A DNA stretch of 64,000 nucleotides from a virus (Duplodnaviria; Caudoviricetes). Location: positions 7,598-71,597 of IMG/VR virus record IMGVR_UViG_2857192945_000001; one strand, written 5' to 3'. The notes under the pieces are model-generated. The model ran no database searches. It had not been told where the DNA came from and worked only from the letters and a program-made list of their open reading frames with translations. The translations under genes were made by a program, and so were the position numbers. Positions 1 through 64,000 of this stretch are shown here, piece by piece. Within the stretch, counting starts at the first letter, position 1; the number at the start of each line of letters is the position of its first letter.

Positions 1-30
1 GAAGAAGATCGAACTGATCCGGGAGGCTGC

Positions 31-942
31 GTGACCTACGAAACGAGCGAAGAGCAGCAGGCGTTCATTCTGGGCGCCGACGATTTCTGGGGTGAGGGGA
101 AAGCTAACCCACACCCCCAAGACACAGCAGAGTGGGCGGCGTATGAGGCTGGGTATCGCAGCCAGTCACATGCTCTCGACCAACAAGCATTAGCCATGGA
201 GGGCAGCATGCCGCGCAAGAGCCTGGATGACATACTGAGCAATGACCGATCCGTTTCGCGGGGGGCGAGGTACTCCTCAGATGACCTGTTCAGCGGGTCG
301 AGCAAGGGGTACACGGGCTCCAGCAAGAACTGGTCAAATTCCCACAGGTGTTACACGAAACACCCGCCCTTGAAGCTTCCAGGTACGGAACTAGTGATCT
401 ACGGCGGGTCCTGCTCCGATCCTGTCGTTCTGGACGCTGACGTGTATATCGGCTTCGACGGGTCGATGCGTTGGACCGAGCGCCATTACCCATGGAAGAA
501 GGGTGACGAGGTCTATTTCCGCATTCAGGACATGGGCGTTCCGCAGAAGCCGGACGAGTTCAAGAAGCTGGTCAAGTGGACTCGGCAGCAGCTCGAGGAT
601 GGTCGCAAGGTGCATTGTGGTTGCATCGGTGGACACGGTCGTACGGGGACATTCCTCGCGGCTCTCGTTTCCGATTTCGGTGAGCAGGATGCGGTTACCT
701 ACGTGCGGGAGAACTACTGTCAGAAGGCGGTCGAGTCGAAGTCCCAGATGGACTTCCTGCACGAGCATTTCGGTATCAAGAAGGTCGAAGGATCGAAGGC
801 GAGTAAGAGCTCGCACAGCAAGGGCTCGAACAAGTCGTCCAATGTGAAGGACTTCGGCAGTTACTCGTCGCGGTCCGGCTCCAGTAAGGCGACCGCCAAG
901 GTGTATGGATATCTAAAGGGCGCCGGCTCGATTTGGGAATAG
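31..942 (+). CDS. Cys-based (CX5R) protein-tyrosine/dual-specificity phosphatase family protein; possible alternative start at ATG 208
   Basis: VHCGCIGGHGRTGT contains the C-x5-R-T catalytic loop; upstream FRIQDMGVP resembles the general-acid loop; strong SD GCCATGGAGGGC at 193-204 precedes ATG 208. Confidence 0.75.
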   Translation: MTYETSEEQQAFILGADDFWGEGKANPHPQDTAEWAAYEAGYRSQSHALDQQALAMEGSMPRKSLDDILSNDRSVSRGARYSSDDLFSGSSKGYTGSSKNWSNSHRCYTKHPPLKLPGTELVIYGGSCSDPVVLDADVYIGFDGSMRWTERHYPWKKGDEVYFRIQDMGVPQKPDEFKKLVKWTRQQLEDGRKVHCGCIGGHGRTGTFLAALVSDFGEQDAVTYVRENYCQKAVESKSQMDFLHEHFGIKKVEGSKASKSSHSKGSNKSSNVKDFGSYSSRSGSSKATAKVYGYLKGAGSIWE

Positions 943-958
943 CATTATGCTTTAATTG

Positions 959-1007
959 TGCAGTTAATTGCATTTTCAATTGCACAAGCAGGCCCCTCAA
1001 GTAAGAT
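959..1007 (+). promoter_or_regulatory. Palindrome followed by sigma70-like promoter
   Basis: Palindrome 959-972, TTGCAC 980-985, 16-nt spacer, TAAGAT 1002-1007; same geometry as 51678, 54798 and 59035. Confidence 0.6.
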
Positions 1008-1040
1008 CAAAATGAAGGGCTATCCGATACAAGGAGGTTA

Positions 1041-1925
1041 GTGGTGGCTGTGAATATCAAGGTGACCGGCAAGGCGAACACGACAGCCTGGACCGTTCTG
1101 AAAAAGCTCAACATTCCCGACGCCGATATCGAGTGGCTTCGCAAGTCCCCGCTCAAGGTCAACCTCATGTCGTCTGCGCTCCTGTTTCAGGTGCCGACTG
1201 TTGATCATTATGGGGTTGTCGCCACATATGACGTCAAGTTCGGCTTGATAGAACTGGCAAACCTTGCGAAGGGGAACCTGACCTCGGCCAAAATGTCTGT
1301 TCTGGCTCATCAAATGATGGTCGTGGTCGAACACATCAAAAGCAAGTACGGGGCTTATCTGGACACGTTGCCCCCTGCGCCCGAACAGTTGCCCGGAACT
1401 TTGGGTAAGCTGCCGCCAATCACCAAAACTCCGATGACCTTTTCGGAGGCGGTAAAACAGGCATCCGTAGCGACAATCGCCAGCGCTGCAATGCAGCATC
1501 CAGTTGTGGCGGCCCAGCAAGTTCCTAATGCGGGGACGCTCTGGCCGATGTTTGACATGGATAAGATCAAGACAGCGGATCTGGTGAAATTGCGCGATGC
1601 CACGCACATGTATCAACCGGTTCACGGATCGTCGCCGGGATCGAGATATTTCATGGTGGGTGCTAATTCGGATCTGAGGATTGCTGCTCGGCTAAAGAAG
1701 GGCCAGTTGTCTGTTCGCATAGAAGGCCCCAACTGGAGCCAGTACCAGCATCAGATACAGTCCGTCGGCTTTTCGAAACTATCGAAGGGTGATGGTTACG
1801 CCTCGGTTCACTTCGATGTTGGTGACGATATCAGTCTCGCCAACAAAACGCTGGGAGCCATTCTTACCGGTCTTGGCATCGGATTGGAGACACCGATACC
1901 GAACCTGGCTGTCATCAACAAATAA
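1041..1925 (+). CDS. Hypothetical phage protein (294 aa)
   Basis: Long ORF with AAGGAGG SD before GTG; no motif recognised. Confidence 0.75.
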   Translation: MVAVNIKVTGKANTTAWTVLKKLNIPDADIEWLRKSPLKVNLMSSALLFQVPTVDHYGVVATYDVKFGLIELANLAKGNLTSAKMSVLAHQMMVVVEHIKSKYGAYLDTLPPAPEQLPGTLGKLPPITKTPMTFSEAVKQASVATIASAAMQHPVVAAQQVPNAGTLWPMFDMDKIKTADLVKLRDATHMYQPVHGSSPGSRYFMVGANSDLRIAARLKKGQLSVRIEGPNWSQYQHQIQSVGFSKLSKGDGYASVHFDVGDDISLANKTLGAILTGLGIGLETPIPNLAVINK

Positions 1926-1929
1926 GAGG

Positions 1930-2145
1930 ATGATCATGCTCACTAGAGAGCAATTCGACGCGCTTGAACCCGGCGACGTTATCGAGACAGAATCACTGTT
2001 CCCCAGCCTCACCAAGGAGAAGGTGTCGTTTCATGTGACCGAAAGGACGTCTGACAAGGTGCAGTTCGTTCTGTCGTTTCTAGGCATCACGCTGGGCAAG
2101 TGGAGCTGCGTGAATTTCAAGGGGAAGCTGGTATGGGAGAAGTGA
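1930..2145 (+). CDS. Hypothetical protein
   Basis: AGAGGA SD, ATG 1930/1936, packed against neighbours. Confidence 0.6.
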   Translation: MIMLTREQFDALEPGDVIETESLFPSLTKEKVSFHVTERTSDKVQFVLSFLGITLGKWSCVNFKGKLVWEK

Positions 2146-2546
2146 GCTACACGAACCGCGTCTACGCGCTGGCCGATGCGCTCGGTATGGCGCTGGATGG
2201 TGAAGGCTACTCGGGCAAGCTGACCGGTGGGCGCATCAAGAAGTGGCGTATCCACGGTGAGGTATTCGAATTTAACCAGAAGGTTGTTTCTTCCGGGCTG
2301 ATCGGAAACCGTATCGCCATCATCGCCAAGGTGGGCGGAAACCTTGCGGCTCTGGTTGAAGTCGACCCAGAAGGCAAGATCACCGTTCATCTGCTCAATC
2401 TCGCTCACATGGAGCAGAGCCACAACTGGATCGAAAACTACAAGCCAAAAGACATAAAGAGCTGCCTCAACCTTCTCGGCAAGGCGGTCGTTAAGTCGTT
2501 CATGAAGATCGACAAGCACAAGTGGACGGAGCTCGCTGCCGTCTGA
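2133..2546 (+). CDS. Hypothetical protein
   Basis: ATG 2133 overlaps previous gene end; phage-like codon usage; followed by palindrome. Confidence 0.65.
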   Translation: MGEVSYTNRVYALADALGMALDGEGYSGKLTGGRIKKWRIHGEVFEFNQKVVSSGLIGNRIAIIAKVGGNLAALVEVDPEGKITVHLLNLAHMEQSHNWIENYKPKDIKSCLNLLGKAVVKSFMKIDKHKWTELAAV

Positions 2547-2575
2547 TTTGCAATTAACTGCACTGAAAGTACGAT

Positions 2576-4969
2576 ATGACGATTTTGATTTGGACAACGT
2601 CAGAAACCTCGCTCCTGCAGAAAACCTTTGGCCCGATTATGAGGTCGTTCCGGCCCGACGTTCCGGCTCACAAGTTCGTACCGTGGAAAGAGGAGGACCC
2701 TGTGCCGGAGGCCGGGAAAGGGGACGTAGTCCTTGTCTGCGGCAGCAAGCCACTGGAAACGATGCGGCGAGAGGGTCTGGTTCAGAAGAACCTGACTCTC
2801 AACTCATTACGGGAAAAGCCATTGAAGCGGGGTGGCGGGCATTACCTCCTGACGTTCGACCCGTACTCGATGATGACCGAGCCGGAAAAAATTGAGTTGC
2901 TCGCCTGGGACGTTCGCCTGGCGGCCCGCGTGATGCGCACCGGTTCTCCGTTGCCGAACCTCGGCCAGTATAAATGGGTGAACACTTACCAGCCCATGAT
3001 CGATTGGATCGAGGAACGGTACGCCAAGACAGGCAAGGCCGTCGACGTAGCCTGCGATACCGAAACGATGGGCTTCTATCCGTGGTATCCGGACAAGGAC
3101 ATAGTCTCGATCAGCTTCACTGCGAAGCCGATGACCGCGGAAGTTCTGTATCTGGGCCCGCAAAAGCGCCCGATAGATCTCGACCCCAACGTGCCGCTGT
3201 TCGATCAGATCCAGTGGCTCCTGACGTCTCCGAAGGTGAAGCTGCGTTTCTCCAACGGCAAGTACGACCTGATCTGGATCGCGGAGAAGTGGGGCATTGA
3301 GTGCACGAACTTCAAGTTCGACAACATGCTAGTCGGAACTTTGCTGAACGAGAACCTGTCGAACAGCCTGAATATCCACGCCAAGGTTCGGACGGACATG
3401 GGTGGGTATGACGACAGCTTCAACGACAAGTACGACAAGGGCCACATGGAGAAGATCCCGGCGAATGACGATTTCCTCGTTTATGCCGGAGGCGACACGG
3501 ATGCGGCCCAACGCGTGGCCGACAACCTCCGGGACGAGCTCGCTGAAGACGAGCAACTGACCAAGTTTTACATCACCATCCTTCATCCTGCCGCGCGCGC
3601 CTTCGAGAAGATCGAGCGCCGTGGTGTCTGTGTGGATCAGGAGAAGTTCGCGATCCTCCGCGATGACCTCAAGAAGGTAGTCAAGGAGAACCAGGACAAG
3701 GCGCTTGCAATCCTTCCGAACCGGATGCGGATCAAGTACCGGGACCGGATCGACGACCAGATCGCGGCTGGTAAGAACCCGCTACTGCCATCCATCCTCA
3801 AGGAGTTCTTCTTCACCCCTCACGGGTTGAACCTCAAGCCCAAGATGACCACCGGCAAGACAGGCGAACCTTCCATGGCGAAGGCCCATCTTCGCCAGTT
3901 TGCAGATGTGCCGGCGGCCATGGAGATGGTTGGTGTCCTGACCGAGATGGACTCGGCGGCCAAAACGCTCTCGACCTTCGTGGAAGGCTTTCTCAAGCAC
4001 CTGCGTCCGGACGGCAAGTTCCATACGACATACTTCCTCGGTCGTGCGGAGTTCGAAGGCCACGATGACGATGAAAGCGGCACCGTAACGGGGCGCCTGT
4101 CGGCCAAAGACCCGCCGTTCCAGGTGGTGCCGAAGAAGACCAAGTGGGCCAAGCGCATTCGCGAATGCTTCCCGGCGCCGAAGGGCTATGTCGTCCTGTC
4201 TCTCGACTACAGCCAGGGCGAGCTGAAGGTCGTCGCCTGCGTGGCGAACGAGAAGACCATGATCCAGGCGTACATGGACGGCCTCGACCTCCACGCACTG
4301 ACCGGAGCCAAGCTTGCTCAGGTGGACGTGCAGGAGTTCCTGAAGTGGAAGGACAGCGAAGACGCCGCACTGGCAGCCGCATTCGAAAAGAACCGCGGAA
4401 ATGCCAAGCCGGCCAACTTTGGACTCCTTTACGGAATGCAGGTCGAAGGCTTCCGTCAGTATGCGTGGGCCAACTACGGCATTAAGCTCTCCTTCGCAGA
4501 AGCCGAAGCGATGCGTAACGCCTTCTTCGAGCTGTATCCGGGTCTGCTCGGTTACCACGAGAAGCAGCGCACACTGGTAAGCATGACGGAACAGGTTCGC
4601 TCACCACTGGGCCGTATCCGCCACCTACCGATGATCAAGTCGTGGGATCGTGAAATCAAGTCCCGAGCCGAGCGCCAGGCAATCAATTCCCCGATCCAGT
4701 CGACGTTGACTGACATGATGTGCTGGGCGATCGCGCTGATCGAGGATGCTTACCCGAACTCGCCAGTGCAGATTGTGGGACAAATCCACGACGCCATGAT
4801 CGCCTATGTGCCGGAGCACGAAGCGACCCTGTGGGCTGGACGCCTCACGGAAATCATGAGCAATCTGCCCTTCCACGAGCTGGGGTGGAACCCTGTCTTG
4901 AAGTTCACCGCGGACGCAGAGGCAGGAGCAACCCTCGCTGATCTGAAGAAGCTGAAACTCGCCGCTTAA
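2576..4969 (+). CDS. polA: Family A DNA polymerase with 3'-5' exonuclease and degenerate N-terminal UDG-like domain
   Basis: ExoI DTET, ExoII NGKYD, ExoIII YAGGD; TVTGRLS; motif A DYSQGEL; motif B RGNAKPANFGLLYG; motif C QIHDA. Confidence 0.95.
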   Translation: MTILIWTTSETSLLQKTFGPIMRSFRPDVPAHKFVPWKEEDPVPEAGKGDVVLVCGSKPLETMRREGLVQKNLTLNSLREKPLKRGGGHYLLTFDPYSMMTEPEKIELLAWDVRLAARVMRTGSPLPNLGQYKWVNTYQPMIDWIEERYAKTGKAVDVACDTETMGFYPWYPDKDIVSISFTAKPMTAEVLYLGPQKRPIDLDPNVPLFDQIQWLLTSPKVKLRFSNGKYDLIWIAEKWGIECTNFKFDNMLVGTLLNENLSNSLNIHAKVRTDMGGYDDSFNDKYDKGHMEKIPANDDFLVYAGGDTDAAQRVADNLRDELAEDEQLTKFYITILHPAARAFEKIERRGVCVDQEKFAILRDDLKKVVKENQDKALAILPNRMRIKYRDRIDDQIAAGKNPLLPSILKEFFFTPHGLNLKPKMTTGKTGEPSMAKAHLRQFADVPAAMEMVGVLTEMDSAAKTLSTFVEGFLKHLRPDGKFHTTYFLGRAEFEGHDDDESGTVTGRLSAKDPPFQVVPKKTKWAKRIRECFPAPKGYVVLSLDYSQGELKVVACVANEKTMIQAYMDGLDLHALTGAKLAQVDVQEFLKWKDSEDAALAAAFEKNRGNAKPANFGLLYGMQVEGFRQYAWANYGIKLSFAEAEAMRNAFFELYPGLLGYHEKQRTLVSMTEQVRSPLGRIRHLPMIKSWDREIKSRAERQAINSPIQSTLTDMMCWAIALIEDAYPNSPVQIVGQIHDAMIAYVPEHEATLWAGRLTEIMSNLPFHELGWNPVLKFTADAEAGATLADLKKLKLAA

Positions 4970-5030
4970 TGATTGTGCAATTAATTGCATACCGGTAAGC
5001 TGGAGTGACAGCTGACAAAGAAGGTGTGTG

Positions 5031-6902
5031 ATGAGCGACGAGAACAAGACAGAGGGCAATCGCCCTCAGCTGCGCCTGGTAAAGTTTCAGGGCGACGGGG
5101 ACCCGGTCCTCGATAAGCTGCGCGGAAAGGTGACGAAGGCGAATGGTGAGGCAGTAGCCGCCAACGCCTTCGAAAGTGAAGACGAATACCAGGACCTTTA
5201 TATCGGCGCCGCTCGCGACGTCGGTATTCTCGAACCACCGTACAACCTCAAAAGTCTCGACAGGCTCGCTCAGGAGAACAACGCCCTGAGCCCCTGTGTC
5301 GAGGCGATGGTCACCAACGTTGATGGCACCGGCTACGACTTCGAAAAAGATGGCGAAGAAGCCGAGGACCACCACGACGACACACATATCGACCACTTGA
5401 ATGATTTCTTTAGCCAGCCGTGGCCTGGTGTCTCCTTCCAGACAATACGCAAGGAACTGCGCCGCGATCTCGAGCGTACTGGCAATGCTTATCTCGAAGT
5501 GCTGCGCAACCCGCAGGACGAGATTGTGTTCTTTCGTCGCGTCGACGCCAAGATGATGCGTCTAGTCAAGCTGGACGATCCGATCCCAGTCAAGCGCACG
5601 GTCAAGCGCCGCGGCAAGGACGAGACGATCACCGTCATGCAGCGCGAGCGTCGTTTCTGCCAGATGGTGAACGGAGTCAGCCTCGTTTACTTCAAGGAGT
5701 TCGGCGCAACCCGCGACGTCCATAAGAAGCGGGGCTCATGGTCACCAGTCGGTAACAGGCTGCCAGCGGACATTCGTGGCACCGAGATCATCCACTTCAC
5801 GTTGCTTCCCGACTCGCACACGCCTTATGGCGTTCCCCGTTGGATCAGCCAGCTGCCGTCCGTTCTTGGCTCCCGCAAGGCCGAAGAGTTTAATCTGGAG
5901 TTCTTCGATAATGGCGGCGTCCCCCCGGCGCTGATCATCCTGCAAGGCGGCTCTCTCCAGCACGAGACACGCAACGCCCTCGATCAGAAGTTGGCTCAGG
6001 GTACTGCCGGCCAGAAGAACCGCATTCAGGTGCTGGAGGTTGAGCCCACCGGCGGCTCCATGGACAAGGAAAGCACTGTCCGCGTGACGGTGGAACGCTT
6101 CGGGGCCGAGCGTCAGAACGATGCGATGTTCGAGAATTATGACGACAAGTGCGAGACCCGCATTCGTCGCTCGTTCCGCCTGCCTCCGATCTTCGTGGGC
6201 AAGGCCGACGACTATTCGTTCGCGACCGCCTTCGCCAGCTACACGGTTGCTGAGGCTCAGGTGTTCAAGCCGGAGCGCGACGAGTTCGACGAGATTATCA
6301 GCCTGAAGCTGATCAAGGCGCTGGGCTTCCACGATTACAAGATGGTATCCAAGCCGCTCGTTATCGAAGACGCCACGCTCAAGCTCGAAGGCATCAACAT
6401 GGCGATCCAGACCAATCAGGTCGACATGGAAGATATCATCTACGAGATCAACGAAGCCTGCGGCACCGACATTCGTGTCAGCGACAAGCCTCGTGTTCTC
6501 ACGGGAGCCAGCCATACGATCGACGCGGACGGCAACATCGTCCCGGTCCCTAAGGAAATCCCGGCCAACCAGAACGAGCCGACCAAACCTGGGGCCAAGC
6601 CAAAGGTCTCAGCCAAGACACCGACCCCGGTCGAGAAGATCGAGCATCGCGGCGTGAATGACCTAGCCCTTGACACTATGATCGCGCTCCGCAACCGGGA
6701 CACGGTCGCCCTGGCCAAGAACATCACGCTGATCAACTCACTCGACAGCGCGGGGTTCGATCGCTTCCGGAAGGCGTCGGCGGATCTTCAGTTCATCGAT
6801 ACGACGCTCGACAGCGAGGGGCTGACGGATTTGGCTTCCTGCACGATCTCCGTCATGAACCGTAGCCTGGCCAAGCAGGATTGCTGCGGCCACGTACACT
6901 GA
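5031..6902 (+). CDS. Portal protein (PBSX-like family)
   Basis: GNAYLEV, YGVPRW, FFDNGGVP, FRLPPIFVG portal-type motifs; first gene of head module. Confidence 0.85.
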   Translation: MSDENKTEGNRPQLRLVKFQGDGDPVLDKLRGKVTKANGEAVAANAFESEDEYQDLYIGAARDVGILEPPYNLKSLDRLAQENNALSPCVEAMVTNVDGTGYDFEKDGEEAEDHHDDTHIDHLNDFFSQPWPGVSFQTIRKELRRDLERTGNAYLEVLRNPQDEIVFFRRVDAKMMRLVKLDDPIPVKRTVKRRGKDETITVMQRERRFCQMVNGVSLVYFKEFGATRDVHKKRGSWSPVGNRLPADIRGTEIIHFTLLPDSHTPYGVPRWISQLPSVLGSRKAEEFNLEFFDNGGVPPALIILQGGSLQHETRNALDQKLAQGTAGQKNRIQVLEVEPTGGSMDKESTVRVTVERFGAERQNDAMFENYDDKCETRIRRSFRLPPIFVGKADDYSFATAFASYTVAEAQVFKPERDEFDEIISLKLIKALGFHDYKMVSKPLVIEDATLKLEGINMAIQTNQVDMEDIIYEINEACGTDIRVSDKPRVLTGASHTIDADGNIVPVPKEIPANQNEPTKPGAKPKVSAKTPTPVEKIEHRGVNDLALDTMIALRNRDTVALAKNITLINSLDSAGFDRFRKASADLQFIDTTLDSEGLTDLASCTISVMNRSLAKQDCCGHVH

Positions 6903-6910
6903 GGTGAGAC

Positions 6911-8458
6911 ATGCTTGATGCGAAAGCATTCATCGCCTTGGAAACCACCCAGTCCGCTGTGATGCGGGCTGGTTGGCGTAAGGAGGCAGCGCGGCACATC
7001 AAGGCACTGGAGCCGATGCTCGCCCAAGGGCAGTGGGATTACGCCCACGAATACGTCGACAAGATCACGATGAACGGAGTTGTGGGAAACCACTTCGCTC
7101 GCCTTGAGGAGCTGGCCGTATCCTCGATCCTGTTCGGCGCCCAGAATGTCACACAGGATCTGAAAAAGACGAGCTTTGTGACAGGCTCCGCTGAAATCCC
7201 GTATGGGATGCAGCAAGCCCTCGAGCAGATGAATTTTATGATCGAGCGAGACGGGGCCGAGCTGCTGCGCAAAGAGCTGCATGCGATTATCCGCCAGGAA
7301 GAGATCGAGTTCCGGGAGGCCATCGCCAAGTCGGGCAAGCAGACGCTTTATGTCCATCGTCCATTGCTCAACGCAGTGCAATTGATTGCATGGGCAAGAT
7401 TGAATGGCTTCAAGACGGCTGTTCCGCCAGAGGAGATGCACGTTACCGTCTGCTACAGCAAAACGCCCATTGATTGGGGCGACCCTGGCTATTCTGCGCC
7501 TGGTGTGCGTGCGTCGGGCGGCAAGCGCACCATAGAGCGGTTCGGCAAGGCGATCGTTCTCACTTTTGAGAGCCAAGACTTGCATGACGACCACGAGCGC
7601 TTTGAAGACTCGGGAGCCTCGTGGGATCACCCGAGCTACAGACCACACGTCACGATCTCTTACGACGAAAACCAAGAAATCGACATTAGCAAGATCGAGC
7701 CGTTCACCTTCGACCTCGAGTTCGGGCCAGAGGTGTTCGCACCTGTGAAGGAGGATTGGTCATCCGGTATCAAGGAAATCCGCCTGAACAAGGCAGCAAA
7801 CCTCAGCCTTGCCGAGAAGCTGAACAACGCCGTGATGGGCAAAGGCGGCAAGATCATCGACATAGGCGCGAACCTCACGACAAGCCGGCTGGTGTCTCTC
7901 GGTTTCCTCGCAGAGGCGATCGACGCCGAGATTGACACGTACCAGGTGAATGAGGTGCTGGACGAGCTGACATGCCCTGTATGCCGTTACATGCATGGCA
8001 AGACGTTCCGCGTGGAGAATGAGTTCTCGCGCACCATGAACGTGCTATCGACCACCGACCCGAAAGAGCTGAAGGGACTTGCTCCGTGGCCACTTCAGAC
8101 AAAGGCCGGCCTCAAGAGTCTGTATGCAATGTCAATCGGTGACATGCAGAATGCAGGCTACGGCAGCCCGCCTTATCACCCCGGATGCCGCGGCTACCTC
8201 TCGCTCACTGGTACGGTGACCGAGGAGTTCCCGATCGGATCGTTGATGATCACGGAAGCAGCTCTCCCAGAGAAGCCGAAAGTGACTCCAAAGCCCGCAA
8301 AACCGGCAACTCCATGGCTCGAGAAACCCACTGGATGGCTCGACGTCATCAACAGGATCAAAGACCAGTCGAAGCGCGAGGCCGCTCTTCAGGCGTGGTC
8401 TGATGAGAACTACGATCTCGTTCGTGAACTAATCGTGGAAGCCGGTCTGTCGGTTTGA
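6911..8458 (+). CDS. Head morphogenesis (MuF/SPP1 gp7-like) protein with inserted 2H phosphoesterase (Acb1-like) domain
   Basis: C-terminal DELTCPVC...PPYHPGCR MuF motifs; central HVTVCYS (aa177) and YRPHVTISY (aa246) paired HxT motifs; follows portal. Confidence 0.8.
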   Translation: MLDAKAFIALETTQSAVMRAGWRKEAARHIKALEPMLAQGQWDYAHEYVDKITMNGVVGNHFARLEELAVSSILFGAQNVTQDLKKTSFVTGSAEIPYGMQQALEQMNFMIERDGAELLRKELHAIIRQEEIEFREAIAKSGKQTLYVHRPLLNAVQLIAWARLNGFKTAVPPEEMHVTVCYSKTPIDWGDPGYSAPGVRASGGKRTIERFGKAIVLTFESQDLHDDHERFEDSGASWDHPSYRPHVTISYDENQEIDISKIEPFTFDLEFGPEVFAPVKEDWSSGIKEIRLNKAANLSLAEKLNNAVMGKGGKIIDIGANLTTSRLVSLGFLAEAIDAEIDTYQVNEVLDELTCPVCRYMHGKTFRVENEFSRTMNVLSTTDPKELKGLAPWPLQTKAGLKSLYAMSIGDMQNAGYGSPPYHPGCRGYLSLTGTVTEEFPIGSLMITEAALPEKPKVTPKPAKPATPWLEKPTGWLDVINRIKDQSKREAALQAWSDENYDLVRELIVEAGLSV

Positions 8459-8487
8459 CGTCGGCACACGTATTAGTCCGCTTTCAT

Positions 8488-8524
8488 TGCAATTAATTGC
8501 AAACAGGAAACCCCTGCGTATTCT
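8488..8524 (+). promoter_or_regulatory. Palindrome overlapping -35 of a putative promoter
   Basis: TTGCAA 8497-8502 (right half of palindrome), 16 nt, TATTCT 8519-8524, upstream of protease gene. Confidence 0.45.
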
Positions 8525-8561
8525 CCGGCTCGTGACACGCACATGAGACGGGGAGACCGGG

Positions 8562-9233
8562 TTGTTCGGAACAAGCTTCAAGGACGGGTGGATGAAGGGC
8601 GCGCAAGCGGCCCCGGTTCATCATGCTTTGAAGGGCGATGCGAGCCAGAAGTCGATCCAGATCAAGAAGCAGGACGAAGAACAGCAGCTCGTTTTTGGTG
8701 AGGTGTTTGCGCCGGGGTTCCCTGACAGCCAGGGGGACTTCATGACGGTCGAGACCATCCAGGAGATGGCTTATGGCTTCATGCGCAAGGGTTTCGTTCA
8801 GAAGATCGATATCCAGCACTCTCAGCAGGAAAGTGGCTGCTACGTCGTCGAAAGCTTCATTGCGCGTGAGGGTGACCCGACTTTCATTCCTGGGAGCTGG
8901 GTGCTGGGCGTCAAGGTCCCCGATCCGGAGATCTGGAGCCTGGTCAAGTCCGGGGAGCTCAACGGCTTCTCTCTTGATGGCTTCGGGGTTCGTGTCGACA
9001 GCGTTATCGAGGTCGACATGCCCGACGTCATCCGGGGATTGACGCTCGAGGCCGAAGGCCACTCCCACGTTTTCTACGTCAAGTACGACCAGGACGGCAA
9101 TTTCCTGGGCGGCCACACCGACGTCGTCGACGGTCACATGCATCGAATTTTGCGGGGAACCGCCACGGAGGACTCGAACGGTCACTCCCACCGGTTCTCG
9201 TTCGTCGAAGGAGTGCTCAATGCCCAAGCTTGA
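8562..9233 (+). CDS. XkdF-like prohead serine protease with C-terminal GHxH repeats
   Basis: KKQDEEQQLVFGEVFAP..DSQGD, IDIQH, GSWVLG, GELNGFSLDG typical of XkdF-like proteases; position between MuF and scaffold. Confidence 0.8.
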   Translation: MFGTSFKDGWMKGAQAAPVHHALKGDASQKSIQIKKQDEEQQLVFGEVFAPGFPDSQGDFMTVETIQEMAYGFMRKGFVQKIDIQHSQQESGCYVVESFIAREGDPTFIPGSWVLGVKVPDPEIWSLVKSGELNGFSLDGFGVRVDSVIEVDMPDVIRGLTLEAEGHSHVFYVKYDQDGNFLGGHTDVVDGHMHRILRGTATEDSNGHSHRFSFVEGVLNAQA

Positions 9234-10689
9234 GATCAAGGCCACCGAACTCGTGGGGACGGACGTGAACTTCGTATCAATGGTGAAGCGGGGAGCGAAC
9301 CGCATCCCGTTCCGTATCACGAAAGGGGATGAACCCATGGACCTGTACAAAATTGGCCGCATGCTTCTGAACAAGGGCGAGCCTGAAGTGCCGGAGGTCG
9401 TTGCGGCTATTGTGCAGCCAGGCGTCGACGCTACCGCTCTGGCTCAGACGTTCAAGGACGCCGGCCTCGACCCGCTGCAGTACACTCCGGTGGAGAAGGA
9501 TGGCGTCGTCGTCATCGCCAAGGAGAACGCGGACGCGGCAAAGGACACCGTCGTCATCAAGGCGAATGAAGGTGTGGCTTTTGTCGTATCGAATATGAAG
9601 AAGGCGTTCATGGACTACGATTACGAGTCCAAGGACTTCCTCACCGTCCTGAAGACCAACGGTTTCTACCCGACGCTTTGCGCCGCACACGATGCCTTTG
9701 CCACGACGGTATCCAATATCCTCTACGAAGCAACCAGCCCGTCTGAGGCTGCCCAGGCAATTTCCAAGGCTGCTGACGATTTCAAGACCTACGTCACGGC
9801 AATGGCTTCGTCACTGCCGGTGCAGGCTTTCAAGATGGAAGTCGCATTGGCCAAGGCTGATGCAGGCAAGAATGGTACTGGCGCCGGCTTCGAAGCTGGT
9901 AAGGGCACGGGAACCACGCCAAGCGCAACGGCTGACGACGCCGCGCACACTGCAATTAACAGCACTGGCGAACCGACCCACGGCAATCCCGACGAACAGC
10001 CTGTCGAAACTCACAAGTCTGACGCCGACAAGGGCAAAGACGAGATGAAGGACAAGGAGAAGGAAGAAGCCAAGAAGGACGAGCTCAAGGGCGTCCCTCA
10101 GCCGACCGGCCATGAGCCTGGTGACGCTGGTGGCTTCGCAGCCGCTCCTGCCGACACGCAGCGCGCCGTTTCCCACGCCTCTGCCGACGACAAGAAGATG
10201 AAGCTGAATGGTGGCACGACCGGCAGCTCCATCCCGGACGGCGACAGCGGGCTCGCACGCTTCGGCGGTGTGAAGAAGGAAGAAGAGCCAGTCCAGAAGA
10301 ACGAAGGCGACGACAAGATTGGTGGTGAGCAGCAGACGCTCCCTGAAGACCAGTCCGGTTCGGGCGCCCAGCAGGCTGCCGAGGTCAAGCCGACCGCAGC
10401 CGATCTCACGAAATCCGACAACGCCGACATTCTGGCGGCAATCGCTGCCCTCCAGAAGAGCGTCTCGGAACAGGTCAACGGCCTCCAGTCCCGCATGGAG
10501 AAGCAGGTCGGTGATCTGAACGCCCGAGTCGATCAGGTAGCCACCATGGCTCGCAAGACCGACGCGGCACTGAACGGCACCGTGTTCGCGGAAGATCCGG
10601 GCGACCGGGTTCGCACTTCCAAGTCGGAAGCTCATTCCGGTGAAATCCCACTTCTCGACACTGCCATCTCTCGCATCAGCGCCGCGTAA
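9220..10689 (+). CDS. Capsid scaffolding/assembly protein
   Basis: Acidic low-complexity middle, C-terminal coiled coil, immediately upstream of capsid gene. Confidence 0.6.
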   Translation: MPKLEIKATELVGTDVNFVSMVKRGANRIPFRITKGDEPMDLYKIGRMLLNKGEPEVPEVVAAIVQPGVDATALAQTFKDAGLDPLQYTPVEKDGVVVIAKENADAAKDTVVIKANEGVAFVVSNMKKAFMDYDYESKDFLTVLKTNGFYPTLCAAHDAFATTVSNILYEATSPSEAAQAISKAADDFKTYVTAMASSLPVQAFKMEVALAKADAGKNGTGAGFEAGKGTGTTPSATADDAAHTAINSTGEPTHGNPDEQPVETHKSDADKGKDEMKDKEKEEAKKDELKGVPQPTGHEPGDAGGFAAAPADTQRAVSHASADDKKMKLNGGTTGSSIPDGDSGLARFGGVKKEEEPVQKNEGDDKIGGEQQTLPEDQSGSGAQQAAEVKPTAADLTKSDNADILAAIAALQKSVSEQVNGLQSRMEKQVGDLNARVDQVATMARKTDAALNGTVFAEDPGDRVRTSKSEAHSGEIPLLDTAISRISAA

Positions 10690-10729
10690 TGCGGAAGGCA
10701 AGCAAAGTACAGCGAAAGGAACTATATCC

Positions 10730-11707
10730 ATGACGACCAATTCCAGCCTCCTCCGCAAAGCCGATCTGGTGATCGAGGACCTGCGCGCAAATGGCGGCGA
10801 ACTGCTCCCTGAACAGGGTGCCGCTTTCATTCGCAAGCTGATCAAACAGCCGACCCTGATCCGGCAGTGCCGTGTGGTCGAAATGCTGGCTCCGAAGCGT
10901 AAGATCAACAAGATCGGCTTCGGCAAGCGTATCCTCCGCAAGGCCACCTCCGGCGTAGCTCTGACCCAGGCTCAGCGCTCCAAGCCGACGACCGAACAGC
11001 TCGAGCTGGATACGAAGGAACAGATCGCAGAAGTTCGTCTGCCGTATGACGTTCTCGAAGACAACATCGAGCGCGCCATCTCGGCAAACAACGAAGCGTC
11101 CAACACCGGCCCAGGCGGTCTCCGTCAGACCATCATTGACCTGATCGCTGAGCGTGCTGCTCTCGACTTGGAAGAGCTGGCGCTGCTCGCTGACAAGGCG
11201 TACGTAAACGCTGCTGACCAGGACGATCAGGATTACCTGAGCCAGCTCGACGGTTGGTTGAAGCGTGCCAAGACCACCGGTCATGCGGTCGATGCTGGCA
11301 ATCAGACGATCAACAAGTCTATCTTTAAGAAGGGCTTGAAGTCGCTTCCGTCGCAGTATCAGCGGAACAAGGCTGCTCTGACCCACTTCGTGTCGGTCAA
11401 CAACGCCACGGAATACCGGGACACCCTCGCTGACCGCGGTACTGGTCTCGGTGACAACATGGTGCAGGGCAACAGCCCACTGTTTGCTTTCGGGTCTAGC
11501 GTTGCTGACGTTGCTCTGATGCCGGAAGAAGAAGGGCTGTACACCGATCCGCTGAACCTTATCTTTGGCATCCAGCGTCAGGTTTCGATGGAATTTGACA
11601 AGGATATCACGGCTCGTGTGTACATCATCGTACTGACCACCCGCGTCGACTTCCAGATCGAAGAGCCAGATGCGATCGTGGCCTACGAAAACATCGCTGA
11701 AGAATAA
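10730..11707 (+). CDS. Major capsid protein (HK97 fold)
   Basis: 325 aa, AAAGGA SD, GGELLPEQ, YDVLEDNIE, DGWLK, NLIFG motifs; strongly biased codons; downstream hairpin. Confidence 0.88.
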   Translation: MTTNSSLLRKADLVIEDLRANGGELLPEQGAAFIRKLIKQPTLIRQCRVVEMLAPKRKINKIGFGKRILRKATSGVALTQAQRSKPTTEQLELDTKEQIAEVRLPYDVLEDNIERAISANNEASNTGPGGLRQTIIDLIAERAALDLEELALLADKAYVNAADQDDQDYLSQLDGWLKRAKTTGHAVDAGNQTINKSIFKKGLKSLPSQYQRNKAALTHFVSVNNATEYRDTLADRGTGLGDNMVQGNSPLFAFGSSVADVALMPEEEGLYTDPLNLIFGIQRQVSMEFDKDITARVYIIVLTTRVDFQIEEPDAIVAYENIAEE

Positions 11708-11729
11708 GCGATATGCAATTAATTGCAAA

Positions 11730-11766
11730 AATGGGCAGTCTGATTTAGGCTGCCCATTATTGTTTG
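11730..11766 (+). terminator. Hairpin after capsid gene, possible terminator
   Basis: AATGGGCAGTC / GGCTGCCCATT inverted repeat followed by ATTGTTT, directly after palindrome 11714. Confidence 0.5.
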
Positions 11767-11793
11767 AGAGGCAGAAAAGCTAAGGAGAGCACA

Positions 11794-12405
11794 ATGCCAA
11801 AAGTAGAACTTCTTCGCCCGCGCAGCCTGAACACCCGCGGAATTTTGTTCGTTCAGCGCGTTCCACGCGAGGACATTCCGGTCGATATCGCACTCGAACT
11901 TATGGAAGATGAACGGTTCAAGGTGACGGGTATCACTGCTGCTGATCTTGCGGCCACCGGCGACAAGCCTCGCAAAAAGGCCGATCTCCATGCAGCTATC
12001 CTTGATGCGATCGATGAGCTGGACGTGGACGATGAAGACGCGTTCACCGCTTCTGGCAAGCCGCACCACCTCGCGATTTCCAAGGTACTTGGCTTCGATA
12101 TTTCGGCGGAAGAGCGGGACGCTGCCATGCGTGCGGGCACGGCACGAGGTGCTCTCGTCTCCGGTGAAGGCGAAGGCCATGACAAAGAGGAAGCGGCACC
12201 CGCGGCGAAGCCGGCCAAGAAAGCCGGTAAGGGCGGCGTCGTCATTAACCGAGGCAAGCAGCAGGCGAAGAAGGAAGAGCTTCTGACCAAGCTGAATACC
12301 GTTGGTGGCGAGAAACCCGCCGAGCAGGAAAAGGAACCGGAAGACGCCGGCACTGGTGAAGACCAGGAGATCGACGACTCTACCGACGGCGCCCTGGAGG
12401 TCTAA
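11794..12405 (+). CDS. Head-associated hypothetical protein
   Basis: TAAGGAG SD; FTASGKP...LGFDISAEERD motif resembles small proteins often found after capsid genes. Confidence 0.6.
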   Translation: MPKVELLRPRSLNTRGILFVQRVPREDIPVDIALELMEDERFKVTGITAADLAATGDKPRKKADLHAAILDAIDELDVDDEDAFTASGKPHHLAISKVLGFDISAEERDAAMRAGTARGALVSGEGEGHDKEEAAPAAKPAKKAGKGGVVINRGKQQAKKEELLTKLNTVGGEKPAEQEKEPEDAGTGEDQEIDDSTDGALEV

Positions 12406-12408
12406 TTC

Positions 12409-13023
12409 ATGCTGCTCGCCTCTGTGAAGGACATTCGGGACCCGCTCGGTTTCGACGACATGACCGATATCAACGATGCCATCAAAATGGCGTTGAACGC
12501 GGCTGAACCTCAGATCGCAGCGCGTCTGAATACCACCTTCACGCGGGGCGAGCACATCGACACGTTCTGGGTTCCCGAGCCGACAATTCGGGAGCCAGGG
12601 GTCAATCGCACCGAGTTCCGCCTCACATACGGTATGGTGACCGAGATCACCTCCGCGACGGCCACGAACAATCCGATGCTGTTTTCCGATGCTCAGCAGG
12701 CCGATCTTGGCTCTGTGCTGGTCTGGAACAAGGAGAAAGGCGTCGGTCGCGACTGGAAGACGGCCTATTACCGCCAGACTGTCGAGATCAAGTACACCTA
12801 CGGCTTCGAACCATCGGCAGATGACGCGGAGTCCTACAAACTCGATCAGGTTCCGAAGTGGTTGCAGGAAGCCGCCCGCATCCTCGCGCTGATCCACCTC
12901 TCCAGCCAGCCGGCGCTGACGGAGGCTGAGATCAAGCTCGACAGCAAGATGCTGACCGCTCAGTACGAAGCCCTGATCAAGCAGCACATTCGATACGCGC
13001 CTATGGCCCTGCTTCCGATGTGA
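12409..13023 (+). CDS. Head-tail adaptor/connector
   Basis: LASVKDIR start, VEIKYTYGF...VPKWLQEA pattern; synteny. Confidence 0.65.
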   Translation: MLLASVKDIRDPLGFDDMTDINDAIKMALNAAEPQIAARLNTTFTRGEHIDTFWVPEPTIREPGVNRTEFRLTYGMVTEITSATATNNPMLFSDAQQADLGSVLVWNKEKGVGRDWKTAYYRQTVEIKYTYGFEPSADDAESYKLDQVPKWLQEAARILALIHLSSQPALTEAEIKLDSKMLTAQYEALIKQHIRYAPMALLPM

Positions 13024-13030
13024 GGTGGGA

Positions 13031-13684
13031 ATGGCGACTTCTCTTACTCTCGAGTTTCAGTTCAGGAACAAGCGCTTCAGGAACGCCGAGGCCGGTCTTC
13101 GCACGTTCCACCAGCATCTGAAGAAGAGCTGGGACGGGTCGGCTAAGGTGCTCAGCCAGGAGCTCAGGGATTTCCTCGACAGCGTGGTTGAAGCCCTCGT
13201 GCAGCGTCACTCCGGTTCATGGCCTGGAGGCACCTCCTCGAACACGCTGTCCAAGCGATCCGGCAAAATGCTCCAGAGCATTGTTGACAGTGTGCAGGTG
13301 GAAGGCACGACATTCTCGACCATCAGGGGATCGATCGGCGGCTCGAAGGTGGCAGCTGTCCAAGAGTTTGGGGCCACGATCAAGCCTCGTAAGGCCAAGT
13401 ACCTGACGATCCCCCTGCCGGCAGCCCTTAATTCAGACGGCACGCCGAAGAAGAGATCCGCCAGAGAATGGGACAACACCTTCGTTGCCAAGAGCAGAGC
13501 CGGCAACCTGATCATTTTCCAGAAGCGCGGGACCCAGATCGTCCCGCTTTATGTATTGAAGACCAGCGTAACGATCCCGCCACGCCTCGGTATGCGCAAG
13601 ACCCTCGATGCGGGCTTACCATACTTTGTAGAGAAGTCGATGGACTCGATCGTGCGCTCGGTCCTTTCGGCCAAGGGAGGCTGA
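13031..13684 (+). CDS. Neck/tail completion (virion morphogenesis) protein
   Basis: RSGKMLQSI, AAVQEFGATIKP, VTIPPR motifs; basic; synteny. Confidence 0.65.
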   Translation: MATSLTLEFQFRNKRFRNAEAGLRTFHQHLKKSWDGSAKVLSQELRDFLDSVVEALVQRHSGSWPGGTSSNTLSKRSGKMLQSIVDSVQVEGTTFSTIRGSIGGSKVAAVQEFGATIKPRKAKYLTIPLPAALNSDGTPKKRSAREWDNTFVAKSRAGNLIIFQKRGTQIVPLYVLKTSVTIPPRLGMRKTLDAGLPYFVEKSMDSIVRSVLSAKGG

Positions 13685-13685
13685 C

Positions 13686-14156
13686 ATGCCCGATACGCCT
13701 AGCGTGCGCCAGCAGATCCTCGAGAACGTCCTAGTGGCTTACCGGTCCGTGAAGGAGCCGGATTGGCCGATGACTTTCAGCACGGTCGAGATGGGACCGC
13801 TCAGCGGAGAAGACCACCGCAAACGCTACTCGATAGGCATCGTTCAAGGTCCCGAGAAGGAGCGCTTCACGTTCCCGTTCATCGAATGCAATCTGCAGGT
13901 GGGCGTGGAGTTCCGCGTTACGGTCAACAAGGGCGACCCCAAGCCATCGATTATGGCCGAGGAGACGCTCACTGTCCTGAAGCGGGTGATGGACCAGAAC
14001 CGCAAATGGGGCGGCCTGGCGATCGACACGAAGCGCATCGGCAACGACATTGATCTCAACACTTACCTCGACAAGAGCGTGGTAGGAGTGATGTTCATGG
14101 AGGTCATGTTCCGGCATTCGCACTTCGACCCTCGAGACCCGCACCCGGATCGCTAG
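13686..14156 (+). CDS. Putative tail terminator
   Basis: SVRQQILENV start, WGGLAID motif, 156 aa, synteny. Confidence 0.55.
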   Translation: MPDTPSVRQQILENVLVAYRSVKEPDWPMTFSTVEMGPLSGEDHRKRYSIGIVQGPEKERFTFPFIECNLQVGVEFRVTVNKGDPKPSIMAEETLTVLKRVMDQNRKWGGLAIDTKRIGNDIDLNTYLDKSVVGVMFMEVMFRHSHFDPRDPHPDR

Positions 14157-14238
14157 GTGCACCTGACGGTTCCCTGGAAGATTACAATTTTAGCGCTGTG
14201 TGCAATTAATTGCAGATCTTAGATTGATCGAGGCGACC

Positions 14239-14625
14239 ATGAGTTTGCGAGCAGCCCTACCGAAAGAAGTCACTAGCATATCCCCTGGGTATGCTTGGCG
14301 CATGTACATAGACATGAAATTCGACGGGGAGCGCCCGACTGACTGGCCTGACTGGGTAATCCGGATGCACATCTGGAGCGAGGGCATTCAGATCAAGCTC
14401 ACCAAGGAAAGCGGCATCACCTTCGAAGAGGTCGACATGGGTGCCGAAGGCATCCAGTTGATCCCGGTCTTCGAGATCGATGCGGCGACCACCGAGCAGT
14501 TCCGCGGGCATATGAACCCGATCCAGTACGCCGTCGACCTGGCCGCGCCGGATGACATTTCGACCATGTATTTCACCGGGAACATCGAACTGCTGATGAG
14601 CCCGCCTGCGGGGATGCTCGGATGA
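14239..14625 (+). CDS. Virion structural protein, putative fibre adaptor
   Basis: GAGG SD then ATG 14239; beta-rich; translationally coupled to fibre gene. Confidence 0.5.
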   Translation: MSLRAALPKEVTSISPGYAWRMYIDMKFDGERPTDWPDWVIRMHIWSEGIQIKLTKESGITFEEVDMGAEGIQLIPVFEIDAATTEQFRGHMNPIQYAVDLAAPDDISTMYFTGNIELLMSPPAGMLG

Positions 14626-16400
14626 CCACTGAAGTAACTGTTCTCGTCAAAAACGTCATCGCGAACGCCCAGACGCGCACCATCGTTGTCGTCGAGGTTC
14701 CTCTGCAGCGCGGTCCTCGTGGCAAGCAGGGCATCAAGGGAGACAAGGGTGATCCCGGCCTCGGTGATATGCTCAAGTCTGAGTACGACGTCGACGGTGA
14801 TGGTGTCGTGGATCACGCCAAGCAGGCTGATGAGGTGCCGTGGGGTGGCGTGCAGGGCAAGCCTGACGTCTTCCCTCCTGCAGAACATGGTCACGCGGTT
14901 GCCACCGTAGAGCAGTCAGGTTTCATGTCCGCTGCCGACAAGCAGAAGATGGATGACCTCGGCAATGCCGTACGCTTCGACAAGAACCAGGCACTCAATG
15001 CGACTCAGAAGGCTCAGGGGCGCAGCAATATCAGCGCAGCGTCACTCGGAGTCGACGGCAAGGTTCCTTTGGAAGAGCTTCCGGATGACCTGTTCGGAGA
15101 TATCGTCACTGTCTCTAGCGAAGCAGAGATGCTCGCGCTCGTGGTGCCCAAGGGATCGATCGCGGTTCGTACGGACGTCCAGAAGAACTTCATTCTGAAG
15201 TCTGAACCGGCATCGACGCTCGCAAACTGGGTCGAGCTGGCTACGCCTACGGCGCCGGTAACCTCGGTGGCCGGTAGGGGCGGCAATGTGACCCTGGCTT
15301 CGGCAGACATTACCGATCTTGGCGACACCCTGACCCAGCACACTGTACGCTTCGACCAAGTTCAGGATCTGACGCCTGCGCAGAAAGGTCAGGCTCGTGC
15401 CAACATCGACGCAGGCATCCTTTCTGGATGGCGTAATAAGATCATCAATGGTGATTTCCCTATCAATCAGCGCGGCAACAGGAACCTTGCCCCAGGCGAG
15501 AACATGATCGTTCTCGACCGCTGGTATGTGACGAACAACACAAATCAGACGGTGGGCGTCTCGCAGCAACCGTTCGCGTTGGGTCAAACTGACGTTCCCG
15601 GAGAACCCGCGTTTTATCTTAACCTCAATTTCCCCGTCGCGCCTACATCGGGGACCGTTGGCATCACACAGCGTATCGAAAGCGTCAGGACGCTTGCAAA
15701 CAGGAAGGCGACGGTTACGGCCTATACATCAGGCCCTTCTGTGAACGGTGGTTCGCTCACCTGTTCACTGGGGCAGAATTTCGGCGCGGGCGGTAGTCCA
15801 TCGGAGTCAGTCATCACCGATGTTCCGCTGAATATCGGAACAGTCTTTGACGCCGCAACCCGAAAGAGGCAGGGCGTGATTGATATGCCGTCTATCGCTG
15901 GGAAGACTCTCGGGACTTCACATGATGGTTACGTTGCTCTGGCCTTTACTCTGACGCCTCGCGCAGTCGGCAATTACTCGATCGCGCATGTTTCGGTCGT
16001 CGAAGGTGACGCAACCTTTGAAGACGACCCGTTTTCGCCAAGACATATTCAGCAGGAAATTGCGCTCTGTGAGAGATACTACCAACGGTACACGCAGGGT
16101 CCCTCTTGGCTCGGAGTTGGTACAGCAATGGCCGGTGAGCTTCGTGGCAGGATTACCATCGGTTTGACTACTACTATGCGAGCGAACCCATCCGCCAGTG
16201 TTGTCGGCGGTGCATCATACTTTAATGGCTCATGGATCGATACCACCATGGGTTTCGAGGCCGCGCTTGCTAATATGGTTACATTCACATTCTCAGTTCC
16301 CGCGTATGAAACACCGACTACTGCGCCTCTATGGTTGGTGAGAATGTCTAATTCTAACAACACTATTTGGGGCTATATCGTTCTTAACGCAGAACTGTAA
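14622..16400 (+). CDS. Tail/side fibre protein
   Basis: Short GXY stretch GPRGKQGIKGDKGDPG, VTSVAGRGGNVTL, two LxxxQKxQxRxNI repeats, WRNKIINGDF, EIALCERYY fibre motifs. Confidence 0.8.
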   Translation: MTTEVTVLVKNVIANAQTRTIVVVEVPLQRGPRGKQGIKGDKGDPGLGDMLKSEYDVDGDGVVDHAKQADEVPWGGVQGKPDVFPPAEHGHAVATVEQSGFMSAADKQKMDDLGNAVRFDKNQALNATQKAQGRSNISAASLGVDGKVPLEELPDDLFGDIVTVSSEAEMLALVVPKGSIAVRTDVQKNFILKSEPASTLANWVELATPTAPVTSVAGRGGNVTLASADITDLGDTLTQHTVRFDQVQDLTPAQKGQARANIDAGILSGWRNKIINGDFPINQRGNRNLAPGENMIVLDRWYVTNNTNQTVGVSQQPFALGQTDVPGEPAFYLNLNFPVAPTSGTVGITQRIESVRTLANRKATVTAYTSGPSVNGGSLTCSLGQNFGAGGSPSESVITDVPLNIGTVFDAATRKRQGVIDMPSIAGKTLGTSHDGYVALAFTLTPRAVGNYSIAHVSVVEGDATFEDDPFSPRHIQQEIALCERYYQRYTQGPSWLGVGTAMAGELRGRITIGLTTTMRANPSASVVGGASYFNGSWIDTTMGFEAALANMVTFTFSVPAYETPTTAPLWLVRMSNSNNTIWGYIVLNAEL

Positions 16401-16438
16401 TCTCTCTGATTAGGCCGTGCACTAGATATGAGATAAAG

Positions 16439-16843
16439 ATGAACGAGAGAAACTTCGAATATGTCCGCAAGACGGAACAGGGGTTCGCCTTTAAATACGA
16501 AGGTGGTGAAGCGGAAAGCTTCGTGAACGACAATGCGGAAGGTAATAACGACTTCCATAACATCGAAGCGTGGATTGCTGCGGGAAACACGATCGAACAG
16601 GTCGAGGCCCCAGCCGCCCCGCTGGTAACGGTCATACCATCGGTAACTCTGTGGGAGCGCATGACCGAGGCTGAAGCTGCTCAGGTGGAAGCCGCCATGT
16701 CCCGTCAGCCGTTCAGAACCCGCCAGATTTTCATGACGGCCAATACGTTCCGCTCAGACCATGAACTGTGGCCCCTCCTTGTGAGTATGGCCACCGATCT
16801 GTTTGGCGAGACCCGAACGGCAGAACTTCTCGCAAAACCGTAA
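16439..16843 (+). CDS. Putative fibre assembly chaperone
   Basis: WIAAGNTIE motif, position immediately after fibre gene. Confidence 0.55.
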   Translation: MNERNFEYVRKTEQGFAFKYEGGEAESFVNDNAEGNNDFHNIEAWIAAGNTIEQVEAPAAPLVTVIPSVTLWERMTEAEAAQVEAAMSRQPFRTRQIFMTANTFRSDHELWPLLVSMATDLFGETRTAELLAKP

Positions 16844-16940
16844 GCCGGAGTCGCCGGCATACCACGCACACGCACACACGTTGACCCTCGCCTCTGATTT
16901 GCAATTAATTGCACACGTTCACAGAGGCGAGGATTGTGCA

Positions 16941-17141
16941 GTGACCAAGCTCAAGATCAGCAAGACCCAGGAACAGGCCGACGAACCGGATCACGAAGTG
17001 CCGGTCGATGAGTCTGTTGCCGAGGCGGTAGCCGAAGAGGTCGCCGCTGAGCCTGAAGCTACACCTGCAGTCCAGGCCGAAGAGTACGGGAAGGGCGGCA
17101 CGTACCGCTCGATTGGGGGAGGTAAGCGGGTTCGCGTCTGA
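16941..17141 (+). CDS. Small acidic hypothetical protein
   Basis: GAGGA SD then GTG 16941; ends GGTYRSIGGGKRVRV. Confidence 0.55.
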   Translation: MTKLKISKTQEQADEPDHEVPVDESVAEAVAEEVAAEPEATPAVQAEEYGKGGTYRSIGGGKRVRV

Positions 17142-17177
17142 GCCCGTCCTCCGCACTAACAAGGAAAGGTGCCCCAA

Positions 17178-17462
17178 ATGGCTCTCCAGAAGCTCAAGAA
17201 AGGTTTTTTCTCCGGCACGTCGAAGATCTTCGACGGCACGCTCGAGAAGCTCATTAACTCCATCATTGATGCAGTGAATGCTGGGGGTGGCGGTGCTGCT
17301 TATACCGACGCTGACGCTGTAAACGCCGTCAAGACCAAACAGCAGATCGTCTCTCTGACTGAAGTGTCCGTAGCGGACGCTACCACAGCTGAGGAGGCCG
17401 TCGCAGTGGCGAACGCCAACAAGGCTGCCATCAACGCGGTCATCGCGGCTCTCAAGGCGTGA
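17178..17462 (+). CDS. Putative head fibre/decoration protein
   Basis: AAGGAAAGG SD; C-terminal VADATT...AAINAVIAALKA resembles head-fibre C-termini. Confidence 0.5.
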   Translation: MALQKLKKGFFSGTSKIFDGTLEKLINSIIDAVNAGGGGAAYTDADAVNAVKTKQQIVSLTEVSVADATTAEEAVAVANANKAAINAVIAALKA

Positions 17463-17500
17463 GCTGACGGTAGGCGCACTCCAGAAGAAGGAAATAAGCT

Positions 17501-18748
17501 ATGACCGTTGCAGCCCCGCTCCTCACGCGCCGCGCCGTGCTTCAGGCCGCGATCGAGGCGACCTACCGTGAGGAAGCAGCCGTCGGTCTCAACGATGCAC
17601 TCTACGTCGAAGAGCCCGACTACCAGATCAACCTCAACCTGCTCGAACGTAACTTCGCTCGTGACGATTTGTCTCCGCTCCCAAACATTGTTGGGCGGCG
17701 CTTGGCGTCCATGACGTTTACGACCGAGCTCAAGGGCAATGGCGCGCAGAACAGCGGCGTTCTCGCAGACGCTCCGCTCATCTCTCGCCTGTTTCGCGCT
17801 TGCGGCTACTCGCTGACCGCCAACGCTGCTGCAGACAGCACCGTGGTTTACCCAGTCGGTAATCATACCGTTGAGGTGACCTGGGGTGTATCTGTCGCAG
17901 GGGCCACACACACCGACGTGATCAACTTCGTTCTCGAAGTCACGACGGGTGGTGCTTCCGGCGTAGCAGAGATCACCGTTACCTCCGACACCGACGGCCA
18001 GGGCAGCGCTGCTGCAGCCGTTACCTCGGGTACGGCGATCACGCTTGGCACAACCGGCATCGAGGTGACTCCGGAATGGACTGGCAACCTGGCTGCCGGC
18101 ACCCGCTGGACGATCTGGGCATTGCCGAAGGGTCTCCGTCTCGATCCTGTCTCCGACAACTTCGAGAGCTTGACCATGGTGCTGAACATGGACGGCGTTG
18201 AGCACAAGATGCTCGGTTCGCTGGGCACGTTCTCGATCACCGCGGAAGCCGGTAACTACGCTCGTATCGAATGGGAGTTCCAGGGAACCTTCATCGATCC
18301 GATCGACAAGCCGATGCCGATCGCCAACTACGAGAAGTCGCTGCCGTCTCAGGTGGAACTGGCTCGCCTCCGGGTCGACCAGGACTACGTGATCGTCAAC
18401 GCCTTCAACTACACGCAGGCGAACGACATTCAGGTCCGTCCGGACGTCAGCTCCAAAGAAGGCTACGTCGGCACCCGTATCGTCTCTCGTGCTCCGGAAG
18501 GCGGTATCGACCCTGAAGCCGAACTGGTCGCGAACCACGACTTCTGGGGCAAGATGGGTGCGGCTGAGCGCATGACCTTCCAGATGCGTTGCGGCACCGA
18601 GCCTGGCAACACGGTATGGTTCCTGTCGCCAAGCGTGCAGTACACCGGCCTGACCTACCAGGATCGTAACGGTATCCGCACCTACGACGCACAGCTGCGC
18701 TTCTCTCGCGTTCTTGGCAACGACGAGCTCTGCATTGTCCTCGTCTGA
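17501..18748 (+). CDS. Major tail tube protein
   Basis: 415 aa beta-rich protein upstream of chaperone/tape measure; biased codons; followed by terminator. Confidence 0.75.
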   Translation: MTVAAPLLTRRAVLQAAIEATYREEAAVGLNDALYVEEPDYQINLNLLERNFARDDLSPLPNIVGRRLASMTFTTELKGNGAQNSGVLADAPLISRLFRACGYSLTANAAADSTVVYPVGNHTVEVTWGVSVAGATHTDVINFVLEVTTGGASGVAEITVTSDTDGQGSAAAAVTSGTAITLGTTGIEVTPEWTGNLAAGTRWTIWALPKGLRLDPVSDNFESLTMVLNMDGVEHKMLGSLGTFSITAEAGNYARIEWEFQGTFIDPIDKPMPIANYEKSLPSQVELARLRVDQDYVIVNAFNYTQANDIQVRPDVSSKEGYVGTRIVSRAPEGGIDPEAELVANHDFWGKMGAAERMTFQMRCGTEPGNTVWFLSPSVQYTGLTYQDRNGIRTYDAQLRFSRVLGNDELCIVLV

Positions 18749-18780
18749 GGTATGCAATCAATTGCATAATGCGGCGAAGC

Positions 18781-18815
18781 CTGGGGGAGAGTGGAGACGC
18801 TCTCCCCTAGTTTTT
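18781..18815 (+). terminator. Intrinsic terminator after tail tube gene
   Basis: GGGGAGAGT-GGAGAC-GCTCTCCCC stem-loop followed by TAGTTTTT. Confidence 0.65.
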
Positions 18816-18828
18816 CAAGGAGCGGAAA

Positions 18829-19029
18829 ATGGGCAGGTACACTGTCAAGGTCTACATCGTGCAGCAGGCTGACAAGGACGGGAACCTTATCGGACCTGTG
18901 CTCGCGGCCAAGTTGACCTACGCCGATGCGCATGAGATCGCCAAGAAGTTCGCCCCCGCCAAGGTCACCTGTTTCATCGCGGACAAGAACGCAGCGCCAA
19001 ACAACCCGGACCATACAGCAGTCCACTAG
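18829..19029 (+). CDS. Small hypothetical protein bracketed by two palindromes
   Basis: AAGGAG SD, 66 aa, palindromes at 18753 and 19033. Confidence 0.65.
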   Translation: MGRYTVKVYIVQQADKDGNLIGPVLAAKLTYADAHEIAKKFAPAKVTCFIADKNAAPNNPDHTAVH

Positions 19030-19124
19030 GATTGCAATTAATTGCACAGCGTCATCGCCTCTCGTAAATTGCCGGCACTGTCCATGTGGGCAGCCACATC
19101 GCCACGCAGCCAGGAGGCAGATAG

Positions 19125-19613
19125 ATGGCCCTTATCGCTATGACCGTGCACGACACGGTGGAACACGTTTCCGATCTTGATCCGTGCAAGAAGAAGACCA
19201 AGGTTCCGGTCGACCCGAACGATCCGTCGAAGGGTATGAAGGACGAAGTCACCATCGAAGAAGGTGCGACGAAGTTCTTCCTGAAGCCTCTCGACGTCTT
19301 CCTCATGGGCTACATCTACGACAACGCCTCCTCGCTCTCGGGCAAGCAGGGCTCTGACGAAATCGGCATCAAGACCCGCGTCAATCAGACGAACATCGAT
19401 GCTGTTCGCCACGGCCTGGCAGGCTTCTCGAACTTCAAGGACGCCAAGGGCAACGACATTCCGTTCCAGACGGTCAAGGTGCAGGTCAACGGTCGCGAAT
19501 ACGAAGTAGCCGACGACGCAACCATGTCGAAGGTGGGCATTCGTCTCACCCAGGAACTCGGCGCCCGTATCAAGGAGATCAGTGAGGTCTCCGCGGACGA
19601 AGAAAAAAACTGA
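19125..19613 (+). CDS. Tail assembly chaperone (gpG-like)
   Basis: AGGAGG SD; ends GAA AAA AAC TGA containing slippery A AAA AAC. Confidence 0.75.
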   Translation: MALIAMTVHDTVEHVSDLDPCKKKTKVPVDPNDPSKGMKDEVTIEEGATKFFLKPLDVFLMGYIYDNASSLSGKQGSDEIGIKTRVNQTNIDAVRHGLAGFSNFKDAKGNDIPFQTVKVQVNGREYEVADDATMSKVGIRLTQELGARIKEISEVSADEEKN

Positions 19614-20038
19614 GGCTGGGCGTCACCGCCGTCAGGTTGATGCCCGAACGTCAGTGCGACGGGTGCAAGAAGAAGGACACTTGGGGATGCACAGCAATAA
19701 GGCTGAGGCACCCCGAGCCCGGTGAACCGGATCTGCCGAGGAATTGGCTCAGACCAGCGGCTCAGCCGGTCACCATCATGGGGGAGACGACATACGCCTG
19801 CCCCAGACAGCATATCCACGAGAACCCCAGGCTCTGGGCGTGGATGCTTAAGTTCTACGGCTTGTACAAGCGCGGGTTTCTCCCTGGTGGGGGCGGCGTC
19901 CTGAGTCAGTCCAATAAAGCCCTCGAAGTGTTCCGTATCCTCGACGACGCCAATGATCAGTGTGACCGGGCGGAAGCGGAGAAGATCAAGAAGCAGCAAG
20001 CCAGGCGTGGGCCGAGCAGTCAGAGGCCGAAAAAGTAG
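19610..20038 (+). CDS. Tail assembly chaperone -1 frameshift extension (gpT-like)
   Basis: -1 frame is open from 19610 into ORF 19637..20038; Cys-rich with LPGGGGVLSQ motif; precedes tape measure gene. Confidence 0.7.
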   Translation: MRLGVTAVRLMPERQCDGCKKKDTWGCTAIRLRHPEPGEPDLPRNWLRPAAQPVTIMGETTYACPRQHIHENPRLWAWMLKFYGLYKRGFLPGGGGVLSQSNKALEVFRILDDANDQCDRAEAEKIKKQQARRGPSSQRPKK

Positions 20039-20072
20039 TTAGTGCAATTAATTGCATGTTGCGGAGCGGCAT

Positions 20073-23000
20073 ATGAACCCTGAAGAGCTCGAATTCATCC
20101 TGAAGATGCGGGACGAGGCAAGTGCCCTCCTCGATAAGATCGGGGACAGTCTCAAGAAGACCGGCGACGGCGCCAAGAAGTTTGGCGACGAGAATGAAAA
20201 GGCCGGAGGTAAGCTCGACAACCTCGTGAAGAAAGCCAAGGAGGCCACCGTTGCACTCGGTGGTCTCTACGCTTCCATGCGGACCCTGCAGGGCACGGTG
20301 GGGGCTTGGGGCCAGTACGAACTCGGCTTGGTAGGCGTGGTGAAGACCACGAATATGGCCGGTCGCGAGCTGGATGATTTCCGCAAGAAGTTCGACAACC
20401 TGAACCGAGGCATGAACGGCATCGACACCGGTCAGCTTCAGCAGCTTTCCGAGACGGTTGGCCAGCTGGGCGTCAAGGGCGTCGACAACATCGTCAGCAT
20501 GACTGAGGTGCTCGGCAAGCTGGGCGTCACGACCGATATCGTTGGCGCGCAGGGGGCGTCTGCAGTTTCCCGTATCCTGACGCTCACGGGCGAGGGGGCG
20601 AAGGCCGTTGGTGAGTTCGGTGACGCGCTGAACTACCTCGGCAACAACACAGCAGCCACCGAAAGCGAAATCCTCGACATGGCCACGGTTCTGGCGCAGT
20701 CGACCGCAGAATTTGGGATGAGCTCCAAGAACATTCTCGCTCTCTCGGCAGGCGCTCGTCAGTTGGGCGTCAATTTCGAGCTCTTCGGCACGTCCTCTGG
20801 TCGCGTTCTCCGCAGCCTTCGCGACGGCTTGGCGAACAACACGACGGGCTTCAAGTCGTTCCTGCAGGTCACGAACATGACCCGCGAGCAGTTCGCAACG
20901 TTGCTCGAGGAGAAGCCGGAGGAGGTCCTACTCAAGTTCGCTGAAGCCTACAACAGCTTGACGGCCTCGGGTGGCTCCAAGGGATTGCTCCAGGCTCTGG
21001 GCATGGACACCGACGAAATCAAGCGCGTCTTTGGTGCGATTGGCACGCAGGTGGATGCGGTGCGTGACAAGCTGCGTCTCGTGCAGAGTCCGGACATGGA
21101 AGGCGCTCTCGATCGCGAGGCTCAGCAGTTCTTCGAAGCGCAGAACAACCAGATCCAGGGGATGGTTAAGGCGTACACGTTGCTCAAGGCATCGATTGGT
21201 GAAGCCCTGTCCCCGCTCACCGGCCCGCTCATCACCGCAGCCACTGGAACCCTGAATGCCCTGACCGACGTCATCCAGGGGCTTCCGGTCGTCATCAAGC
21301 AGGTAGCGGCAGCGTTCATCGTCTTGGCGCCGGCCATCGGTGGTGTGATCGCGGCGTCCAGGCTGCTGGCACCGCTTCTGACGACTATGGGCTTCAGCGG
21401 CGCTATCACGGGCGTGGGTTTGCTGACGAAGGCGATGGGCGGCTTCCGTGCAGCCCTTTCGCTCGCTGGCACCGTGCTTGCGCGCACCTGGCCGTTTATC
21501 GTCGGCATGCTCGCAGCTGAGGGTGTGCGCCGCAGCGAAGACTGGATTACTGCCTGGGTGAAGCGCAACTTCAGCGAAGAGAACCTCAAGCGCATGCGCG
21601 ACTTCCGCAAGGAGTACCAGGGCTTCTTCGACTTCATGGCGCAGGACCCGCTGACGGGTACAATACAGTCCGGACCTAACGCCGGCATGAACTACTGGAC
21701 GGGCAAGCGCGACTTTATCCAGAACGATAAGGGTGAGTGGGAAAAATACACACCGGAGCCTCCGAAAGACTGGGGTGACGGCATTGGCCAGATGCTGCGC
21801 GACAAGGTTCAGCAGGGCATCAAGAAGGCGGGTTCGGTCACCATCCCGATCAGCGATGACGACTACGAAGCTCTGAAGTCTCTGAACTCGCGCATCGGTC
21901 TCATGGATGACCTGGCCAAGCGCGAGCAGGCTCTTCAGAATATTCGTGAGCGAAGCCTGGAGACCCTCCAGTCCCGCAACGCCAAGATTACCCAGCAGGA
22001 AATCGATCGCGCTCAGCGTGTTCTTGATCTCCAGAAGGAACAGCTCGCGGACCCGATCAAGTTTTCCCTGCGTGACGTGGAGGACGAGATCAGCGCGGCT
22101 CGCGCCGTAACAGGTGAGGCGAAGAACCAGCTGGCTCTCACGCAGAGGCTCCGAGATATCAAAGAGCAGATGGGTATTGACGACAAGGAGAGCGCTGATC
22201 GCGTCAAGGCGACAATGCAGGAGCTCTTCGCAGCTCAGTCCAAGGCTCGCTTCGATGATACGATCCGCGGTCTCGAGGACGATATCAACGCAGCGCGTGC
22301 GGTCACGGCGGAAGCCAAGGCCGAGGAAGAAGTGCGTCGCACGATCCGTGACCTTCAGGACGAAAGCAAGAAGCTGGATGAAGACCAGAAGAACCAGATC
22401 CGTGCCAAGGTGCAGGAGCTTCAGAAGGCACGCCAGGCCGCGGCCTTCGAGGAGCAGCTTCGTAGCGCACGGGAGAGCCTGGCCATAGCTCAGGCAACCA
22501 CGGATGCCGAACGTGACCGCCTAAAGATCGCGCAGGATATTGCCAACTTCGAACGCTCGAATGGTCAGCTGTTGTCTGACCAGCGTAACCAGCTCGCCTC
22601 GATCATGGCCGCCACTCAGCAGGCGACAGCCCTTCGCTCGCTTCTCGATGACCTTGACCCCGTGGGTGCCGCAACCCGCCAGTATGCAGCTGACCAGGCT
22701 GTTCTGAACAAGGCCCTCCAGGACGGCTCGATCACGCTCGCCCAGTATCAGCAGCTGATGGCTTCGCTCGACCGCCTCTCTCTTTCGGCCCGCGACCCGT
22801 TTGCTGATCAGCTGAAGTCAATCCGCGAGTCCATCCAGCTCGCCCAGATTTCGGGTGACTACAAGAAGGCTGACGTCAAGACGCAGCAGGCGGTCAACCA
22901 GCTGGCTGATCGCAACATCATTCTGACCAAGGAGCAGATCGCGCAGCTGCAGGAGTACAACCGGCAGCTCCAGGATATCGAGAGTGCTTCGTCTTCCGGT

Positions 23001-24800
23001 TTCGTCGGCTGGGCAGACAGCGTGGGCACCCTACGCGACAACCTGCTCGGCGCCGCCAAGGATTTCGCCTCGAGCATGTCCGACGCCATCTCCGGCGCTC
23101 TCGTCGGTGAGAAGGGCGGGTTCCAGAACATGCTTCGGAACCTTGGCAAGCAGTTGGTCAGCATCGGCGTGAACCAGATCATGAAGAGTGCTGTCCGTGA
23201 CATGCAGAACGCTGTCGGCAAGGGTGGCTTTCTCGGTGGCCTGGCTGAGAAGCTCGGCATCTCCAAGTCGGCAGACGTTTCCCAGCCTGATTTCCTGAAG
23301 AACCTGAGCACTGCCCAGATGAGCGTTACGGCAGCTAATGTCGTTCTCAGCGGGGCCGGCCTCGGTGTCGCGGGCGGCACGGGTAGCGAGATCACGCGTG
23401 CTCTTCCGGCAGCGAACTCTAACAAGGCATCGGATGCGTTTTCAAAGATCCTGAACGACAACCTGTCGACTTTCTCGACCAGCCCGATCAGCACTGGGAA
23501 CAGCCTCCAGTTCGCCAAGAACTTCAATGCCAATATCGACAAGAAGCTTCTGGCGATCCTGCAAGACGCCGCATCCAAGACCAATCTCAACGTGGAAGCC
23601 ATCAGTGGTCTTCGCCCTGGTGACAAGCGCTTCCATGGTAAGGGTATGGCGGCAGATGTGCGGCTCAGCGATCCGCTCACAGGTCGGGTGTTCGACAACT
23701 ACCAGAACGCCGCAGATTTCCGGGTGTACGAGCAGTTCGCCCAGCAGGCCCGCCTGTCACAGATGGAGATGTTCCCTGAGCTTCAGGACCAGTTCCGCTG
23801 GGGTGGCTACTTCTCGGGCGGCAAGGGCAAGTACGGTGCTCTCGACTCCATGCACTTCGACGTAGGTGGTGGTCGTGTTGGCATGGGTGGCGGTTCCTGG
23901 GAGAACGGTCTGAACTCTCAGATGCGTGCGATGTGGCCTGGCGTGCAGTCTGTTGGCATGGGCGGTGCAGCCAATGGCATCGATGTGGCGGCGGTCACGA
24001 ACTCGATCCAGCAGGTCAACACCAACCTGAACCAGATGGGCACCAACATCGGCCAGGTCGCCAACAACGCCCAGATGGCTGCAAGCAATTTCACTTCGAC
24101 CGGGGTGAACCTGCAGCAGGCCGGCATGGCAGCCCAGCAGGCAGGGCCGCAGTTCGACCAAGCAGGCACGAAGATCCAGCAGGCGGGCATGAAGGCGAAC
24201 AGCTCTGCTCCGCAGGTCATGAACTTCGGTCAGGCTACCGGTGGTCTGCAGCAGCCTCTCGCGGACGCAACGAGCGGCCTCGGTGGTTTTGGTCAGGGGC
24301 TGATGGGTCTGATCCAGCAGCTCATGGGTGGTCTCGGTGGGGGCGGTGGCGGCTTCGGTGGCATCTTCAGCTCCATCTTCTCGCTGTTCCTGCACGAGGG
24401 CGGCAAGGTCGGCCCGACGTCACCGACGATCAACCTGTCGTCCTATGCAGGCATCCCGAAGTTCCACAACGGCTCGAGCAAGCAGGGCGACGAGTATCTT
24501 GCTCTCCTCCAGAAAGGTGAGCGGGTCCTCACGGAGAAGCAAGACGAGCGCACCCAGCGAGCACTGTCCGGACTCACTTCCGGCATGGGCAGTGGCGGTC
24601 GTGGTGGCGGCGGGGGAGGTGTGTTCGCGCCTCAGACGATCATCCAGATCGAAGGCGCAACCGGCACGCCGGAAGGCAACGAAGACCTGGCCGCGAAGAT
24701 CTCCGACCAAATCGACACGATGATGGATCTCAAGATGCAGGAGTTCACGGCCAAGCAGATGCTCGCTGGTGGCATGTTTAACAGGAGCGCGTTCGCATAA
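20073..24800 (+). CDS. Tape measure protein with embedded M15-like (LAS) peptidase domain
   Basis: LGNNTAATESEI core, long helical repeats, HEGG/KFHNG/LQKGERVL C-terminus; SGLR...HGKGMAAD...MHFD. Confidence 0.92.
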   Translation: MNPEELEFILKMRDEASALLDKIGDSLKKTGDGAKKFGDENEKAGGKLDNLVKKAKEATVALGGLYASMRTLQGTVGAWGQYELGLVGVVKTTNMAGRELDDFRKKFDNLNRGMNGIDTGQLQQLSETVGQLGVKGVDNIVSMTEVLGKLGVTTDIVGAQGASAVSRILTLTGEGAKAVGEFGDALNYLGNNTAATESEILDMATVLAQSTAEFGMSSKNILALSAGARQLGVNFELFGTSSGRVLRSLRDGLANNTTGFKSFLQVTNMTREQFATLLEEKPEEVLLKFAEAYNSLTASGGSKGLLQALGMDTDEIKRVFGAIGTQVDAVRDKLRLVQSPDMEGALDREAQQFFEAQNNQIQGMVKAYTLLKASIGEALSPLTGPLITAATGTLNALTDVIQGLPVVIKQVAAAFIVLAPAIGGVIAASRLLAPLLTTMGFSGAITGVGLLTKAMGGFRAALSLAGTVLARTWPFIVGMLAAEGVRRSEDWITAWVKRNFSEENLKRMRDFRKEYQGFFDFMAQDPLTGTIQSGPNAGMNYWTGKRDFIQNDKGEWEKYTPEPPKDWGDGIGQMLRDKVQQGIKKAGSVTIPISDDDYEALKSLNSRIGLMDDLAKREQALQNIRERSLETLQSRNAKITQQEIDRAQRVLDLQKEQLADPIKFSLRDVEDEISAARAVTGEAKNQLALTQRLRDIKEQMGIDDKESADRVKATMQELFAAQSKARFDDTIRGLEDDINAARAVTAEAKAEEEVRRTIRDLQDESKKLDEDQKNQIRAKVQELQKARQAAAFEEQLRSARESLAIAQATTDAERDRLKIAQDIANFERSNGQLLSDQRNQLASIMAATQQATALRSLLDDLDPVGAATRQYAADQAVLNKALQDGSITLAQYQQLMASLDRLSLSARDPFADQLKSIRESIQLAQISGDYKKADVKTQQAVNQLADRNIILTKEQIAQLQEYNRQLQDIESASSSGFVGWADSVGTLRDNLLGAAKDFASSMSDAISGALVGEKGGFQNMLRNLGKQLVSIGVNQIMKSAVRDMQNAVGKGGFLGGLAEKLGISKSADVSQPDFLKNLSTAQMSVTAANVVLSGAGLGVAGGTGSEITRALPAANSNKASDAFSKILNDNLSTFSTSPISTGNSLQFAKNFNANIDKKLLAILQDAASKTNLNVEAISGLRPGDKRFHGKGMAADVRLSDPLTGRVFDNYQNAADFRVYEQFAQQARLSQMEMFPELQDQFRWGGYFSGGKGKYGALDSMHFDVGGGRVGMGGGSWENGLNSQMRAMWPGVQSVGMGGAANGIDVAAVTNSIQQVNTNLNQMGTNIGQVANNAQMAASNFTSTGVNLQQAGMAAQQAGPQFDQAGTKIQQAGMKANSSAPQVMNFGQATGGLQQPLADATSGLGGFGQGLMGLIQQLMGGLGGGGGGFGGIFSSIFSLFLHEGGKVGPTSPTINLSSYAGIPKFHNGSSKQGDEYLALLQKGERVLTEKQDERTQRALSGLTSGMGSGGRGGGGGGVFAPQTIIQIEGATGTPEGNEDLAAKISDQIDTMMDLKMQEFTAKQMLAGGMFNRSAFA

Positions 24801-25156
24801 TGGCTTACCCAGTCTTTCAACCCCCTGGCTTGGTGCATGTCGACGTTGGATCGTCGACCAGCGTGAAGCCCCGCATCCGTCGCGCCCAATTCGGCGATGG
24901 CTATTCCCAGCGTTCTGGGGATGGCCTCAATGCGTTGGGTCGCAAGATTGAAATTAATTTCACAAACCTGGAGCTCAGTGAGGGGAATGCGATCGAGGCG
25001 TTCTTCGAGGAACGCGCCGGCTACCGCCCGTTCATCTGGACCTTTCCGCACGAGACCACGGCCCGCCAGTGGATCTGCACCGAATGGCGCAAGAGCCTGA
25101 CGGCGCCGCGGACCTATTCCGTGTCGGCAGCTTTCGAGGAGACGTTTGATCCATGA
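24800..25156 (+). CDS. Minor tail protein (lambda gpM-like)
   Basis: AQFGDGYSQR...DGLN, PFIWTFP, ends FEETFDP. Confidence 0.88.
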   Translation: MAYPVFQPPGLVHVDVGSSTSVKPRIRRAQFGDGYSQRSGDGLNALGRKIEINFTNLELSEGNAIEAFFEERAGYRPFIWTFPHETTARQWICTEWRKSLTAPRTYSVSAAFEETFDP

Positions 25157-25893
25157 CCGCTATTGCACGTACGGCCCAGAGCCTTACCCCTGGTGATCGC
25201 GTCAACCTGTTCATCCTGGACCTGACACCTATCGGCGTCGGGCAAATCTTCTATCTGACGAACAGCGTGAACAAGAAAGAGGACGGCACCTACGAACCGT
25301 TGCGCTTCGGCGGGGTCGATTACACGCCTGTAGATATCAAGACGAGTGGCTGGGAGCTGACGGGGCAGGGTCCTTTCCCGCGACCGAAGGTGACCGTCAG
25401 CAACGCCTTGGACTTCTTGGCTGGCCTTCTCTACGAGTTCGACGACCTGGTTGGCGCGAAGTTCACGCGTGTCCGCACCTACCGCCAGTTCTTGGACGGC
25501 GAGGCCGAGGCCGATCCGACTGCCTATTACCCGCCTGATATCTATCGCATCGAGCAGAAGACGAAGCAGGGGGCGACCGAGATCGAGTTCGTCCTCGCGG
25601 CGGCAGTCGACCAGCAGGGCCTGACGGTTCCTCGTCGTAAGATGCTGCGCGACACCTGCACGCACACCTATCGCATTCCGAAGCCCGGTGGTGGTTTCGA
25701 TTATTCGAAGGCGACCTGTCCGTTTGCAGAGGCACGCTACTACGACGCCAGCGGCAACCCGACCACCGCCGATAAGGATCAGTGCGGCCTGTTACTATCG
25801 GATTGCCGGCTGCGTTTCCGCCCCGCGGGTGGGGTTAAGCAGCCTCTTCCGACGCGGGCCTTCCCCGGTCTGATCCGCACGACAGTTCAGTGA
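25153..25893 (+). CDS. Minor tail protein (lambda gpL-like)
   Basis: RPKVTVSN, DLVGAKFTRVRTYRQFLD, C-terminal CTHTYR...C...DQC...CRLRF Cys cluster. Confidence 0.88.
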   Translation: MTAIARTAQSLTPGDRVNLFILDLTPIGVGQIFYLTNSVNKKEDGTYEPLRFGGVDYTPVDIKTSGWELTGQGPFPRPKVTVSNALDFLAGLLYEFDDLVGAKFTRVRTYRQFLDGEAEADPTAYYPPDIYRIEQKTKQGATEIEFVLAAAVDQQGLTVPRRKMLRDTCTHTYRIPKPGGGFDYSKATCPFAEARYYDASGNPTTADKDQCGLLLSDCRLRFRPAGGVKQPLPTRAFPGLIRTTVQ

Positions 25894-25900
25894 GGTCATA

Positions 25901-26650
25901 ATGTTTCCGCAAGAAGTCATCGATCAGTTCAAGGTCCACGCAGTTGCTGCATTCCCCGAAGAGGCGTGCGGCCTTGTCGTGGGTGAAAGTGCAATCAATA
26001 GCAAATACGTGCCTTGCGCCAACGTTGCGGAGAAGCCAACAGAGGACTTCAGGCTGAAGGCCGAGGATTACGTGGTGGCCGCAGAGCAGGGCGAGGTCCT
26101 TGCCCTGCTGCATTCACACGTGAACAAGAAGGATTACCCTTCCGGCCTCGACATGCAGAACCAGATGAAATCCGGCATGCCGTGGGGCATCGCCGTGGTT
26201 TCAGTCGATGAGGCGAACCCTGATAGTGAGCCGTCGTGCTCGGAGCCGTTCTTCTTCGGTGACCAAGCCCCGATTGCCCCCTTGGTCGGTCGCCCGTTCC
26301 GGCATGGCGTCTGGGACTGCTACTCGCTCGTGCGTGACTACTTCCGCACCGAGAAGGGGATCGTGTTCCCGGACAAGGCTCGAGATTTCGAATGGTGGAA
26401 GCAAGGTCAGAACCTGTATCTCGACTACTTCAAGGAGACCGGGTTCGTCATGATCGACTCCGCGGACGCTCGCCCCGACGATTGCGTGCTCATGTCGATC
26501 CGCTCCGAAGTCCCCAACCATGGCGGAGTGATGATCGAGGACGGACTGCTCCTCCACCATCTCCAGTGGCGCCTGTCCGTTCGTGAACCAATCCATCGCT
26601 GGGGCCAGAAGATCAGCCATTGGCTCCGGTACGAAGGGAGCTCGAAATGA
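25901..26650 (+). CDS. Tail tip assembly protein (gpK-like; JAB/MPN + NlpC/P60)
   Basis: PEEACG, HSH...PSGLD, GRPFRHGVWDCY, PNHGG...LLHH. Confidence 0.9.
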   Translation: MFPQEVIDQFKVHAVAAFPEEACGLVVGESAINSKYVPCANVAEKPTEDFRLKAEDYVVAAEQGEVLALLHSHVNKKDYPSGLDMQNQMKSGMPWGIAVVSVDEANPDSEPSCSEPFFFGDQAPIAPLVGRPFRHGVWDCYSLVRDYFRTEKGIVFPDKARDFEWWKQGQNLYLDYFKETGFVMIDSADARPDDCVLMSIRSEVPNHGGVMIEDGLLLHHLQWRLSVREPIHRWGQKISHWLRYEGSSK

Positions 26651-27234
26651 TGCGGACGATTTACCTGCACGGCGAGGCAGGCAAGCTCTTCGGCAAGAAG
26701 TTCGAGCTCGAGGTGAATAGCTTGGCCGAAGCAGTCCGTGCGATCGGCTGCCAAGTGCGGGGCTTCAAGCAGTACGTCGCTCAGCGTGACTTCCAGTGCG
26801 TGCGTGGCAACCGGAAGACCGGCATCTACCTCGGTGAGCAGGACGTCCATTTCGGTCTTGGTGGCGCGGATCTGCACATTGTGCCGGTGCTTCAAGGTTC
26901 GGGCGGTAAGGGTGCAGCGATAGGTAAGATCATTGCCGGTGTGCTGCTCGCTGGTGTCGCATTCTTCGCAGCACCGGCTCTCTCGGCTACTGCATTCGGC
27001 GGGATCACCTATAGCCAACTCGTCACCGTCGGTATCGGCATGGCGTTGGCTGGCGTCAGCCAGATGCTCTCCGCCCAGGAGAAAGACGAGAAGGAGAAGG
27101 AGAGCGGCATGTTCTCCAACGCACCCAGGATTGCCACCCAAGGAATGCCGGTGCCCCGCTGGTATGGGCACATGGTGGTAACGAACATTCCGATCATTTC
27201 TGCAGGCGTCCACACCGAAGACGTGTCGGCCTAA
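26647..27234 (+). CDS. Tail assembly protein (gpI-like)
   Basis: IYLHG, EAVRAI, IVPVLQGSG, QGMPVPRWYG, ISAG. Confidence 0.88.
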   Translation: MMRTIYLHGEAGKLFGKKFELEVNSLAEAVRAIGCQVRGFKQYVAQRDFQCVRGNRKTGIYLGEQDVHFGLGGADLHIVPVLQGSGGKGAAIGKIIAGVLLAGVAFFAAPALSATAFGGITYSQLVTVGIGMALAGVSQMLSAQEKDEKEKESGMFSNAPRIATQGMPVPRWYGHMVVTNIPIISAGVHTEDVSA

Positions 27235-27246
27235 GCGAGGTTTCTG

Positions 27247-30200
27247 ATGACGCAGTTGCCCAAGATTACTGAATTCTTGCACGGCAAGGGTGGCGGTGGC
27301 AAAGGCAGCGCCAAGAACGACAAGAACACCTTGCGTTCGAACGCTACCGTTCGCTTTATCGCGCTCCTCAGCGACGGAGAGATTGTAGGACCGACTCGCG
27401 GATCGAGGGACATTCTGTTGGATGAGACCCGTCTCGAGGCTGACAACGGCCAGCTCAACTTCCGAGGTGTGCAGTGGGATTTCCGCTCCGGGCTCCCGGA
27501 TCAGGCTCCTTTCGACAACTTCAAGGGCGTCGAACAGGAGACCACAATCGGCGTTCAGGTCACCAAGAACAATCCAGTCACCCGCACGCTGACTGACCCA
27601 GACTTTACGCATTGCCGCGTAATGATACGCATACCGGCCCTGTTCAAGCAGACAGATGAAGGTATGAAGCGGACGTCGGTACAGTTCCGTATCGAGGTCA
27701 GGCCCTACAACGGCAGTTATGTAGATGCGTTCGGTGTGATCACGCTATCGGGTAAGAACACCTCCGGCTACGACAAGAGCTATACTATCAAGCTCCCGCA
27801 GAACCCTGCGCCGAGCGTCTCCTATCCGTGGGAAGTGCGTGTCACCCGCATCACGAGCGATGCAGAGGATAACACGAAGACCCAGGATATGCTCTATTTC
27901 GCTTCGTTGACTGGCATTATTGACGAACAGTTCATTTATCCCGATAGCGCGCTCCTGGCGATGGCGATCAGCGCCGAGGACTTCGAGCAGGGCCTGCCAT
28001 CCCTCGCGGTCGAGGGCGACGGCGCAATTATCAAAGTCCCTTCAAACTACGACCCGGTGAACCGAACATATAGCGGCATCTGGAACGGTACGTTCAAAGA
28101 CGCCTACACCGACAACCCTGCCTGGATCTACTATGATATCGTCACGAACAGGCGCGTCGGTATGGGTGAGTACATTCCTGAGTCTTCTGTCGACAAGTGG
28201 ACGCTCTATGAGATCGGGGCCTACTGTGACCAACTCGTTCCCGACGGCTTCGGTGGCATGGAGCCTCGCTTCCGGATGGCGGCGTATCTGACCGACAACA
28301 AGGAATGTTACGAGCTTTTGCAATTAATTGCATCCTCATTCCGTGGTATGTCGTTCTGGTCTTCGGGATCGGTCACCGCAGTGCAGGATCGCCCGTCCGA
28401 TCCCGTTCAACTGGTAACGCGCGCGAACGTTGTTGATGGAGAATTCATTTATTCATCTTCATCGCACACGGCACGACACACTGTCGCTCACGTCCGCTAC
28501 ATGGACCCGAACGACCTGTATAAGTCGGCGGTCGAGGTGGTTCGCGACCCCCAGGCGATCCTTCGCTATGGCGAGCGGGTCAAGGAGGTGAATGCTTTCG
28601 GCTGCACGTCTCGAGGCCAGGCTCGACGCTTGGGCATGTGGATCTTGCAGTCCGAGCTCTACGAAACCCAGACTGTCACCTATCGGGCCGGTATGGATCA
28701 CGCTTCTCTGAAGCCTGGCGACGATATCTTGATCATGGACGAGCGCATATCTGGCGTCGACAACGGTGGCCGCCTAAAAAGATACCAGTCCGCCACGAGT
28801 GTCACGCTCGACCGTGAAGTTACCTTGAAGAGCGGGGTAAGTTATTCGCTCTACGTGATGATGCCTGACGGATCGGTTGCCAGCAGCCCAGTCGTTGGTG
28901 GTGCCGGGTCCAGGTCGACGCTCGCGCTCGGAACGGCTTTACCACAGCAGCCTGTCTCGGCGGCTGTGTGGGTTCTCTCTGCTTCCAACGTCGCTCCTAG
29001 GCCGTTTCGGGTTCTGGCTAACACGGAGAAGGAAGACCACATCTTCGAGATAACGGCGCTGCAGAAGCATGTCCCGAAGTATGAGTTTGTCGATCGCTCC
29101 GCCCGCTTCGATACGCCAAGCTACCGTGAAGAGCGAGAGCTCACGCCTCCAAAAAACCTGACGGCCAAGGAGTACAGCTATTTCGTCAACGGCGTGCCGA
29201 AGGTTGGGCTGACGGTATCGTGGGAGGGTGATGCTAAGAACCTGGCGTCTGTGTTCCGCGTCGAGATCGAGTCTCCGAACGATCAGGATCGCTTCACCTA
29301 TCCACGTGTCTCGGGGTTTTCGGTCGATGTTGAGGACGTCATTCCTGGTCTTTATACGATCAAGGTGTACACGCTCGGCGTTTCGAATGGCCGCTCTGAT
29401 CCGGCGACGCTCTTGTACGATGCCATGGGTTGGGGTGAGGTCGCCGTTCCGGAGGTTCGCAACCTCCAACTGGCACGCCCGTTTGAAAGTCCGGACTGCG
29501 AGATCAAGTGGGAAAACTATTTCCCTGGCGGGCCAACGAACAACTCCATGTACAAGATGAACACGGTTCGCGTCTACGGCTTGGTCGATGGCGAGCGCGT
29601 GCTTCGCCGCGAAGAGAATGTGTTCGAGCCAAAGTACACGTACACTATCGACAAAAACCGGACCGACGGGAAACCTGCTCGCCGGCTGTTCTTCGAGGTC
29701 ACCGCCACTTTCATTGTGACGGGGATTGACCGCACGTCGGTGCCCGCAGAGCTAACAGCATACAATCCGCCGATTGACGCTCCAGCCGTAAAGGTGGACT
29801 CGGGCTTCGGTCAGATCCTTATTTCGTGGGGCGCGACCGTCGACACTGACTATGTCAAGACAAAGGTATGGGCCGAGCCGTTAAGTGGCTACGATCCGAC
29901 GGCCACGACACCTGTATTTGAGGGGCAGGCTGGCCTGTACCCATTCCAGGTGGGTAACTCTATACCGATTTATGTCAGGGTCGCTCACATCGACTCGTTC
30001 TCGGAAGACGACTTCCTGGCATCGTCCGAGGTGATGGGACAGGCACTTGAAGTAACAATCGACACCGAGCCGCCTGCGACCCCGACCGGACTGGCGCTCA
30101 TCTCTACGGTTCTGGAAGACGATCCCGGCTATGTGCAGTTAATTGCAAAGTGGGACGCAAATACCGAGGAAGACCTCGCGGGTTATGAGGTTCAGATCAA

Positions 30201-33200
30201 GGAAGGCGACGGTAATTACGTATCCTATCTGACCTCTGATAACGCCTACCAGTGGAGGGTCCGTCCTGGTGTGGCTACCACCGTCCGGGTGGCCGCCTAT
30301 GACCGGATGAACAATAAGTCGGCACCTTGTGCTCCGGTCAGCATTGTTACCGCTCGAGACAACCTGCCACCGTTCGATCCTGGACACCTGGTAGCGTCTG
30401 CCGGACTAGCCGCAATTTGGCTGAAGTGGGACACAGCAGTGGTAAAAAACTTGCTGCCTTGGTCGCAAGACTTTTCACCTGTCGCTTGGCACAAGGGTTC
30501 CGTTGTCAACATCGCGGGCATCGGGGACCCGATCGGTGGGGTTACTGCAACGCGTCTGGTCGAATTAGCAACGACCGGCAATCACGGCATGATCACCTAT
30601 ACTGACGCGTCAGGCGAGAACACCCTCAGCGTCTACGCCAAGGCCGAGGAGAGGAGAGTTCTGCAGCTGGCGCTATCGGGTGAAGAGGGTCTGCAGACCG
30701 CATACTTTGATCTCGAGTCTGGTACCGTCATCGGCGGCACCGCGGCAGCCAAGATCATCCCCTACGAAGGCGGCTTCTTCCGGTGCGCGCTGACCGCCGA
30801 TCTGCCCGCAGAGCAGTCGAACACCGTTGCCATTATGCTGAGCGACGGTGTTTCCATGCCCGCGGATGGTGCTCCGTCCTATATTGGTAACGGTGAGTCC
30901 GGACTGACAATTTGGGGCGCGCAACTGGAAATAGGCTCGCGAGTTTCCCCTTATGTTGTCTCTGCCGGTCAAGCGACGTCGGCGGCTGTACCGCAGGACC
31001 CGGACTTCTCGCATATCGAGGTGTGGGAGAGTGAGACCGACGATCTCAGCGAGGCATCTCTTGTCTCGGAGACCTCCGGCACGGCGTTCTCTCGCACCGG
31101 CCTCGCACTGGAGACTGAGCGCTTCTACTGGCTTCGTGCGGTCGACACCTCAGGTAACAAGAGCCGCTTCACCTCGATGGTGAGCGCGACCACGGGCGAA
31201 ATCCCTGAGACCGAACTGCCTACCATTGAAGGCATCCTGTTTAATCCTGGTCAGGGTGAAGCTAAGAACACACTCACCTGGAGCAGCGGTTCGATAACCT
31301 ACAACAAGGGGACCGAGACGAGGGAGATCGAAGCCGGCTCCGTAGATTGGATCGGAGGCACGATCTACGTCTTCTACGTTCGCGGGGACACTCAGCTCTC
31401 CACGACCCAGAATATCGTCGCGGTCTATGCCGACGACGGTATAGTGCTGGGCATATACAAGGGTGGGACCGTATTCCAACTGGTCGAAGGTCGGGCGTAT
31501 ATGGACGGCGGGCTGGTGTTGGCTCATACAATCGGCGCCAATCATCTCGTTACTAACCAGGCGGTCATCACTGGTTCTGCACAGATCGCTGAAGCAATTA
31601 TCGGTGACGCTCACGTTACCGAGTTGTCGGCTGACAAGCTGCAGGCTGGAACGGCTATTGCAGGCTCGATCACGGTTGATGGTCGCACGCTGGGTACGAT
31701 CACCTCCAGCGATATCGTCAATGACGACATGTCGATTGCCGAGAACTGGAACACGAACCCGAGCGTAGTGTTCGCGGACGACGGTAACGGCAAGCAGGTC
31801 ATGCGGGGCACGGGTGACCAAGGCGCAGCCATCTCGCAGGAAAAGGTGCCGTTCGATCCGTCCAGGATCTACAAGCTCACGTTTCGAATTCGCCGTGTAG
31901 GTGCGAGCGACCCCAACCGCTCTTGCTATCTTGGCATTGCAGGCTTTGCCTCTGACAAGACCACACCGGTAAATGCCCTCGGCGTTATCGGGGAAAGCAG
32001 CCCGTATCACTACATCGTAGGAAATTTCAGTCAGTCAGAGGTGCCGAGTGAGTGGGCGAACTATTCGACCTATATCGATGGTTCGGCGCCTGGCGCGACG
32101 GTGACCGGAGGAACGACCCCGTCTGATCCGTCAAAGCTCTCTGAGGTGGTCAGCTACATCTCTCCCATAATTCTGTTCAACTACGGAACGGGAGACTTGC
32201 CGCAGGCGATGGAAGCTCAGCTCGTTCGACTTGAAACGATGCCTCGTGAGGCGGCGGCTCTGGTCAATGCAGGTATGACCAAAATAGACCCTGGTAAGAT
32301 TTTGATTTCTGGCGGCACGAGCCTTGCCGACTGGCGCTCGGGTGGCGATCTAACAGAGATCAACGGCGGTGCGATATCAGCCAACACGATTAAAGCCAAC
32401 AGTCTGACGATCGGCCAGCGTGGCATCGAGATCATCAACCTGGAGTTCGAGCACAACAAGCCGAGCGTGAACAGCGTGTCTTGGACGCCGGGGACGATCA
32501 CGTACATCGGAGATGACGGTAACAGCGCCTGGCGAGACATTGTCGAGGGTTCAGCCAATTACACGACCGGCACGCTATATCTCTATTGGCAGAAGGGTAC
32601 GTATGAGATCGCCTCCACGACGGATCTGGCGGTGGCTCAAGCTTCCGACTGCGTGATCTTGGCGACCTATCAGGGGAATACTCGACTGGTGGCTCAGTAC
32701 GGTCGTACGGTGATCGACGGTGACCATATCAAGACCGGCACGATAACGGCAGCTCAGGCTGATTTGGATAGTCTCCGGGCGGGCATCTTGGTGGCCGGCT
32801 CGATCAGCACCAACATGTTGCAGGCCGGCGCGGTTACCGCGTCGAAGATGTTTATCGGCAACAACTCGAACATGATCCCTGACGGCAATATGGAAGATCC
32901 TGATGCTTGGGACAACTTGGCTACGTCGTTGGGGGCCGTGGAGATCGGCGTGGTTGGCGGTTGGTCCGGTTTTGTTGGTTCTGCAGGAAGCATCAGGATC
33001 ACACCTGCCACGGATTACTCCGGGCAGCTCACCCTGTGGACGAGCCAACTCGTTCAGGTAGCAGTTGGCGAGCAGTATAACGTCGGCTGCGAAGTTGTTC
33101 ACCACCACACCAAGCCCGCCTATACCTTTTTCACTGTTGACACCTACGACGTGAATAAGAACCGGACCGGCGGTCAGATATTTGGTGGCCGGTCGGATAG

Positions 33201-33528
33201 TGCACAGACCCGGACGTCGCACTCGACCAACTTCGTCGTACCGTCGGGCTGCCGGTATATTTTGCTGCGCGCATGGGCCTACACCCTTCCCGGAGGTGTC
33301 CGAACCGATTTCGGCGGAGCATACATTCGCCGTAGAAACGGCGGTGAGCTTGTCGTTGAGGGATCTATCACTGCTGACAAGCTCAGCGTGTCAAGCCTTT
33401 CGGCGATCACTGCAACCATCGGCACGTTCCAAAGCGCTCCCAGCGGCCAGAGGACGATGATCCAGGACTCGCTGATCCGTGTGTTCGACGCAAACGGCGT
33501 TGAGCGGGTTCGACTGGGGGTATGGTAA
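27247..33528 (+). CDS. Central tail fibre / host specificity protein (gpJ-like) with FN3 and carbohydrate-binding-like modules
   Basis: LSDGEI, VPSNYDP, TDNPAW, YCDQLVPDG, GCTSRGQARRLG, ends RVRLGVW. Confidence 0.92.
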   Translation: MTQLPKITEFLHGKGGGGKGSAKNDKNTLRSNATVRFIALLSDGEIVGPTRGSRDILLDETRLEADNGQLNFRGVQWDFRSGLPDQAPFDNFKGVEQETTIGVQVTKNNPVTRTLTDPDFTHCRVMIRIPALFKQTDEGMKRTSVQFRIEVRPYNGSYVDAFGVITLSGKNTSGYDKSYTIKLPQNPAPSVSYPWEVRVTRITSDAEDNTKTQDMLYFASLTGIIDEQFIYPDSALLAMAISAEDFEQGLPSLAVEGDGAIIKVPSNYDPVNRTYSGIWNGTFKDAYTDNPAWIYYDIVTNRRVGMGEYIPESSVDKWTLYEIGAYCDQLVPDGFGGMEPRFRMAAYLTDNKECYELLQLIASSFRGMSFWSSGSVTAVQDRPSDPVQLVTRANVVDGEFIYSSSSHTARHTVAHVRYMDPNDLYKSAVEVVRDPQAILRYGERVKEVNAFGCTSRGQARRLGMWILQSELYETQTVTYRAGMDHASLKPGDDILIMDERISGVDNGGRLKRYQSATSVTLDREVTLKSGVSYSLYVMMPDGSVASSPVVGGAGSRSTLALGTALPQQPVSAAVWVLSASNVAPRPFRVLANTEKEDHIFEITALQKHVPKYEFVDRSARFDTPSYREERELTPPKNLTAKEYSYFVNGVPKVGLTVSWEGDAKNLASVFRVEIESPNDQDRFTYPRVSGFSVDVEDVIPGLYTIKVYTLGVSNGRSDPATLLYDAMGWGEVAVPEVRNLQLARPFESPDCEIKWENYFPGGPTNNSMYKMNTVRVYGLVDGERVLRREENVFEPKYTYTIDKNRTDGKPARRLFFEVTATFIVTGIDRTSVPAELTAYNPPIDAPAVKVDSGFGQILISWGATVDTDYVKTKVWAEPLSGYDPTATTPVFEGQAGLYPFQVGNSIPIYVRVAHIDSFSEDDFLASSEVMGQALEVTIDTEPPATPTGLALISTVLEDDPGYVQLIAKWDANTEEDLAGYEVQIKEGDGNYVSYLTSDNAYQWRVRPGVATTVRVAAYDRMNNKSAPCAPVSIVTARDNLPPFDPGHLVASAGLAAIWLKWDTAVVKNLLPWSQDFSPVAWHKGSVVNIAGIGDPIGGVTATRLVELATTGNHGMITYTDASGENTLSVYAKAEERRVLQLALSGEEGLQTAYFDLESGTVIGGTAAAKIIPYEGGFFRCALTADLPAEQSNTVAIMLSDGVSMPADGAPSYIGNGESGLTIWGAQLEIGSRVSPYVVSAGQATSAAVPQDPDFSHIEVWESETDDLSEASLVSETSGTAFSRTGLALETERFYWLRAVDTSGNKSRFTSMVSATTGEIPETELPTIEGILFNPGQGEAKNTLTWSSGSITYNKGTETREIEAGSVDWIGGTIYVFYVRGDTQLSTTQNIVAVYADDGIVLGIYKGGTVFQLVEGRAYMDGGLVLAHTIGANHLVTNQAVITGSAQIAEAIIGDAHVTELSADKLQAGTAIAGSITVDGRTLGTITSSDIVNDDMSIAENWNTNPSVVFADDGNGKQVMRGTGDQGAAISQEKVPFDPSRIYKLTFRIRRVGASDPNRSCYLGIAGFASDKTTPVNALGVIGESSPYHYIVGNFSQSEVPSEWANYSTYIDGSAPGATVTGGTTPSDPSKLSEVVSYISPIILFNYGTGDLPQAMEAQLVRLETMPREAAALVNAGMTKIDPGKILISGGTSLADWRSGGDLTEINGGAISANTIKANSLTIGQRGIEIINLEFEHNKPSVNSVSWTPGTITYIGDDGNSAWRDIVEGSANYTTGTLYLYWQKGTYEIASTTDLAVAQASDCVILATYQGNTRLVAQYGRTVIDGDHIKTGTITAAQADLDSLRAGILVAGSISTNMLQAGAVTASKMFIGNNSNMIPDGNMEDPDAWDNLATSLGAVEIGVVGGWSGFVGSAGSIRITPATDYSGQLTLWTSQLVQVAVGEQYNVGCEVVHHHTKPAYTFFTVDTYDVNKNRTGGQIFGGRSDSAQTRTSHSTNFVVPSGCRYILLRAWAYTLPGGVRTDFGGAYIRRRNGGELVVEGSITADKLSVSSLSAITATIGTFQSAPSGQRTMIQDSLIRVFDANGVERVRLGVW

Positions 33529-33821
33529 TGGCCGCGGGTCTAATCATTTGGGACGAATACGGTCGTGTCGTGATGGACACGACCACCAGAATGGGGCGCA
33601 TCCTCGGCTTCGGCACGATTGGAACAGCCGATGGCAGCATCACGCCAGGGGGCTGGGATACGGGCACCCTGTTTTTCTCGCTTATACCACGGGCTCAGGG
33701 CTTCGAGACCGGCTACGACTACCCGACGATCACACGCAATACGACGTCATTGTTCTGGGCTTGGGGAAGCACCCCCGCTCACAGGCGGGCAAACGTCAAC
33801 TTTGTGTGGGGGGTGTACTGA
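33528..33821 (+). CDS. Small tail-tip associated protein
   Basis: MAAGLIIWDEYG...WGVY pattern typical of genes following gpJ; TAATG coupling. Confidence 0.7.
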   Translation: MAAGLIIWDEYGRVVMDTTTRMGRILGFGTIGTADGSITPGGWDTGTLFFSLIPRAQGFETGYDYPTITRNTTSLFWAWGSTPAHRRANVNFVWGVY

Positions 33822-34483
33822 TGACAGCCGGTCTCTTTATCAGAAACGATTATGGAACGGTCCAGATCGACGAGAATTACACCAATCTCGTCCTTACCGC
33901 CTCGGGGACCGTCATCTCTCAGGCTGCCGATCCATATCTGAACTCGAGCTTCACGATCACTGTGACCGGAACCAACCCGCTCATCGCGATATATCACGGC
34001 GCGTACTGGATGATCCATACCTGCACGCAGTCGGGAAATGTCTTCACTTATGTCGGGTACACAGAAGCCGGCGCCGGCACCGCCGTTCAGTATTACGTGT
34101 TCGACCGCGCCCCGCACGTCGCTAACGCCTCACGTTCGGGCCTTCTGATTTGGAATGGCTCGGGGCAGGTTGTGTTCAACAGCGACATGCGGCCTCTCCG
34201 CATCAGCGGGGTGCTCGAGAACGCAGGTAACGGGACCTTCGGTTTCGCAGCGGGTCGGGCGTACGCGGTGATTATGGCCGCCCCGTTCTATTCCGTAAGC
34301 GTTTCTAGAGTCAGTCCGACGCTTTGGATATCTACATTCCATTCCAGCCGAGTAGCGACGTCGGGCGCGAATATCTTGTGTGCGTCAAGACAGTTGCGGA
34401 CGCCCTTGTCATCTGGTGCGGGGTTCCAAGTGTGGCCACCCAATTTCTACTCCCTGATCGTCGTCGACGTCACCAACTATTGA
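33821..34483 (+). CDS. Tail-tip associated protein
   Basis: MTAGLFIRNDYGTVQIDENY, YYVFD, GLLIWNGSGQVVFNS, ends VDVTNY; TGATG coupling. Confidence 0.7.
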   Translation: MTAGLFIRNDYGTVQIDENYTNLVLTASGTVISQAADPYLNSSFTITVTGTNPLIAIYHGAYWMIHTCTQSGNVFTYVGYTEAGAGTAVQYYVFDRAPHVANASRSGLLIWNGSGQVVFNSDMRPLRISGVLENAGNGTFGFAAGRAYAVIMAAPFYSVSVSRVSPTLWISTFHSSRVATSGANILCASRQLRTPLSSGAGFQVWPPNFYSLIVVDVTNY

Positions 34484-34523
34484 GGAATGCGGCTCCATGG
34501 TGCTGTCGTGGGTCCGTTTTCGT

Positions 34524-34577
34524 TGCAATCAATTGCACTCGATGAGCTGTTTATGTAGTGCTGTGCAATCAATTGCA
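34524..34577. promoter_or_regulatory. Tandem pair of palindromes upstream of lysis cassette
   Basis: TGCAATCAATTGCA at 34524 and 34564, 40 bp apart. Confidence 0.7.
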
Positions 34578-34594
34578 CAAACGGGACAGCCGCC

Positions 34595-35743
34595 ATGGTC
34601 ACGAAAGCGGAACTCAACAGGTTCCTTCCGAATGCCAAGGCCAGTCTGATCGATGCCATCGTCGATAACTGGGCTGAAGCCGAAAAGCAGGGGATATCGA
34701 CACCCCGCCGTATCCGCCATTTCATGTGCAATATTGCCGTGGAGACAGGCGGCCTGCGCACCATTGTCGAAAGCCTGACATACACCAGCGCAGAGCGCAT
34801 CCAGGCCGTATGGCCATCGCGGTTCAAGACCGTAAAATCTGCTCAGCCGTACGTTCGCCAGGCCAAGAAACTGGCGATCAAGGTCTATGGTGGTCGCATG
34901 GGCAACGCCTCGGCGCCCAGCGAAGATGGGTGGATCTATCGAGGCGGCGGTATGCTGCAGACCACGGGGCGCGAGGGCTATCGCAAGATGGGCTTCGAGA
35001 AAAGCCCCGGCACGCTTCAGACGAATGTAAAGGTCGCATTTCTCACCGCCGTCCGGGAGTGGGGCAAACGTGGCTGCAATGCGCTGGCCGACAAGGATGA
35101 TACGACCGGAGTTCGCAAGGCGATCAACGGCGGCACGAATGGTCTGGCAGAAGTCAAGAAATACTTGGCGACGGCCAAGAAGGTCTGGCCAGACAACGCT
35201 AAAGCCGCGCTACCGAAGAACTCCCCGATCACCAACCCTGTTATCGTCAAAGACGTACAGGTGATGCTCAAACAGCTGGGCTACACGGAGGTCGGAGGGT
35301 CAGATGGTATTATCGGCACCATGACTCGCGGGGCAATCCTTGCCTTCAGGGCGGAGAATGGTCTGCCGTTGAGTACGTCGATCGACGATGAGTTCATGGA
35401 GGCGCTGAAAACGGCTCAGCCGCGGCAGATCGCTGTCGGAAGGGTAGCTGCTCCGGTGAAGGACGTGGTAGCCAAGGTGCCGGAAGTGAAGGCTAACTTC
35501 ATCTCCAAGATCATCTCTGCCGTGACCGCGTTCTTCTCGACTATCGTTGCGGCGGTGATGGGCATCTTCGATCAGTTTGATGCAGCCAAGGCGTATATAG
35601 ACCCGCTCAAGGAATACGCGGCAGACGTACCTGGCTGGGTCTGGCTCCTGATTATCGCGATCATTGCCGCCGTGATTTTCGGCATTAGCCGGCATGGTGA
35701 AAAGAAAGGTGTCGAGGCGTTCCAGAACGGTGAGCGCCGATGA
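34595..35743 (+). CDS. Endolysin: GH19 catalytic domain, peptidoglycan-binding domain, C-terminal hydrophobic helices
   Basis: HFMCNIAVETGG, YGGRMGN, YRGGGMLQTTGR, INGGTNG; VQVMLKQLGY...DGIIGTMTRGAILAF. Confidence 0.9.
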   Translation: MVTKAELNRFLPNAKASLIDAIVDNWAEAEKQGISTPRRIRHFMCNIAVETGGLRTIVESLTYTSAERIQAVWPSRFKTVKSAQPYVRQAKKLAIKVYGGRMGNASAPSEDGWIYRGGGMLQTTGREGYRKMGFEKSPGTLQTNVKVAFLTAVREWGKRGCNALADKDDTTGVRKAINGGTNGLAEVKKYLATAKKVWPDNAKAALPKNSPITNPVIVKDVQVMLKQLGYTEVGGSDGIIGTMTRGAILAFRAENGLPLSTSIDDEFMEALKTAQPRQIAVGRVAAPVKDVVAKVPEVKANFISKIISAVTAFFSTIVAAVMGIFDQFDAAKAYIDPLKEYAADVPGWVWLLIIAIIAAVIFGISRHGEKKGVEAFQNGERR

Positions 35744-35985
35744 GCCCGAAATCAATCATCTATGGACTGTTAGGTCTCGCTATTATCGGCGCGCTGAGCT
35801 GGACAGTTCATGAGCTCCGTGAAGGCGCGCGGCAGGAGGCCATCAGTGATGTTGAGAAAGCAAATAGGGCTAATGACGGGAAGGCCGCAAAAGGGCAGGC
35901 GGCTGTTGATGAGTGTTACCGGCGCGGCGGCACTTGGGATCGTACTCGCGGGCTGTGCTCCCAAAGCAATGCTGCCGGTAAATAA
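35740..35985 (+). CDS. Inner-membrane spanin (Rz-like)
   Basis: N-terminal TM helix, helical periplasmic part, C-terminal Cys residues; follows endolysin. Confidence 0.65.
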   Translation: MSPKSIIYGLLGLAIIGALSWTVHELREGARQEAISDVEKANRANDGKAAKGQAAVDECYRRGGTWDRTRGLCSQSNAAGK

Positions 35986-36127
35986 GCCTTGCGGGGTCAT
36001 TGACGACTCACTGGGCGATGTTCAGGCGACGACGAAAGAGGGCAACAAGAGGATCGACGCTCATTTCGAGCGTGGGGTCCGCGCTGGGTGCTGGGATCGT
36101 TCTTCGGCCTCCAGCGTTAAACATTAG
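35909..36127 (+). CDS. Outer-membrane lipoprotein spanin (Rz1-like)
   Basis: Signal peptide ending in lipobox LAGC; overlaps 3' end of Rz-like gene in another frame. Confidence 0.7.
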   Translation: MSVTGAAALGIVLAGCAPKAMLPVNKPCGVIDDSLGDVQATTKEGNKRIDAHFERGVRAGCWDRSSASSVKH

Positions 36128-36139
36128 AAGGGTACGTCA

Positions 36140-36445
36140 GTGAATATTTTTGGGCATGACATATCCTTTTGGCTCGCCGTGTTCGGCGCAGCGCTCTTTA
36201 AGCTGGCCACGTCTCCCCGGATGACGTGGCTCCGTAGCATCATCTCGGTGTTCGCCGCCTTGTTTGCTGCTTGGGTCTTCACCAAGCCTGTGCTGGCCCT
36301 TCTGGAACTCGACGGGAATACCTATACAATCCCGGTCGCGGTACTCGCCGGATTGACCGGAGAAGGGTTGATGAAATGGTCGATCTTCGCCGCAAACAAT
36401 CCCAAGGAAGCGATCGAGTTTCTCAAAGTGTGGAAAATGAGATGA
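36140..36445 (+). CDS. Putative holin
   Basis: 101 aa with about three hydrophobic segments, in lysis cassette. Confidence 0.65.
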   Translation: MNIFGHDISFWLAVFGAALFKLATSPRMTWLRSIISVFAALFAAWVFTKPVLALLELDGNTYTIPVAVLAGLTGEGLMKWSIFAANNPKEAIEFLKVWKMR

Positions 36446-36528
36446 GCAATGACCGTGCAGATCACTGGCCTCTCGTACTCCTCATAGGATGGGCCGTGCT
36501 GCTCGCTATTGCCAGCTGCTCTCAGTAG
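36442..36528 (+). CDS. 28-aa hydrophobic peptide
   Basis: ATGA overlap with holin; MSNDRADHWPLVLLIGWAVLLAIASCSQ; palindrome follows stop. Confidence 0.4.
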   Translation: MSNDRADHWPLVLLIGWAVLLAIASCSQ

Positions 36529-36620
36529 GAATTTGTGCAATCAATTGCATTTTTGCTTGCTAATGCACGCATCTCAGTCATAGTCAGATGGAATAAGGCC
36601 AAGGAGGGCCGCCATCGACC

Positions 36621-37823
36621 ATGCTCAAACTAGCCATAGAAGCCCAGATCCCGCTGATCGCTGTTCACACCCGAGACCTCGTCAATTTCGTCGAGGTTCT
36701 GAAGACGCTCACGGACAAGCCTCCCCTCCCATACGACATTAATTCCACCAAGCCACAACCGGACACGCTATTTTACTTCGTTCACCCTGCAGGCGCCCAG
36801 CTGCCGCTGGTGAAGCTGTACGAGAAGATGGTCAATGCCGAGAGCACGCTCATTCTGGTGAACCCGGAGCGTGTGGTGGAACCGATGTTCAATGCCGGCG
36901 AAGTGCCGGTTCCGCGTCAGCTGCTTCTCGATTTCATGACCGCGGTCGTGGAGGACAAGGAAAAAGCCAAGGTGCTCCTGCAGGGGTTGGGTGGCTGCAC
37001 GATCAAGGAAGCAGCCGAGCTCGCTCGCCTCACCATGGCTCGGGATCACAGCCTCACCGTTCAGGGCATCATGGAGACCCGTAAGTCGATATTCCAGGCG
37101 TCGAATGGCCTGACCCAGATCGACGTCAAGCAGGACTTCTACGATCCACCGGAGGAGCTTGCTACGTGGATCGAGAAGGAGCGTGAGTTCTTCCTGCACG
37201 GGACCGATCCCCGACTTATCCCGAGGGGCCTGCTGATGGACGGCCCTCCCGGAACCGGCAAGACGGCAGCTGCCAAGTACGTGGCTCTGCAGTGGGGCGT
37301 CCCGCTCTATCGCGTGGACATTGCCGGCACGAAGAACAAGTACGTGGGCGAGAGCGAGCAGAACATGCTGACCAACCTTGCACGCCTCGATCATGAGGAG
37401 CCGTGCATCGCCCTGATCGACGAGGTCGAGAAGATCTTCAACACGTCGAACAATGACACCTCGGGAACCACGTCCACGATGCTCAGCCAGCTCCTCTGGT
37501 GGCTTGCGGAGCATAAGAGCAGGGTTCTGGTCATGATGACGACGAACGCAGCCAGCAAGCTTCCCAAGGAGCTTTATCGCGAGGGCCGCATCGACAAGAC
37601 ACTGGACTTCAATGGGCTGGATAAGGCCAAGGCCGAGGAGTTCATCATCAAGGTGATCGACGGCTTCAAGGGCTTCATTTACGACCAGCCTACAGCGATC
37701 AAGGATATCATGAAGCGCGTGACCCCGATCGAAGGAGCTTCCCCGCCACTTTATTCGCAGGCGGCCCTGACCGCCGAGGTCTACAATTTTGTGAAGCAGG
37801 CCAAGCCATCTCTCACCACTTGA
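36621..37823 (+). CDS. AAA+ ATPase (Ycf46-like architecture)
   Basis: Walker A GPPGTGKT, KYVGESE, Walker B LIDEVEK, MTTN, REGRID arginine finger. Confidence 0.88.
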   Translation: MLKLAIEAQIPLIAVHTRDLVNFVEVLKTLTDKPPLPYDINSTKPQPDTLFYFVHPAGAQLPLVKLYEKMVNAESTLILVNPERVVEPMFNAGEVPVPRQLLLDFMTAVVEDKEKAKVLLQGLGGCTIKEAAELARLTMARDHSLTVQGIMETRKSIFQASNGLTQIDVKQDFYDPPEELATWIEKEREFFLHGTDPRLIPRGLLMDGPPGTGKTAAAKYVALQWGVPLYRVDIAGTKNKYVGESEQNMLTNLARLDHEEPCIALIDEVEKIFNTSNNDTSGTTSTMLSQLLWWLAEHKSRVLVMMTTNAASKLPKELYREGRIDKTLDFNGLDKAKAEEFIIKVIDGFKGFIYDQPTAIKDIMKRVTPIEGASPPLYSQAALTAEVYNFVKQAKPSLTT

Positions 37824-37883
37824 TCCTGTTCGACTACCAAGCACCATAGTTGTGCAATCAATTGCAATGAAGGAAACAGACTG

Positions 37884-38561
37884 ATGAACGCTGAAAAGCA
37901 GCAGCCTCTGATGATGGGCGGCACCGAAAGCAAGAACTCGTATCTCGTGATCGCCCGCCGCGGTGGTTTCGTCATCGGCGTGAAGCCGGAGGAGATCCTC
38001 GACGGTATCGCTATGAACTGTCCTGGGACGACATGGTTCGGCGCCCGCATCCGATCCGCGCTGGCCGGCGACATGTTCAAGGATGATCCGTCCAAGAAGG
38101 TGGTCGTGTCGATCGCTGATCTGGCGCTCACGACGGCGACAGCTTGGCCGGGGGTCGTCTGGGAAAAGACTGATGAGGTTCGCTCGTCCACGACCATCGG
38201 TGTTCTTCTCAAGGGTAAGCCAAACGGCACCGACGAGGAAGTGCAGCAGTTCCTTGCCGAGGTCGACCAGGGCGTTCTCGCATCGAAGATGGCCGACTAC
38301 GTGGCCGAGCTCGCAGGCGAGGAACACCTGATCATTCCGGTCAGCGAGATCAAGGAATGGTTCGACGCCTACTACAAGAAAATCGTCGCAATGATCATGG
38401 ACACCATAGCCAAGAAACAGGCCATTAAGGAGACGATGGAAGCCAACATCGGCGTGTTCGGCATGCAGGCGCAGATCCTCAAGAAAGCGCTGGAAAAGGC
38501 GCAGGAGAAGTCGCCGGCCAACAATGCCGAAGACAAGGACCCATCTACCGGGGAGGCGTGA
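37884..38561 (+). CDS. Hypothetical protein
   Basis: AAGGA SD, 225 aa ORF, phage-like codons. Confidence 0.7.
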   Translation: MNAEKQQPLMMGGTESKNSYLVIARRGGFVIGVKPEEILDGIAMNCPGTTWFGARIRSALAGDMFKDDPSKKVVVSIADLALTTATAWPGVVWEKTDEVRSSTTIGVLLKGKPNGTDEEVQQFLAEVDQGVLASKMADYVAELAGEEHLIIPVSEIKEWFDAYYKKIVAMIMDTIAKKQAIKETMEANIGVFGMQAQILKKALEKAQEKSPANNAEDKDPSTGEA

Positions 38562-38887
38562 TGCCGAATTGTATTGCTCGAGCCCATAAAGCTACAGGCA
38601 ATCTGACGGCTGCCGTGGTGTTCCTCGTCATTGGAGAGGAGTGCCGCAGGCAGTTGAAGAACGGGGTCCTCGGGGTCCCGTTCCCGTACGTCAAGATCAC
38701 GGAAGAAACTGGCTGCACGCGCAAGCAGGTGCGGTTCGCTCTCGAGGTGATCCGAGACAAGAAACTCCTGGAGTTCAGTCAGAAGCTGGTGGGCAACAAG
38801 AATGTGAACGTGTTCCGCCTCACAGATAAAGCCCTCAAAGTGATGGGAGGCGACGGCCTTGACGAATTTATTGGCGAGGGCCTTTGA
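38561..38887 (+). CDS. Winged helix-turn-helix protein
   Basis: PYVKITEETGCTRKQVRFALEVIRDKKLL HTH plus wing ending FRLTDKA. Confidence 0.7.
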   Translation: MPNCIARAHKATGNLTAAVVFLVIGEECRRQLKNGVLGVPFPYVKITEETGCTRKQVRFALEVIRDKKLLEFSQKLVGNKNVNVFRLTDKALKVMGGDGLDEFIGEGL

Positions 38888-39896
38888 AGGCACGCAGGAC
38901 CCGTATGACGCCATTCTTCTAGTGCGTATAGCGTTCCGGTACAATCAGGCCCGGAAGGCTGGAAAGAAGTCGACCGCGCAGTCCTATTCGGACCTCGTAA
39001 GCGAGACTGGCTTCAAGCCGAGGCGCATCAAAAAGAGCTTATCCAACTTGCGGCAGCTGGGCTTGATCCAGTCGAAGCAGGGTTTGTTCGGCAATAAGAA
39101 TGTGAATCATATCTGGCTCACGGAGAAAGGCAGTAGACTCGTAGAAGGCCACTCAAGCAGTACACAAAAGTGTCTGCCCGAGGGGTCTCAAATAAGTCCA
39201 CTCTATATACAGGGAGAAACAACAGGGAGTGACAACATGGAGATTAGCGTGCAGTTGCACGCAGGGTCAAAAGCGGGGTCTTTCGCCAGTCCAGGAAAGG
39301 GTGCAAGCATGATCAGACTTCCCCCGAAAGGGAAAAGAACAAAGATGAACGCGGGCGCGAGCGAGGCGAAGCCGGCCAAGCCTACGTCCGTCCTCGACGT
39401 CGTCGCCCACGTGAAGGCGAACAAGATGTTGCATCACCCCGACTCTGCGACGGGGTTGTCGTTTCTCTGGAAGCAACTGGTGTTCGAGCATCACGGCTCT
39501 GTGTCTACCGTAACGACGAAGAAGGAATTGGGACAGTTCAAAAACTTCATCAACAAGTGCCCACCCGGAACAGCAATAAAGGCCATGACTGTTGCTTTGG
39601 TTGATTGGGTGAAATTTGCGAAGACTGTCGAAGAACAGGCGGGGATAAAGAACAGTCCTTCAATGCCCAACCTCGATTTCCTATTGAAACATGCTGGCGT
39701 TGCTGTAAACCTGATAGCGAAATCCCCCAAATCGCCGTCAAAGCAGGAGGCTGGCACCGGCATGATTTCGTCCAAGGATGTGCAATTAATTTCACAAACC
39801 AAACCGAAGGCGGATAAGCCTGCGGCTGAGGTCGATGACGCCATGCCGTCGAGCCTCGATGATCTTATCAAGGCCATCAACGGGGGCGGCTTATGA
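38859..39896 (+). CDS. Putative replication initiator with N-terminal winged HTH
   Basis: SYSDLVSETGFKPRRIKKSLSNLRQLGLI; low-complexity linker; precedes loader-like and helicase genes. Confidence 0.6.
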   Translation: MTNLLARAFEGTQDPYDAILLVRIAFRYNQARKAGKKSTAQSYSDLVSETGFKPRRIKKSLSNLRQLGLIQSKQGLFGNKNVNHIWLTEKGSRLVEGHSSSTQKCLPEGSQISPLYIQGETTGSDNMEISVQLHAGSKAGSFASPGKGASMIRLPPKGKRTKMNAGASEAKPAKPTSVLDVVAHVKANKMLHHPDSATGLSFLWKQLVFEHHGSVSTVTTKKELGQFKNFINKCPPGTAIKAMTVALVDWVKFAKTVEEQAGIKNSPSMPNLDFLLKHAGVAVNLIAKSPKSPSKQEAGTGMISSKDVQLISQTKPKADKPAAEVDDAMPSSLDDLIKAINGGGL

Positions 39897-40462
39897 CAGT
39901 CGACCCATTCAAGGACGGCGTGCTCGTCAAGGAGCATCATGAGCGGCTGGTCGCAGATATAGAAAATTTCGCGCTGGACGCCGGTATTCAGCAGCACTGG
40001 ATCTGGCAGGCGCTTCCGAATGACTTCACTAAGGCCGAAATCGACTATCTGAAAAGTTTCCGCAAGCACCTGCAGGGCGGGACCGGAGTGTCCGGTCTCG
40101 TCTATACGGGTACGAATGGTGCGGGAAAGATGGAAGCTCGCATGTCTGCGATGGCGGGGGCGCTGGTGCGCAACTTCATCCGGGCGCGGGTGATGACTCT
40201 TGGCACTGTTCTCGATTTGCTGTCTGCCAAGGACATGCCGGATCTCACCTGCATCCTGATCCCGAATTTCTTCTACACGGAGGCCGAAGGCGGCTCGATC
40301 GCCAAGTGGCAGGTTTCGGCCTTGCTAGATTTCCTGTCGCAACGCCAGGTCGCCGGTCAGCAGACTGTTCTGTTCGCCTCGAATAAGACCGTCTTGCGGA
40401 AGGAATACGGCCTCGGATTTGGGGAGCTGATCTCGAACCATTTCCTCGAAGTGGGGGTGTGA
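39893..40462 (+). CDS. Degenerate DnaC/IstB-like helicase loader
   Basis: GLVYTGTNGAGKM, LLDFLSQR, TVLFASN, YG pattern of DnaC-like proteins; Walker B acidic residues absent. Confidence 0.5.
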   Translation: MTVDPFKDGVLVKEHHERLVADIENFALDAGIQQHWIWQALPNDFTKAEIDYLKSFRKHLQGGTGVSGLVYTGTNGAGKMEARMSAMAGALVRNFIRARVMTLGTVLDLLSAKDMPDLTCILIPNFFYTEAEGGSIAKWQVSALLDFLSQRQVAGQQTVLFASNKTVLRKEYGLGFGELISNHFLEVGV

Positions 40463-40463
40463 G

Positions 40464-41750
40464 TTGAGCTTAGGAAAGATGTTTATCTCGGCTGTTTTGG
40501 CCGAAGGATCAGTTGCCGGCTTGCTCCAGTTCGGAGACATGGAAGGCTTGTTCAAGGCTAACGAAGTTCCGGTCTACAAATTCGTCCGCGAGTTCGTGAA
40601 GCAGTATCAGGCGTTACCGAAGCCAGAAACCATCCTCGCCCATGTGGACGAGGCGCTGGTCCCTCACAAGGAGCCGGCGGCATACTATCACGACCTGCTT
40701 CTCATGCGGGATACGGAGCATCGTCTCAAGAAGGCGATGCAGAACGCGTCTGAGAACCTGCAGCCAAACCAGAAAGACCCCGAGAAAGCGTTACTTGCCC
40801 TGACGACAGCGGTGATGGAACTCGTCTCGAGGCGCCAGTCGAAGCAGGTGGTGGACTTCCGCGAAGCGCACGACGCTCTCGTTCAGGATTATGTCCAGAA
40901 GTGGAAGACTTCGGACCAGTACGGCATTCAGTTCGGTTGGCCGACGCTCGACGCCATGATGGGGGGACTCGTCAAAGGCGATATGGTCAGTCTCGTCGGT
41001 CGCCCTGCAGCGGGCAAGACGTGGCAGCTGCTTAAAACCGCTCTGCACGGTTGGCTCCTCGGTATGGAGATGGCCGAGCCGACGCCGGTGGACATTCAGA
41101 ACCAGACACGTCTGTTCGTATCGATGGAGATGAACCCGCTCATTGTTCAGCAACGACTCGGTTCAATGGTGACGCATCTTCCCGCGAGCAAGATCAAGAA
41201 TGCGGGGCTCACCACGGCGAACTTCGCCAAGTATTCCGAGGGCCTGAAACTCATTCAGGGCCATCATTCACCGTTCTGGGTGGTGGACGGGAACCTGACA
41301 GCGACCGTCGAAGATATCTGGATGCTGGCCCGCCAGCTCAAGCCAGGCGGCATATGGATCGACGGTGGTTATCTTCTCAAGCACCCGTATGTGAAGGACC
41401 GGTATCAGCGCGTTGCTGAAAATGCCGACTTGATCAAACAGGAGCTCGCGGCCATCGCACCGACGACTGTCTCATGGCAGTTCGCAAAGACCGCGGCCAA
41501 AAAGGACAAGAAGAAGGGCGAGAAAGCCGGCCTTGAAGATATCGGCTACACTGACGCGATCGCTCAGGTGAGTTCGATCGTCCTCGGCATTTTTGAACCC
41601 GACAGCGTTGAGACGCTCAAGCAGCGGACCATCGACATTCTCAAGGGGCGAAGTGGTGAGGTCGGAAAATTCATTACCAACTGGAACTTCGATCAGATGG
41701 ACTTTGACGAGATCGTTGATCCGGACGTCGAAGATTTGCAGTTCCTTTAG
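40464..41750 (+). CDS. dnaB: Replicative helicase (DnaB-like)
   Basis: GWPTLDAMMGGL, GRPAAGKT, FVSMEM, IWIDG, LKGRSG. Confidence 0.88.
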   Translation: MSLGKMFISAVLAEGSVAGLLQFGDMEGLFKANEVPVYKFVREFVKQYQALPKPETILAHVDEALVPHKEPAAYYHDLLLMRDTEHRLKKAMQNASENLQPNQKDPEKALLALTTAVMELVSRRQSKQVVDFREAHDALVQDYVQKWKTSDQYGIQFGWPTLDAMMGGLVKGDMVSLVGRPAAGKTWQLLKTALHGWLLGMEMAEPTPVDIQNQTRLFVSMEMNPLIVQQRLGSMVTHLPASKIKNAGLTTANFAKYSEGLKLIQGHHSPFWVVDGNLTATVEDIWMLARQLKPGGIWIDGGYLLKHPYVKDRYQRVAENADLIKQELAAIAPTTVSWQFAKTAAKKDKKKGEKAGLEDIGYTDAIAQVSSIVLGIFEPDSVETLKQRTIDILKGRSGEVGKFITNWNFDQMDFDEIVDPDVEDLQFL

Positions 41751-41754
41751 GATG

Positions 41755-41791
41755 TGCAATTAATTGCATTATACCGACCAACAGCTAAGAT
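41755..41791 (+). promoter_or_regulatory. Palindrome overlapping -35 of a putative promoter
   Basis: TTGCAT 41764-41769, 16 nt, TAAGAT 41786-41791. Confidence 0.55.
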
Positions 41792-41815
41792 TGAAGAAAG
41801 AAACAGGAGGCCATA

Positions 41816-42271
41816 ATGGCGATCGTTCTCAACAAACCAAAGGTTCAGCAGCAGACCGCGGTGAAGCCCGATCCGTATCTGTCCGAGTTCGCGGACAAGA
41901 TCGATGCCGTTGGTCGCCTTGAGGCGGTGGCTCTGAAGGTGAAGGACAAAGTCAAGAAACTGCAGGAGGAATTGAAGCCTTACACCAAGGCGCACAAGGA
42001 ACTGCAGGAGATCATGAACGAGCTCGGTGACCCCGACGCGGCAATTGAAGAACTCGGTGTCGAGTTCAAGGTGGAGGCCGGTTCTCGCGGTACAGCTCGC
42101 GAGGTTATCGACATGAAGCGGGTCCATGAGATCCTGGGTGACGAGCTTTTTTACAAGTGTGCCACGATTACTCTCAAGGACCTCGATGCCTACATGATCG
42201 AGCCGCAGCGCAAGGAAGTGATCAAAGAGTCCCGCACCAGCCGCACCCTCAAAATCACTGCGAGGAAGTGA
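41816..42271 (+). CDS. Hypothetical coiled-coil protein
   Basis: AGGAGG SD, 151 aa. Confidence 0.7.
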   Translation: MAIVLNKPKVQQQTAVKPDPYLSEFADKIDAVGRLEAVALKVKDKVKKLQEELKPYTKAHKELQEIMNELGDPDAAIEELGVEFKVEAGSRGTAREVIDMKRVHEILGDELFYKCATITLKDLDAYMIEPQRKEVIKESRTSRTLKITARK

Positions 42272-42272
42272 C

Positions 42273-42920
42273 ATGAAGTTTCAGGCTCCCCTGACAATCG
42301 AAGCGGATAGCCCCGAAGAAGCCGAAGCCCTACGGTTGAAGGTGTTCAAAATCCTCGGTGCATTGCCGATCGAGTTGGGGGACCTGGCTCCTGCGGGAAC
42401 GGTCGTCACCCCTACAGGACCCGGCGTGATCGAAGTCTACACCGACGGAGGCTGTGACCTGAAAAAGGACGGTCTCGGTGCTTGGGCCTATGTCATCAAA
42501 TTTGCCGACGGCCAGCGTGTGGAGCACACAGCCGGCGAGTTCGGCACCACGAACAACCGCATGGAAATGATAGCGGTCATCCGTGCGCTCGAGACGATCG
42601 AGATCGGCCAGTCCATCAAGATTTACTCTGACAGTGAATACCTGATCAAAGGCTGCACGCAGTGGTCCCTCAATTGGATGAAGAACGGCTGGAAGACCTA
42701 TCAGGGAAAAGCCGTGATCAACCGCGACCTATGGGAGATCCTGCTTGCCTTGTATCAGTTGCACGACGTGACCTTCGAATGGGTGAAGGGCCATGCTGGC
42801 GTCGAGGAGAATGAACGCTGTGATCAGTTGTGCACTCAGACGATGCAGGAGCTTCATAAGACTGCCTTGTCTGAGGCAACCAAGGAACCGGAATACATTG
42901 TAGGCACTGGCGCTTTCTAA
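42273..42920 (+). CDS. rnhA: Ribonuclease HI
   Basis: YTDGG, TTNNRME, SDSEY, NRDLW, WVKGHAG...NERCD. Confidence 0.95.
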   Translation: MKFQAPLTIEADSPEEAEALRLKVFKILGALPIELGDLAPAGTVVTPTGPGVIEVYTDGGCDLKKDGLGAWAYVIKFADGQRVEHTAGEFGTTNNRMEMIAVIRALETIEIGQSIKIYSDSEYLIKGCTQWSLNWMKNGWKTYQGKAVINRDLWEILLALYQLHDVTFEWVKGHAGVEENERCDQLCTQTMQELHKTALSEATKEPEYIVGTGAF

Positions 42921-43915
42921 TGAAAATCGAGAGGACCATAAAATTCCTCAAGCTTCTCGGGGCGAAGGTTCCGATCGCGCAGCAGCGGGCAGGGTGGATC
43001 GTTTGCGACTGCCCATTAGGTCCGTGGCGCCATGAAGGCGGCAAGTCCAGTCCGGAAGTGTTTGGTGTGAAGAAGGACGCGGGAGACGCGTTTTGTAACT
43101 GCTTTTCTTGCGGCTTCCACGGGACCATGTTCGACCTGGTGCTGGAAATGCAGACCCTGAACTCAAAGCAGCACGCGGTCGATGTAAAGTGGTCGGACGC
43201 ATTCACACTGATAGAGGAGGCTGAAAACGACGCCGAGCTCAACCTTGATTTCCCCGACATAGAGGAGGTTTTGTTCGGGGAGAAGCAAGACATGCAGTTG
43301 TACCCCGAATGGTGGCTCGACAGCTTTCCGCCCTGGCGTGAGGTTCAATTTGCGCGGGACTACCTCAAGGAAAGAGATGTACCGCCGGCGCTGGCCGACG
43401 CACTAGACTTGCGTGCTGACACGAAAGACAAAGAGCGCCGCGTGTGCTTCCCGATCAGGGATTTCGAGGGGAGGTTGGTGGGTCTCCACGGACGTGCGGT
43501 AGATGAAGGCACCGATCCCCGCTATCGCATGTACCGCTACGCAAAGCGGAACAATCCTATCGTCTGGTATGGCGAGCAATGGGTGGACAGGGCACGTCCG
43601 ATTGTTGTGGTCGAAGGCCCGTTCGATGTAGCGTCAGTGCTGCGCGTTTACGACAACGTGGTAAGTCCTTTGTTTGCAAACCCGAGCGTTGCGAAAATAA
43701 AGCGTATGTCGGACGCGCTGGAGCAGTACACCTTGTTTGACCGTGGAGTGGGTGGGGACTCAGGCCGAGCCAAGTATGACGAAGTTCTCGGTGAGACGCA
43801 TATTATCGGCCATCTTATGGTTCCGGAGGGGGTTAAGGACCCAGGTGCTTCGACCCCGGAGCAATTATATGAAATTCTCAACGGTATCTTGCCCGGAGTG
43901 AAGAATAATACTTGA
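42920..43915 (+). CDS. DNA primase (Zn-binding + TOPRIM)
   Basis: CPL..H, NCFSC, FPIRD...GR, VVEGPFD, FD..G, KDPG. Confidence 0.85.
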   Translation: MKIERTIKFLKLLGAKVPIAQQRAGWIVCDCPLGPWRHEGGKSSPEVFGVKKDAGDAFCNCFSCGFHGTMFDLVLEMQTLNSKQHAVDVKWSDAFTLIEEAENDAELNLDFPDIEEVLFGEKQDMQLYPEWWLDSFPPWREVQFARDYLKERDVPPALADALDLRADTKDKERRVCFPIRDFEGRLVGLHGRAVDEGTDPRYRMYRYAKRNNPIVWYGEQWVDRARPIVVVEGPFDVASVLRVYDNVVSPLFANPSVAKIKRMSDALEQYTLFDRGVGGDSGRAKYDEVLGETHIIGHLMVPEGVKDPGASTPEQLYEILNGILPGVKNNT

Positions 43916-44002
43916 CCCGCTCAGCAGATAAGGCATTATGCAATTGATTGCACAATCATCCAGCTAACCCATTGTGAGACAACGGTTCTCAAGGAGACAA
44001 AG

Positions 44003-44827
44003 ATGGCATTGACCTTCGCAAAGAGCGCCAAATCCATGCCTGCAGGTAGTGCGGGCGTATCTCATGCATCCACCCCCAAGAAGCAGGCAAGCTCAAAAGG
44101 CGGATTGAGCTTTCTCAAGTCCGGAGCCGAAGCCCAGGAAGCTCTCGCGAACGAAGAAGCCAAGGCTGAAATGGCGAAGGCCGAGGCCGGTAAGCTCTGG
44201 CGTTTCTGGCTGAAGGAAGGCGAAGAGAAGCGCATTACCTTCCTCGACGGCGACCTCGATGATAACGGTATGCTTTCGGATCAGCGCTATTACCAGCATT
44301 CGCTCCACATGAACGGCGACTGGAAGCACTTTGTCTGCACCGCCGACGTCGACCAGAGCCAGCCGTGCCCGATCTGTGCCAAGAACGACAAGGACAGCAA
44401 ACCTGCGCTGGTAGGTGTGTTGACGGTGATCGACCACTCCGAGCATGTCATTCAGGCTGGCCCCAACAAGGGACAGGTCCGCAAGAACCAGCGTCGCCTT
44501 TACGTGATGAAGAAGGGTACGATCAAGCATCTGCAGAAGCTCGCTGAAAAGCGGGGCGGTCTTGCAGGCTGCACCTTCGATATTTCGCGAACCGGCGATA
44601 AGGAACCAGCAGTCGGCAATCAATTCGACTTTGTAGAGAAGCACGACAGCCTTGACTCCCTCGCTGCTGAACTTGGCATCAAGGTGGAAGACTGCCTGCC
44701 AGCCAACTATGCCGAGGAAATCAAATACTACTCCCCGCAGGAGTTGATCGAACTCGGTGTGGGTAAGGCACAGGGCGGCATCGGGTACGAGAAGGGCGTC
44801 AGCTCGTCTCTCAAGGATGAGCTCTAG
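44003..44827 (+). CDS. Single-stranded DNA-binding protein (gp32-like, Zn-binding)
   Basis: H..C...CPIC, DISRTG, position in replication module, strongly biased codons. Confidence 0.65.
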   Translation: MALTFAKSAKSMPAGSAGVSHASTPKKQASSKGGLSFLKSGAEAQEALANEEAKAEMAKAEAGKLWRFWLKEGEEKRITFLDGDLDDNGMLSDQRYYQHSLHMNGDWKHFVCTADVDQSQPCPICAKNDKDSKPALVGVLTVIDHSEHVIQAGPNKGQVRKNQRRLYVMKKGTIKHLQKLAEKRGGLAGCTFDISRTGDKEPAVGNQFDFVEKHDSLDSLAAELGIKVEDCLPANYAEEIKYYSPQELIELGVGKAQGGIGYEKGVSSSLKDEL

Positions 44828-44883
44828 AATTGCAATTAATTGCAAATATCGGCTGTTTGAGTCGCGTCTCGCAGCTGACAACT

Positions 44884-44920
44884 GGCGAGTTGGTCATTTC
44901 AGGCTAACTCGCCCCTTTTT
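44884..44920 (+). terminator. Intrinsic terminator-like hairpin after SSB gene
   Basis: GGCGAGTTGGTC / GGCTAACTCGCC stem then CCTTTTT. Confidence 0.55.
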
Positions 44921-44934
44921 CCAGGAGATCAGCC

Positions 44935-46302
44935 TTGGCGGTGCTCAGCGAACTCATCAGGCACGACCAGCCCCTGATTACGGATGCAATGGCGCATTAC
45001 CCGTACAAGGCACAGATCGAGCGCAAGTATCAGTTCACGTCCCGGTTCGGTGACGTCGTACCGTTGTACCGCACGGACCCGAATACGGGTCTGATCTTAC
45101 TGCCTCGGGCGATCTGCCCCGTCGGCTATAACGACAACCGCACCGATGGAGAGTACATCGAATTTCCCAAATGCCCGACTCCTCGCCCGCATCAAGAGGA
45201 GCTGTTCGACGAAACGACCGCTTTCCTCAAGGCCGGTCAGTCCGGTGTCGTCAGTGCGTACACGGGGTGGGGCAAGACCGTCCTCGGATACAAGGCGGCA
45301 TTCGAAGTCAAGCGCAAGACGCTCGTCATCACGACCAAAGACGATATTTACAAGCAGTGGTTGGACGGTGCCCAGAAGTTCCTCGGGCTGCAGCCACATG
45401 AAATCGGGGAGATCCGGGGCGACAAGTGTGAGGTAGTCGGCACGAAGTTTTGTGTCGCGATGATCCACTCGTTATCGAAGGACGGCAAGTACCCCGATTG
45501 GATCACTAAGGACTTCGGTCTGGTGATCTTCGACGAATGTCATCGTCTGCCGGCAGACCAGTTCATTGAAGTCGCCTGCATGTTCCCGGCAAAGCTTCGT
45601 CTGGGCTTGTCCGCTACCCCGAACCGTGCAGACGGCAAGGAGCTGCTGATCTTCGCGCATATCGGCCCGATCCGCGCCAAAACCGAAGCGCAGCTCATGG
45701 TGCCGAAGGTTCTCCGTTTCCGTTCCGCTTGGGATTGCCCGCGGGTGGTGCGCGAGGACAAGAAGACTGGAGGCAAGAAGGTCGTTAGACTCCCGCATGA
45801 GCCGGGGAAGACAGCGCATCTGGAGAAGATCATCGCCGCCGATCCAGTGCGTAACCACCTGATCGCAGAGCTGATCAGCATGGCACATGAGAAGGATCGC
45901 AAGATCGTCATCTTCTCGACCCTGCACGACCACCTGAAAGCGATCCACCGCGCTTGCCGCGAGAGCTTCAAGATCTCGGGCCGGGACATGGGCTATTACA
46001 TCGGCGCCAACACGGCAGCCGAGCGCAAGGCCCGCGAGAAGGAGAAGGTAAAGCCCATCCTTCTCACCACATACACGATGATGGGCGAGGGCACGTCGAT
46101 CGATTGGCTGGATCTGGCGATCCTGGCAATGCCGCGGTCGAATGTTGAGCAGCCTGTGGGGCGCATCCGCCGGGAATATCCGGACAAGCCCATGCCAACC
46201 GTCTTCGACATTATCGACGACGATAGCCCTGTTTTTTCAGGGTACGCAGCCAACCGCCACCATTGGTATCAGACGATTGGCAGTCAGATTAAGGACATGT
46301 GA
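44935..46302 (+). CDS. Superfamily 2 DExH helicase (UvsW/Res-like)
   Basis: PRPHQ, TGWGKT, DECH, GLSATP, EGTSID, QPVGRIRR. Confidence 0.92.
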   Translation: MAVLSELIRHDQPLITDAMAHYPYKAQIERKYQFTSRFGDVVPLYRTDPNTGLILLPRAICPVGYNDNRTDGEYIEFPKCPTPRPHQEELFDETTAFLKAGQSGVVSAYTGWGKTVLGYKAAFEVKRKTLVITTKDDIYKQWLDGAQKFLGLQPHEIGEIRGDKCEVVGTKFCVAMIHSLSKDGKYPDWITKDFGLVIFDECHRLPADQFIEVACMFPAKLRLGLSATPNRADGKELLIFAHIGPIRAKTEAQLMVPKVLRFRSAWDCPRVVREDKKTGGKKVVRLPHEPGKTAHLEKIIAADPVRNHLIAELISMAHEKDRKIVIFSTLHDHLKAIHRACRESFKISGRDMGYYIGANTAAERKAREKEKVKPILLTTYTMMGEGTSIDWLDLAILAMPRSNVEQPVGRIRREYPDKPMPTVFDIIDDDSPVFSGYAANRHHWYQTIGSQIKDM

Positions 46303-46326
46303 GCCAGTAACAGCAAGGAGGCTATA

Positions 46327-46653
46327 ATGGCACTGAAACTTACCAAGAAGCAGACCACCGCGACCACAACAGTCGAAAACAAAGACAAGGGCAAGACGAT
46401 CTCCGAGGAGACTAGCCAGGAGAGCGTTCATGTTCCTGAAGAGGTAACTCCGTCGGTTGCGTCCGGCGAGCAGTGCCGCGTCGGCTTCGAGGCCAGCTAC
46501 ACGCACAATCTGGGTGACTACAAATCCACCCGTATTGGTATCTCGCTCTCGATCCCGTGCTCCCACGAGGAGATCGACCAGGTCGCAGACTATGCCGAGG
46601 AATGGGTAGACGCTCGTCTCAAGAAGTGCGTCGAGGACATTGTCAACGCCTAG
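46327..46653 (+). CDS. Hypothetical protein
   Basis: AAGGAGG SD; THNLGDYKSTRI motif seen in phage replication-region proteins. Confidence 0.7.
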   Translation: MALKLTKKQTTATTTVENKDKGKTISEETSQESVHVPEEVTPSVASGEQCRVGFEASYTHNLGDYKSTRIGISLSIPCSHEEIDQVADYAEEWVDARLKKCVEDIVNA

Positions 46654-46681
46654 TTCTGCAATTAATTGCACGGAGACTGCA

Positions 46682-46939
46682 ATGCACTTCCAAGAACACA
46701 GGGTCGGCCAGTTCCAGATCGAGGCCGAGGTCATCCGCGATCATCCGGAGATCGTCATGAAGGTGATGGCCGAGGTGATCGTCGTTCGGGCCGAACACCA
46801 CCTGATCAATGACAGGGTCGAATATGACGCCTGGTCTCCGCACTTCGATATCGTCCCCGAAGGCATGATCGCGCCGAGCTACGACGTAGTTTACGACGCC
46901 GATACAGAGACGGTGACCTGGGCGAAGCAGGAGGACTGA
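46682..46939 (+). CDS. Hypothetical protein
   Basis: GGAG SD after palindrome 46657, ATG 46682. Confidence 0.65.
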   Translation: MHFQEHRVGQFQIEAEVIRDHPEIVMKVMAEVIVVRAEHHLINDRVEYDAWSPHFDIVPEGMIAPSYDVVYDADTETVTWAKQED

Positions 46940-46940
46940 T

Positions 46941-48026
46941 ATGGCAGTGAAGATCGCCAAGAAGTCCACGGCCAAGGAAACGGTCGGCGTCCTCGACATG
47001 CTCAAGACCTTCCAGAAGGACAAGGGCGATAGTATCGGTTCGGTGGGCGGGCAACTCGTCAATGCTACCCGCATCCCGACTGGCCTGTTCCCGCTCGACC
47101 TGGCGCTGGGTGGCGGCTTTCCGCGAGGGAAGGTGACGTCTATTTTCGGGCCGGAGAGCTCGAACAAGACGAACATCGCTCTGCGGGCAATAGCCATGCA
47201 CCAGATGCTGTGGCCTGAGCTGCTCTGCGTGTTCGTCGACCTCGAGAATGAGTTCAACCCGGAGTGGGCAACTCTTCTCGGCGTCGATACGAGTCGTCTC
47301 GTGGTTCTGAAACCGGCGTACGCTGAAGAATGCGTCGATCTGATCGAAGGCATGTTGCACGCCCACGACGTCGGTTTGGTGGTGCTCGACAGCATCGCTG
47401 CCATGGTCGGTCTGTCTGAGCTCGAAAAGAGCGCGGAGGGGGCTATCGTGGGTGGCGTCGGTACGATTATGGGCAAACTATACCGCAAGACGGTGGCCGC
47501 TTTGTCCGAGGCCGAGAAGCAGGGTCGCTACCCGACCCTGTTCTACATCAACCAGATCACGACCAAGATCGGGGTGATGTTCGGCAACCCGGAGACCGAG
47601 CCGGGGGGTAATAAGCCTCGCTACCAGTCTGCGATCCGCCTCCGTGTTCATGGCTCCAATGTCGTGGACAAGACCGTGTCCGACGTCATGCCTGTGGCGA
47701 AGGAGGTCAACTTCGTCGTCAAGAAATGGAAGACACCGATCCTTGCGGCTTCCGGCAAGTTCGTCATGGCCACTCAGCCTCACAAGGGCCTGCAGATCGG
47801 CCAGTGCGACGACTTCAACACGGTCAGCGAGTATCTCAAGGCGTACGGCAAGTTCGAGAAGGGCGAGAAGAACAAGGGTTGGGACATCTACGGGGAGCAT
47901 TACGACACGATCGCCCCGTTTAAGGAACGCCTATACGGAGATCCGATGTTCGGCTCCCAGGTGCGCCAGTTCATCATCAACACGATGTTGAAGCAGGGCG
48001 TCCTGGAGGAAGGGGATACGGAGTGA
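46941..48026 (+). CDS. recA: RecA/UvsX-like recombinase
   Basis: IPTG..PLDLALGGGFPRG, GPESSNKT, VVLDSIAA, INQ, KIGVMFGNPETEPGG. Confidence 0.92.
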   Translation: MAVKIAKKSTAKETVGVLDMLKTFQKDKGDSIGSVGGQLVNATRIPTGLFPLDLALGGGFPRGKVTSIFGPESSNKTNIALRAIAMHQMLWPELLCVFVDLENEFNPEWATLLGVDTSRLVVLKPAYAEECVDLIEGMLHAHDVGLVVLDSIAAMVGLSELEKSAEGAIVGGVGTIMGKLYRKTVAALSEAEKQGRYPTLFYINQITTKIGVMFGNPETEPGGNKPRYQSAIRLRVHGSNVVDKTVSDVMPVAKEVNFVVKKWKTPILAASGKFVMATQPHKGLQIGQCDDFNTVSEYLKAYGKFEKGEKNKGWDIYGEHYDTIAPFKERLYGDPMFGSQVRQFIINTMLKQGVLEEGDTE

Positions 48027-48376
48027 GCAACCCGTATCTCAACCGTCGCAACAAGCATACGATCGGGAAGTCCGGGCGGGCGTCTGAAAAACGCTTGACT
48101 CGACAGCTTCAGGCCAAGGGCCGGCCAGCATCTGGAGCCATGGAGGGCGCGAAAGGGGATATCGACCTCGAGACCGTCCTCATGGAAGCCAAAAGCACGA
48201 CCAGTCTGTCTCTCGGCGTGAAGCTTGAGTGGCTCGCCAAGATCGCCCGCGAAGCCCGTCAGGAAGGCAAGTCGCCGGCCCTGATCATTTCCTTCGTCAA
48301 TCCGGACGGCAAGCCAGTCATCGACGGTGAGTGGGTCTGCGTCCCCCGGCACGTGTGGGAGGAGAATGTCAAGTGA
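48023..48376 (+). CDS. PD-(D/E)XK nuclease, Hjc-like Holliday junction resolvase
   Basis: GRASEKR, PASGA, KGD, MEAKST. Confidence 0.7.
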   Translation: MSNPYLNRRNKHTIGKSGRASEKRLTRQLQAKGRPASGAMEGAKGDIDLETVLMEAKSTTSLSLGVKLEWLAKIAREARQEGKSPALIISFVNPDGKPVIDGEWVCVPRHVWEENVK

Positions 48377-48798
48377 AGCAGTTCGGAGCCCTACTGAAAT
48401 CCAAGGGTATAGGTGTCCCGTTCATTGTAGCTGGCGTCGATCTGGCAAAGCCTGACTCGGATGCAAGCCTGATAACTACCGGCTTTATTAAGGCCGACCA
48501 GATCATGTTGGCAGAAGGCCCGATCCAGGGTTTGGAGTGGAACACGATTACGCCCGCGAAGTGGGACACGATTGCTGACGTAAAGCCGCCTCTTCCGGAT
48601 CCCCATGATATCCCGATCGAGCTGGCTCTCAACGCGTTGCAGAACCACGGCCTGGGCATCAAGGAAGTCACCTGGAACCACGGATGGGACCAATGGCCGA
48701 CTGTCACCTTGGAGATTGCCGTTCACGGGTCTGCCGACCAAATCAAACAGACCATGACTGCCCTCCAGGGGTGGGTGATCACGAAAGGTAAATACTGA
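48373..48798 (+). CDS. Hypothetical protein
   Basis: GTGA overlap with previous stop, GGAGGAG SD. Confidence 0.6.
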   Translation: MKQFGALLKSKGIGVPFIVAGVDLAKPDSDASLITTGFIKADQIMLAEGPIQGLEWNTITPAKWDTIADVKPPLPDPHDIPIELALNALQNHGLGIKEVTWNHGWDQWPTVTLEIAVHGSADQIKQTMTALQGWVITKGKY

Positions 48799-49709
48799 TG
48801 GCCGTCTCTTTCCTCAAAACGGCCAAGAAGGCTATGCCAACGATGGGGGTGAAATTCCTCCTGCACAAGCATTTATCTGGCTGGGACCCGGCGAGGCCGA
48901 TTTCGCGCATACACGCCTCCGACCTTACGAAGGAAGGGGGCATTTGCCCGCGGTTTTACGCATTGCATGATCTGTCAGGCGCCAAGCCCAAGGACGGCTG
49001 GCTGACTACGTCCGAGCGCATGACCTTTCAGATCGGTCGCGACCAGGAGCGCAACATCGTGCTCTGGTTTGCTGAGATGGAGAGGGCTATCTGCCACTGG
49101 AAGTGCGCGAACTGTGGAACGCAGCACGATTTCACTCTGCGTCCGAAGGGCTGCAGCAAGTGCGGCTGCCGGTGGCTCGAGCCGCGAGAAGTCCGCTTTG
49201 AGAGCGCGGAGTGTGGTGCGTCGTGCGGGGTAGACATGCTCGTGAAGCTGAACCAGCCGAAGCTGCGAATCGTTGAACTAAAAACGATGGATAAAGACGA
49301 GTTCAAAAGCCTCAAGGCCCCGCTCGCGGAACATCAGTGGCGAACCAATCTCTACCTCCGTCTCGTGTCGGAAAGTACGCACCCGTGGGCCAAGCAGGTA
49401 GACACGACTGAGGCGACGATCATGTACATTTCTAAAGGCGGTTATGGTTGTGCCGACCCTGATCCCGAGAAATGGGGTCTGTTCGAAAAATTCTCCCCTT
49501 TCAAGGAGTTCACAGTCAAGAGGGACGACAAGCTTACCGACGAACTCGTCGCGCGGGCAAAGGCAGTGACCGATTTCCGTAAGAAGAAAGTCGGAGTGCC
49601 GTGCGGCGTGTGCTCTACGGCCATGTCCAAACGTGCAGCTAAATGCACACGAAAGAAAGAATGCTTCTCCGGAGAATATCCGGCGACCTATGACTGGAAG
49701 GGCAACTGA
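48798..49709 (+). CDS. Cas4-like PD-(D/E)XK exonuclease
   Basis: IHASD...CPR, GVD, VELKT, C-terminal Cys cluster; extra CxxC/CxxC insertion. Confidence 0.7.
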   Translation: MAVSFLKTAKKAMPTMGVKFLLHKHLSGWDPARPISRIHASDLTKEGGICPRFYALHDLSGAKPKDGWLTTSERMTFQIGRDQERNIVLWFAEMERAICHWKCANCGTQHDFTLRPKGCSKCGCRWLEPREVRFESAECGASCGVDMLVKLNQPKLRIVELKTMDKDEFKSLKAPLAEHQWRTNLYLRLVSESTHPWAKQVDTTEATIMYISKGGYGCADPDPEKWGLFEKFSPFKEFTVKRDDKLTDELVARAKAVTDFRKKKVGVPCGVCSTAMSKRAAKCTRKKECFSGEYPATYDWKGN

Positions 49710-50272
49710 TGGCTATCAAATTGAAAGGATCTGCCAGGCTCACCAGTCTGGGCGTCGATCCCTCCACCACAGCGACCGGCCTCGTACTCCTACGGGAGTC
49801 GGGCACCCGCGTACCTGACGTTATCAAGGCGTGGGAGATCAAGCCAACGGGGTCAACGAACGGCCTCGAGCGTGCAATTAATATCACAACCGGCATCATG
49901 GAGATTATTCAGGAATACCACCCTGACAAGATTGTGGTCGAGGGCTTCTCACTGAATACGAAGAACGCCTCGAGCATCATACCCCTCGTGGAGCTGGGTA
50001 CGCTGATCCGCTTCTCGATGAAGCTGGACGGCCTGAAATGGTACGACCCGCGCGCGACTGAACTGAAAAAGTTCGTCTGCGGCAAAGGTACTGCGAACAA
50101 GGAGCAGGTGATGCTGCAGGTCTTCAAGCGGTGGGGTTTCGAGGCTCCGACGAACAATCTTGCTGACGGATACGGCCTCGCGTGCATGGGTCTTGCACAG
50201 GCTGGCAGGCTCCCCGGCATCACTCTCGACATGCAAAAAATCACGGGAGCAATGGCAATTCGCTCGAACTAA
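49709..50272 (+). CDS. RuvC-like Holliday junction resolvase
   Basis: LGVDPSTTATG, IVVEG, LKKFVCGKGTANKEQV, NNLADGYGLA. Confidence 0.85.
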   Translation: MAIKLKGSARLTSLGVDPSTTATGLVLLRESGTRVPDVIKAWEIKPTGSTNGLERAINITTGIMEIIQEYHPDKIVVEGFSLNTKNASSIIPLVELGTLIRFSMKLDGLKWYDPRATELKKFVCGKGTANKEQVMLQVFKRWGFEAPTNNLADGYGLACMGLAQAGRLPGITLDMQKITGAMAIRSN

Positions 50273-50344
50273 TCTTGCAATTAATTGCACAACAGTTAAG
50301 GTGTAACGATAACCACACATGAAAGGCCAAGGAGGGTCTAGGTA

Positions 50345-51490
50345 ATGAGCTCAGCCTCACTGTCGCTTCTGAAGGGTGCCAACAAAGGCGCTGTCGAAGC
50401 AGAGATTGAAACTGCAAAGCCGGCAGCCCAGGTCGAGCCGGAAGCAGCCGCCGAGGAAGAAGACGTTGTCGTTGACGTCGACGCCCTGAACGACTCGCAA
50501 CTCGACGCTCTGGTCGAGGAGAATGAGATCGAAGTTCCGGGTGAGTGGAAAGGCTGGCAAGCGGACAGCAAGCGAGCCTGGTTGAAGTCTCAGTTTGAGG
50601 ACGCGCCGGAGGGAGCCGAAGCAGAGGACAAGCCTGAGCCCGCCACCGAACCGGAAGCTCCGAAGGAAGAACCCAAGGCCAAGGCTGGTAAGACGGCCAA
50701 GGAAAAGAAGGAAGCCAAGGCCAAGACGCCGGCCAAGTCCAAGGAAGTGGCCACGTCGAACGCCAAGGCTGGCGAGATCATGGAGCCGGACATTTTGTCC
50801 GATCTGGTTCATGAGATCGAGAACCTGAAGGAAAAGGACGCTCGCGACCTTATCCCGGCTCTCTCCGAACAGACCGAACTCACGATGTTCCGCCTGGGCG
50901 GCGTCCTCTCGCTCATCCAGGCGAACAACTGGTTTGAGCCTTACGCTTCCTTCCGCGATTTTGTCGAGAAGGAGCACGGACTGGCCTACCGTAAGGCCAT
51001 GTATTGGGTCGGCATCTATAACTCTCTCTCCGCGGCCAAGGTCTCTTGGAACAAGGTGAAGGGCATCGGCTGGACCAAGCTCAAGGAAATCGCCCTCGTC
51101 ATCAACGAGGACAACCAGGATCAGTGGATCGAGATCGCATTGAACTCGAACACGCTCACCTTGATCGAGACTGTCAAGAAGCATCTCGCCAAGGACAAGC
51201 CTCAGTCTCTCGAGGATCAGTCCTCGAAGACCGTTACAACCAAGACCTTCAAGGTTCACGAAGACCAGAAAGCGACTATCGATGCAGCCATCGCCAAAGC
51301 CAAAGAGCAGAGTTCTACGACCGTTGACACGGTGGCTCTTGAATACATCTGCATTGACTTCCTTGGCGGTCAGACCCTTGAGCAGAAGCTGAAGGCGATG
51401 GGAATGGAAGCGGCCTTCGCAGTTCTCGAGAAAGCGTTCCCGGAAGCAAATATTACGGTTGATCTCGAAGAAGACGCCGACGCCGCCTGA
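50345..51490 (+). CDS. Putative DNA-binding protein; paralogue of 53438..53974
   Basis: Acidic N-terminus; SFRDFVEKEHGLAYRKAMY and IGWTKLKEIA block; C-terminal strand-helix-helix pattern. Confidence 0.6.
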   Translation: MSSASLSLLKGANKGAVEAEIETAKPAAQVEPEAAAEEEDVVVDVDALNDSQLDALVEENEIEVPGEWKGWQADSKRAWLKSQFEDAPEGAEAEDKPEPATEPEAPKEEPKAKAGKTAKEKKEAKAKTPAKSKEVATSNAKAGEIMEPDILSDLVHEIENLKEKDARDLIPALSEQTELTMFRLGGVLSLIQANNWFEPYASFRDFVEKEHGLAYRKAMYWVGIYNSLSAAKVSWNKVKGIGWTKLKEIALVINEDNQDQWIEIALNSNTLTLIETVKKHLAKDKPQSLEDQSSKTVTTKTFKVHEDQKATIDAAIAKAKEQSSTTVDTVALEYICIDFLGGQTLEQKLKAMGMEAAFAVLEKAFPEANITVDLEEDADAA

Positions 51491-51645
51491 CTAACCGCTT
51501 TCGGAAAGTCGGTGCACGCGGCGTTTGTGGCGATCGGGAAGCAAATGAACGAGGCGATCACGAATGCGTTCAAAGTGCCTCTTAGTCAGTTGACCTCGCT
51601 TCAGGCCGAACTGGCAAACTTCGAGATTGACCATGAAAAATGAAC

Positions 51646-51678
51646 GGCTCCGGGGAGAAATCTCCGGAGTCTTTTCTT
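51646..51678 (+). terminator. Intrinsic terminator
   Basis: GGCTCCGGGGA-GAAA-TCTCCGGAGTC stem then TTTTCTT, abutting palindrome 51678. Confidence 0.7.
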
Positions 51679-51775
51679 GCAATTAATTGCATTTTCTATT
51701 GCATACGCATCGGCATAAGTTACTGTCAAGTCAAGGGAAATTTCTCCCAAACATCACAACGCCATGGAGGGCAAG
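51678..51775 (+). promoter_or_regulatory. Composite expression cassette: palindrome, promoter, leader hairpin, extended SD
   Basis: TTGCAT 51699-51704, 16 nt, TACTGT 51721-51726, GGGAAATTTCTCCC, GCCATGGAGGGC 51761-51772. Confidence 0.65.
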
Positions 51776-52216
51776 ATGCTAGACGTTTCCGGTAAGATGA
51801 TTTACGACACCCAAGCTGTAGCGAACATGATCGCTGGCAAGCTGTCGAAGACCAAGGGCGTGAAACACGACGTCTACAAGGTCACCACCGGTTTCCAGGT
51901 CGTACCCGTCACCGTGTGCAAGGCGTATGTTCCGCCTGCAAAGCCTCTCCCTGTCACCAAGCCGTCTGAAATCACCAAGAAGATCCAGACCGCCGCGGAA
52001 GTCGCAGATAGCGACAAGATCACCCTGACATTCAAGTTCAAGAACGAGTCGAACGTCTACCTCGACGTGTTCATGCCTGATGGCACCGTCAAGTCGTTCG
52101 GTAAGTCCAATATTCTCGCTTATCAGATCGGACCCAGCTCGATTGTGGGCGAAACCGAAACACTGATCAGCCTGACTATGACCAAGCAATTCGCAAAGAA
52201 AAGGGGCCTCATCTGA
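51776..52216 (+). CDS. Hypothetical protein
   Basis: ATG 51776 after extended SD; hairpin overlapping stop (52201-52230). Confidence 0.7.
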   Translation: MLDVSGKMIYDTQAVANMIAGKLSKTKGVKHDVYKVTTGFQVVPVTVCKAYVPPAKPLPVTKPSEITKKIQTAAEVADSDKITLTFKFKNESNVYLDVFMPDGTVKSFGKSNILAYQIGPSSIVGETETLISLTMTKQFAKKRGLI

Positions 52217-52244
52217 GGCCCTTCGCTTTTGAAAAGGAGGTAAC

Positions 52245-52856
52245 ATGAAAGCCGAAGAACTGAAGATGCTGAGGGAGGGGCTGCCACTCCTACAGTTGGG
52301 GGACAGGGGGCTGGTGCTGACTTTCCTGCAGAGAGGGAGCTTCACCGGACTTCAGGAGAAATACCTGCGAGAGCAGCTCGCCGTAGTGAAGGCAGGTCCT
52401 CAGAAAGACTTGTTCACCTTCCCGGAGGGGCCGTTCGGGAGGTTGCGCTGGCATTTCGAGCACGCCCGCAAATACCTGACCTTCCCTCGCATACGCATGC
52501 GCAGCACGTTCCTGGATGGAGATCTGGTGATTGGTATGGTCGGGAAGGGTAGCAAGTATCCCGGCACGATATCTATCACCAGCGGTGGATCATTCGGGAA
52601 GACCACTTCTTACGGTCGTATTCTGCTCGACGGCACCTATGAAGGAGGCAGTCTGTCGGCTGAGGAAACCCAGGAACTCTGTCTCATGCTCGAGGCGATG
52701 AGCCACGACCTGTCCAGTTGTGCAATGCATTACCACCAGTCCCGAAATCGGTGCATGTTCACCGATGAGGAGATCGACAATCCTGTGGAACGTCAGATGG
52801 GATACCGGCGGGTTACCGGATTGCGTTGGGGGCTGAGGCTCCCGCCTAAGCCTTGA
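52245..52856 (+). CDS. Hypothetical protein
   Basis: AAGGAGG SD, 203 aa. Confidence 0.7.
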   Translation: MKAEELKMLREGLPLLQLGDRGLVLTFLQRGSFTGLQEKYLREQLAVVKAGPQKDLFTFPEGPFGRLRWHFEHARKYLTFPRIRMRSTFLDGDLVIGMVGKGSKYPGTISITSGGSFGKTTSYGRILLDGTYEGGSLSAEETQELCLMLEAMSHDLSSCAMHYHQSRNRCMFTDEEIDNPVERQMGYRRVTGLRWGLRLPPKP

Positions 52857-52970
52857 AACAATAACCAAATTTTCGTCACAGATTGCAATTAATTGCAATT
52901 GCTCTTGCTTCAACCACGTTAAAACATGACGTTAAGGTAAGAAGTGGGTCTAGCCAAGGAGGGCGCAACT

Positions 52971-53330
52971 GTGCAATTAAATGTCGTGTTCACAGGACCT
53001 GCGATGAGGCAGAATGGCGAGTTGATCACGCGGGATAGTTTAAGGGCGGCATGCGTGTCCCTCGGGATCACGGTGCAGTCAAGCATCCGCTCGGATACAC
53101 ACCTGCTGGTTGCGAGTCGCAGAGACACTGTGAAAGCCAAGCACGCGCAGACACAAGGCATCGAGGTTCTGAGCTACCCATCCTTTCTCAACATATTCAT
53201 GCGGGACATAAAAATACCCGCGGGGGGAACGTATAATCCATTCACCGACAAGATATCCAATCTGGACGACGACTTACCTCTTCCCGCTTTCGTGAGCGGG
53301 GAAAAGCTCGCAGAGGTCGATATACTATGA
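52971..53330 (+). CDS. Stand-alone BRCT-domain protein
   Basis: VVFTG...TRDSL...LG..V.SSI..DTHLLVA...K.K.A...GIEVLSY matches the ligase-type BRCT pattern; GCCAAGGAGGGC SD before GTG 52971. Confidence 0.75.
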   Translation: MQLNVVFTGPAMRQNGELITRDSLRAACVSLGITVQSSIRSDTHLLVASRRDTVKAKHAQTQGIEVLSYPSFLNIFMRDIKIPAGGTYNPFTDKISNLDDDLPLPAFVSGEKLAEVDIL

Positions 53331-53437
53331 GTAACGGTGTGCATTTGATTGCAACGGCGATACTCGAACCAAGATCAACAAATTCGGTCCTGGCTCGTAT
53401 GCCGGTGCCGATGTTTAAGACGAGAGGCACTAAACTA

Positions 53438-53974
53438 ATGATTGATACGACAGCCTTGTCTAAGACGGAGGCGAGCAAGAAGCTTTTGAAAAGAGCTTAC
53501 AAACTCGCTGAAGACGTCGACAACAACCTGCTAGAGCTCAGCATCGTCTTGTGGGAACTGCAGGAAAACAACATCTACGACGTGAAGGAGTTTCACGAGC
53601 AGTCCGGGTTGGGACGGCGCAAAACCTACTATCTCATCGATATCGGAAAGGCTTTCTACAATCTGCCGGTTGACCATGATCGATTGAAAGCGATCGGGTG
53701 GACGAAACTAAAAAGCATTGCACCACACGTCACGGCAGAGAATTACAAAGAGAAGCTTCAACTGGCCGAACAGTACAAAGCCTCTGATCTCGACAAGGTG
53801 CTACGTGGGGAAGAAATAACAAAAGAGGAGAAGGTCCTACTATTCAGATTCTCACCACAAGAAAAGAAGCGACTGGAGAAACTGCTACTGAAGTATGGAG
53901 CCTCAAAAACAAACAATGGCCTGATAAACAAGGAACAGGCTCTGATGAAGATCGTGGAGCACCTCGGATACTGA
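53438..53974 (+). CDS. Putative DNA-binding protein; paralogue of 50345..51490
   Basis: SGLGRRKTYYLIDI and IGWTKLKSIA; C-terminal LLFRFSPQEKKRLEKLL...KEQALMKIV ribbon-helix-helix-like; start could be further upstream (ORF from 53327). Confidence 0.6.
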   Translation: MIDTTALSKTEASKKLLKRAYKLAEDVDNNLLELSIVLWELQENNIYDVKEFHEQSGLGRRKTYYLIDIGKAFYNLPVDHDRLKAIGWTKLKSIAPHVTAENYKEKLQLAEQYKASDLDKVLRGEEITKEEKVLLFRFSPQEKKRLEKLLLKYGASKTNNGLINKEQALMKIVEHLGY

Positions 53975-54080
53975 AGACCTGCTAGAAAAGCATCCCATTA
54001 AATTGTGATGCCTTTCTTCGAAGCCTTCTCCGATCACTCCATAATGCAATTAATTGCAAAACAGGATGAAAGGTGACGAT

Positions 54081-54341
54081 ATGAAAAACACCAGAACCGT
54101 CAAACGGCGGGAAACCGCTCTGAAATCATCGACGACCGGTTTCGCGGGACCAATACTGAACACATCATCAAACGAGTTCAGCTTCATGCTCCTACAAAAC
54201 TCAGATACGGTGAAGCTCACCTATCCGACACTCAAGGAAGCCAGAAAGGCCCGCCAAACAATTCTGGGGAACCCGAACATACATGAAGTGAACAAGGCAG
54301 CACTGTTCAACGCTATCGTAAAGGCAGTGCACGGGGAGTAA
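54081..54341 (+). CDS. Hypothetical basic protein
   Basis: AAAGGTG SD, ATG 54081 (alternative 54066), after palindrome 54045. Confidence 0.55.
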   Translation: MKNTRTVKRRETALKSSTTGFAGPILNTSSNEFSFMLLQNSDTVKLTYPTLKEARKARQTILGNPNIHEVNKAALFNAIVKAVHGE

Positions 54342-54726
54342 TAATTCCCCTTCCGACACCTTCGCGGGGAGAACATTCTCGGGACAAAATCATATGTCCC
54401 AACTCCCCCGAAGGACATTTCCGGGGACGCACGAAATCCCCCTGTTTTACCACCTATACTGACAAGCCTCATACAGCCATAAAAGCCCGAAAATCCAAGG
54501 CTTCTAACAAGTATCCTCCTACACATACCGAGAGAGATACTGAAAGCCATGAACGCCCCCTGGCTGATAGAGAGCGTCCAGATACCCCCTCCACCAGAAA
54601 ACAGAGAGAGCAGGTAAGTCCCGCTCAGAAGTTGATAAAGTTCGCCTAAGTCCGTACCGACCCTGCGTGGTGTGCAGGCGGCAGGTGTACGGGACATTCT
54701 GATGCGGGTGGTGGCGCGCGCGGTCG

Positions 54727-54783
54727 ATGTTGCGCTGCTGAGAAAATGTAGCGTGCCTGAGAAAATGTTGCGTCGTTGAGAAA
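54727..54783 (+). repeat. Three tandem 19-bp direct repeats ATGTWGCGNNNNTGAGAAA
   Basis: ATGTTGCGCTGCTGAGAAA, ATGTAGCGTGCCTGAGAAA, ATGTTGCGTCGTTGAGAAA head-to-tail in the largest non-coding region. Confidence 0.8.
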
Positions 54784-54797
54784 ATCAGAAATTCTCG

Positions 54798-54892
54798 TGC
54801 AATTAATTGCAATTCTTCTTGCATCGGGTACGTACCAAGATAAAGTACGGGCAAGGGGAATTTCCCCAAGACCATTAAGCCAAGGAGGGCAG
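54798..54892 (+). promoter_or_regulatory. Composite expression cassette: palindrome, promoter, leader hairpin, extended SD
   Basis: TTGCAT 54819-54824, 16 nt, TAAAGT 54841-54846, GGGGAATTTCCCC, GCCAAGGAGGGC 54879-54890. Confidence 0.65.
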
Positions 54893-55159
54893 ATGATGGC
54901 CACGGTACACAGCATCAGGGTGAATGATCAGCTCACAAGACGATGGTTCGTCACGGAGCAGGTCGACGGTTTCGTCGTACGCTGTCAGGAACAGCTGAAC
55001 GGCGGGAGCTGGGAGGACATATTCCTCGCAGGACGTGAAGTTCACGCCACCGCTCACACCGCCACCCTCGAGTTGAAGATCCGGGTCGCCCATTACGAGA
55101 CCATGACCGGAGCGATTGCCGAGGTTCAGGATAACGTGCTGATCCTCCGGGCAGCATAA
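54893..55159 (+). CDS. Small early-type hypothetical protein
   Basis: ATG after extended SD; bracketed by palindromes 54798 and 55163. Confidence 0.65.
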   Translation: MMATVHSIRVNDQLTRRWFVTEQVDGFVVRCQEQLNGGSWEDIFLAGREVHATAHTATLELKIRVAHYETMTGAIAEVQDNVLILRAA

Positions 55160-55191
55160 GTTTGCAATTAATTGCATAAGGATTTTGCGTC

Positions 55192-55377
55192 ATGCAAATA
55201 GAGTTCACCGTTGCCGAGAAAGCTCGCCTCGTTGAGATAGATCAGGAGCTGGATGAAATCGAACAGACACCGTTCGACCAGGCCAGTCAGGCACTCAAGC
55301 GTAGACACGACGAGCTTTGTCGGGAGCGGTGGAGAATTGATCCACCCTCAGCCCTCGATGTGCTGGGGGTGGTGTGA
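55192..55377 (+). CDS. Small hypothetical protein
   Basis: TAAGGA upstream; TGATG coupling to next gene. Confidence 0.55.
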   Translation: MQIEFTVAEKARLVEIDQELDEIEQTPFDQASQALKRRHDELCRERWRIDPPSALDVLGVV

Positions 55378-55628
55378 TGAACCTCTCAGAAGTAACCGAC
55401 GCCGACCTCTACGATCAGGGCCTTGTCTCGCTCTTTGATCTGACAGTCGAAGGACCGGTCATGAACCCGTTCCCGGTGTGTCATTCGTTACTCATGGTCA
55501 TTCTCGAAGAGCCGGCCCAGCACGAATGGATCGACAATATCGACTCGGAAGAGGGGCCTTATCGCAAGTGCCTCCGCTGCGGGCAGCTCAATCTGATGAA
55601 GCACCCGTATCGAGCGGAGGCCGCGTGA
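55377..55628 (+). CDS. Small hypothetical protein with H...CxRC motif
   Basis: HEW...RKCLRCG; coupled at both ends. Confidence 0.55.
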   Translation: MNLSEVTDADLYDQGLVSLFDLTVEGPVMNPFPVCHSLLMVILEEPAQHEWIDNIDSEEGPYRKCLRCGQLNLMKHPYRAEAA

Positions 55629-55828
55629 TGAGCAAGCGTGGGAAGCGTGAACGACCAGTACCAGACGTCACGAAGCTCTCGAACGAAGAATTGCTGGACG
55701 AGTTTGGTCTCAATTATGGCTGGTACGATTGGACGACGTCGGCAGCTGAGAACCGATACCACGAAGAATATGACCAGAAGCTGCGGGCCGAACTTCTATC
55801 CCGCATGAGCACGGAGGTGAAAGACTGA
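55628..55828 (+). CDS. Small hypothetical protein
   Basis: GGAGG SD, TGATG coupling. Confidence 0.55.
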   Translation: MSKRGKRERPVPDVTKLSNEELLDEFGLNYGWYDWTTSAAENRYHEEYDQKLRAELLSRMSTEVKD

Positions 55829-56085
55829 TGGCAGAACAGATCGATTGGTATGAACGACGGTATGAGCTGGAGCCGGGTCAGGTTTTCCGCACCATCTATG
55901 GCGGGGTTGTTCGCCTCGAGCAACGTGTCCCCGGCGACGGCACCGATTGGTATGCCGATGACTGGTATCCCGGTGTTCCCGGTCGTCCTGGTTATGAGAA
56001 GGGGTACTGGTCTTCCGAGCGTGGCCGCCTTCATCCAGGGGATCTGACCGAACGCCTCCCTGACGATTACGCGGGAGAAGGATGA
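55828..56085 (+). CDS. Small hypothetical protein
   Basis: GGAGG SD, TGATG coupling. Confidence 0.6.
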   Translation: MAEQIDWYERRYELEPGQVFRTIYGGVVRLEQRVPGDGTDWYADDWYPGVPGRPGYEKGYWSSERGRLHPGDLTERLPDDYAGEG

Positions 56086-56426
56086 TGGCAACGCTTATTG
56101 GAACGACATGGCGCCATAAGAAACGCGGGACGACCTATCGGGTGGTCCTCGTAGCGGAACTGCACATAGAACTGTGCTTCGACGACCAGGAGTGCTTCCT
56201 CTGGATGCACACGGGCCTGACACGCAGGTGGTTGACGCTCAGCCCCCAGAGGCCAGAACCGAGCCCGACCGCGGTGGTGACCATGATGCTCCCCGTCACG
56301 GTACAGAAGGAGCCTAATACGCAGTATGGGCAGGTGGTCATTTACCAGTCTCTTGCCGACAACAGCCTATGGGCGAGAGCCAAGAAGGAGTTCATAGATG
56401 GCCGTTTCGAGAGGGTGGAAGCATGA
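56082..56426 (+). CDS. DUF1653-like protein
   Basis: WRHKKRGTTYRV and VVIYQSLADNSLWAR...EF.DGRF pattern. Confidence 0.6.
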   Translation: MMATLIGTTWRHKKRGTTYRVVLVAELHIELCFDDQECFLWMHTGLTRRWLTLSPQRPEPSPTAVVTMMLPVTVQKEPNTQYGQVVIYQSLADNSLWARAKKEFIDGRFERVEA

Positions 56427-56578
56427 ACCCGATCATCCTTTTCATAGCAGCCGTCTGGTTCATTCACCTGAACAGCTACTTCGGTTGGAACCGTAAGCCA
56501 CAGTCTGGCACGGAGTTGATCGCGGACGGCCTGTTCCTTCTCATGCTCGCTCTGGCGTTTCTGGTGAGGCGAGCATGA
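56423..56578 (+). CDS. Small membrane protein
   Basis: Two hydrophobic segments, ATGA overlaps at both ends. Confidence 0.55.
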   Translation: MNPIILFIAAVWFIHLNSYFGWNRKPQSGTELIADGLFLLMLALAFLVRRA

Positions 56579-56826
56579 CCAAAGAATGGAACTCCCGATA
56601 TGCAAACTATGCCCGCGTGCATGGCCGTTCTCCCGAGGAGCAGCTCGAGCAAGACAAGAAAGACTGGCCGGGAGGACACATGGTAGGCTTCGTACTCTGG
56701 GGGACCGCACGCATTGCCGAGTACAGCAAGCTCAATCCGGGTGCCTTCGCATACGGGGGCCTGATCGATCACGAAGCCTACGACGCCTGGCTAGACCAGT
56801 ACCCCGTGAAGGAGACCCAGCCATGA
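56575..56826 (+). CDS. Small hypothetical protein
   Basis: ATGA overlaps, 83 aa. Confidence 0.6.
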   Translation: MTKEWNSRYANYARVHGRSPEEQLEQDKKDWPGGHMVGFVLWGTARIAEYSKLNPGAFAYGGLIDHEAYDAWLDQYPVKETQP

Positions 56827-57320
56827 CCAAGTACGTCAAGCACAAGCACGGCATGACGATCGGCTCGGACAATGTGTTCTTCATCCACGATCAGGCCGAC
56901 CCGCACGCACACAGGCCAGGACCGCCAGAAGGAGTTCCAGATTTCCGGGACGACTATCGAGCGCTTGTCTCGTTTGAAGACGTTTATTGCAAACAGATCA
57001 ACACGCTGAACGCGGGCCTCAGAACGTACGCCCACCAGATAGTCTGGGAGAAGACCGAAGTGGTGTTCGACCAGTCCTACACTGACAAGGACGGCAAGAC
57101 GCATACATGGAAGGACAAGAGCGAGTTCTGGGTGGTGAACCCGTGGGTGTTAGGCTGGCTGAACAAGAATGTGGGGCCACGATACGACAAGTGGGACACG
57201 TACACTTATGGGCGTGGAAGCGGCTCGTGCTGCTTGTTCTTCAAGAGACGGAAGGACGCACTGGCCTTAGTGCGGTTTGTCCAGACCCAACTCGTAGGTA
57301 TCAGGGTAGGGCTGCACTGA
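56823..57320 (+). CDS. Hypothetical protein
   Basis: AAGGAG SD, ATG 56823. Confidence 0.6.
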   Translation: MTKYVKHKHGMTIGSDNVFFIHDQADPHAHRPGPPEGVPDFRDDYRALVSFEDVYCKQINTLNAGLRTYAHQIVWEKTEVVFDQSYTDKDGKTHTWKDKSEFWVVNPWVLGWLNKNVGPRYDKWDTYTYGRGSGSCCLFFKRRKDALALVRFVQTQLVGIRVGLH

Positions 57321-57748
57321 TGAAGATGAAAGACATGGGTCCAATGGACGAAGTCTTCTCCCACGTCGATGACGTCACCGGAGAGACGCACCATTTCAAC
57401 ATCACGGCCATGACCAAGAGTTGGAAGGTGCGGACCAGGAAGACCGTGCAAATCGACGTGTTACCCGAAGTCGTTCAGTTCTTCCTCGAGAAGCGCGGGA
57501 TCGAACAGCACAGGGTGAGGCGCCTCCTGGGAGTCAGGATCGAAACGCCTGTCCTCGCTCTCCACTGGCCAGACGGAAGGCATCTGCTCGTGGACGGTCA
57601 TCATCGGTATGTGGCCGCGGGAATGAGTGGGGCGACACAGATACCTGCCAAGATGATCCCCCGATCGATCTGGAAGGAGTTCGTCATCACCGACCTTCCA
57701 GCAGAGGACGCAGCCCTGCTTACGAAAGGTATCTCCGGGATAGGTTGA
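57320..57748 (+). CDS. ParB/Sulfiredoxin-like domain protein
   Basis: PVLAL...HLLVDGHHRYVAA...G...IPA. Confidence 0.7.
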   Translation: MKMKDMGPMDEVFSHVDDVTGETHHFNITAMTKSWKVRTRKTVQIDVLPEVVQFFLEKRGIEQHRVRRLLGVRIETPVLALHWPDGRHLLVDGHHRYVAAGMSGATQIPAKMIPRSIWKEFVITDLPAEDAALLTKGISGIG

Positions 57749-57808
57749 GTTGTGCAATCAATTGCAAACGTCAGGCCCTAAGCCAAGATACGATTGAAGG
57801 AGAAAGAC

Positions 57809-58066
57809 ATGACGAAGTTTGTGGTGATCGTATCCGTCGACAGGAGTGGCAGCACCGGCAGTTTCGGCCTTATCAAGAAGGACGACTATGATCGTTGGCA
57901 GTGCGCTGACCTACCCGGCGCAGAGGACGTGAAGGACGAGCACATGCTCATGTTCGGAGGCCCGGTCGAAGGTGTGCAGGTTTTCGAAGGCTGGCCGAAT
58001 GTAATGCACGCCCTGAAGGAAGCGGGCGGTGAGATCGACGATCTGGCCATTGCTTTCGCATACTAG
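57809..58066 (+). CDS. Small hypothetical protein
   Basis: AAGGAG SD after palindrome 57753. Confidence 0.6.
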   Translation: MTKFVVIVSVDRSGSTGSFGLIKKDDYDRWQCADLPGAEDVKDEHMLMFGGPVEGVQVFEGWPNVMHALKEAGGEIDDLAIAFAY

Positions 58067-58080
58067 GGAAGTAAGCCGAC

Positions 58081-58290
58081 ATGACCGAAGTCAACTTCGC
58101 AGAGCACGACCAGAAGATACGGGAGAACCCGTCTCTCCGGCAGGCATACGGACAAGCACAGGCACACTTTGGCTACGGCTGGAGCAGGAGGCCGTGGGGG
58201 CATTGGAGCGACAGGCACAAGGCCGAGTATGATCGTGGGTACGAGGACGCCAAGCGCGGGGTCACGGATTACCCGACAGAAGAGGATTGA
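58081..58290 (+). CDS. Small hypothetical protein
   Basis: 69 aa, aromatic/Gly pattern ending EYDRGY. Confidence 0.55.
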   Translation: MTEVNFAEHDQKIRENPSLRQAYGQAQAHFGYGWSRRPWGHWSDRHKAEYDRGYEDAKRGVTDYPTEED

Positions 58291-58296
58291 CCACAT

Positions 58297-58506
58297 ATGC
58301 CGAAGCCGATCACTAAAACTCAGATGGCATCGCTATGGTTGGACGAGTTCTCCGACACAGGACACTGCTGCTTGTGCGGCAATCATGGCATCATCGACAC
58401 GCGAGGCAAGGTGTTCACCCCTGCAGGTCATGAGTGCGGCGACCGTGTTTGGTGCATTTGCCCCAATGGAAGAATTATGAAGAAACAGAGAGGCGGAAAG
58501 CCATGA
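58297..58506 (+). CDS. Small Cys-rich (Zn-ribbon-like) protein
   Basis: CCLCGNHG...WCICPNG; GAGGA SD. Confidence 0.6.
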   Translation: MPKPITKTQMASLWLDEFSDTGHCCLCGNHGIIDTRGKVFTPAGHECGDRVWCICPNGRIMKKQRGGKP

Positions 58507-59030
58507 TTGATATGATGGCAATGGCGTTCGCAACAGCGGCGCATTCAGCAATAGGTCAGACCCGCAAGTACACGGGCAATCCGTACATCGTCCATCCTCG
58601 GGCGGTCGTGCAGATCCTCCGGGACCACGGTATCAACGATCTGTGTGTCATCGGGGCAGCGTGGGTCCACGACGTGGTGGAAGACACGCAGGTCACGATC
58701 GAACAGATCGAAACAACGCTAGGACCGCGTATCGGTCACATGGTGCGGGACCTGACGAATGTTCCCCTGGAGTTCGGCAACAGGAAGGCTCGCTATGAGG
58801 AGAACCTGAGACGATTGTCCCTCGCATGCCCTGACTCACAGAACATCAAGCTCGCTGACCTGATCGACAATACGCGATCGATCGTGAAGCACGACCCGAA
58901 GTTCGCACCCAAGTATCTCGAGGAGAAGTCCGATACGATCGACGTACTGACGAGGGCAAAGCCTCTCCTGATCGAGACAGCCAGAAAGACGCTTCAGGAC
59001 GGTTGGGACCAATTGAAAAATAAGTCCTGA
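58503..59030 (+). CDS. HD-domain hydrolase, RelA/SpoT-type small alarmone hydrolase (Mesh1-like)
   Basis: AH..GQTRKYTGNPYIVHP, AAWVHDVVEDT, IKLADLIDN. Confidence 0.85.
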   Translation: MIDMMAMAFATAAHSAIGQTRKYTGNPYIVHPRAVVQILRDHGINDLCVIGAAWVHDVVEDTQVTIEQIETTLGPRIGHMVRDLTNVPLEFGNRKARYEENLRRLSLACPDSQNIKLADLIDNTRSIVKHDPKFAPKYLEEKSDTIDVLTRAKPLLIETARKTLQDGWDQLKNKS

Positions 59031-59034
59031 TATG

Positions 59035-59133
59035 TGCAATTAATTGCATTTCTTATTGCATCAAGTATGCTCTCAGTTAAGTTCAAGGCATAGGGAGCAA
59101 TCAACACTCCCCACGCCAAGGAGGGCAAGACAG
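59035..59133 (+). promoter_or_regulatory. Composite expression cassette: palindrome, promoter, leader hairpin, extended SD
   Basis: TTGCAT 59056-59061, 16 nt, TAAGTT 59078-59083, GGGAG-N9-CTCCC, GCCAAGGAGGGC 59115-59126. Confidence 0.65.
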
Positions 59134-59379
59134 ATGACCAGCAAGATGACCCCGGATTTTATCCTCATAGCAGCAGGCGGTAGCACCGTTCCCCAGCTGA
59201 ACATAGCGCTGTTTGGTGATCAGGAGCAGGTTGACGTGGAGGCAGAGGCGATGGCCGCCCAGCTATCGCTCGGAGGGTATTTCCATTTCGTTCTGGTCGA
59301 GAATGGCGATGCGGCCCACAAGATCGTCCAGGTGTACAAGGTCGATCAGCCTAAGCCTGTCGTCACCAGGCGCAAGTAA
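59134..59379 (+). CDS. Small hypothetical protein
   Basis: ATG after extended SD; bracketed by palindromes. Confidence 0.65.
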   Translation: MTSKMTPDFILIAAGGSTVPQLNIALFGDQEQVDVEAEAMAAQLSLGGYFHFVLVENGDAAHKIVQVYKVDQPKPVVTRRK

Positions 59380-59406
59380 GTTTGCAATCAATTGCACTGG
59401 AGGGAC

Positions 59407-59676
59407 ATGATGACCCGCATGACCAAGACAGCTCAGGTGATCGACCACATGCAGAAGGGCGAATGGAAGAAAGCCCTCAAGATTGCCAAGACTTTCACGA
59501 TCGGGGTGACCCAGGACCAGCGTGCAGTGCTGACTCGTGCCTACGAGGCGCATCACAATGGCTACCTGATGGCCCAGATGAAGCGGGACCCCGACCTGTG
59601 CATCGAAGCGGGCATCGCACTCCTCAAGGAAATGTATGGCCGGTTCTTGACCCAGGTCGACAATAAAGCAGCATAG
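59407..59676 (+). CDS. Small helical hypothetical protein
   Basis: GGAGG SD; bracketed by palindromes 59383 and 59681. Confidence 0.65.
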   Translation: MMTRMTKTAQVIDHMQKGEWKKALKIAKTFTIGVTQDQRAVLTRAYEAHHNGYLMAQMKRDPDLCIEAGIALLKEMYGRFLTQVDNKAA

Positions 59677-59708
59677 ATTGTGCAATCAATTGCACTGCCA
59701 AGGAGGGC

Positions 59709-59891
59709 ATGATGACCAAGCATTACCTGATCCTGTTCGGGGCCGATAACGAGGCGTTCCTCGCCATCGCAGTGGACCCGTCAGATGCGCTCGATGTGTT
59801 CGAGCAAGAAGGACACGACCGCGGCAGCGCCAACTCGATCTACGAGCTGACCGAAGTCGACCTACCGGAGGAGGGCGACAGCCATGAATGA
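59709..59891 (+). CDS. Small acidic hypothetical protein
   Basis: GCCAAGGAGGGC SD at 59697. Confidence 0.6.
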   Translation: MMTKHYLILFGADNEAFLAIAVDPSDALDVFEQEGHDRGSANSIYELTEVDLPEEGDSHE

Positions 59892-59994
59892 GTTTCTCCA
59901 TACCGTAGCCGAAGTGTTCGCACTCGGTCTGTTTCTCGCCACCGTCTTGTTGTGGGCCGACATTGTTCAGGTCCTGCGGGCTGCGGGGGTCTGA
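59884..59994 (+). CDS. 36-aa membrane peptide (not in ORF track)
   Basis: GGAGG SD; MNEFLHTVAEVFALGLFLATVLLWADIVQVLRAAGV fills gap between neighbours. Confidence 0.5.
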   Translation: MNEFLHTVAEVFALGLFLATVLLWADIVQVLRAAGV

Positions 59995-59995
59995 C

Positions 59996-60274
59996 ATGAG
60001 TGAGCAGAAAGTCGAATACGCGGCAGAACTGCCAGTCGGTATCGAGGGCAAAGCCCTGAAGCTGGGAGAGAACCAGCTTATCGGCCTTCACACGACCCTC
60101 GGTTCGCTGACCGCCCCCGAAGGCAAGTTCGACATAGCCCTGCACATCAGCGGCATGTGCGTGTGGATCAAGAGCCCGAAGGGAGACTGGTATCAGGTCA
60201 ACCATCGCGAGCTCTGGGAAGCCGCGGTCGCCAAGATCATCGAACACGAGAAGGAGGTCGACCAGCATGGCTAA
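59996..60274 (+). CDS. Small hypothetical protein
   Basis: ATG 59996, packed against neighbours. Confidence 0.6.
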   Translation: MSEQKVEYAAELPVGIEGKALKLGENQLIGLHTTLGSLTAPEGKFDIALHISGMCVWIKSPKGDWYQVNHRELWEAAVAKIIEHEKEVDQHG

Positions 60275-61148
60275 GAATTTCGAAGGTATCCGCACCGCCC
60301 TAGTCGCAATGCCCGCAGATGCAACCGACGAAATGATTGATGCGGCCCTTGCTGTAGATTGGGACAACGAGGACGAACGCGCCACCGTGCACAACATCTG
60401 GCACGCCATGACGGCCAAGCTCCCGTCTTCCCCCGCGCCTGCCGCTACAGATACGGGTCTGGAGACGGTTGCCAAGCTCGGCGGGATCATGGGCGTTATG
60501 CTCCTGCGCCACATTGAAAACCTTCGTCCCGAAGCGCAGGCCAAATACAAGGATGAGCTTGTCCGACGCTCGCAGGCTGAGGAGCTATTGGCGACGGAAC
60601 GGGCGGAGAAGGAGCGATGGCAGAATATCGCCAATGAGCGTCACCTAACAATCCGCGAACTCATCACCGAGCGAAACGATGCGCTGGAGCAAGTACATAC
60701 CCTGAGAGCCGACAACGCGGCGCTGACTGCGCAGATCAAGGAGTTGGAGCAAAGGTTAGCTGACAAGTTTTCGTTTACGTCAGACGACGATGCATTGACC
60801 GTCTTGGAACGATACGGCCACAAGGAAACAGGAAACGGCATCATCAAAGTCGATATGCGCTCTCTTGATGATATGTGCCGTGCAGCAGTCGCTTACCTTT
60901 GCGCTGAGTGGGATTTCGTATTCCAGGACGAAGTAGAGCTTAATCGAGAAGCCCTCGAAGCCAAGCTCGCTGCAGCTGAAAAGGACCGACTCCCCGAAGG
61001 TCACGTCATCATCGAACAGGCCGACATGTTGGATGCTCAAGGGCGTGTGAGTCAGACGGTCCAGGTCACCGCCACAGGGGAAGAATACGAGCGGATCGTT
61101 CATGTGCGCGAAGCATATGGGGAGGACGACAATGAGTACGCACGCTGA
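60267..61148 (+). CDS. Mosaic coiled-coil protein (Ead/Ea22-like style)
   Basis: AAGGAGG SD; ATDEMIDAA...IWHAM, heptad segments ADNAALTAQIKELE and ALEAKLAAAEK. Confidence 0.6.
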   Translation: MAKNFEGIRTALVAMPADATDEMIDAALAVDWDNEDERATVHNIWHAMTAKLPSSPAPAATDTGLETVAKLGGIMGVMLLRHIENLRPEAQAKYKDELVRRSQAEELLATERAEKERWQNIANERHLTIRELITERNDALEQVHTLRADNAALTAQIKELEQRLADKFSFTSDDDALTVLERYGHKETGNGIIKVDMRSLDDMCRAAVAYLCAEWDFVFQDEVELNREALEAKLAAAEKDRLPEGHVIIEQADMLDAQGRVSQTVQVTATGEEYERIVHVREAYGEDDNEYAR

Positions 61149-61326
61149 GGTCCAGATAGCTCAGATCACAGTGAAGCTCGAAGACGGGTCCTATGGGGTC
61201 GTCGTCCTTGGTCAGGATCGGCTCAACATGCTTATGCCTATGATAGAGGCACTGTCCGAGGGACCGGTCAAAATCCTCCGTGTGCCAGGCATTCAGGAAG
61301 TTCCCGTCGAGGAGGCGCTCAAATAA
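61132..61326 (+). CDS. Small hypothetical protein
   Basis: GGAGG SD, ATG 61132, TAATG coupling. Confidence 0.55.
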   Translation: MSTHAEVQIAQITVKLEDGSYGVVVLGQDRLNMLMPMIEALSEGPVKILRVPGIQEVPVEEALK

Positions 61327-61736
61327 TGCCCTTCTTCGGACTGACCAAGAAATCCAAGCAGGTAGGCATCCAGACCTATGCGAAGGCGATCAGGCTTCCC
61401 GAACCGTTGCGGGAGGTCGAGCTCGAATACCTCAGTGTGCGCGATCACTACATGCAAACCGTAGGGATCAAGGCACAGTACGAGGAGGCACTCGCACAGG
61501 CCAAGGCCGAGGGGCGCAAGGCAGATGCGGAGCTTTTCGGCAAGAAGATCTACGCGATGCAATCGAAGCTCACGGACAAGCGCCAGCGGGTGAAGGAAAT
61601 AGGCGAGAAGGCATACGCCGAGGCTGTCTACTTGGTTGCCACGGCCATGCTGCCAAAGGAAATCATGATGGCACTCGAGCAAGAGGCCGACAATTTGTTG
61701 GGGAGGCCGAGACATGAGCTCTCACGCGCAGACTGA
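61326..61736 (+). CDS. Hypothetical coiled-coil protein
   Basis: GGAGG SD, 136 aa. Confidence 0.6.
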   Translation: MPFFGLTKKSKQVGIQTYAKAIRLPEPLREVELEYLSVRDHYMQTVGIKAQYEEALAQAKAEGRKADAELFGKKIYAMQSKLTDKRQRVKEIGEKAYAEAVYLVATAMLPKEIMMALEQEADNLLGRPRHELSRAD

Positions 61737-62118
61737 GCTGAAAGAGCAGGTGCCGGCACACTGCTGCCCGTACTGCAAGAAGGAAGTCGGATATCTGGGG
61801 CGGGCACTCGCCTGGCTGTTCGGCACCAGCTTCCACGGATGCGACCAGTCGAACGTGAGAGTCGTCAATGAGCCGCCCATGGATAGGCTTCTGGAGCTGA
61901 ACCAGGCATTCAGGCCGATCTATAAGGCAGCCCACGCCCAGACAGTCCGCAACGACACGATCGAGGAGATCGCCCAGTGGCACGAGCGTGAGGCGAAGCG
62001 GCTCGAGGGGATCGAAATCCAGAATAAGCGCATCCGTCACAAGATCGCTCATCACCAGATCAGCGCTCGTCAGATCCGGGCGATGAAGAAGCTCCCCGAC
62101 GAGGCATGGAGGGACTGA
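61714..62118 (+). CDS. Hypothetical protein with CxxC...HxC motif
   Basis: GGAGG SD; HCCPYC...FHGC. Confidence 0.55.
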   Translation: MSSHAQTELKEQVPAHCCPYCKKEVGYLGRALAWLFGTSFHGCDQSNVRVVNEPPMDRLLELNQAFRPIYKAAHAQTVRNDTIEEIAQWHEREAKRLEGIEIQNKRIRHKIAHHQISARQIRAMKKLPDEAWRD

Positions 62119-62366
62119 TGGTAAGTCCACCATACATCATGCTCCTCGGAACAGTTGTCCACGACGATCTAGGCCAGAAATGGATCTACATGGGCACGAT
62201 CAAAACCAAGACGGGCGGTAGCTGGCAGCACAAGTTCATGCGAGCCATGGAAGCCAAGTGGCCGAAGATGCCTCACAGCTATGACGCCGTTCAGGTGAAG
62301 ACGATCATCGCCAAGTTCCCGGACGCCGCCGAGCATATCCAGCGTCCGTATATGATCATCAGCTAA
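62118..62366 (+). CDS. Small hypothetical protein
   Basis: GGAGG SD, TGATG coupling; palindrome directly after stop. Confidence 0.6.
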   Translation: MVSPPYIMLLGTVVHDDLGQKWIYMGTIKTKTGGSWQHKFMRAMEAKWPKMPHSYDAVQVKTIIAKFPDAAEHIQRPYMIIS

Positions 62367-62427
62367 TGCAATTAATTGCAATATGACGGTCATCAGTCAA
62401 AGTTCAAGGGAAGCCAAGGAGGGCAGA

Positions 62428-62697
62428 ATGAAGCTGTTCAGCAAAGAAATCATGATCGCAGCCACGGTCTACATTCAGGCCGAGGACGAGGAAGAAGCCC
62501 AGGCCAAGTACGACGAGCTGGTAGGCGATACGATGGAGATTTCCGGGGTCGATGGGGCGGGCCCGACGATCTACGGAGGCATGTTCCACGACGCCATGCC
62601 AGAAGTGAGCCTGTCTCCCGCTATGACGATCCATGGCCCGTTTCCGGATGATGACGGCTTCGAGTTGGTCGAGGAAGAACTGGAGCCGGGAGAATGA
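62428..62697 (+). CDS. Small acidic hypothetical protein
   Basis: GCCAAGGAGGGC SD at 62413. Confidence 0.65.
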   Translation: MKLFSKEIMIAATVYIQAEDEEEAQAKYDELVGDTMEISGVDGAGPTIYGGMFHDAMPEVSLSPAMTIHGPFPDDDGFELVEEELEPGE

Positions 62698-63050
62698 AGC
62701 GCCGGCAGCTCATAAGCAGCGACGAGGCAGTCGAAGGCAAGGTCCAGCACAAGAAGCCTTGTTCAGATTGTCCCTGGGCGCGCACAGCACTCAACGGCTG
62801 GCTCGGCGGGGCGACACCGGAGGAATGGCTCATGCGGGCGCACAGCGACACCTTCGTGAATTGTCACACGATCCGGAACATGCAGTGCGCGGGGCTGGCG
62901 ATCTACAGGCGCAATGTTTGCAAGTCCGTGATCCCACCAATCCTGAAGCTCGAGTCCGACAAGGAGGCCGTGTTCGCAACTCCTATGGAGTTCAAGGAAC
63001 ATCACTCGAAATTTCCGAAGATCGGAGGCGATGAATGTTCAGCTACGTGA
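62694..63050 (+). CDS. Cys/His Zn-binding hypothetical protein
   Basis: KPCSDCPW...NCH...QCAG pattern. Confidence 0.6.
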   Translation: MKRRQLISSDEAVEGKVQHKKPCSDCPWARTALNGWLGGATPEEWLMRAHSDTFVNCHTIRNMQCAGLAIYRRNVCKSVIPPILKLESDKEAVFATPMEFKEHHSKFPKIGGDECSAT

Positions 63051-63232
63051 CAGCCCAGAACAGCTGTGTGTTGACCGAGGAAGAAGCTCTCGCCATCAGC
63101 AAGCAGACGCACCTGTTTGGCTACAATCCTGTGATCGTGCGTCTCCCGACCGGAACGCGCCTGACGATGTTCTCGGACGCGGACGCGGCAAAGGTTCAGG
63201 AGCTGCGCGACGGGATGCGGAGGGGATCGTGA
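63035..63232 (+). CDS. Small hypothetical protein
   Basis: GGAGG SD upstream, 65 aa. Confidence 0.5.
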   Translation: MFSYVTAQNSCVLTEEEALAISKQTHLFGYNPVIVRLPTGTRLTMFSDADAAKVQELRDGMRRGS

Positions 63233-63408
63233 GCATCAAGGATGACCCACAGGAGATGGCTCGCGTTCAGGTACTCAACCATATGCTTGGTGAGCTGGAA
63301 GATTACCTGCTCGACCACTGCCCCGACGATCAAGCTTGGGAAGATTTTGATCCCGAGATCGACGCGCTGCGCACCAAGGTTCAGGAAATGCTTGGAGACA
63401 AGCCATGA
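63229..63408 (+). CDS. Small hypothetical protein
   Basis: GTGA overlap, GGAGG SD. Confidence 0.5.
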   Translation: MSIKDDPQEMARVQVLNHMLGELEDYLLDHCPDDQAWEDFDPEIDALRTKVQEMLGDKP

Positions 63409-63653
63409 AACTCTACAGCTATGATCTCGACTCAGGAAAACCCGCGTTCTTCGCAAGCAAGCTGTTTGCGAGCGAGAATGCACGGGTTCTTTCGAGGCAG
63501 GTCGATCATGTTGTTGAAGTCAAAGAGCATGATCTGACCGAGCAGAAGCGTTCCTTCATGATCGAGGCCGCCGCCAACAGGTCGTTCGAAGTCAGCAAAA
63601 GGTTATGCGCCTTCCGGAAAGGCAAAAGAGTCAAGGGGTGGGGAGAAGAATGA
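63405..63653 (+). CDS. Small hypothetical protein
   Basis: ATGA overlap, GGAG SD. Confidence 0.55.
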   Translation: MKLYSYDLDSGKPAFFASKLFASENARVLSRQVDHVVEVKEHDLTEQKRSFMIEAAANRSFEVSKRLCAFRKGKRVKGWGEE

Positions 63654-64000
63654 TTACGCCACGCATTGGTCATTACGACCCTAAACTCGGACGCGTGAGG
63701 ACCGACACGGACGATTTCTACGACCACCGGAAGCTCGTCCTTAGACAAGATCAAGATAGCCCGAGAGATCGAGGCTCAGCAGAAGAAAGGCCGCAAGTGA
63801 TGGCATTCAGAATGAAGATCGACGGGGTGGAGAAGAAGTGCATGCGCATCGGTGGTGTGCTCCACGGATATGAGAAGGTGCTCGTCTTCAATGATGAGGG
63901 GCAGCCCGAGGCTGAGCACAAAGTCCCCAAGGACTGGCTCGATATCGATGCTCGCGGGATCGCGGTCACGGGTGGGCACCAGTACGAACTTGTTCGCTAG
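63650..64000 (+). CDS. Hypothetical protein
   Basis: ATGA overlap, GGAG SD, TAG at window end. Confidence 0.55.
   Translation: MITPRIGHYDPKLGRVRTDTDDFYDHRKLVLRQDQDSPRDRGSAEERPQVMAFRMKIDGVEKKCMRIGGVLHGYEKVLVFNDEGQPEAEHKVPKDWLDIDARGIAVTGGHQYELVR

What the first reader, a model, noticed from the sequence alone, without database searches (positions are those of the whole stretch)
959..62380. Genome-wide array of a 14-bp palindrome (TGCAATTAATTGCA): candidate undescribed phage DNA-binding-site system
Seen: 33 copies with 0-1 mismatch (19 perfect), about one per 2 kb, in structural, lysis, replication and early modules alike, in an otherwise GC-rich genome. A given 14-mer is expected about 0.0002 times in 64 kb under uniform base composition. 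29 copies are intergenic and 17 start within 0-7 nt after a stop codon. The asymmetric variants occur in both orientations (TGCAATCAATTGCA and TGCAATTGATTGCA; TGCAGTTAATTGCA and TGCAATTAACTGCA), which points to recognition of double-stranded DNA by a dimer and not of an RNA hairpin. Known analogues: mycobacteriophage stoperators are similarly numerous but asymmetric and oriented, while parS/matS-type sites are palindromic and organise chromosomes. Inference: one protein coats the whole phage genome, acting as a global transcriptional switch or roadblock, or organising or protecting the DNA.
Basis: partly seen in the sequence, partly recalled or inferred. Interest (0 to 1): 0.92.

Follow-up and report, generated by a model that had tools for sequence, protein, structure and literature searches.

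The report
Phage-wide palindromic protein-docking site array
This phage repeats one 14-base mirror-symmetric DNA word about every 2 kb, mostly between genes, as do many related phages of very different bacteria; it is most likely the docking site of a phage-made DNA-binding protein that controls the phage's genes, and I found no published description of it.

Summary
TGCAATTAATTGCA occurs 33 times (19 perfect) in the window against 0.03 in shuffles, and 36 times in the 71.6-kb record. 32 of those 36 lie in the 6.7% of the record that is non-coding.

It is not peculiar to this genome. TGCAA-N4-TTGCA arrays occur in all 8 named relatives checked (Rhodobacter RcZahn, Rhizobium, Stenotrophomonas DLP5, Vibrio SIO-2, Aeromonas phages) and in uncultured relatives, with local "dialects".

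Half-site changes are almost never compensated: 135 one-sided against 1 compensated. This fits double-stranded DNA read by a dimer, not a hairpin.

The best candidate reader is the product of window 50345-51490 (phrog_17202, no Pfam family).
- It is present in every array-bearing genome tested.
- Its fold resembles ParB/KorB DNA-binding domains only modestly.
- It has a site upstream of its own gene in 23 of 36 loci, against 19% of all genes.

Five window copies sit exactly 7 nt upstream of sigma-70-type promoters.

No binding or expression data exist, so function is inferred. This scan has found the same array before on other DNA. I found no publication describing it; the SIO-2 and VHS1 papers could not be read.

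The parts
959..972 (.). palindrome copy (1 mismatch), 7 nt upstream of a promoter-like -35
980..1007 (+). predicted sigma-70-type promoter TTGCAC-N16-TAAGAT
   Evidence: pattern only
2549..2562 (.). palindrome copy (1 mismatch), 2 nt after a stop codon
4976..4989 (.). perfect copy between DNA polymerase and portal genes
7377..7390 (.). copy (1 mismatch) inside the MuF-like gene, read as V-Q-L-I-A; kept in G002
8488..8501 (.). perfect copy; its right half could serve as a -35 (TATTCT 16 nt on)
9951..9964 (.). degenerate copy (2 mismatches) inside a gene
11714..11727 (.). perfect copy 6 nt after the major capsid gene, followed by a hairpin plus T-run
14201..14214 (.). perfect intergenic copy
16900..16913 (.). 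perfect intergenic copy
18753..18766 (.). copy (1 mismatch) 4 nt after a stop codon
19033..19046 (.). perfect copy 3 nt after a stop codon; position kept in G001, G002, RcZahn and TM16
20043..20056 (.). perfect copy 16 nt before the tape-measure gene start
24949..24962 (.). degenerate but symmetric copy (2 mismatches) inside a gene
25990..26003 (.). degenerate copy (2 mismatches) inside a gene
28319..28332 (.). perfect copy inside the 2093-aa tail gene, written with rare codons (CAA TTA ATT)
30134..30147 (.). copy (1 mismatch) inside the 2093-aa tail gene
34524..34537 (.). first of two copies (1 mismatch) upstream of the endolysin gene
34564..34577 (.). second copy (1 mismatch), 17 nt before the endolysin gene start
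36536..36549 (.). copy (1 mismatch) 7 nt upstream of a promoter-like -35, ahead of the AAA ATPase gene
36557..36584 (+). predicted promoter TTGCTA-N16-CATAGT
   Evidence: pattern only
37853..37866 (.). copy (1 mismatch) 17 nt before a gene start
39781..39794 (.). copy (1 mismatch) inside the HTH_36 / replication-initiator-like gene; identical 14-mer at the homologous place in G002
41755..41768 (.). perfect copy; right half TTGCAT, then N16, then TAAGAT
43939..43952 (.). intergenic copy (1 mismatch)
44831..44844 (.). perfect copy 3 nt after a stop codon, followed by a terminator-like hairpin
44884..44913 (+). terminator-like hairpin plus T-run
46657..46670 (.). perfect copy 3 nt after a stop codon and 11 nt before the next start
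49873..49886 (.). degenerate copy (2 mismatches) inside a gene
50276..50289 (.). perfect copy 55 nt upstream of the candidate reader gene; the best-conserved site position among relatives
50345..51490 (+). candidate reader gene (381 aa, phrog_17202): acidic N-terminus, Lys/Ala-rich linker, helical HTH domain (about residues 150-290), C-terminal helical domain
51646..51671 (+). terminator-like hairpin directly before the copy at 51678
51678..51691 (.). perfect copy 7 nt upstream of a promoter-like -35
51699..51726 (+). predicted promoter TTGCAT-N16-TACTGT
   Evidence: pattern only
52884..52897 (.). perfect copy with TTGCTT 7 nt downstream, but no -10 match by my rule
53327..53974 (+). shorter paralogue of the candidate reader (215 aa, phrog_17202)
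53340..53353 (.). degenerate copy (2 mismatches) at the start of the paralogue gene
54045..54058 (.). perfect intergenic copy after the paralogue gene
54798..54811 (.). perfect copy 7 nt upstream of a promoter-like -35
54819..54846 (+). predicted promoter TTGCAT-N16-TAAAGT
   Evidence: pattern only
55163..55176 (.). perfect copy 3 nt after a stop codon and 15 nt before the next start
57753..57766 (.). copy (1 mismatch); right half, then N16, then CAAGAT
59035..59048 (.). perfect copy 7 nt upstream of a promoter-like -35
59056..59083 (+). predicted promoter TTGCAT-N16-TAAGTT
   Evidence: pattern only
59383..59396 (.). copy (1 mismatch) 3 nt after a stop codon and 10 nt before the next start
59681..59694 (.). 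copy (1 mismatch) 4 nt after a stop codon and 17 nt before the next start
62367..62380 (.). perfect copy directly abutting a stop codon; right half, then N16, then CAAAGT

Best explanation
The 14-bp palindromes are double-stranded DNA docking sites for a symmetric dimer of a phage-encoded protein. The most likely reader is the phrog_17202 protein encoded at window 50345-51490, possibly acting with its shorter paralogue at 53327-53974. Its central helical helix-turn-helix domain resembles the DNA-binding domain of ParB/KorB proteins, but it lacks their CTP-binding N-terminal domain.

Proposed working (inferred, not shown):
1. The protein is made from the replication-module operon.
2. It binds the site in front of its own gene, so it regulates itself.
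3. It binds the sites that sit a fixed 7-8 nt upstream of, or overlap, the -35 of host-type promoters at the heads of the early and replication modules, and so modulates them. Repression is more likely than activation, because those promoters already have good -35 and -10 elements.
4. It occupies the remaining gene-junction and in-gene sites about every 2 kb, where it may act as a transcriptional insulator or roadblock along a genome transcribed entirely in one direction.

My estimates for the steps:
- The sites are protein sites on duplex DNA: about 0.85.
- The main role is transcriptional: about 0.5.
For: Real and non-random:
- 33 copies against 0.03 in shuffles.
- 32 of 36 record copies lie in the 4,801 non-coding bases of 71,597.
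- 31 of 52 intergenic gaps of at least 14 bp carry a copy.

Self-contained site:
- No conserved flank beyond 14-16 bp in 5 genomes.

Duplex DNA, not a hairpin:
- In 274 sites of 7 genomes, the five outer symmetric pairs show 135 one-sided changes against 1 compensated change.
- The commonest variant destroys the predicted hairpin (0 kcal/mol against -2.5).
- In other lineages positions 6 and 9 change together (TGCAAT..ATTGCA to TGCAAC..GTTGCA), although a 2-nt loop could not let them pair. The central two bases vary freely there.

Phage-encoded reader:
- The array occurs in phages of Rhodobacter, Rhizobium, Stenotrophomonas, Vibrio and Aeromonas.
- In a 4.5-Mb Hyphomicrobium MAG that carries a relative, 29 of 31 exact TGCAA-N4-TTGCA copies lie in one 150-kb stretch.

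This protein family:
- Homologues are present in all 7 other genomes compared.
- Among 50,697 phage records, homologues occur in only 46, all from the same host groups. All 8 of those 46 that I checked carry arrays.
- Two AF2 models align residues about 160-290 to ParB-parS (Z 8.0 and 7.0), Spo0J (7.0 and 6.3) and KorB-operator (6.2 and 5.4).
- A site lies within 200 bp upstream of the homologue's start in 23 of 36 non-duplicate loci, against 197 of 1,013 for all called genes in those loci.
- That junction is the best-conserved site position, present in 5 of 7 relatives.
- Lineages with changed outer half-sites have changes in the otherwise near-invariant Y-R-K-A start of the predicted recognition helix: GGCAAT with D-R-T-I, TCCAAT with R-S-K-A, GGAAAT with R-R-K-A.

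Transcriptional link:
- A palindrome, exactly 7 nt, a -35, 16 nt, then a -10 occurs 6 times in the record, against about 0.03 per offset in random controls. G002 and G007 have 5 each at offset 8.
- The same composite recurs with other dialects and a TTGACAAAC -35 in L192 (8 of 15 sites) and L196 (3 of 5).
Against: - There is no binding, expression or genetic experiment. No RNA data were available.
- The fold matches are middling. The tool itself warns that Z under 8 (under about 13 for helical proteins) can be a common arrangement. Rubisco factor Raf1 scores as high. Foldseek found nothing at E <= 0.001. No Pfam family recurs in 38 members.
- The helix and dialect covariation has exceptions. 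L196 (TGACAT) and the TGCAAC lineages keep Y-R-K-A, and L208 differs only slightly. Only about 3 independent lineages support it.
- 13 of 36 loci, and SIO-2, show no site upstream of the gene.
- The statistics ignore relatedness.
- Most sites (about 25 of 39 by the loose definition) have no recognisable promoter nearby. Several lie 10-17 nt from the next start codon.
- Spacing is more even than random in 6 of 8 genomes, and copies are written into long genes with rare codons. Both fit an organising role at least as well.
- Other DNA-binding candidates exist in relatives: a 301-aa ParB_N protein and an XRE-type HTH protein. The part of this phage missing from the record was not seen.
- Promoters are pattern matches only. 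The standard E. coli-type scan found none on the + strand in 44-64 kb.
Confidence: 0.5

Rival explanations
1. The sites are docking or loading points for a DNA-organising system and not primarily a transcription factor. Possible roles are a centromere-like or condensing array for keeping the phage as a plasmid prophage, for compacting or positioning replicating DNA, or for preparing it for packaging. This would be like ParB-parS, Noc-NBS, RacA-ram or MatP-matS. The reader could be the same phrog_17202 protein or the ParB_N protein of relatives.
For: - Spacing is more even than random in 6 of 8 genomes (CV 0.49-0.70 against about 0.96). In this record it is also more even than a random choice among intergenic gaps.
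- Copies are placed inside long genes with very rare codons. TTA is 1.6% of Leu codons, and 4 of 7 QLI tripeptides lie in motif-like sequence.
- Two in-gene copies are kept in G002.
- The best fold matches are partition-protein DNA-binding domains.
- DLP5 is reported to persist as a phagemid, and DLP3/DLP5 have two ParB-domain proteins (PMC7326821, passages read).
- Relatives encode a ParB_N protein next to the terminase genes.
Against: - 32 of 36 copies are intergenic, though organiser sites need not avoid genes.
- The fixed 7-8 nt offset to promoters, kept across dialects, is hard to explain without contact to the transcription machinery.
- ParB_N was not found in SIO-2, which has 26 sites, nor in this record.
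- The candidate reader lacks the CTP-binding domain on which ParB/KorB clamp sliding depends (PMC11790492, passages read).
- No ParA-type partner was seen among the window proteins I scanned; about 40 of the 93 called genes were scanned.
Confidence: 0.25
2. The sites are read by a conserved host protein, for example a CRP/FNR-type dimer (whose sites also have a 5-N4-5 layout) or a nucleoid-associated protein that the phage exploits.
For: - The layout of a 5-bp half-site, 4 bp, then a 5-bp half-site is that of FNR-type sites (recalled, not tested).
- Some copies overlap a -35 position.
- The core TGCAA..TTGCA is kept across hosts of two classes.
Against: - In the one host-scale genome tested, only 2 of 31 exact copies lie outside the phage-bearing stretch of 4.5 Mb, so that host has no regulon using the site.
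- Lineage-specific dialects (GGCAAT, TCCAAT, TGACAT, GGAAAT) occur among related phages. This fits a reader that travels with the phage.
- Alphaproteobacterial regulators cannot explain the Vibrio, Stenotrophomonas and Aeromonas phages.
Confidence: 0.07
3. The element acts as a nucleic-acid hairpin: an RNA processing, stability or terminator signal in the polycistronic transcripts, or a cruciform in DNA.
For: - It is a palindrome placed right after stop codons: 16 of 33 window copies lie within 0-7 nt.
- All genes are on one strand.
- The 16-mer form could fold at -5.2 kcal/mol.
Against: - 135 one-sided changes against 1 compensated change in 274 sites.
- The 14-mer hairpin is only -2.5 kcal/mol, and the commonest variant does not fold.
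- No T-run follows the sites as a rule. True terminator-like hairpins are separate elements next to some sites.
- Variants occur in both orientations.
- Positions 6 and 9 stay symmetric across lineages, though they could not pair in a 2-nt loop.
Confidence: 0.03
4. The palindromes are exchange or insertion points: shared linker sequences at which gene cassettes recombine, or targets or footprints of a mobile element or nuclease.
For: - Single small genes are bracketed by copies (18753/19033; 59035/59383/59681).
- The Cluster O paper reports deletions between its repeats (PMC4351075, passages read).
Against: - 14 bp is short for homologous exchange.
- Site positions are conserved between relatives at many junctions and not only at variable ones.
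- The fixed promoter geometry and the copy upstream of one specific gene are not explained.
- I identified no transposase or homing nuclease tied to the sites; I did not scan all proteins.
Confidence: 0.05

Closest known systems
KorB and its OB operators on IncP-1 plasmid RK2 (PMC11790492; abstract and passages read)
   Same: A short palindromic operator is dispersed over a mobile genome. It is read by a dimer with a ParB-type helix-turn-helix domain and gives global control of promoters, some adjacent to the site and some distant.
   Different: The candidate reader has no ParB N-terminal CTP-binding domain, on which KorB's clamp sliding and long-range silencing depend. There are about three times more sites (36-48 per genome; that RK2 has 12 OB sites is recalled). 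The site sequence is different. No KorA-like partner was identified. The host element is a phage, not a plasmid.
Stoperators of mycobacteriophage L5 and other Cluster A phages (gp71 repressor). Properties are recalled, and also as summarised in PMC4351075 (passage read).
   Same: Dozens of copies of one 13-14 bp site lie in short intergenic spaces all along a phage genome, including between co-transcribed genes where there is no room for a promoter. The proposed role there is silencing by blocking transcription.
   Different: Stoperators are asymmetric and oriented with transcription. These sites are palindromic and occur in both orientations. Here the lifestyle is unclear and the candidate reader is unrelated.
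17-bp dyad repeats of Cluster O mycobacteriophages (TGTTCGG-N3-CCGAACA, more than 30 per genome; PMC4351075, abstract and passages read)
   Same: A dyad-symmetric repeat occurs throughout a siphophage genome, many copies intergenic. The authors propose that it binds a dimeric regulator. Its function and reader are unknown.
   Different: The sequence and layout differ (7-N3-7 against 6-N2-6), and so does the phage lineage and host phylum. About a third of the Cluster O copies are inside genes, against 4 of 36 here. No reader candidate or promoter geometry was reported in the passages I read.
Chromosome-organising site arrays: ParB-parS, Noc-NBS, RacA-ram, MatP-matS (recalled)
   Same: 14-16 bp palindromes are scattered over a replicon and read by dimeric HTH proteins. 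ParB-parS is among the best fold matches (6s6h: Z 8.0 and 7.0).
   Different: Those sites are often inside genes and have no fixed relation to promoters. Here 32 of 36 are intergenic and a subset sits at a fixed offset from promoters.

Membership tests
   No Pfam family was found for window 50345-51490 or 53327-53974. PF02195 is absent from the 38 homologues scanned and from this record. A separate ParB_N protein exists in relatives.
ParB/KorB family | The DNA-binding domain has the ParB/KorB helix-turn-helix fold | tested here: inconclusive
   VIA-align gave 6s6h Z 8.0/7.0, 1vz0 Z 7.0/6.3, 1r71 Z 6.2/5.4 and 8qa8 Z 5.2/4.5 on two models. Raf1 scores equally well. Foldseek found nothing at E <= 0.001. 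The PDB sequence search found nothing relevant.
ParB/KorB family | The cognate site is a 13-16 bp palindrome | tested here: met
   The core is a 14-bp perfect palindrome. It extends to 16 bp (GTGCAATTAATTGCAC) in G002 and G007.
ParB/KorB family | A ParA-type ATPase partner, or a KorA-like co-repressor | tested here: inconclusive
   None was seen among the window proteins scanned. Not all 93 genes were scanned, and the record is 72% complete.
Cluster A mycobacteriophage stoperators | Asymmetric site, oriented with the direction of transcription | tested here: not met
   The site is a perfect palindrome. Asymmetric variants occur in both orientations, for example 9 against 8 in G002.
Cluster A mycobacteriophage stoperators | Many copies in short intergenic spaces of both early and late operons | tested here: met
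   32 of 36 copies are intergenic, and they occur in the structural, lysis, replication and early regions.
Cluster A mycobacteriophage stoperators | Bound by the phage immunity repressor, silencing the prophage | not testable with these tools
   No repressor was identified and the lifestyle is unknown. IMG/VR labels the record a provirus. DLP5 is reported as a phagemid.
Cluster O-type dyad repeats | More than 30 copies per genome of one dyad-symmetric repeat, function unknown | tested here: met
   36 copies in 71.6 kb, and 46-48 in near-complete relatives. The sequence and layout differ, and no homology between the two systems was tested.
RNA hairpin elements (REP-like, terminators, RNase sites) | Stem pairing kept by compensatory changes | tested here: not met
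   135 one-sided changes against 1 compensated change at the five outer pairs in 274 sites.
Host regulator operator (Mur/Irr/RirA/CtrA, CRP/FNR type) | The site also occurs as a regulon in the host chromosome | tested here: not met
   In G011, 29 of 31 copies lie in one 150-kb stretch of a 4.5-Mb MAG. Only one informative host-scale genome was available. G012 has 11 scattered copies against 5 in the control.

The most novel reading that the evidence does not exclude
A large clade of roughly 80-110 kb siphophages of Alpha- and Gammaproteobacteria shares a previously undescribed 'genome punctuation' system. A phage protein with a ParB/KorB-like DNA-binding domain but no CTPase clamp docks every 2 kb or so on a palindrome. 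The palindrome's sequence co-evolves with the protein in lineage-specific dialects. The protein has two roles: it is the master switch of the early promoters, through a fixed 7-8 nt geometry, and it is an insulator or organiser of a genome transcribed entirely in one direction. This would be a phage analogue of plasmid KorB control that arose without the sliding-clamp mechanism.
Probability: 0.3. Interest if true: 0.8.

Novelty: new variant of a known kind. Interest (0 to 1): 0.66.

Why it matters
If true, one uncharacterised protein family (phrog_17202) and one short DNA word would explain how a widespread group of large siphophages organises expression of about 100 kb of same-strand genes. 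The group includes candidates for phage therapy against Stenotrophomonas and Vibrio.

It would give three things:
- a ready handle for annotating transcription units in these genomes;
- a natural set of orthogonal protein/operator pairs (the dialects) for synthetic biology;
- a test case for how a ParB/KorB-type DNA-binding domain works without the CTP clamp.

It is directly testable, because cultured members exist (RcZahn, DLP3/DLP5, SIO-2-like Vibrio phages, Rhizobium phages).

Tried and rejected
Searches that led nowhere:
- Megablast of 49 kb of the window against 50,697 phage records found no match. Relatives were found only at protein level.
- Sequencing runs: no RNA holder was listed, so I did not use read laying. 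Expression, transcript starts and transcript ends are untested.
- Foldseek against the PDB gave no match at E <= 0.001 for either model.
- The PDB sequence search gave only E of about 0.9 to DnaK.
- Pfam gave nothing for the candidate reader or its paralogue, and no family recurs among 38 homologues.
- The Atlas gave only low-score leads to DUF3102, DUF1016_N and HTH_ParB clusters. I do not count these as evidence.

Literature:
- The exact 14-mer is in 0 papers.
- Variants and the 10-mer core hit 38 papers; the 15 listed are all unrelated.
- 'SIO-2 + Vibrio phage + intergenic' gave 2 unrelated papers.
- The L338C name gave 3 papers, none on repeats (listing only).
- One search was wasted by a too-broad term.
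- The RcZahn paper (PMC8601537), DLP3 paper (PMC7326821), PG288 paper (PMC10835289) and PMC7012835 have 0 occurrences of 'palindrom', and none mentions such a repeat in the passages returned.
- The SIO-2 paper (PMC3338904) and the VHS1 paper (PMC3318803) are not held, so I cannot exclude a description there. I asked for no supplements.

Ideas considered and dropped:
1. The palindrome as a sigma-70 -10 or extended -10. No nAnnnT can be read in it (my reading of the sequence).
2. The half-site as a mimic of the phage's own -35 (TTGCAT). Relatives with other dialects keep the same geometry with a TTGACA -35.
3. The candidate reader as a sigma factor. Only noise-level matches were found.
4. 'Class B' promoters that use the right half-site as the -35. 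9 of 39 sites have a -10-like hexamer 16-18 nt on, but I estimate 3-4 by chance (my arithmetic, not a tool result), and one falls inside a terminator hairpin. I give this little weight.
5. Orientation bias of the TCAA/TTGA centre as a sign of strand-specific function: 8:2 here, 10:0 in RcZahn, 4:4 in G001. It may simply follow the A>T skew of the coding strand. I did not test this.
6. ParB_N as the universal reader. It is absent from SIO-2 at the sensitivity used.

The E. coli-type promoter scan found 0 + strand promoters in 44-64 kb, so all promoters named here rest on my looser pattern.

Full report
**1. The observation**

TGCAATTAATTGCA with up to one mismatch occurs 33 times in the window, at exactly the coordinates given, and 19 copies are perfect. 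100 dinucleotide-preserving shuffles gave a mean of 0.03 and never more than 1.

The window is bases 7598-71597 of a 71,597-base IMG/VR record, classed as a provirus and estimated 72% complete. The whole record holds 36 copies; the reversed-pattern control gives 0.

I called genes myself from third-position G+C periodicity: 93 genes, all on the + strand, covering 93.3% of the record. On these calls:
- 32 of the 36 copies (29 of 33 in the window) lie in the 4,801 non-coding bases.
- 31 of the 52 intergenic gaps of at least 14 bp carry a copy.
- 16 window copies begin 0-7 nt after a stop codon.

Nothing beyond 14-16 bp is conserved around the copies in five genomes.

**2. What kind of genome this is**

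PHROGs identify a DNA polymerase (2702-4969), portal, MuF-like head protein, major capsid protein (10730-11707), tape measure protein (20073-24800) and endolysin (34595-35743).

Megablast finds no phage relative. The capsid protein is 75.8% identical to that of Rhodobacter phage RcZahn, 62-65% to Rhizobium phages RHph_TM16 and Y1_11, about 54% to Stenotrophomonas phages DLP3/DLP5, and 44-48% to SIO-2-like Vibrio phages.

These are 80-101 kb siphophages. DLP5 is reported to persist as a phagemid, and DLP3/DLP5 carry two ParB-domain proteins (PMC7326821, passages read).

**3. The array is a hallmark of a clade**

A scan of IMG/VR for the exact 14-mer found contigs with many copies. Counted over whole records with up to one mismatch:

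| Record | Copies | Length |
|---|---|---|
| G001 | 35 | 71.8 kb |
| G002 | 48 | 91.8 kb |
| G003 | 18 | 33.5 kb |
| G004 | 27 | 50.4 kb |
| G005 | 9 | 18.2 kb |
| G007 | 46 | 95.8 kb |

Four other records that had matched held only 1-5 copies (G006 5, G008 1, G009 2, G010 2). Controls were 0 throughout.

Named phages, with up to two mismatches: RcZahn 21, DLP5 35, SIO-2 26, Y1_11 14, TM16 7.

Phages with only a distant homologue of the candidate reader carry the same core with changed inner positions:
- Aeromonas phage HJ05 has 16 exact TGCAAC-NN-GTTGCA.
- Rhizobium phages L338C and RHph_I4 have 47 and 45 exact TGCAA-N4-TTGCA, with TGCAAC half-sites in all the copies listed.

In 51 uncultured loci that encode a homologue, further dialects appear:
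- TGCAGT (L169)
- GGCAAT (L204, L205)
- TCCAAT (L201)
- TGACAT (L196)
- GGAAAT / GAAATTAATTTC (L192)
- TGCAAG (L199)
- an odd-spaced CATAGTA-N-TACTATG (L208)

In several loci no repeat could be assigned.

**4. Duplex DNA or hairpin**

I took 274 sites from seven genomes and looked at the five outer symmetric pairs. They show 135 one-sided changes (14 of which would be G-U on the + strand) against 1 compensated change. G2/C13 never varies.

The RNA hairpin is weak at -2.5 kcal/mol. The common C3-to-A variant, present 17 times in G002, does not fold.

Across lineages, positions 6 and 9 change together (T..A to C..G), although a 2-nt loop could not let them pair. The two central bases are free in L338C.

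This is the pattern of two half-sites read by a symmetric dimer on duplex DNA.

**5. Host or phage reader**

The hosts span two proteobacterial classes, which excludes alphaproteobacterial regulators as the general reader.

In a 4.5-Mb Hyphomicrobium MAG that carries a relative, 29 of 31 exact core matches lie on one contig between 113 and 264 kb. Only 2 lie elsewhere, and both have atypical centres. A second MAG was uninformative: 11 scattered copies against 5 in the control.

**6. The candidate reader**

A local tblastn of G002 proteins against seven genomes showed which non-structural proteins are shared by all. Among them is the 381-aa product of window 50345-51490 and, in the closer relatives, a shorter paralogue (window 53327-53974).

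Both proteins match phrog_17202, of unknown function, and no Pfam family.

In the phage collection, homologues occur in 46 of 50,697 records: 34 Vibrio, 6 Rhizobium, 4 Stenotrophomonas, 1 Rhodobacter and 1 Aeromonas. All 8 of those that I checked carry arrays.

The protein has three parts:
- an acidic N-terminus;
- a Lys/Ala/Glu-rich linker;
- two confidently modelled helical domains, at about residues 150-290 and 300-365.

An aligner that compares the model with every representative PDB chain placed these among its top ten of 48,161 chains for residues about 160-290:
- ParB bound to parS (6s6h: Z 8.0, 117 aligned)
- Spo0J (1vz0: Z 7.0)
- the KorB DNA-binding domain on its operator (1r71: Z 6.2, 107 of 114 residues)

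A second model of the C-terminal 242 residues reproduced this, with Z 7.0, 6.3 and 5.4.

These Z values are middling. The Rubisco factor Raf1 scores as high, and Foldseek and sequence searches found nothing. I therefore treat the fold similarity as suggestive only.

The protein has no ParB N-terminal domain. A separate 301-aa ParB_N protein and an XRE-type HTH protein exist in G002. ParB_N was not found in SIO-2 or in this record.

**7. Three links between this protein and the site**

(a) *A site in front of its own gene.* A perfect copy lies 55 nt upstream of the gene here. Copies lie upstream of the homologue in G001, G002 (two), G007 (two), RcZahn and DLP5; in DLP5 it is the only perfect TTAA-centred copy in the genome. 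That junction is the best-conserved site position among relatives, at 5 of 7.

(b) *The wider sample.* In 36 non-duplicate uncultured loci with at least 4 sites, 23 have a site within 200 bp upstream of the homologue's first start codon. The figure for all called + strand genes in the same loci is 197 of 1,013. The binomial p is 7e-9, not corrected for relatedness.

(c) *Helix and dialect.* The start of the predicted recognition helix (A-Y-R-K-A-M-Y) keeps R216 in all lineages that have TGCA outer half-sites. It is changed in three lineages with other outer half-sites:
- D-R-T-I with GGCAAT
- R-S-K-A with TCCAAT
- R-R-K-A with GGAAAT

There are exceptions. TGACAT (L196) and the TGCAAC lineages keep Y-R-K-A, and L208 has Y-R-K-V.

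**8. Relation to transcription signals**

In six record copies (five in the window: 959, 36536, 51678, 54798, 59035) the palindrome is followed after exactly 7 nt by TTGCAx, a 16-nt spacer and a -10-like hexamer. Random positions give about 0.03 per offset. G002 and G007 each have 5 at offset 8, and G001 has 4 at offsets 7-9.

These composites head the early small-gene clusters, the replication module (AAA ATPase gene) and two other gene blocks.

In relatives with other dialects the same geometry recurs with a canonical TTGACAAAC -35: 8 of 15 sites in L192 and 3 of 5 in L196. The geometry is therefore ancient and independent of the half-site sequence. By my arithmetic it places the dimer centre near -48 to -50.

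Because these promoters have good core elements, I infer repression rather than activation. This is not shown.

Other copies lie 10-17 nt before the next start codon, with no room for a promoter, or next to terminator-like hairpins (44884-44913; 51646-51671; and after the capsid gene).

**9. Features that point beyond promoters**

- With the looser core definition, spacing is more even than random in 6 of 8 genomes (CV 0.49-0.70 against about 0.96, P <= 0.0065) but not in G001 or G007. In this record it is also more even than a random choice among intergenic gaps.
- Copies inside genes are read as x-Q-L-I-A/S with rare codons (CAA 12.5%, TTA 1.6%, ATT 20.6% of their families). 4 of the 7 QLI tripeptides of the proteome lie in motif-like sequence.
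- Two in-gene copies are retained in G002 despite low protein identity.

These features fit selection for coverage of the whole genome, either as insulators or roadblocks or as an organising array.

**10. Comparison with what is known**

The system works most like KorB and its OB operators on RK2. But KorB's long-range action needs its CTP-dependent clamp (PMC11790492, abstract and passages read), which this protein lacks.

It resembles Cluster A stoperators in number and placement, but those are asymmetric and oriented.

It resembles the 17-bp dyad repeats of Cluster O mycobacteriophages, whose function and reader are unknown (PMC4351075, abstract and passages read).

I found no description of the present array. 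The searches and their limits are listed under Tried and rejected. The SIO-2 and VHS1 genome papers could not be read.

This scan's own earlier notes report the same kind of array on at least six other windows, with similar conclusions. I reached the ParB/KorB-like fold result before reading those notes. I treat them as leads, not as support.

**11. Verdict**

The reading as a duplex-DNA site for a dimer is well supported. A phage-encoded reader is likely, and the phrog_17202 protein is the best candidate. The function (global transcriptional control with self-regulation, perhaps combined with genome organisation) is inferred and untested. I rate it as a new variant of a known kind of system: a dispersed operator array on a mobile genome.

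Noticed in passing
window 6911-8458: The MuF-like head protein has an inserted segment (residues about 156-284) that matches phrog_755 'RNA ligase' (E 2e-24), between head-morphogenesis-like parts.
   Followed up: partly
window 2702-4969: A family-A-type DNA polymerase gene sits between the terminase region and the portal gene, inside the otherwise structural left arm. RcZahn has the same order (gene 15 before portal gene 16).
   Followed up: partly
window 54342-54785: This is the largest non-coding stretch (330 bp by my calls). It is followed by 2.5 tandem copies of a 19-bp unit (54738-54785) just before the palindrome and promoter at 54798. It could be an origin or a packaging region.
   Followed up: partly
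window, many gene starts (e.g. 36600-36615, 50325-50340, 59115-59130): An unusually long and uniform ribosome-binding context, CCAAGGAGGG, recurs before many genes.
   Followed up: no
window 31-942, and genome bases before the window: There is a dual-specificity phosphatase-like protein (PF22784, E 9e-7). Relatives carry two PTP-type phosphatases and a pyruvate phosphate dikinase-like gene between the terminase and polymerase genes (RcZahn annotation).
   Followed up: no
window 58503-59030: An HD-domain protein (PF13328 HD_4, E 4e-15) lies among the early small genes.
   Followed up: no
L192 (about 12,400-20,000) and L196: A strongly conserved promoter box, TTGACAAAC(G), is repeated up to 18 times in 21 kb of a relative, mostly 8-9 nt after that phage's own palindrome dialect.
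   Followed up: partly
G011 contig C4, 113-264 kb: In a Hyphomicrobium MAG, 23 palindromes lie at 113-170 kb and 6 more at 229-264 kb of a 310-kb contig. This could be an integrated relative, two phage segments, or a mis-join. Other homologue-bearing MAG contigs are stand-alone pieces of 88-96 kb.
   Followed up: no
L168 (IMG/VR contig of 92 kb): One relative has about 30 copies in 21 kb, roughly three times the usual density.
   Followed up: no
L135:5362-6264 (-) in G002: Relatives encode a 301-aa ParB_N-domain protein just upstream of the terminase genes, plus an XRE-type HTH protein, a RapZ-C-like protein and DUF488/DUF5983 proteins. This is in the part of the genome missing from this record.
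   Followed up: partly

Follow-up and report, generated by a model that had tools for sequence, protein, structure and literature searches.

A siphovirus-type provirus encodes, among its late head-morphogenesis genes, a MuF-like minor head protein (P0001) that carries an Acb1 phosphodiesterase domain in its middle. The four catalytic residues of the domain are present, the domain occupies the same internal position in related head proteins, and its nearest relatives are recurrently fused to other proteins of the capsid. We suggest, at a probability of roughly 0.6, that P0001 is a portal-associated head protein whose Acb1 domain degrades cyclic immune signals, and that it is packaged in the virion, delivered into the next cell, and active late in the producing cell as well.

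The source record is a 71.6-kb provirus, and the window that we analyzed is a stretch of 64,000 nucleotides within it. The P0001 gene stands second in a head morphogenesis module that runs from portal through XkdF-type protease and scaffold-like protein to capsid:

5028..6902, + strand: portal protein gene, 624 aa, immediately 5′ of the P0001 gene (PF04860 Phage_portal, E=5.2e-13; phrog_12, E=7.5e-36)
6903..6908, + strand: Shine-Dalgarno-like GGTGAG, read from the sequence, between the portal stop codon (6900-6902) and the ATG at 6911
6911..8458, + strand: gene for the MuF-like minor head protein with inserted Acb1 domain (P0001), an open reading frame of 515 aa
8562..9233, + strand: XkdF-type prohead serine protease gene (PF14550, E=1.3e-27; phrog_15223, E=1e-73)
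9220..10689, + strand: scaffold-like protein gene (phrog_27672, E=4.6e-22; weak match to phrog_3017)
10640..11707, + strand: probable major capsid protein gene (phrog_1623, virion structural protein, E=8.1e-96)

Farther 3′ lie a lambda-like tail module (tape measure, and homologues of L, K, I and J) and then replication genes. The portal stop codon and the start of the P0001 gene are 9 nt apart, and translation of the two genes is probably coupled; the product of 9220..10689 presumably acts as a scaffold, judging by its position. We know of no cleavage motif for XkdF-type proteases by which processing at the linkers on either side of the Acb1 domain could be predicted. GC content is 0.55-0.59 across the P0001 reading frame and 0.54-0.62 in its flanks, and comparison of the two revealed no shift over the Acb1 insert that would mark a recent insertion.

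We assigned the inserted domain by profile searches and by comparison of a predicted structure with solved ones:

7340..7765, + strand: Acb1-type 2H phosphodiesterase domain, aa 144-285 (PF23474, E=1.8e-37; 7t27, Z 16.3; best Foldseek matches 7t26 and 7t27)

The Pfam Acb1 model, PF23474, scored 128.7 bits against P0001 (cut-off 27) and was matched over profile positions 1-143 of 144, which as a profile score is far above chance; the 2_5_RNA_ligase2 model reached only 13.6 bits. BLASTP aligned P0001 with T4 gp57B, the T4 Acb1, at E=2e-12 and 29% identity. An AlphaFold2 model of P0001, built on 50 relatives, had a mean pLDDT of 87.2, with values of 72-97 in the Acb1 domain. For this model Foldseek ranked Acb1 of phage FBB1 (7t26, 7t27) first (best match E=5e-6, TM 0.73 normalized to the target), followed by the phosphodiesterase of Burkholderia phage BCSR5, for which a literature search found no publication, and then by LigT. 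VIA-align superposed model residues 144-284 on 7t27 with Z 16.3 and an rmsd of 2.0 Å over 132 of 140 residues, and on 7t26 with Z 16.2 and an rmsd of about 2 Å (130-132 residues aligned for the two structures); Z was lower for the BCSR5 enzyme (14-15), LigT-type enzymes (about 11) and Usb1 (about 10).

These results bear out what the first-pass annotation had read from the letters, namely an open frame at 6911..8458 with paired HxT motifs and an Acb1-like 2H domain at about 7340-7760: the frame is open, both motifs are where it had placed them, and its span fits the Pfam envelope. The comparison with Acb1 and LigT-like families that it had proposed recovers a 2H fold with the Acb1 structures as nearest solved neighbors, and family profile, fold and catalytic tetrad all favor Acb1 over LigT-type enzymes. 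We conclude, from profile and model together, that the inserted domain is of full-length Acb1 type and not a generic LigT-type 2H domain.

Functional residues were taken from the available text of Hobbs et al. (2022, PMC9117128), with T4 numbering confirmed against T4 gene 57B, and were mapped from T4 Acb1 to P0001 with MAFFT and BLASTP; conservation was counted over 69 fused homologs:

7439..7447, + strand: first catalytic HxT, H177-V-T179, in MHVTVCYS (T4 H44 and T46)
7646..7654, + strand: second catalytic HxT, H246-V-T248, in SWDHPSYRPHVTISY (T4 H113 and T115)
7751..7774, + strand: lid-equivalent segment EDWSSGIK, aa 281-288, including W283 (T4 lid residues 145-152)
T4 Y12, P0001 Y147: conserved in 69/69
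T4 H44, P0001 H177: conserved in 69/69
T4 T46, P0001 T179: conserved in 68/69
T4 F107, P0001 H240: aromatic or His in 69/69
T4 H113, P0001 H246: conserved in 68/69
T4 T115, P0001 T248: T in 66/69, S in 3/69
T4 W147 (lid), P0001 W283: W in 65/69

This mapping indicates that the catalytic machinery of the P0001 domain is intact, with all four catalytic residues present here and in 66-69 of the 69 fused homologs, and with Y147, R150, W189 and W283 conserved too. It is accordingly very improbable that the domain has lost its catalytic activity and serves the head protein only as a structural spacer or to bind nucleotides, even though inactive enzyme domains do occur in MuF proteins, as the available text of Iyer et al. 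(2017, PMC5512222) describes for the PBECR domain of Mu gpF.

P0001 has in common with the Acb1 proteins of T4 (gp57B) and Erwinia phage FBB1 (7t26/7t27; Hobbs et al., 2022, PMC9117128) membership of one Pfam family, a compact 2H fold, the HxT/HxT pair, the N-terminal tyrosine (Y147) and the lid tryptophan (W283). It differs from them in the surroundings of the domain and in parts of the pocket. The characterized Acb1 proteins are free-standing, of about 150 aa, and their lid, a flexible segment that folds down on the ligand, is a free C-terminus; in P0001, by contrast, the domain is internal, and the lid segment has no free C-terminus and runs on into a low-confidence, disordered linker of about 13 residues that tethers it to the MuF core. 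T4 W74, a nucleobase-stacking residue, aligns to a glutamate (E209), in a loop region where the alignment stands at 27-29% identity, and T4 E141, which contacts adenine N6 (Hobbs et al., 2022, PMC9117128, in the text available), aligns to an alanine (A277) with both MAFFT and BLASTP. E274, three residues before A277 and conserved in 68/69, aligns to T4 E138, and R150 and W189 are conserved residues of the subfamily's own. Because W74 and E141 lack matched equivalents, the substrate range or the detail of the pocket may differ from those of T4 Acb1.

The same two unmatched positions would also suit a 2H domain that acts on RNA, whether as an injected Usb1-like RNase or in the processing of RNA ends or 2′,3′-cyclic phosphates, in the service of host takeover or tRNA repair. 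An RNase is among the options that the accessible text of Iyer et al. (2017, PMC5512222) offers for 2H-MuF and 2H-portal fusions, and phrog_755, which bears the label “RNA ligase,” matches aa 156-284 of P0001. We nonetheless regard action on RNA as distinctly unlikely, given the gulf between the Acb1 and 2_5_RNA_ligase2 scores, the lead of the Acb1 structures over LigT and Usb1 in structural comparison, and the finding of no RNA ligase or polynucleotide kinase among the reading frames scanned in the window and its upstream flank.

Around the Acb1 domain, P0001 is built of the following parts:

6911..7309, + strand: N-terminal helical region, aa 1-133, common to relatives without the insert (alignment; BLAST)
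7760..7798, + strand: low-confidence linker, aa 284-296, leading from the Acb1 domain to the MuF core, the sole segment with pLDDT <50
7790..8230, + strand: MuF-like core, aa 294-440 (PF04233 at aa 338-428; phrog_115, 4728, 241 and 24918)
7973..7984, + strand: CxxC (C355 and C358, in CPVC), first half of a putative metal site, invariant in 50/50 relatives
8177..8188, + strand: HxxC (H423 and C426, in PPYHPGCR), second half of the putative metal site, invariant in 50/50 relatives
8321..8455, + strand: short C-terminal helical tail, aa 471-515, after a Pro/Lys-rich linker (alignment; model)

In the AlphaFold2 model the N-terminal part forms helices at residues 4-38, 42-50, 59-81 and 99-140. The invariance of C355, C358, H423 and C426 suggests that the CxxC...HxxC motifs of the core may bind a metal; SPP1 gp7, in contrast to the P0001 subfamily, has other residues there. 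Some relatives carry an ADP-ribosyltransferase in place of the C-terminal tail (PF03496 in 7/50).

Assignment of the carrier draws on several searches. The MuF model, PF04233, scored 22.2 bits against P0001, below its cut-off of 29.6; among the 50 aligned relatives it was matched by 28 at E≤1e-3, with relative P0022 reaching 29.7 bits. PHROG families of minor head and head morphogenesis proteins matched the core of P0001 at E=7.8e-6 to 3.8e-3, and hhalign of the relatives' alignment against SPP1 gp7 gave E=0.17 over only 29 columns, which lie in the expected motif region. Matches of the model to PDB structures are nearly all confined to residues 142-288, with the MuF part barely sampled, and the whole-length matches in BFVD are unnamed. 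With P0001 itself under the cut-off, and with the canonical gene position and the family-level Pfam and PHROG matches in favor, its identity as a MuF protein is only moderately supported, and we therefore use the term “MuF-like.”

Relatives without the domain reveal how it is set into this carrier. Seven proteins that lack Acb1 (about 360-540 aa) align with P0001 on both flanks of the insert. A survey of the backbone covered 121 proteins, the query and its best 120 matches, and found the N-terminal region and the core together in 94; Acb1 was present in 48 of the 94 and absent from 46, and in 48/48 it lay between the N-terminal region and the core. Some members have extra, uncharacterized sequence in the same gap. 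By these alignments the Acb1 domain is a true insertion between the N-terminal helices and the MuF-like core. The first-pass annotation had likewise described a domain inserted in mid-protein, a MuF-like host protein, and CPVC...PPYHPGCR motifs toward the C-terminus; position and motifs stand as described, and the MuF-like assignment holds at the level of the family. It had further remarked that the cargo of MuF proteins usually sits at the C-terminus, in agreement with the literature. The polymorphic MuF toxins of temperate phages (Jamet et al., 2017, PMC5576092) and SPP1 gp7 resemble P0001 in having a MuF/gp7-like scaffold beside the portal gene that serves as a cargo carrier, and the relatives of P0001 with a C-terminal ADP-ribosyltransferase add to the likeness; in MuF toxins, however, the cargo is toxic and C-terminal, whereas in P0001 it precedes the MuF core and is a putative counter-defense enzyme. 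The word “phosphoesterase” is absent from Jamet et al. (2017, PMC5576092).

We then placed presence and absence of Acb1 on a quick IQ-TREE tree computed from backbone columns only (93 rows, 279 columns), which leaves out P0002, the representative of the window protein's own cluster. The distribution requires 10 changes, at least 4 of them forced by well-supported branches; shuffled labels gave a mean of 31.4 changes, and none of the 500 shuffles came down to 10. Close sisters differ in the insert, as in the pairs P0028/P0079 and P0008/P0058. The MuF slot thus gains or loses Acb1 cargo repeatedly. The history may have been one of several gains, or of a single gain with several later losses. On the poorly resolved tree of the Acb1 domain itself (108 rows; 13 of 105 branches well supported), an AU test did not reject that all 50 MuF-borne domains form one clade (p=0.593), so that the tree gives no demonstration of the cassette passing from one carrier protein to another in this family.

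The theme of fusion extends beyond MuF proteins. Searched alone among 1.84 billion proteins, the Acb1 domain matched 2261 cluster representatives at E≤1e-3; 130 of the best 150 of these were longer than 260 aa and only 20 were 260 aa or shorter. A Pfam scan of 140 of the best 150 matched Acb1 in 140/140 and, with the proviso that the underlying metagenomic gene calls may be truncated or merged, found portal-family partners in 43/140 (Phage_portal_3 in 27, Phage_portal in 9, Portal_Mu in 7) and prohead proteases in 11/140 (Peptidase_S78_2 in 8, Peptidase_S78 in 3), along with DUF2213 in 8, Phage_Mu_F in 8, ADPrib_exo_Tox in 11, ART-PolyVal in 5 and NUDIX in 5. As these 140 representatives are the nearest relatives of the query, the census describes its subfamily and not Acb1 proteins at large. 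Among solved chains the best sequence match was the C-terminus of the portal protein of cyanophage Pam3 (E=7e-18). This portal, gp3 (PDB 8hds), is certainly a head protein of the virion and resembles P0001 in bearing a domain like Acb1, in which HVT and HIS motifs are found; unlike in P0001, this domain sits at the C-terminus and is carried by the portal. The Acb1-like domain goes unmentioned in the available portion of the Pam3 structure paper. That Acb1 is repeatedly fused to proteins inside the capsid points to physical targeting of the enzyme to the capsid.

What we infer for substrate, packaging, delivery and benefit against defense is the following. The Acb1 domain would cut the 3′-5′ linkages of immune signals that are cyclic di- or trinucleotides, such as the 3′3′-cGAMP of CBASS and signals of the cA3 type; H177/T179 and H246/T248 would act as acid-base catalysts, with no need of a metal. 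The MuF scaffold would bind the portal and take few copies into the procapsid, much as SPP1 gp7, in the portions of its literature available, reaches the procapsid by way of the portal in small numbers (one to two per capsid). The enzyme would thus be in the virion and able to enter the next cell along with the DNA, and unassembled copies, made late in infection, would act in the producing cell. Should as few copies be packaged as in SPP1, only a minute amount of enzyme would be delivered, which counts against the delivery part.

It has to be weighed whether the late, cytoplasmic action would be the whole of the function. The domain would then be a real anti-signal Acb1 whose only site of action is the producing cell's cytoplasm, at a late stage of infection; its fusion to MuF would merely give late timing and stoichiometric co-expression with the head genes, and the virion-borne copies would be irrelevant, cleaved off or never ejected. 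A separate late gene would suffice for late timing, and this account leaves the recurrent fusion to capsid-internal proteins (43 portal-family partners, plus proteases, DUF2213 and MuF, among the 140) at odds with it, so that we think it unlikely, albeit with real points in its favor. The activity of T4 Acb1 sets in only after about 15 min of infection, in step with CBASS, which itself responds late (Hobbs et al., 2022, PMC9117128, in the sections consulted), and since both are late, early delivery may be unnecessary. A second precedent is Gp15 of the T7/ICP3 ejectosome, which resembles P0001 in being a virion-internal protein that counters CBASS: the preprint on T7-like Gp15 (bioRxiv 10.1101/2025.07.23.666291) credits its unincorporated cytoplasmic pool with the block. 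Gp15 differs from P0001 in that its sequence is unrelated and that it blocks the effector CapV, with cGAMP levels not lowered.

We also surveyed 401 genomes sampled from one alphaproteobacterial order. The Acb1 domain was found in 5/401. A SMODS cyclase was present in 0/5 of these Acb1-carrying genomes, and in 2/4 hosts of insert-less MuF prophages, both very small numbers; the small host survey thus yielded no CBASS association of Acb1 (0/5) and lends delivery no support, and its count would also suit a domain acting on RNA. A scan of genome contigs for the MuF backbone returned 6 loci, and the 4 close ones were all insert-less, too small a set for a paired comparison of hosts. Within the 71.6-kb provirus record, which contains no host DNA, there was no SMODS match.

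Packaging and delivery of an Acb1-bearing head protein, as we propose for P0001, is consistent with earlier computational work. In the text available to us, Iyer et al. (2017, PMC5512222) reported 2H domains fused to MuF or portal domains that could degrade the nucleotides of nucleotide-activated defense, and Iyer et al. (2022, PMC9503650) took such fusions to suggest packaging in the head and injection against SMODS, cyclic-mononucleotide and CRISPR signaling. The 2017 class is characterized by head proteins, encoded among late morphogenesis genes, to which the domain of an effector enzyme is fused, and P0001 has this arrangement; like the fusions of Iyer et al., it joins a 2H domain to a late-module head protein and has the proposed role of a packaged and injected degrader of immune signals. 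The architecture class is therefore already predicted in print, and our functional inference matches those proposals, so far as the consulted parts of the two studies set them out, as does that of the first-pass annotation, which had suggested an anti-defense enzyme either packaged and delivered with the DNA or expressed late. Those studies are computational, and the analysis of gain and loss at the slot comes from the present work. The available text of Hobbs et al. (2022, PMC9117128) is silent on fusions, the words “fused” and “portal” being absent from it; our literature search found no experimental, biochemical or virion study of any 2H-MuF fusion, and for Acb1 together with MuF it returned only unrelated papers.

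With the idea in print since 2017, the value of P0001 is that of a well-characterized example and a testable system and not of a new concept. To the published picture it adds the mapping of functional residues, the repeated gain or loss of slot cargo, and Pam3 as an experimental system: this cultured phage, a tractable relative, has the domain on its portal. Backbones that are nearly identical but differ in having or lacking the insert provide natural paired controls, and the uncharacterized sequence that some members have in the MuF slot is a candidate source of new anti-defense cargo. If virion delivery is true, counter-defense would precede phage transcription, which would revise the view of the timing of CBASS-type immunity. 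More tentatively, and on balance doubtfully, the gap between N-terminal region and core may be a hot-swappable cargo slot (empty, or filled with Acb1, or with other inserts with or without Acb1), the Acb1 subfamily may consist mainly of capsid-delivered first-strike enzymes that are in the cell before phage gene expression, and E209 and A277 might reflect a signal other than the substrates of T4 Acb1. Were this so, nucleotide-based defenses would be engaged or forestalled just as the DNA enters the cell, and MuF slots would be a place to look for new counter-defense cargo.

The MuF-like core of P0001, the 515-aa minor head protein with an Acb1-type 2H phosphodiesterase domain inserted mid-protein, carries two residue pairs that are invariant among its relatives:

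Window 7973-7984, + strand: CxxC half (C355 and C358), invariant in 50 of 50 relatives
Window 8177-8188, + strand: HxxC half (H423 and C426), invariant in 50 of 50 relatives

Judged from sequence, C355, C358, H423 and C426 likely constitute a metal site; SPP1 gp7 has different residues at the CxxC position. The MuF slot, the gap between the N-terminal helical region and this core that holds Acb1 in P0001, is occupied by other sequence in 12 relatives (P0028, P0031, P0032, P0041, P0042, P0048, P0049, P0051, P0054, P0063, P0073 and P0079). This extra sequence is ~215 aa long and N-terminal to Acb1 in P0028; in five of the 12, ~80 aa precede Acb1; and in six the slot contains 35-58 aa without Acb1. 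The extra sequences may represent further cargo.

The provirus encodes several other enzymes, both in the window and in L003, the part of the same provirus record upstream of the window:

Window 31-942, + strand: protein with a PTP-SAK / Tc-R-P dual-specificity phosphatase domain
L003:5866-6408, + strand: another protein with a PTP-SAK / Tc-R-P dual-specificity phosphatase domain
L003:3319-5322, + strand: 667-aa PPDK_N plus PEP-utilizers protein (E=2.6e-48 and 4.4e-26)
Window 2576-4969, + strand: DNA polymerase of family A that includes a 3'-5' exonuclease domain
Window 58434-59030, + strand: 198-aa HD_4 protein (PF13328, E=6.2e-15; phrog_990, metal-dependent phosphohydrolase)

HD_4-type hydrolase domains occur in RelA/SpoT enzymes, and the 198-aa protein may, from its domain match, be an alarmone hydrolase. 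The PTP-SAK / Tc-R-P domain is characteristic of polyvalent and polymorphic-toxin proteins. PPDK_N/PEP-utilizers enzymes are uncommon in phages; behind the gene for this one comes a small ORF that matches CsrA weakly. The polymerase gene lies immediately upstream of the portal gene, a place usually occupied by terminase, and the ORFs scanned in the window and upstream flank gave no terminase match.

Acb1 and Acb1-like domains also occur outside P0001. Sampling of 401 genomes from one alphaproteobacterial order yielded five Acb1 matches, four of which (G029, G313, G381 and G382) lie within open frames of about 600-626 aa, a length indicating fused forms; two of these four frames contain one stop codon. 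In the proteins P0122 and P0131, Acb1 forms the N-terminal part of a fusion with a bacterial-type topoisomerase IB. The portal gp3 of cyanophage Pam3 (PDB 8hds_A) has a C-terminal Acb1-like domain (residues about 470-619, E about 1e-17) in which HVT and HIS motifs are present. Pam3 has been cultured, its virion structure has been solved, and it could provide a test system for virion-borne Acb1.

Follow-up and report, generated by a model that had tools for sequence, protein, structure and literature searches.

The analysed window, a stretch of 64,000 nt, comes from a siphophage of ~100 kb in the RcZahn/RHph_TM16/DLP5 lineage, the underlying record being rated 72% complete. Members of this lineage are siphophages of ~100 kb with all genes oriented the same way; gene calls were made with our own crude caller. 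The window carries a 14-base palindrome, TGCAAT-NN-ATTGCA, in 29 exact copies against a mean of 0.00 in 100 shuffled sequences, and in 40 copies with up to two mismatches against 1.96 expected, with a mean occurrence of about one every 2 kb. Its form in the window phage is TGCAAT-YR-ATTGCA with a centre that is always TA, CA or TG, and the family core is TGCA-N6-TGCA. Counting this core in seven genomes revealed 15 to 69 occurrences in each of six (the seventh, G009, has only 6, with a degenerate right half-site), while TGCA pairs at other spacings from 2 to 11 (6 excluded) numbered 0 to 7 per genome. The perfect symmetry, the CA/TG centres without consistent strand bias and the fixed N6 spacing are features of a dimer site.

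Most copies lie away from promoters, just past stop codons, at about every second or third gene boundary. Exact copies were located 6 nt past the stop between the DNA polymerase and portal genes (4976..4989), 6 nt past the major capsid stop and directly before a terminator-like hairpin as read from the sequence (11714..11727), 4 nt past the stop of tail gene 17501-18748, again followed by a terminator-like hairpin (18753..18766), and, between genes, 3 nt past a stop, with the next ATG 18 nt further on (37853..37866). Two more abut a stop codon (54045..54058, intergenic, and 62367..62380), and a one-mismatch intergenic copy, TGCAATTAACTGCA, lies just 3′ of one (2549..2562). Exact copies also precede the tape-measure start codon by 17 nt (20043..20056) and, between genes, the next ATG by 12 nt (46657..46670) and 11 nt (59383..59396); two exact copies (TGCAATCAATTGCA), 40 bp apart, lie upstream of the lysin gene (34524..34577). 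The exact copy at 16900..16913, flanked by the arms of an 11-bp inverted repeat (16884-16894 and 16922-16932), seemed to fall within an ORF whose start is most likely GTG 16941, which would place the copy between genes. Further exact intergenic copies were found at 14201..14214, 36536..36549, 43939..43952, 44831..44844, 50276..50289, 55163..55176, 57753..57766 and 59681..59694.

A subset of the palindromes stands in a fixed arrangement with sigma70-type promoter elements, palindrome-N6/7-(C)TTGCA-N16/17-(-10), which applies to 4 of 38 copies in the window phage and to 9 of 62 in the relative G001, against 0.06 expected. The four described next for the window are on the plus strand. At 959..1007, a predicted early-type promoter with a putative operator, a one-mismatch palindrome is followed by 6 nt, ATTGCA, 16 nt and TAAGAT, the third half-site ATTGCA doubling as the -35 element (TTGCAC). 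At 51678..51726, a terminator-like hairpin precedes an exact palindrome, 6 nt, ATTGCAT (-35), 16 nt and TACTGT; at 54798..54846 the exact palindrome is followed by 6 nt, CTTGCAT (-35), 16 nt and TAAAGT, and at 59035..59083 by 6 nt, ATTGCAT (-35), 16 nt and TAAGTT. For three other exact copies, the right half itself is usable as a -35 element: the intergenic copy at 8488..8501 upstream of the protease gene (TTGCAA-N16-TATTCT), 19033..19046 (TTGCAC-N17-TAAATT) and the intergenic copy at 41755..41768 (TTGCAT-N16-TAAGAT). The exact copy at 52884..52897 is followed after 6 nt by CTTGCT.

The palindrome is also written into reading frames. All in-gene copies listed in the earlier, sequence-only reading were recovered upon re-reading the sequence, with exact or mismatched status computed for each. 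The two exact ones are TGCAATTGATTGCA at 7377..7390 and TGCAATTAATTGCA at 28319..28332. The former occupies codons 156-160 (GTG CAA TTG ATT GCA, VQLIA) of the plus-strand gene 6911..8458, at the start of the Acb1 domain (aa 144-285) of a 515-aa product that also has an N-terminal part and a Mu-F-like part (PF23474, E = 1.8e-37; PF04233, E = 2.5e-4, below cut-off). The latter occupies codons 358-362 (TTG CAA TTA ATT GCA, LQLIA) of the gpJ-like central tail fibre gene (27247..33528, plus strand, 2093 aa; PHROG 31, E = 4.8e-264), which also holds the one-mismatch copy TGCAGTTAATTGCA at 30134..30147 (codons 963-967, GTG CAG TTA ATT GCA, VQLIA). This site uses CAG instead of CAA, and its half-site TGCAGT recurs as a natural variant in other members of the phage family. 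The one-mismatch copy TGCAATTAATTTCA at 39781..39794 (GTG CAA TTA ATT TCA, VQLIS) lies 115 nt ahead of the stop codon in the HTH_36 gene (38859..39896, plus strand, 345 aa; weak N-terminal PF13730 match, E = 0.0034, below cut-off), which is flanked by an AAA ATPase gene and a DnaB-like helicase gene. A fifth register-2 copy, absent from the earlier list, is the one-mismatch TGCATTTGATTGCA at 53340..53353 (VHLIA, codons 5-9 of gene 53327-53974). The remaining one-mismatch copy, TGCAATCAATAGCA at 25990..26003, lies in register 3 (AINS) of tail gene 25901-26650 with its mismatch at the would-be Cys codon.

Two-mismatch copies in register 3 are of uncertain status: TGCAATTAACAGCA at 9951..9964 (gene 9220-10689, AINS), TGCAATTAATATCA at 49873..49886 (gene 49709-50272) and TGCAAGCAATTTCA at 24080..24093 (tape-measure gene 20073-24800). 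The symmetric double variant TGAAATTAATTTCA at 24949..24962 (two mismatches, register 3 of gene 24800-25156) is probably not a site for the window phage, the invariant TGCA ends being broken; sites of its type (TGAAATCAATTTCA) form the array of a different phage, L087.

That selection keeps such sites at the DNA level is borne out by synonymous shuffling in six genomes. In genes of at least 150 aa, the window holds two exact and three one-mismatch copies against 0.00 and 0.11 in 300 synonymous shuffles, none of which matched the observed total. Against the same null, in-gene copies amounted to 5 vs 0.11 in the window phage (G000), 12 vs 0.33 in G001, 11 vs 0.63 in G002, 4 vs 0.86 in G003, 7 vs 0.28 in RcZahn and 2 vs 0.23 in G004; the two-mismatch class is weakly above it (5 vs 1.70, P = 0.024). 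In the reading frame, the palindrome dictates rare codons, and the peptide xQLIA as well. As had been proposed, the sites use A/T-ending codons in genes that favour G/C endings (GC3 = 0.71): in the window, CAA makes up 15% of Gln codons, TTA 1.7% (27 codons) and TTG 12% of Leu codons, and the shares of ATT, GCA and TCA are 21%, 19% and 8%. Genes of at least 150 aa contain 22 TTA codons, three of which fall within sites, and all three occurrences of QLIA in the predicted proteins are motif sites, against ~0.35 expected from composition by our arithmetic on codon usage.

The shared register of the four main copies (register 2) was confirmed, but it carries little weight as evidence since the register is largely forced. 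In register 1, TGC AAT is followed by the stop codon TAA or TGA, and in register 3 a Cys codon is required; the register-3 copies of the window are mismatched exactly there (AINS, AINS, AINI). Among 41 in-gene copies from six genomes, 25 are in register 2, 13 in register 3 and 3 in register 1.

Comparison with orthologues revealed two in-gene sites that are kept and that follow the motif variant of the respective phage. At 39781, four motif-carrying phages retain motif codons instead of using others freely: GTG CAA TTA ATT GCA in G001 and G002, TTG CAA TTG ATT GCA in G003, and GTG CAA CTA GTT GCA (VQLVA) in G004, matching that phage's own variant. The surrounding linker is otherwise unconserved among G000 to G004, and the site is lost in the RcZahn and TM16 orthologues. 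The second lies at the 3′ end of the ParB-like gene; it reads LQLIA in G001, LQQIA in TM16, in line with the TM16 motif variant, and LQSIA in G008, is also retained in G009, and is lost in RcZahn. Site 7377 is unchanged in L009 (92% aa identity) and partly retained in L036 (GAG CAG TTA ATT GCA, two mismatches with TTA ATT GCA kept, at a locus of 64% GC), but absent from L023, L024 and L025. Conservation in place failed for the gpJ sites, both being absent from the two J orthologues found; opposite 28319, G003 J (50% identity) has LLQKVAS (CTG CAA AAA GTG GCT) and TM16 J has TLSSMAS, and 30134 is conserved in neither. The positions of gpJ sites turn over.

TGCA-N6-TGCA arrays were found in all relatives examined, with in-gene copies far above the null, and also in cultured phages of Stenotrophomonas, Rhodobacter and Rhizobium. 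All 29 family copies in a 4.5-Mb Hyphomicrobium MAG map to the contig that carries the phage, and in a 4.8-Mb Burkholderiaceae MAG 14 of 15 lie on a 96-kb contig of phage size. This confinement to phage DNA, and the maintenance of the motif in phage genomes and contigs whose GC content ranges from 44 to 66%, argue for a phage factor and not a host factor.

Regular spacing, put forward earlier as favouring a spacing-dependent role over promoter control alone, held in part. In three or four of the seven genomes the sites are spaced more evenly than by chance: compared with random coding placement, in-gene copies even out the gaps in G000 (P = 0.006-0.013), G001 (0.002), G003 (0.029) and RcZahn (0.049), but not in G002 (0.77), G004 (0.61) or TM16 (0.20). 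Fisher's combined P is 2e-4; the four sites first listed give P = 0.07 on their own. A gap of 5.9 kb remains in the window, and the tape-measure genes of G000 and G003 hold no copy with at most one mismatch. Promoter control may also play a part, given the fixed promoter geometry and the stop-proximal copies: of 49 in-gene copies, 16 are found no more than 170 nt from a stop codon and so shortly before the following gene, where ~18% would be expected (P = 0.009).

As to the binding protein, we infer that the prime candidate is a small Xre/Cro-type HTH_3 protein. Four records rated 100% complete (G001, G004, G005 and G009) encode it once each, and it also occurs in RcZahn, TM16 and G008; no Xre gene was found in the 72%-complete record of the window phage. 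The recognition helix xR(S/A)T(L/I)RR accompanies TGCA-N6-TGCA arrays, while in G005 the helix is SRSFLND and the inner motif positions are relaxed, and in L087 it is SRKSIAWF with TGAAATCAATTTCA-type sites (4 vs 0.33 expected). This link between helix and motif is confounded by relatedness, and L091-L093, with helix HRATLRRW, have no motif copy in 15-18 kb. A ParB/Noc/KorB-like protein, likewise conserved and with a profile match to ParB (E = 5e-14), is another candidate, as is the HTH_36 protein, also conserved.

Judging from sequence, we give a slightly better than even chance to the palindromes being operators of one phage-encoded dimeric HTH regulator, with the Xre type as prime candidate, and stoperator-like sites away from promoters. 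At early promoters, a dimer would sit ~7 bp upstream of the -35 element; as this element (TTGCA) mimics a third half-site, binding there could shut the promoter. Occlusion of RNA polymerase does not follow from an operator centred near -50 alone, and repression via the third half-site is our supposition. Copies away from promoters may serve as stoperator-like roadblocks, or as anchoring sites silencing the whole genome. In stretches of abutting genes, or within genes of several kb, the site would be written into the reading frame, at the cost of rare codons and with xQLIA imposed as the peptide in register 2 and AINC in register 3. The lack of even spacing in G002, G004 and TM16, the gpJ sites lacking positional conservation and the G000 and G003 tape-measure genes without a copy of at most one mismatch speak against this proposal.

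A repressor blocking all late genes suits a temperate phage, yet all genes of G001, integrase and Xre included, are on one strand, and no promoter map for lysogeny was found. G001 encodes a large serine recombinase, and DLP5 and DLP3 are described as forming lysogens (PMC5834331; PMC7326821), which constitutes a temperate setting. Most likely, the palindrome serves as the docking site of a phage regulator that has to be spread over the entire phage DNA.

The palindrome TGCAAT-NN-ATTGCA (written out as TGCAATTAATTGCA and TGCAATCAATTGCA) was found in 29 exact copies in the 64-kb window against 0.00 in shuffled sequences, and 40 copies were counted against 1.96 expected when up to two mismatches were allowed. 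In this lineage, sites with at most one mismatch numbered 35-62 per genome. The family pattern TGCAA-N4-TTGCA with its variants occurred 47 times in the complete relative genome G001 (92 kb), 23 times in G002, 21 times in G003 (44% GC) and nine times in the cultured phage RcZahn, and the first 50 kb of DLP5 held 14 exact copies of TGCAAT-NN-ATTGCA. Lineage-specific versions were evident: TM16 (RHph_TM16) carried 16 copies of its own variant (G)TGCAA-CATA-TTGCA(C), TGCAACTAGTTGCA made up 14 of the 15 family-pattern copies in G004, and TGCAGTCAACTGCA was present twelve times in G008. The relative G005 had 69 copies of the core TGCA-N6-TGCA with relaxed inner positions, and the complete genome G009 (L066-L071) had an asymmetric motif, TGTGCAATTAA followed by a degenerate right half, in 13 copies distributed 10 versus 3 over the strands. 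The 6-bp spacing between the TGCA ends was specific in six of the seven genomes checked, with 15-69 copies against 0-7 at other spacings; the seventh, G009 with its degenerate right half-site, had 6 copies at this spacing. At the locus L087 of a more distant phage, four TGAAATCA(A/G)TTTCA sites were located at 1045, 9181, 12775 and 15460 (0.33 expected), a motif that is the symmetric C-to-A / G-to-T variant of the palindrome. The asymmetric CA and TG centres showed no consistent preference for a strand, with ratios of 8 to 2 (window), 3 to 7 (G003) and 4 to 4 (G002).

In two bacterial MAGs containing a relative, the phage-bearing contigs held 29 of 29 family copies in one case and 14 of 15 in the other. 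This confinement rules out a host-regulon motif and implies that the reader of the site is a phage product rather than a host regulator with a host regulon. One relative is located in a Hyphomicrobium MAG on a contig of 309 kb (L059; contig C4 of G006), where the copies fell into two blocks at 113-170 kb (23) and 229-264 kb (6); an integrated prophage, two phages or a chimeric assembly could account for this arrangement. Separately, in G001 (L043; 81690-82160 in record coordinates) a non-coding stretch of ~450 bp contains five palindrome copies, three GAGAGTCTCGGC repeats and repeated palindromes resembling AACATGTTA; it may act as an origin or as a master control region.

All long ORFs of the window lie on the + strand. 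From PHROG and Pfam matches to crude gene calls, genes were assigned for DNA polymerase (2702-4969), portal (5031-6902), prohead protease (8592-9233), major capsid (10730-11707) and tape measure (20073-24800), followed by lambda-like M/L/K/I/J tail genes with J at 27247-33528; a lysin, AAA ATPase, DnaB-like helicase, RNase H, primase, SF2 helicase, UvsX-like recombinase and two resolvases were also assigned on this strand, and from ~50 kb to the end of the window there are many small genes without relatives. The source record comprises 71.6 kb, of which the window covers bases 7598-71597, and is rated 72% complete in IMG/VR. By capsid protein, the nearest named phages were RcZahn of Rhodobacter (76% identity), Rhizobium phages RHph_TM16 (65%) and RHph_Y1_11 (62%), and Stenotrophomonas phages DLP3, DLP5 and Summit (54%), all with genomes of ~96-102 kb; Megablast of window positions 20000-40000 against the phage collection gave no match. 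Between terminase and DNA polymerase, a pyruvate phosphate dikinase-like gene and two tyrosine-phosphatase-like genes were observed (L052, record bases 1-7597; window 208-942), with the same placement in RcZahn and TM16. In the relatives, there are further genes for sugar-nucleotide enzymes and for ThyX-like and dCTP-deaminase-like proteins, possibly connected with DNA or surface modification. The 'provirus' label of the record in IMG/VR may be a trimming artefact: the record starts just past the point where relatives carry sugar-modifying and ParB-like genes, which could have been mistaken for host DNA.

Six copies in the window lie within genes, two of them exact and four with one mismatch. 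The four named in the sequence-only reading, at 7377 (Acb1-domain gene, 6911-8458), 28319 and 30134 (both in gpJ, 27247-33528) and 39781 (HTH_36 gene, 38859-39896), were recovered at the positions and in the frames it had given. Its observation that these sites use otherwise rare codons was borne out as well, with CAA accounting for 15% of Gln codons, TTA for 1.7% and TTG for 12% of Leu codons, and ATT and GCA for 21% and 19% of the codons for their amino acids, at a GC3 of 0.71. In genes of at least 150 amino acids, 2 exact and 3 one-mismatch copies were counted in G000, the phage of the window, against means of 0.00 and 0.11 after synonymous shuffling, and the observed in-gene total was reached in none of 300 shuffles. 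By the same null, there were 12 copies versus 0.33 in G001, 11 versus 0.63 in G002, 4 versus 0.86 in G003, 7 versus 0.28 in RcZahn and 2 versus 0.23 in G004. The in-gene copies of RcZahn include one at 28136 in the tape-measure gene and one at 61802 in gp71. In-gene copies with two mismatches were weakly enriched (5 versus 1.70, P = 0.024).

That the four best copies share one register proved true, and an additional copy in this register 2, reading VHLIA, was found at 53340. The shared register is not an independent signal, because it follows from the genetic code and from the peptides that can be tolerated: among 41 in-gene copies from six genomes, 25 are in register 2, 13 in register 3 and three in register 1. 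In register 1, a TTAA or TTGA centre yields a stop codon (TGC AAT TAA / TGA), and register 3 reads GCA ATT AAT TGC (AINC), where Cys is required. The register-3 copies of the window encode AINS, AINS and AINI, with the mismatch falling exactly at the Cys codon. QLIA occurs three times in the predicted proteome where composition predicts ~0.35, and as all three are motif sites, there is no control peptide written in common codons. It appears that the DNA motif creates the xQLIA peptide rather than exploiting a pre-existing one.

Synonymous conservation of the in-gene sites, the check suggested by the sequence-only reading, was found for some sites and some orthologues: sites 39781 and 7377 are kept in part, and neither gpJ site is present in the J gene of G003 or of TM16. 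The protein whose gene holds site 39781 matches HTH_36 weakly, and the site falls within its C-terminal linker, a poorly conserved stretch in which the orthologues retain an island. G001 and G002 encode VQLIA there (GTG CAA TTA ATT GCA), G003 encodes LQLIA (TTG CAA TTG ATT GCA), and G004 encodes VQLVA by GTG CAA CTA GTT GCA, which is the motif of G004 itself; the site is lost in RcZahn and TM16. A second conserved site was detected in the gene of a ParB-like protein, 135-147 nt before the stop codon, and it is kept in four of five close orthologues, as LQLIA in G001 and G009, LQQIA (the own variant) in TM16 and LQSIA in G008, with loss in RcZahn. Both conserved in-gene sites are thus near the 3' ends of their genes. 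Site 7377 is located at the first helix of the Acb1 domain; L009 (92% identity) carries it unchanged, L036, a locus of 64% GC, reads GAG CAG TTA ATT GCA, and three more distant relatives lack it. An origin of site 7377 as the relic of an intergenic gap after gene fusion was rejected, the peptide being homologous within the Acb1 domains of relatives without the site. For gpJ, closer relatives were sought in IMG/VR and metagenome contigs and none were found, leaving G003 (50% identity) and TM16. Comparison of the aligned segments, ELLQLIASSF in the window versus DLLQKVASAF in G003, implies that amino-acid changes were accepted to make the site.

In the product of gene 6911-8458, the Acb1 domain itself is an insert that separates an N-terminal part from a Mu-F-like minor head part. 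The insert is present in L009, L023, L024, L025 and L036 and absent from L010, L011, L013, L014, L019 and L021, and the gene may encode an anti-defence enzyme fused to a head protein.

To assess spacing, intergenic copies were held fixed and in-gene copies were compared with random placement in coding DNA. In these tests, which were picked after the data had been seen and rest on crude gene calls, P was 0.006-0.013 for G000, 0.002 for G001, 0.029 for G003, 0.049 for RcZahn, 0.20 for TM16, 0.61 for G004 and 0.77 for G002, with a combined P of 2e-4 by Fisher's method. The earlier suggestion that sites are kept at intervals is partly supported, with placement more even than random in the first four of these genomes and not in TM16, G004 and G002; for the four sites on which it had been based, P was 0.07. 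Outside the early region, the mean gap was 2.1-2.3 kb in G000, G001 and G002 and 3.5 kb in G003, and the coefficient of variation of the gaps was 0.57 in G000, 0.51 in both G001 and G003, and 0.96 in G002. Six of the eight G001 genes of at least 600 amino acids contain a copy, at relative positions of 0.45-0.91. Mid-gene copies fill gaps (P = 0.0001 in G001, P = 0.046 in G000), and the interiors of long genes hold 13 copies in 108 kb versus 9 in 160 kb for shorter genes (P = 0.057).

A division of the in-gene copies into two classes is moderately supported, namely 3'-end copies, some of them conserved, that compensate for the lack of an intergenic gap, and mid-gene gap-fillers that turn over. 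As a tentative reading, possible if on the whole doubtful, the array would form a ~2-kb lattice for a phage protein of limited range, either a transcript-capping roadblock repressor or a sliding NTP-switch clamp. The need for coverage would then write sites into essential structural genes and dictate their xQLIA or AINC peptides, in an array conserved from Stenotrophomonas phages to those of Rhodobacter and Rhizobium.

As reader of the sites we infer three conserved candidates, namely an Xre-type, a ParB-like and an HTH_36-type protein, represented in RcZahn by gp135, gp1 and gp51. The first is an Xre/Cro-type HTH_3 protein of 82-105 amino acids with a C-terminal dimer-like tail, encoded once in each of the genomes rated complete (G001, G004, G005 and G009) and also in RcZahn, TM16 and G008, the last with two HTH_3 genes; the incomplete records G000, G002 and G003 lack it. 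Arrays of TGCA-N6-TGCA accompany its helix xR(S/A)T(L/I)RR, in a comparison confounded by relatedness and with exceptions at L091-L093. The G005 helix SRSFLND accompanies relaxed inner motif positions, and the L087 homologue has a different recognition helix, SRKSIAWF, alongside its variant array. The HTH_36-type candidate is encoded by a gene that itself holds a conserved site. A 108-aa protein (46327-46653), the positional counterpart of a DLP5 'transcriptional regulator', was discarded as it had no Pfam match and was not HTH-like in appearance.

A silencing regulator is plausible, given the large serine recombinase encoded by G001, the lysogens that DLP5 and DLP3 are reported to form, and the relative on the Hyphomicrobium contig. 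In the 72%-complete G000 record, an integrase or repressor gene was sought and none was found; the Xre and ParB-like genes fall outside this record, the latter just outside. At the G001 locus L039, a GcrA-like protein, the large serine recombinase and a single Xre-type HTH protein are encoded at 76-408, 3166-4752 and 7585-7833, on the same strand as all other genes.

The ~300-aa ParB-like protein, conserved and encoded next to the terminase genes, raises another explanation, in which the palindromes would be loading sites for a ParB/Noc/KorB-like NTP-switch protein that closes on the site and then slides or spreads over a limited distance. Whole-genome cover for silencing, plasmid-prophage partition or membrane tethering would then need a site every ~2 kb, long genes included, which is consistent with the even ~2-kb spacing and the mid-gene copies in long G001 genes. 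A profile of seven orthologues matched ParB (E = 5.3e-14), Noc (2.8e-11, profile positions 11-172) and KorB (6.3e-7), a GxxR-type motif (GHHR) is kept, and retention of the 3'-end site in the protein's own gene also agrees with this role. The parS, NBS and OB sites are likewise short palindromes, of 13-16 bp. Silencing at a distance has a precedent in KorB, described as a sliding clamp acting on promoters kilobases away from its binding site (PMC11790492, PMC13768133), and DLP5 is reported as a phagemid (PMC5834331). We nevertheless judge this explanation unlikely. The Noc alignment reaches the DNA-binding region, but an HTH domain could not be demonstrated: the structure model (mean pLDDT 58.6) is confident for the N-terminal domain only and unreliable beyond residue ~115. 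Phage proteins with a ParB fold are often enzymes or fusions with other roles (PMC12704722). G005 with its 69 sites gave only a weak, below-cut-off ParB_N match in a 535-aa ORF, and a parA gene was not seen in Pfam scans of G000 and parts of G001. The fixed place of copies beside a -35 box that itself mimics a half-site fits a classical operator better.

That fixed place was defined in the window for palindromes at 959, 51678, 54798 and 59035 (+ strand), each followed by 6 nt, ATTGCA(T/C), 16 nt and then TAAGAT, TAAAGT, TAAGTT or TACTGT. G001 has at least nine early promoters made up of the palindrome, ~7 nt, GCTTGCA, ~17 nt and GCTAGAG, each 69-79 nt before a small gene; -10 boxes of the GCTAGAG type are typical of Alphaproteobacteria. 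The arrangement, in which a half-site serves as the -35, is expected 0.06 times per genome (G000, G001), and copies are dense at early promoters, with one per 300-500 bp. This fixed geometry would agree with promoter or operator control alone, where each copy regulates the next gene, copies at the 3' ends of genes are ordinary operators embedded in the upstream gene, and mid-gene copies and even spacing are by-products. In its favour, of 49 in-gene copies, 16 are no more than 170 nt away from the stop codon (~18% expected, P = 0.009), both conserved in-gene sites are of this class, the gpJ sites are unconserved, and the spacing tests fail in three genomes. It is still rather unlikely as a full account, since a recognisable downstream promoter is missing for 34 of 38 copies in G000 and 53 of 62 in G001, and alignment of the 29 exact copies revealed no conserved downstream column, which rules out one fixed promoter after every palindrome. 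Intergenic copies usually start 0-10 nt past the upstream stop codon and 11 to about 130 nt before the next start; several are 11-18 nt from the start codon, leaving no room for a promoter. The exact mid-gene copies, with their rare-codon cost and gap-filling positions, and the higher density in long-gene interiors also speak against promoter control alone.

Some copies have other neighbours. By reading of the sequence, palindromes were seen directly before terminator-like hairpins at 11714-11775, after the major capsid gene, and at 18753-18810, after the tail gene 17501-18748; the same order occurs in G001 at 34693 and 38707. At 16884-16932, an 11-bp inverted repeat (CCTCGCCTCTG ... CAGAGGCGAGG) flanks the palindrome at 16900, and the right arm of this repeat also provides the ribosome-binding site for a gene that probably starts at GTG 16941.

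A role outside transcription, with the palindromes as anchors for a protein that compacts or protects the DNA or arranges it for packaging, ejection, defence against translocating nucleases or recombination-dependent replication, would accommodate the even gaps outside the early region of G000, G001 and G003 and the presence of a site at only 23 of the 58 gene boundaries in G000. The authors of the Cluster O study similarly argued that most dyad repeats lie off promoters and serve another process (PMC4351075). We regard such a role as quite improbable, as the sequence points to no particular process, the dense early-promoter copies with their fixed geometry are not predicted by a structural role, and spacing is uneven in G002, G004 and TM16. 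Chance, a protein-level motif or an RNA hairpin was rejected as extremely improbable: xQLIA-like peptides do occur in helical, partly conserved contexts (Acb1 domain, ParB-like protein) and the element is transcribed with a 5-bp stem possible, but the copy excess over an expectation of 0.00 for the exact 14-mer, the synonymous-shuffle null, the unrelated host proteins (one site being in an unconserved linker), the covariation of the middle residue (L, Q, S or V) with the DNA variant of each phage and the lack of any QLIA in common codons contradict these origins, as do, for RNA, a centre that is self-complementary or a YR step and early-promoter copies that lie upstream of the promoter, outside the transcript.

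Among known systems, Cluster A mycobacteriophages (L5 gp71 type) have one repressor with 20-30 sites genome-wide, of which a few are true promoter operators and most lie off promoters and block elongation, and motifs and repressors co-vary between phages (PMC6550527). The present array resembles this in its many copies of one short site, its lineage-specific variants and the minority of copies at promoters, with most in short intergenic gaps. It differs in being a perfect palindrome without orientation, whereas the stoperators are described as 13-bp, asymmetric and oriented with transcription (PMC6550527). No relation of the putative binder to gp71 was found by any test run, and repression and roadblock action would be carried over to the present phages by analogy; a look-up of public RNA data for this DNA gave no entry. 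As to temperate traits, a recombinase in one relative and reported lysogeny in two others stand beside an incomplete G000 record.

The dyad repeats of Cluster O mycobacteriophages are the nearest described phenomenon. Corndog and its relatives have more than 30 copies of an invariant 17-bp inverted repeat, about one third in coding regions (11 of 34 clearly so in Corndog) and most off predicted promoters; dimeric DNA-binding proteins were proposed and the function was stated to be unknown (PMC4351075). In both arrays, over 30 nearly invariant inverted repeats per genome are spread across intergenic and coding sequence. They differ in sequence and architecture (TGTTCGG-N3-CCGAACA, 7-3-7, versus 6-2-6 here), host phylum and phage lineage, and the accessible text on Cluster O does not report codon cost, in-frame covariation among orthologues, even spacing or fixed promoter geometry (PMC4351075).

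By analogy, arrays of KorB, ParB and Noc are the nearest mechanistic model for a spacing constraint. Like the OB sites of plasmid RK2 and the parS and NBS sites of ParB and Noc, the palindromes are short and dispersed, some within genes or far from promoters. The lineage likewise encodes a ParB-fold protein with a putative NTP-binding N-domain, of a kind that acts at a distance in the known systems; a connection with the palindrome and an HTH are also putative. Operators of Xre/Cro/CI repressors (434, P22, lambda) are palindromes of 14-17 bp with the half-site spacing of HTH dimers. The conserved small HTH_3 protein and half-site cores 10 bp apart are in line with these, but the classical repressors use 3-6 operators at one or two control regions versus 30-70 sites genome-wide here, including structural genes.

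No description of the palindrome array was found in the literature, and the exact motif strings had no match in a text search of the papers at hand; the RcZahn and DLP3 papers contain no 'palindrom-' word, and the DLP3 paper also lacks 'promoter-' words. To the known systems, the array adds a measured codon and peptide cost, in-frame covariation with each phage's own motif, a half-site doubling as a -35 and a partial signal of even spacing.

Dispersed site arrays are known in a few phage groups. For the questions of why copies enter genes and what sets their spacing, the present lineage is a clean case, since an exact 14-bp palindrome has a measurable cost in codons and amino acids, in-frame copies co-vary with the motif of their own phage, and the spacing signal can be tested; the cultured members RcZahn, RHph_TM16 and DLP5 make ChIP and recoding feasible. 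For annotation, the motif distinguishes phage from host DNA, as reflected by the 29/29 and 14/15 copies on phage-bearing contigs. If the lattice reading were true, the spacing of DNA sites would be a selectable trait that shapes phage proteins.
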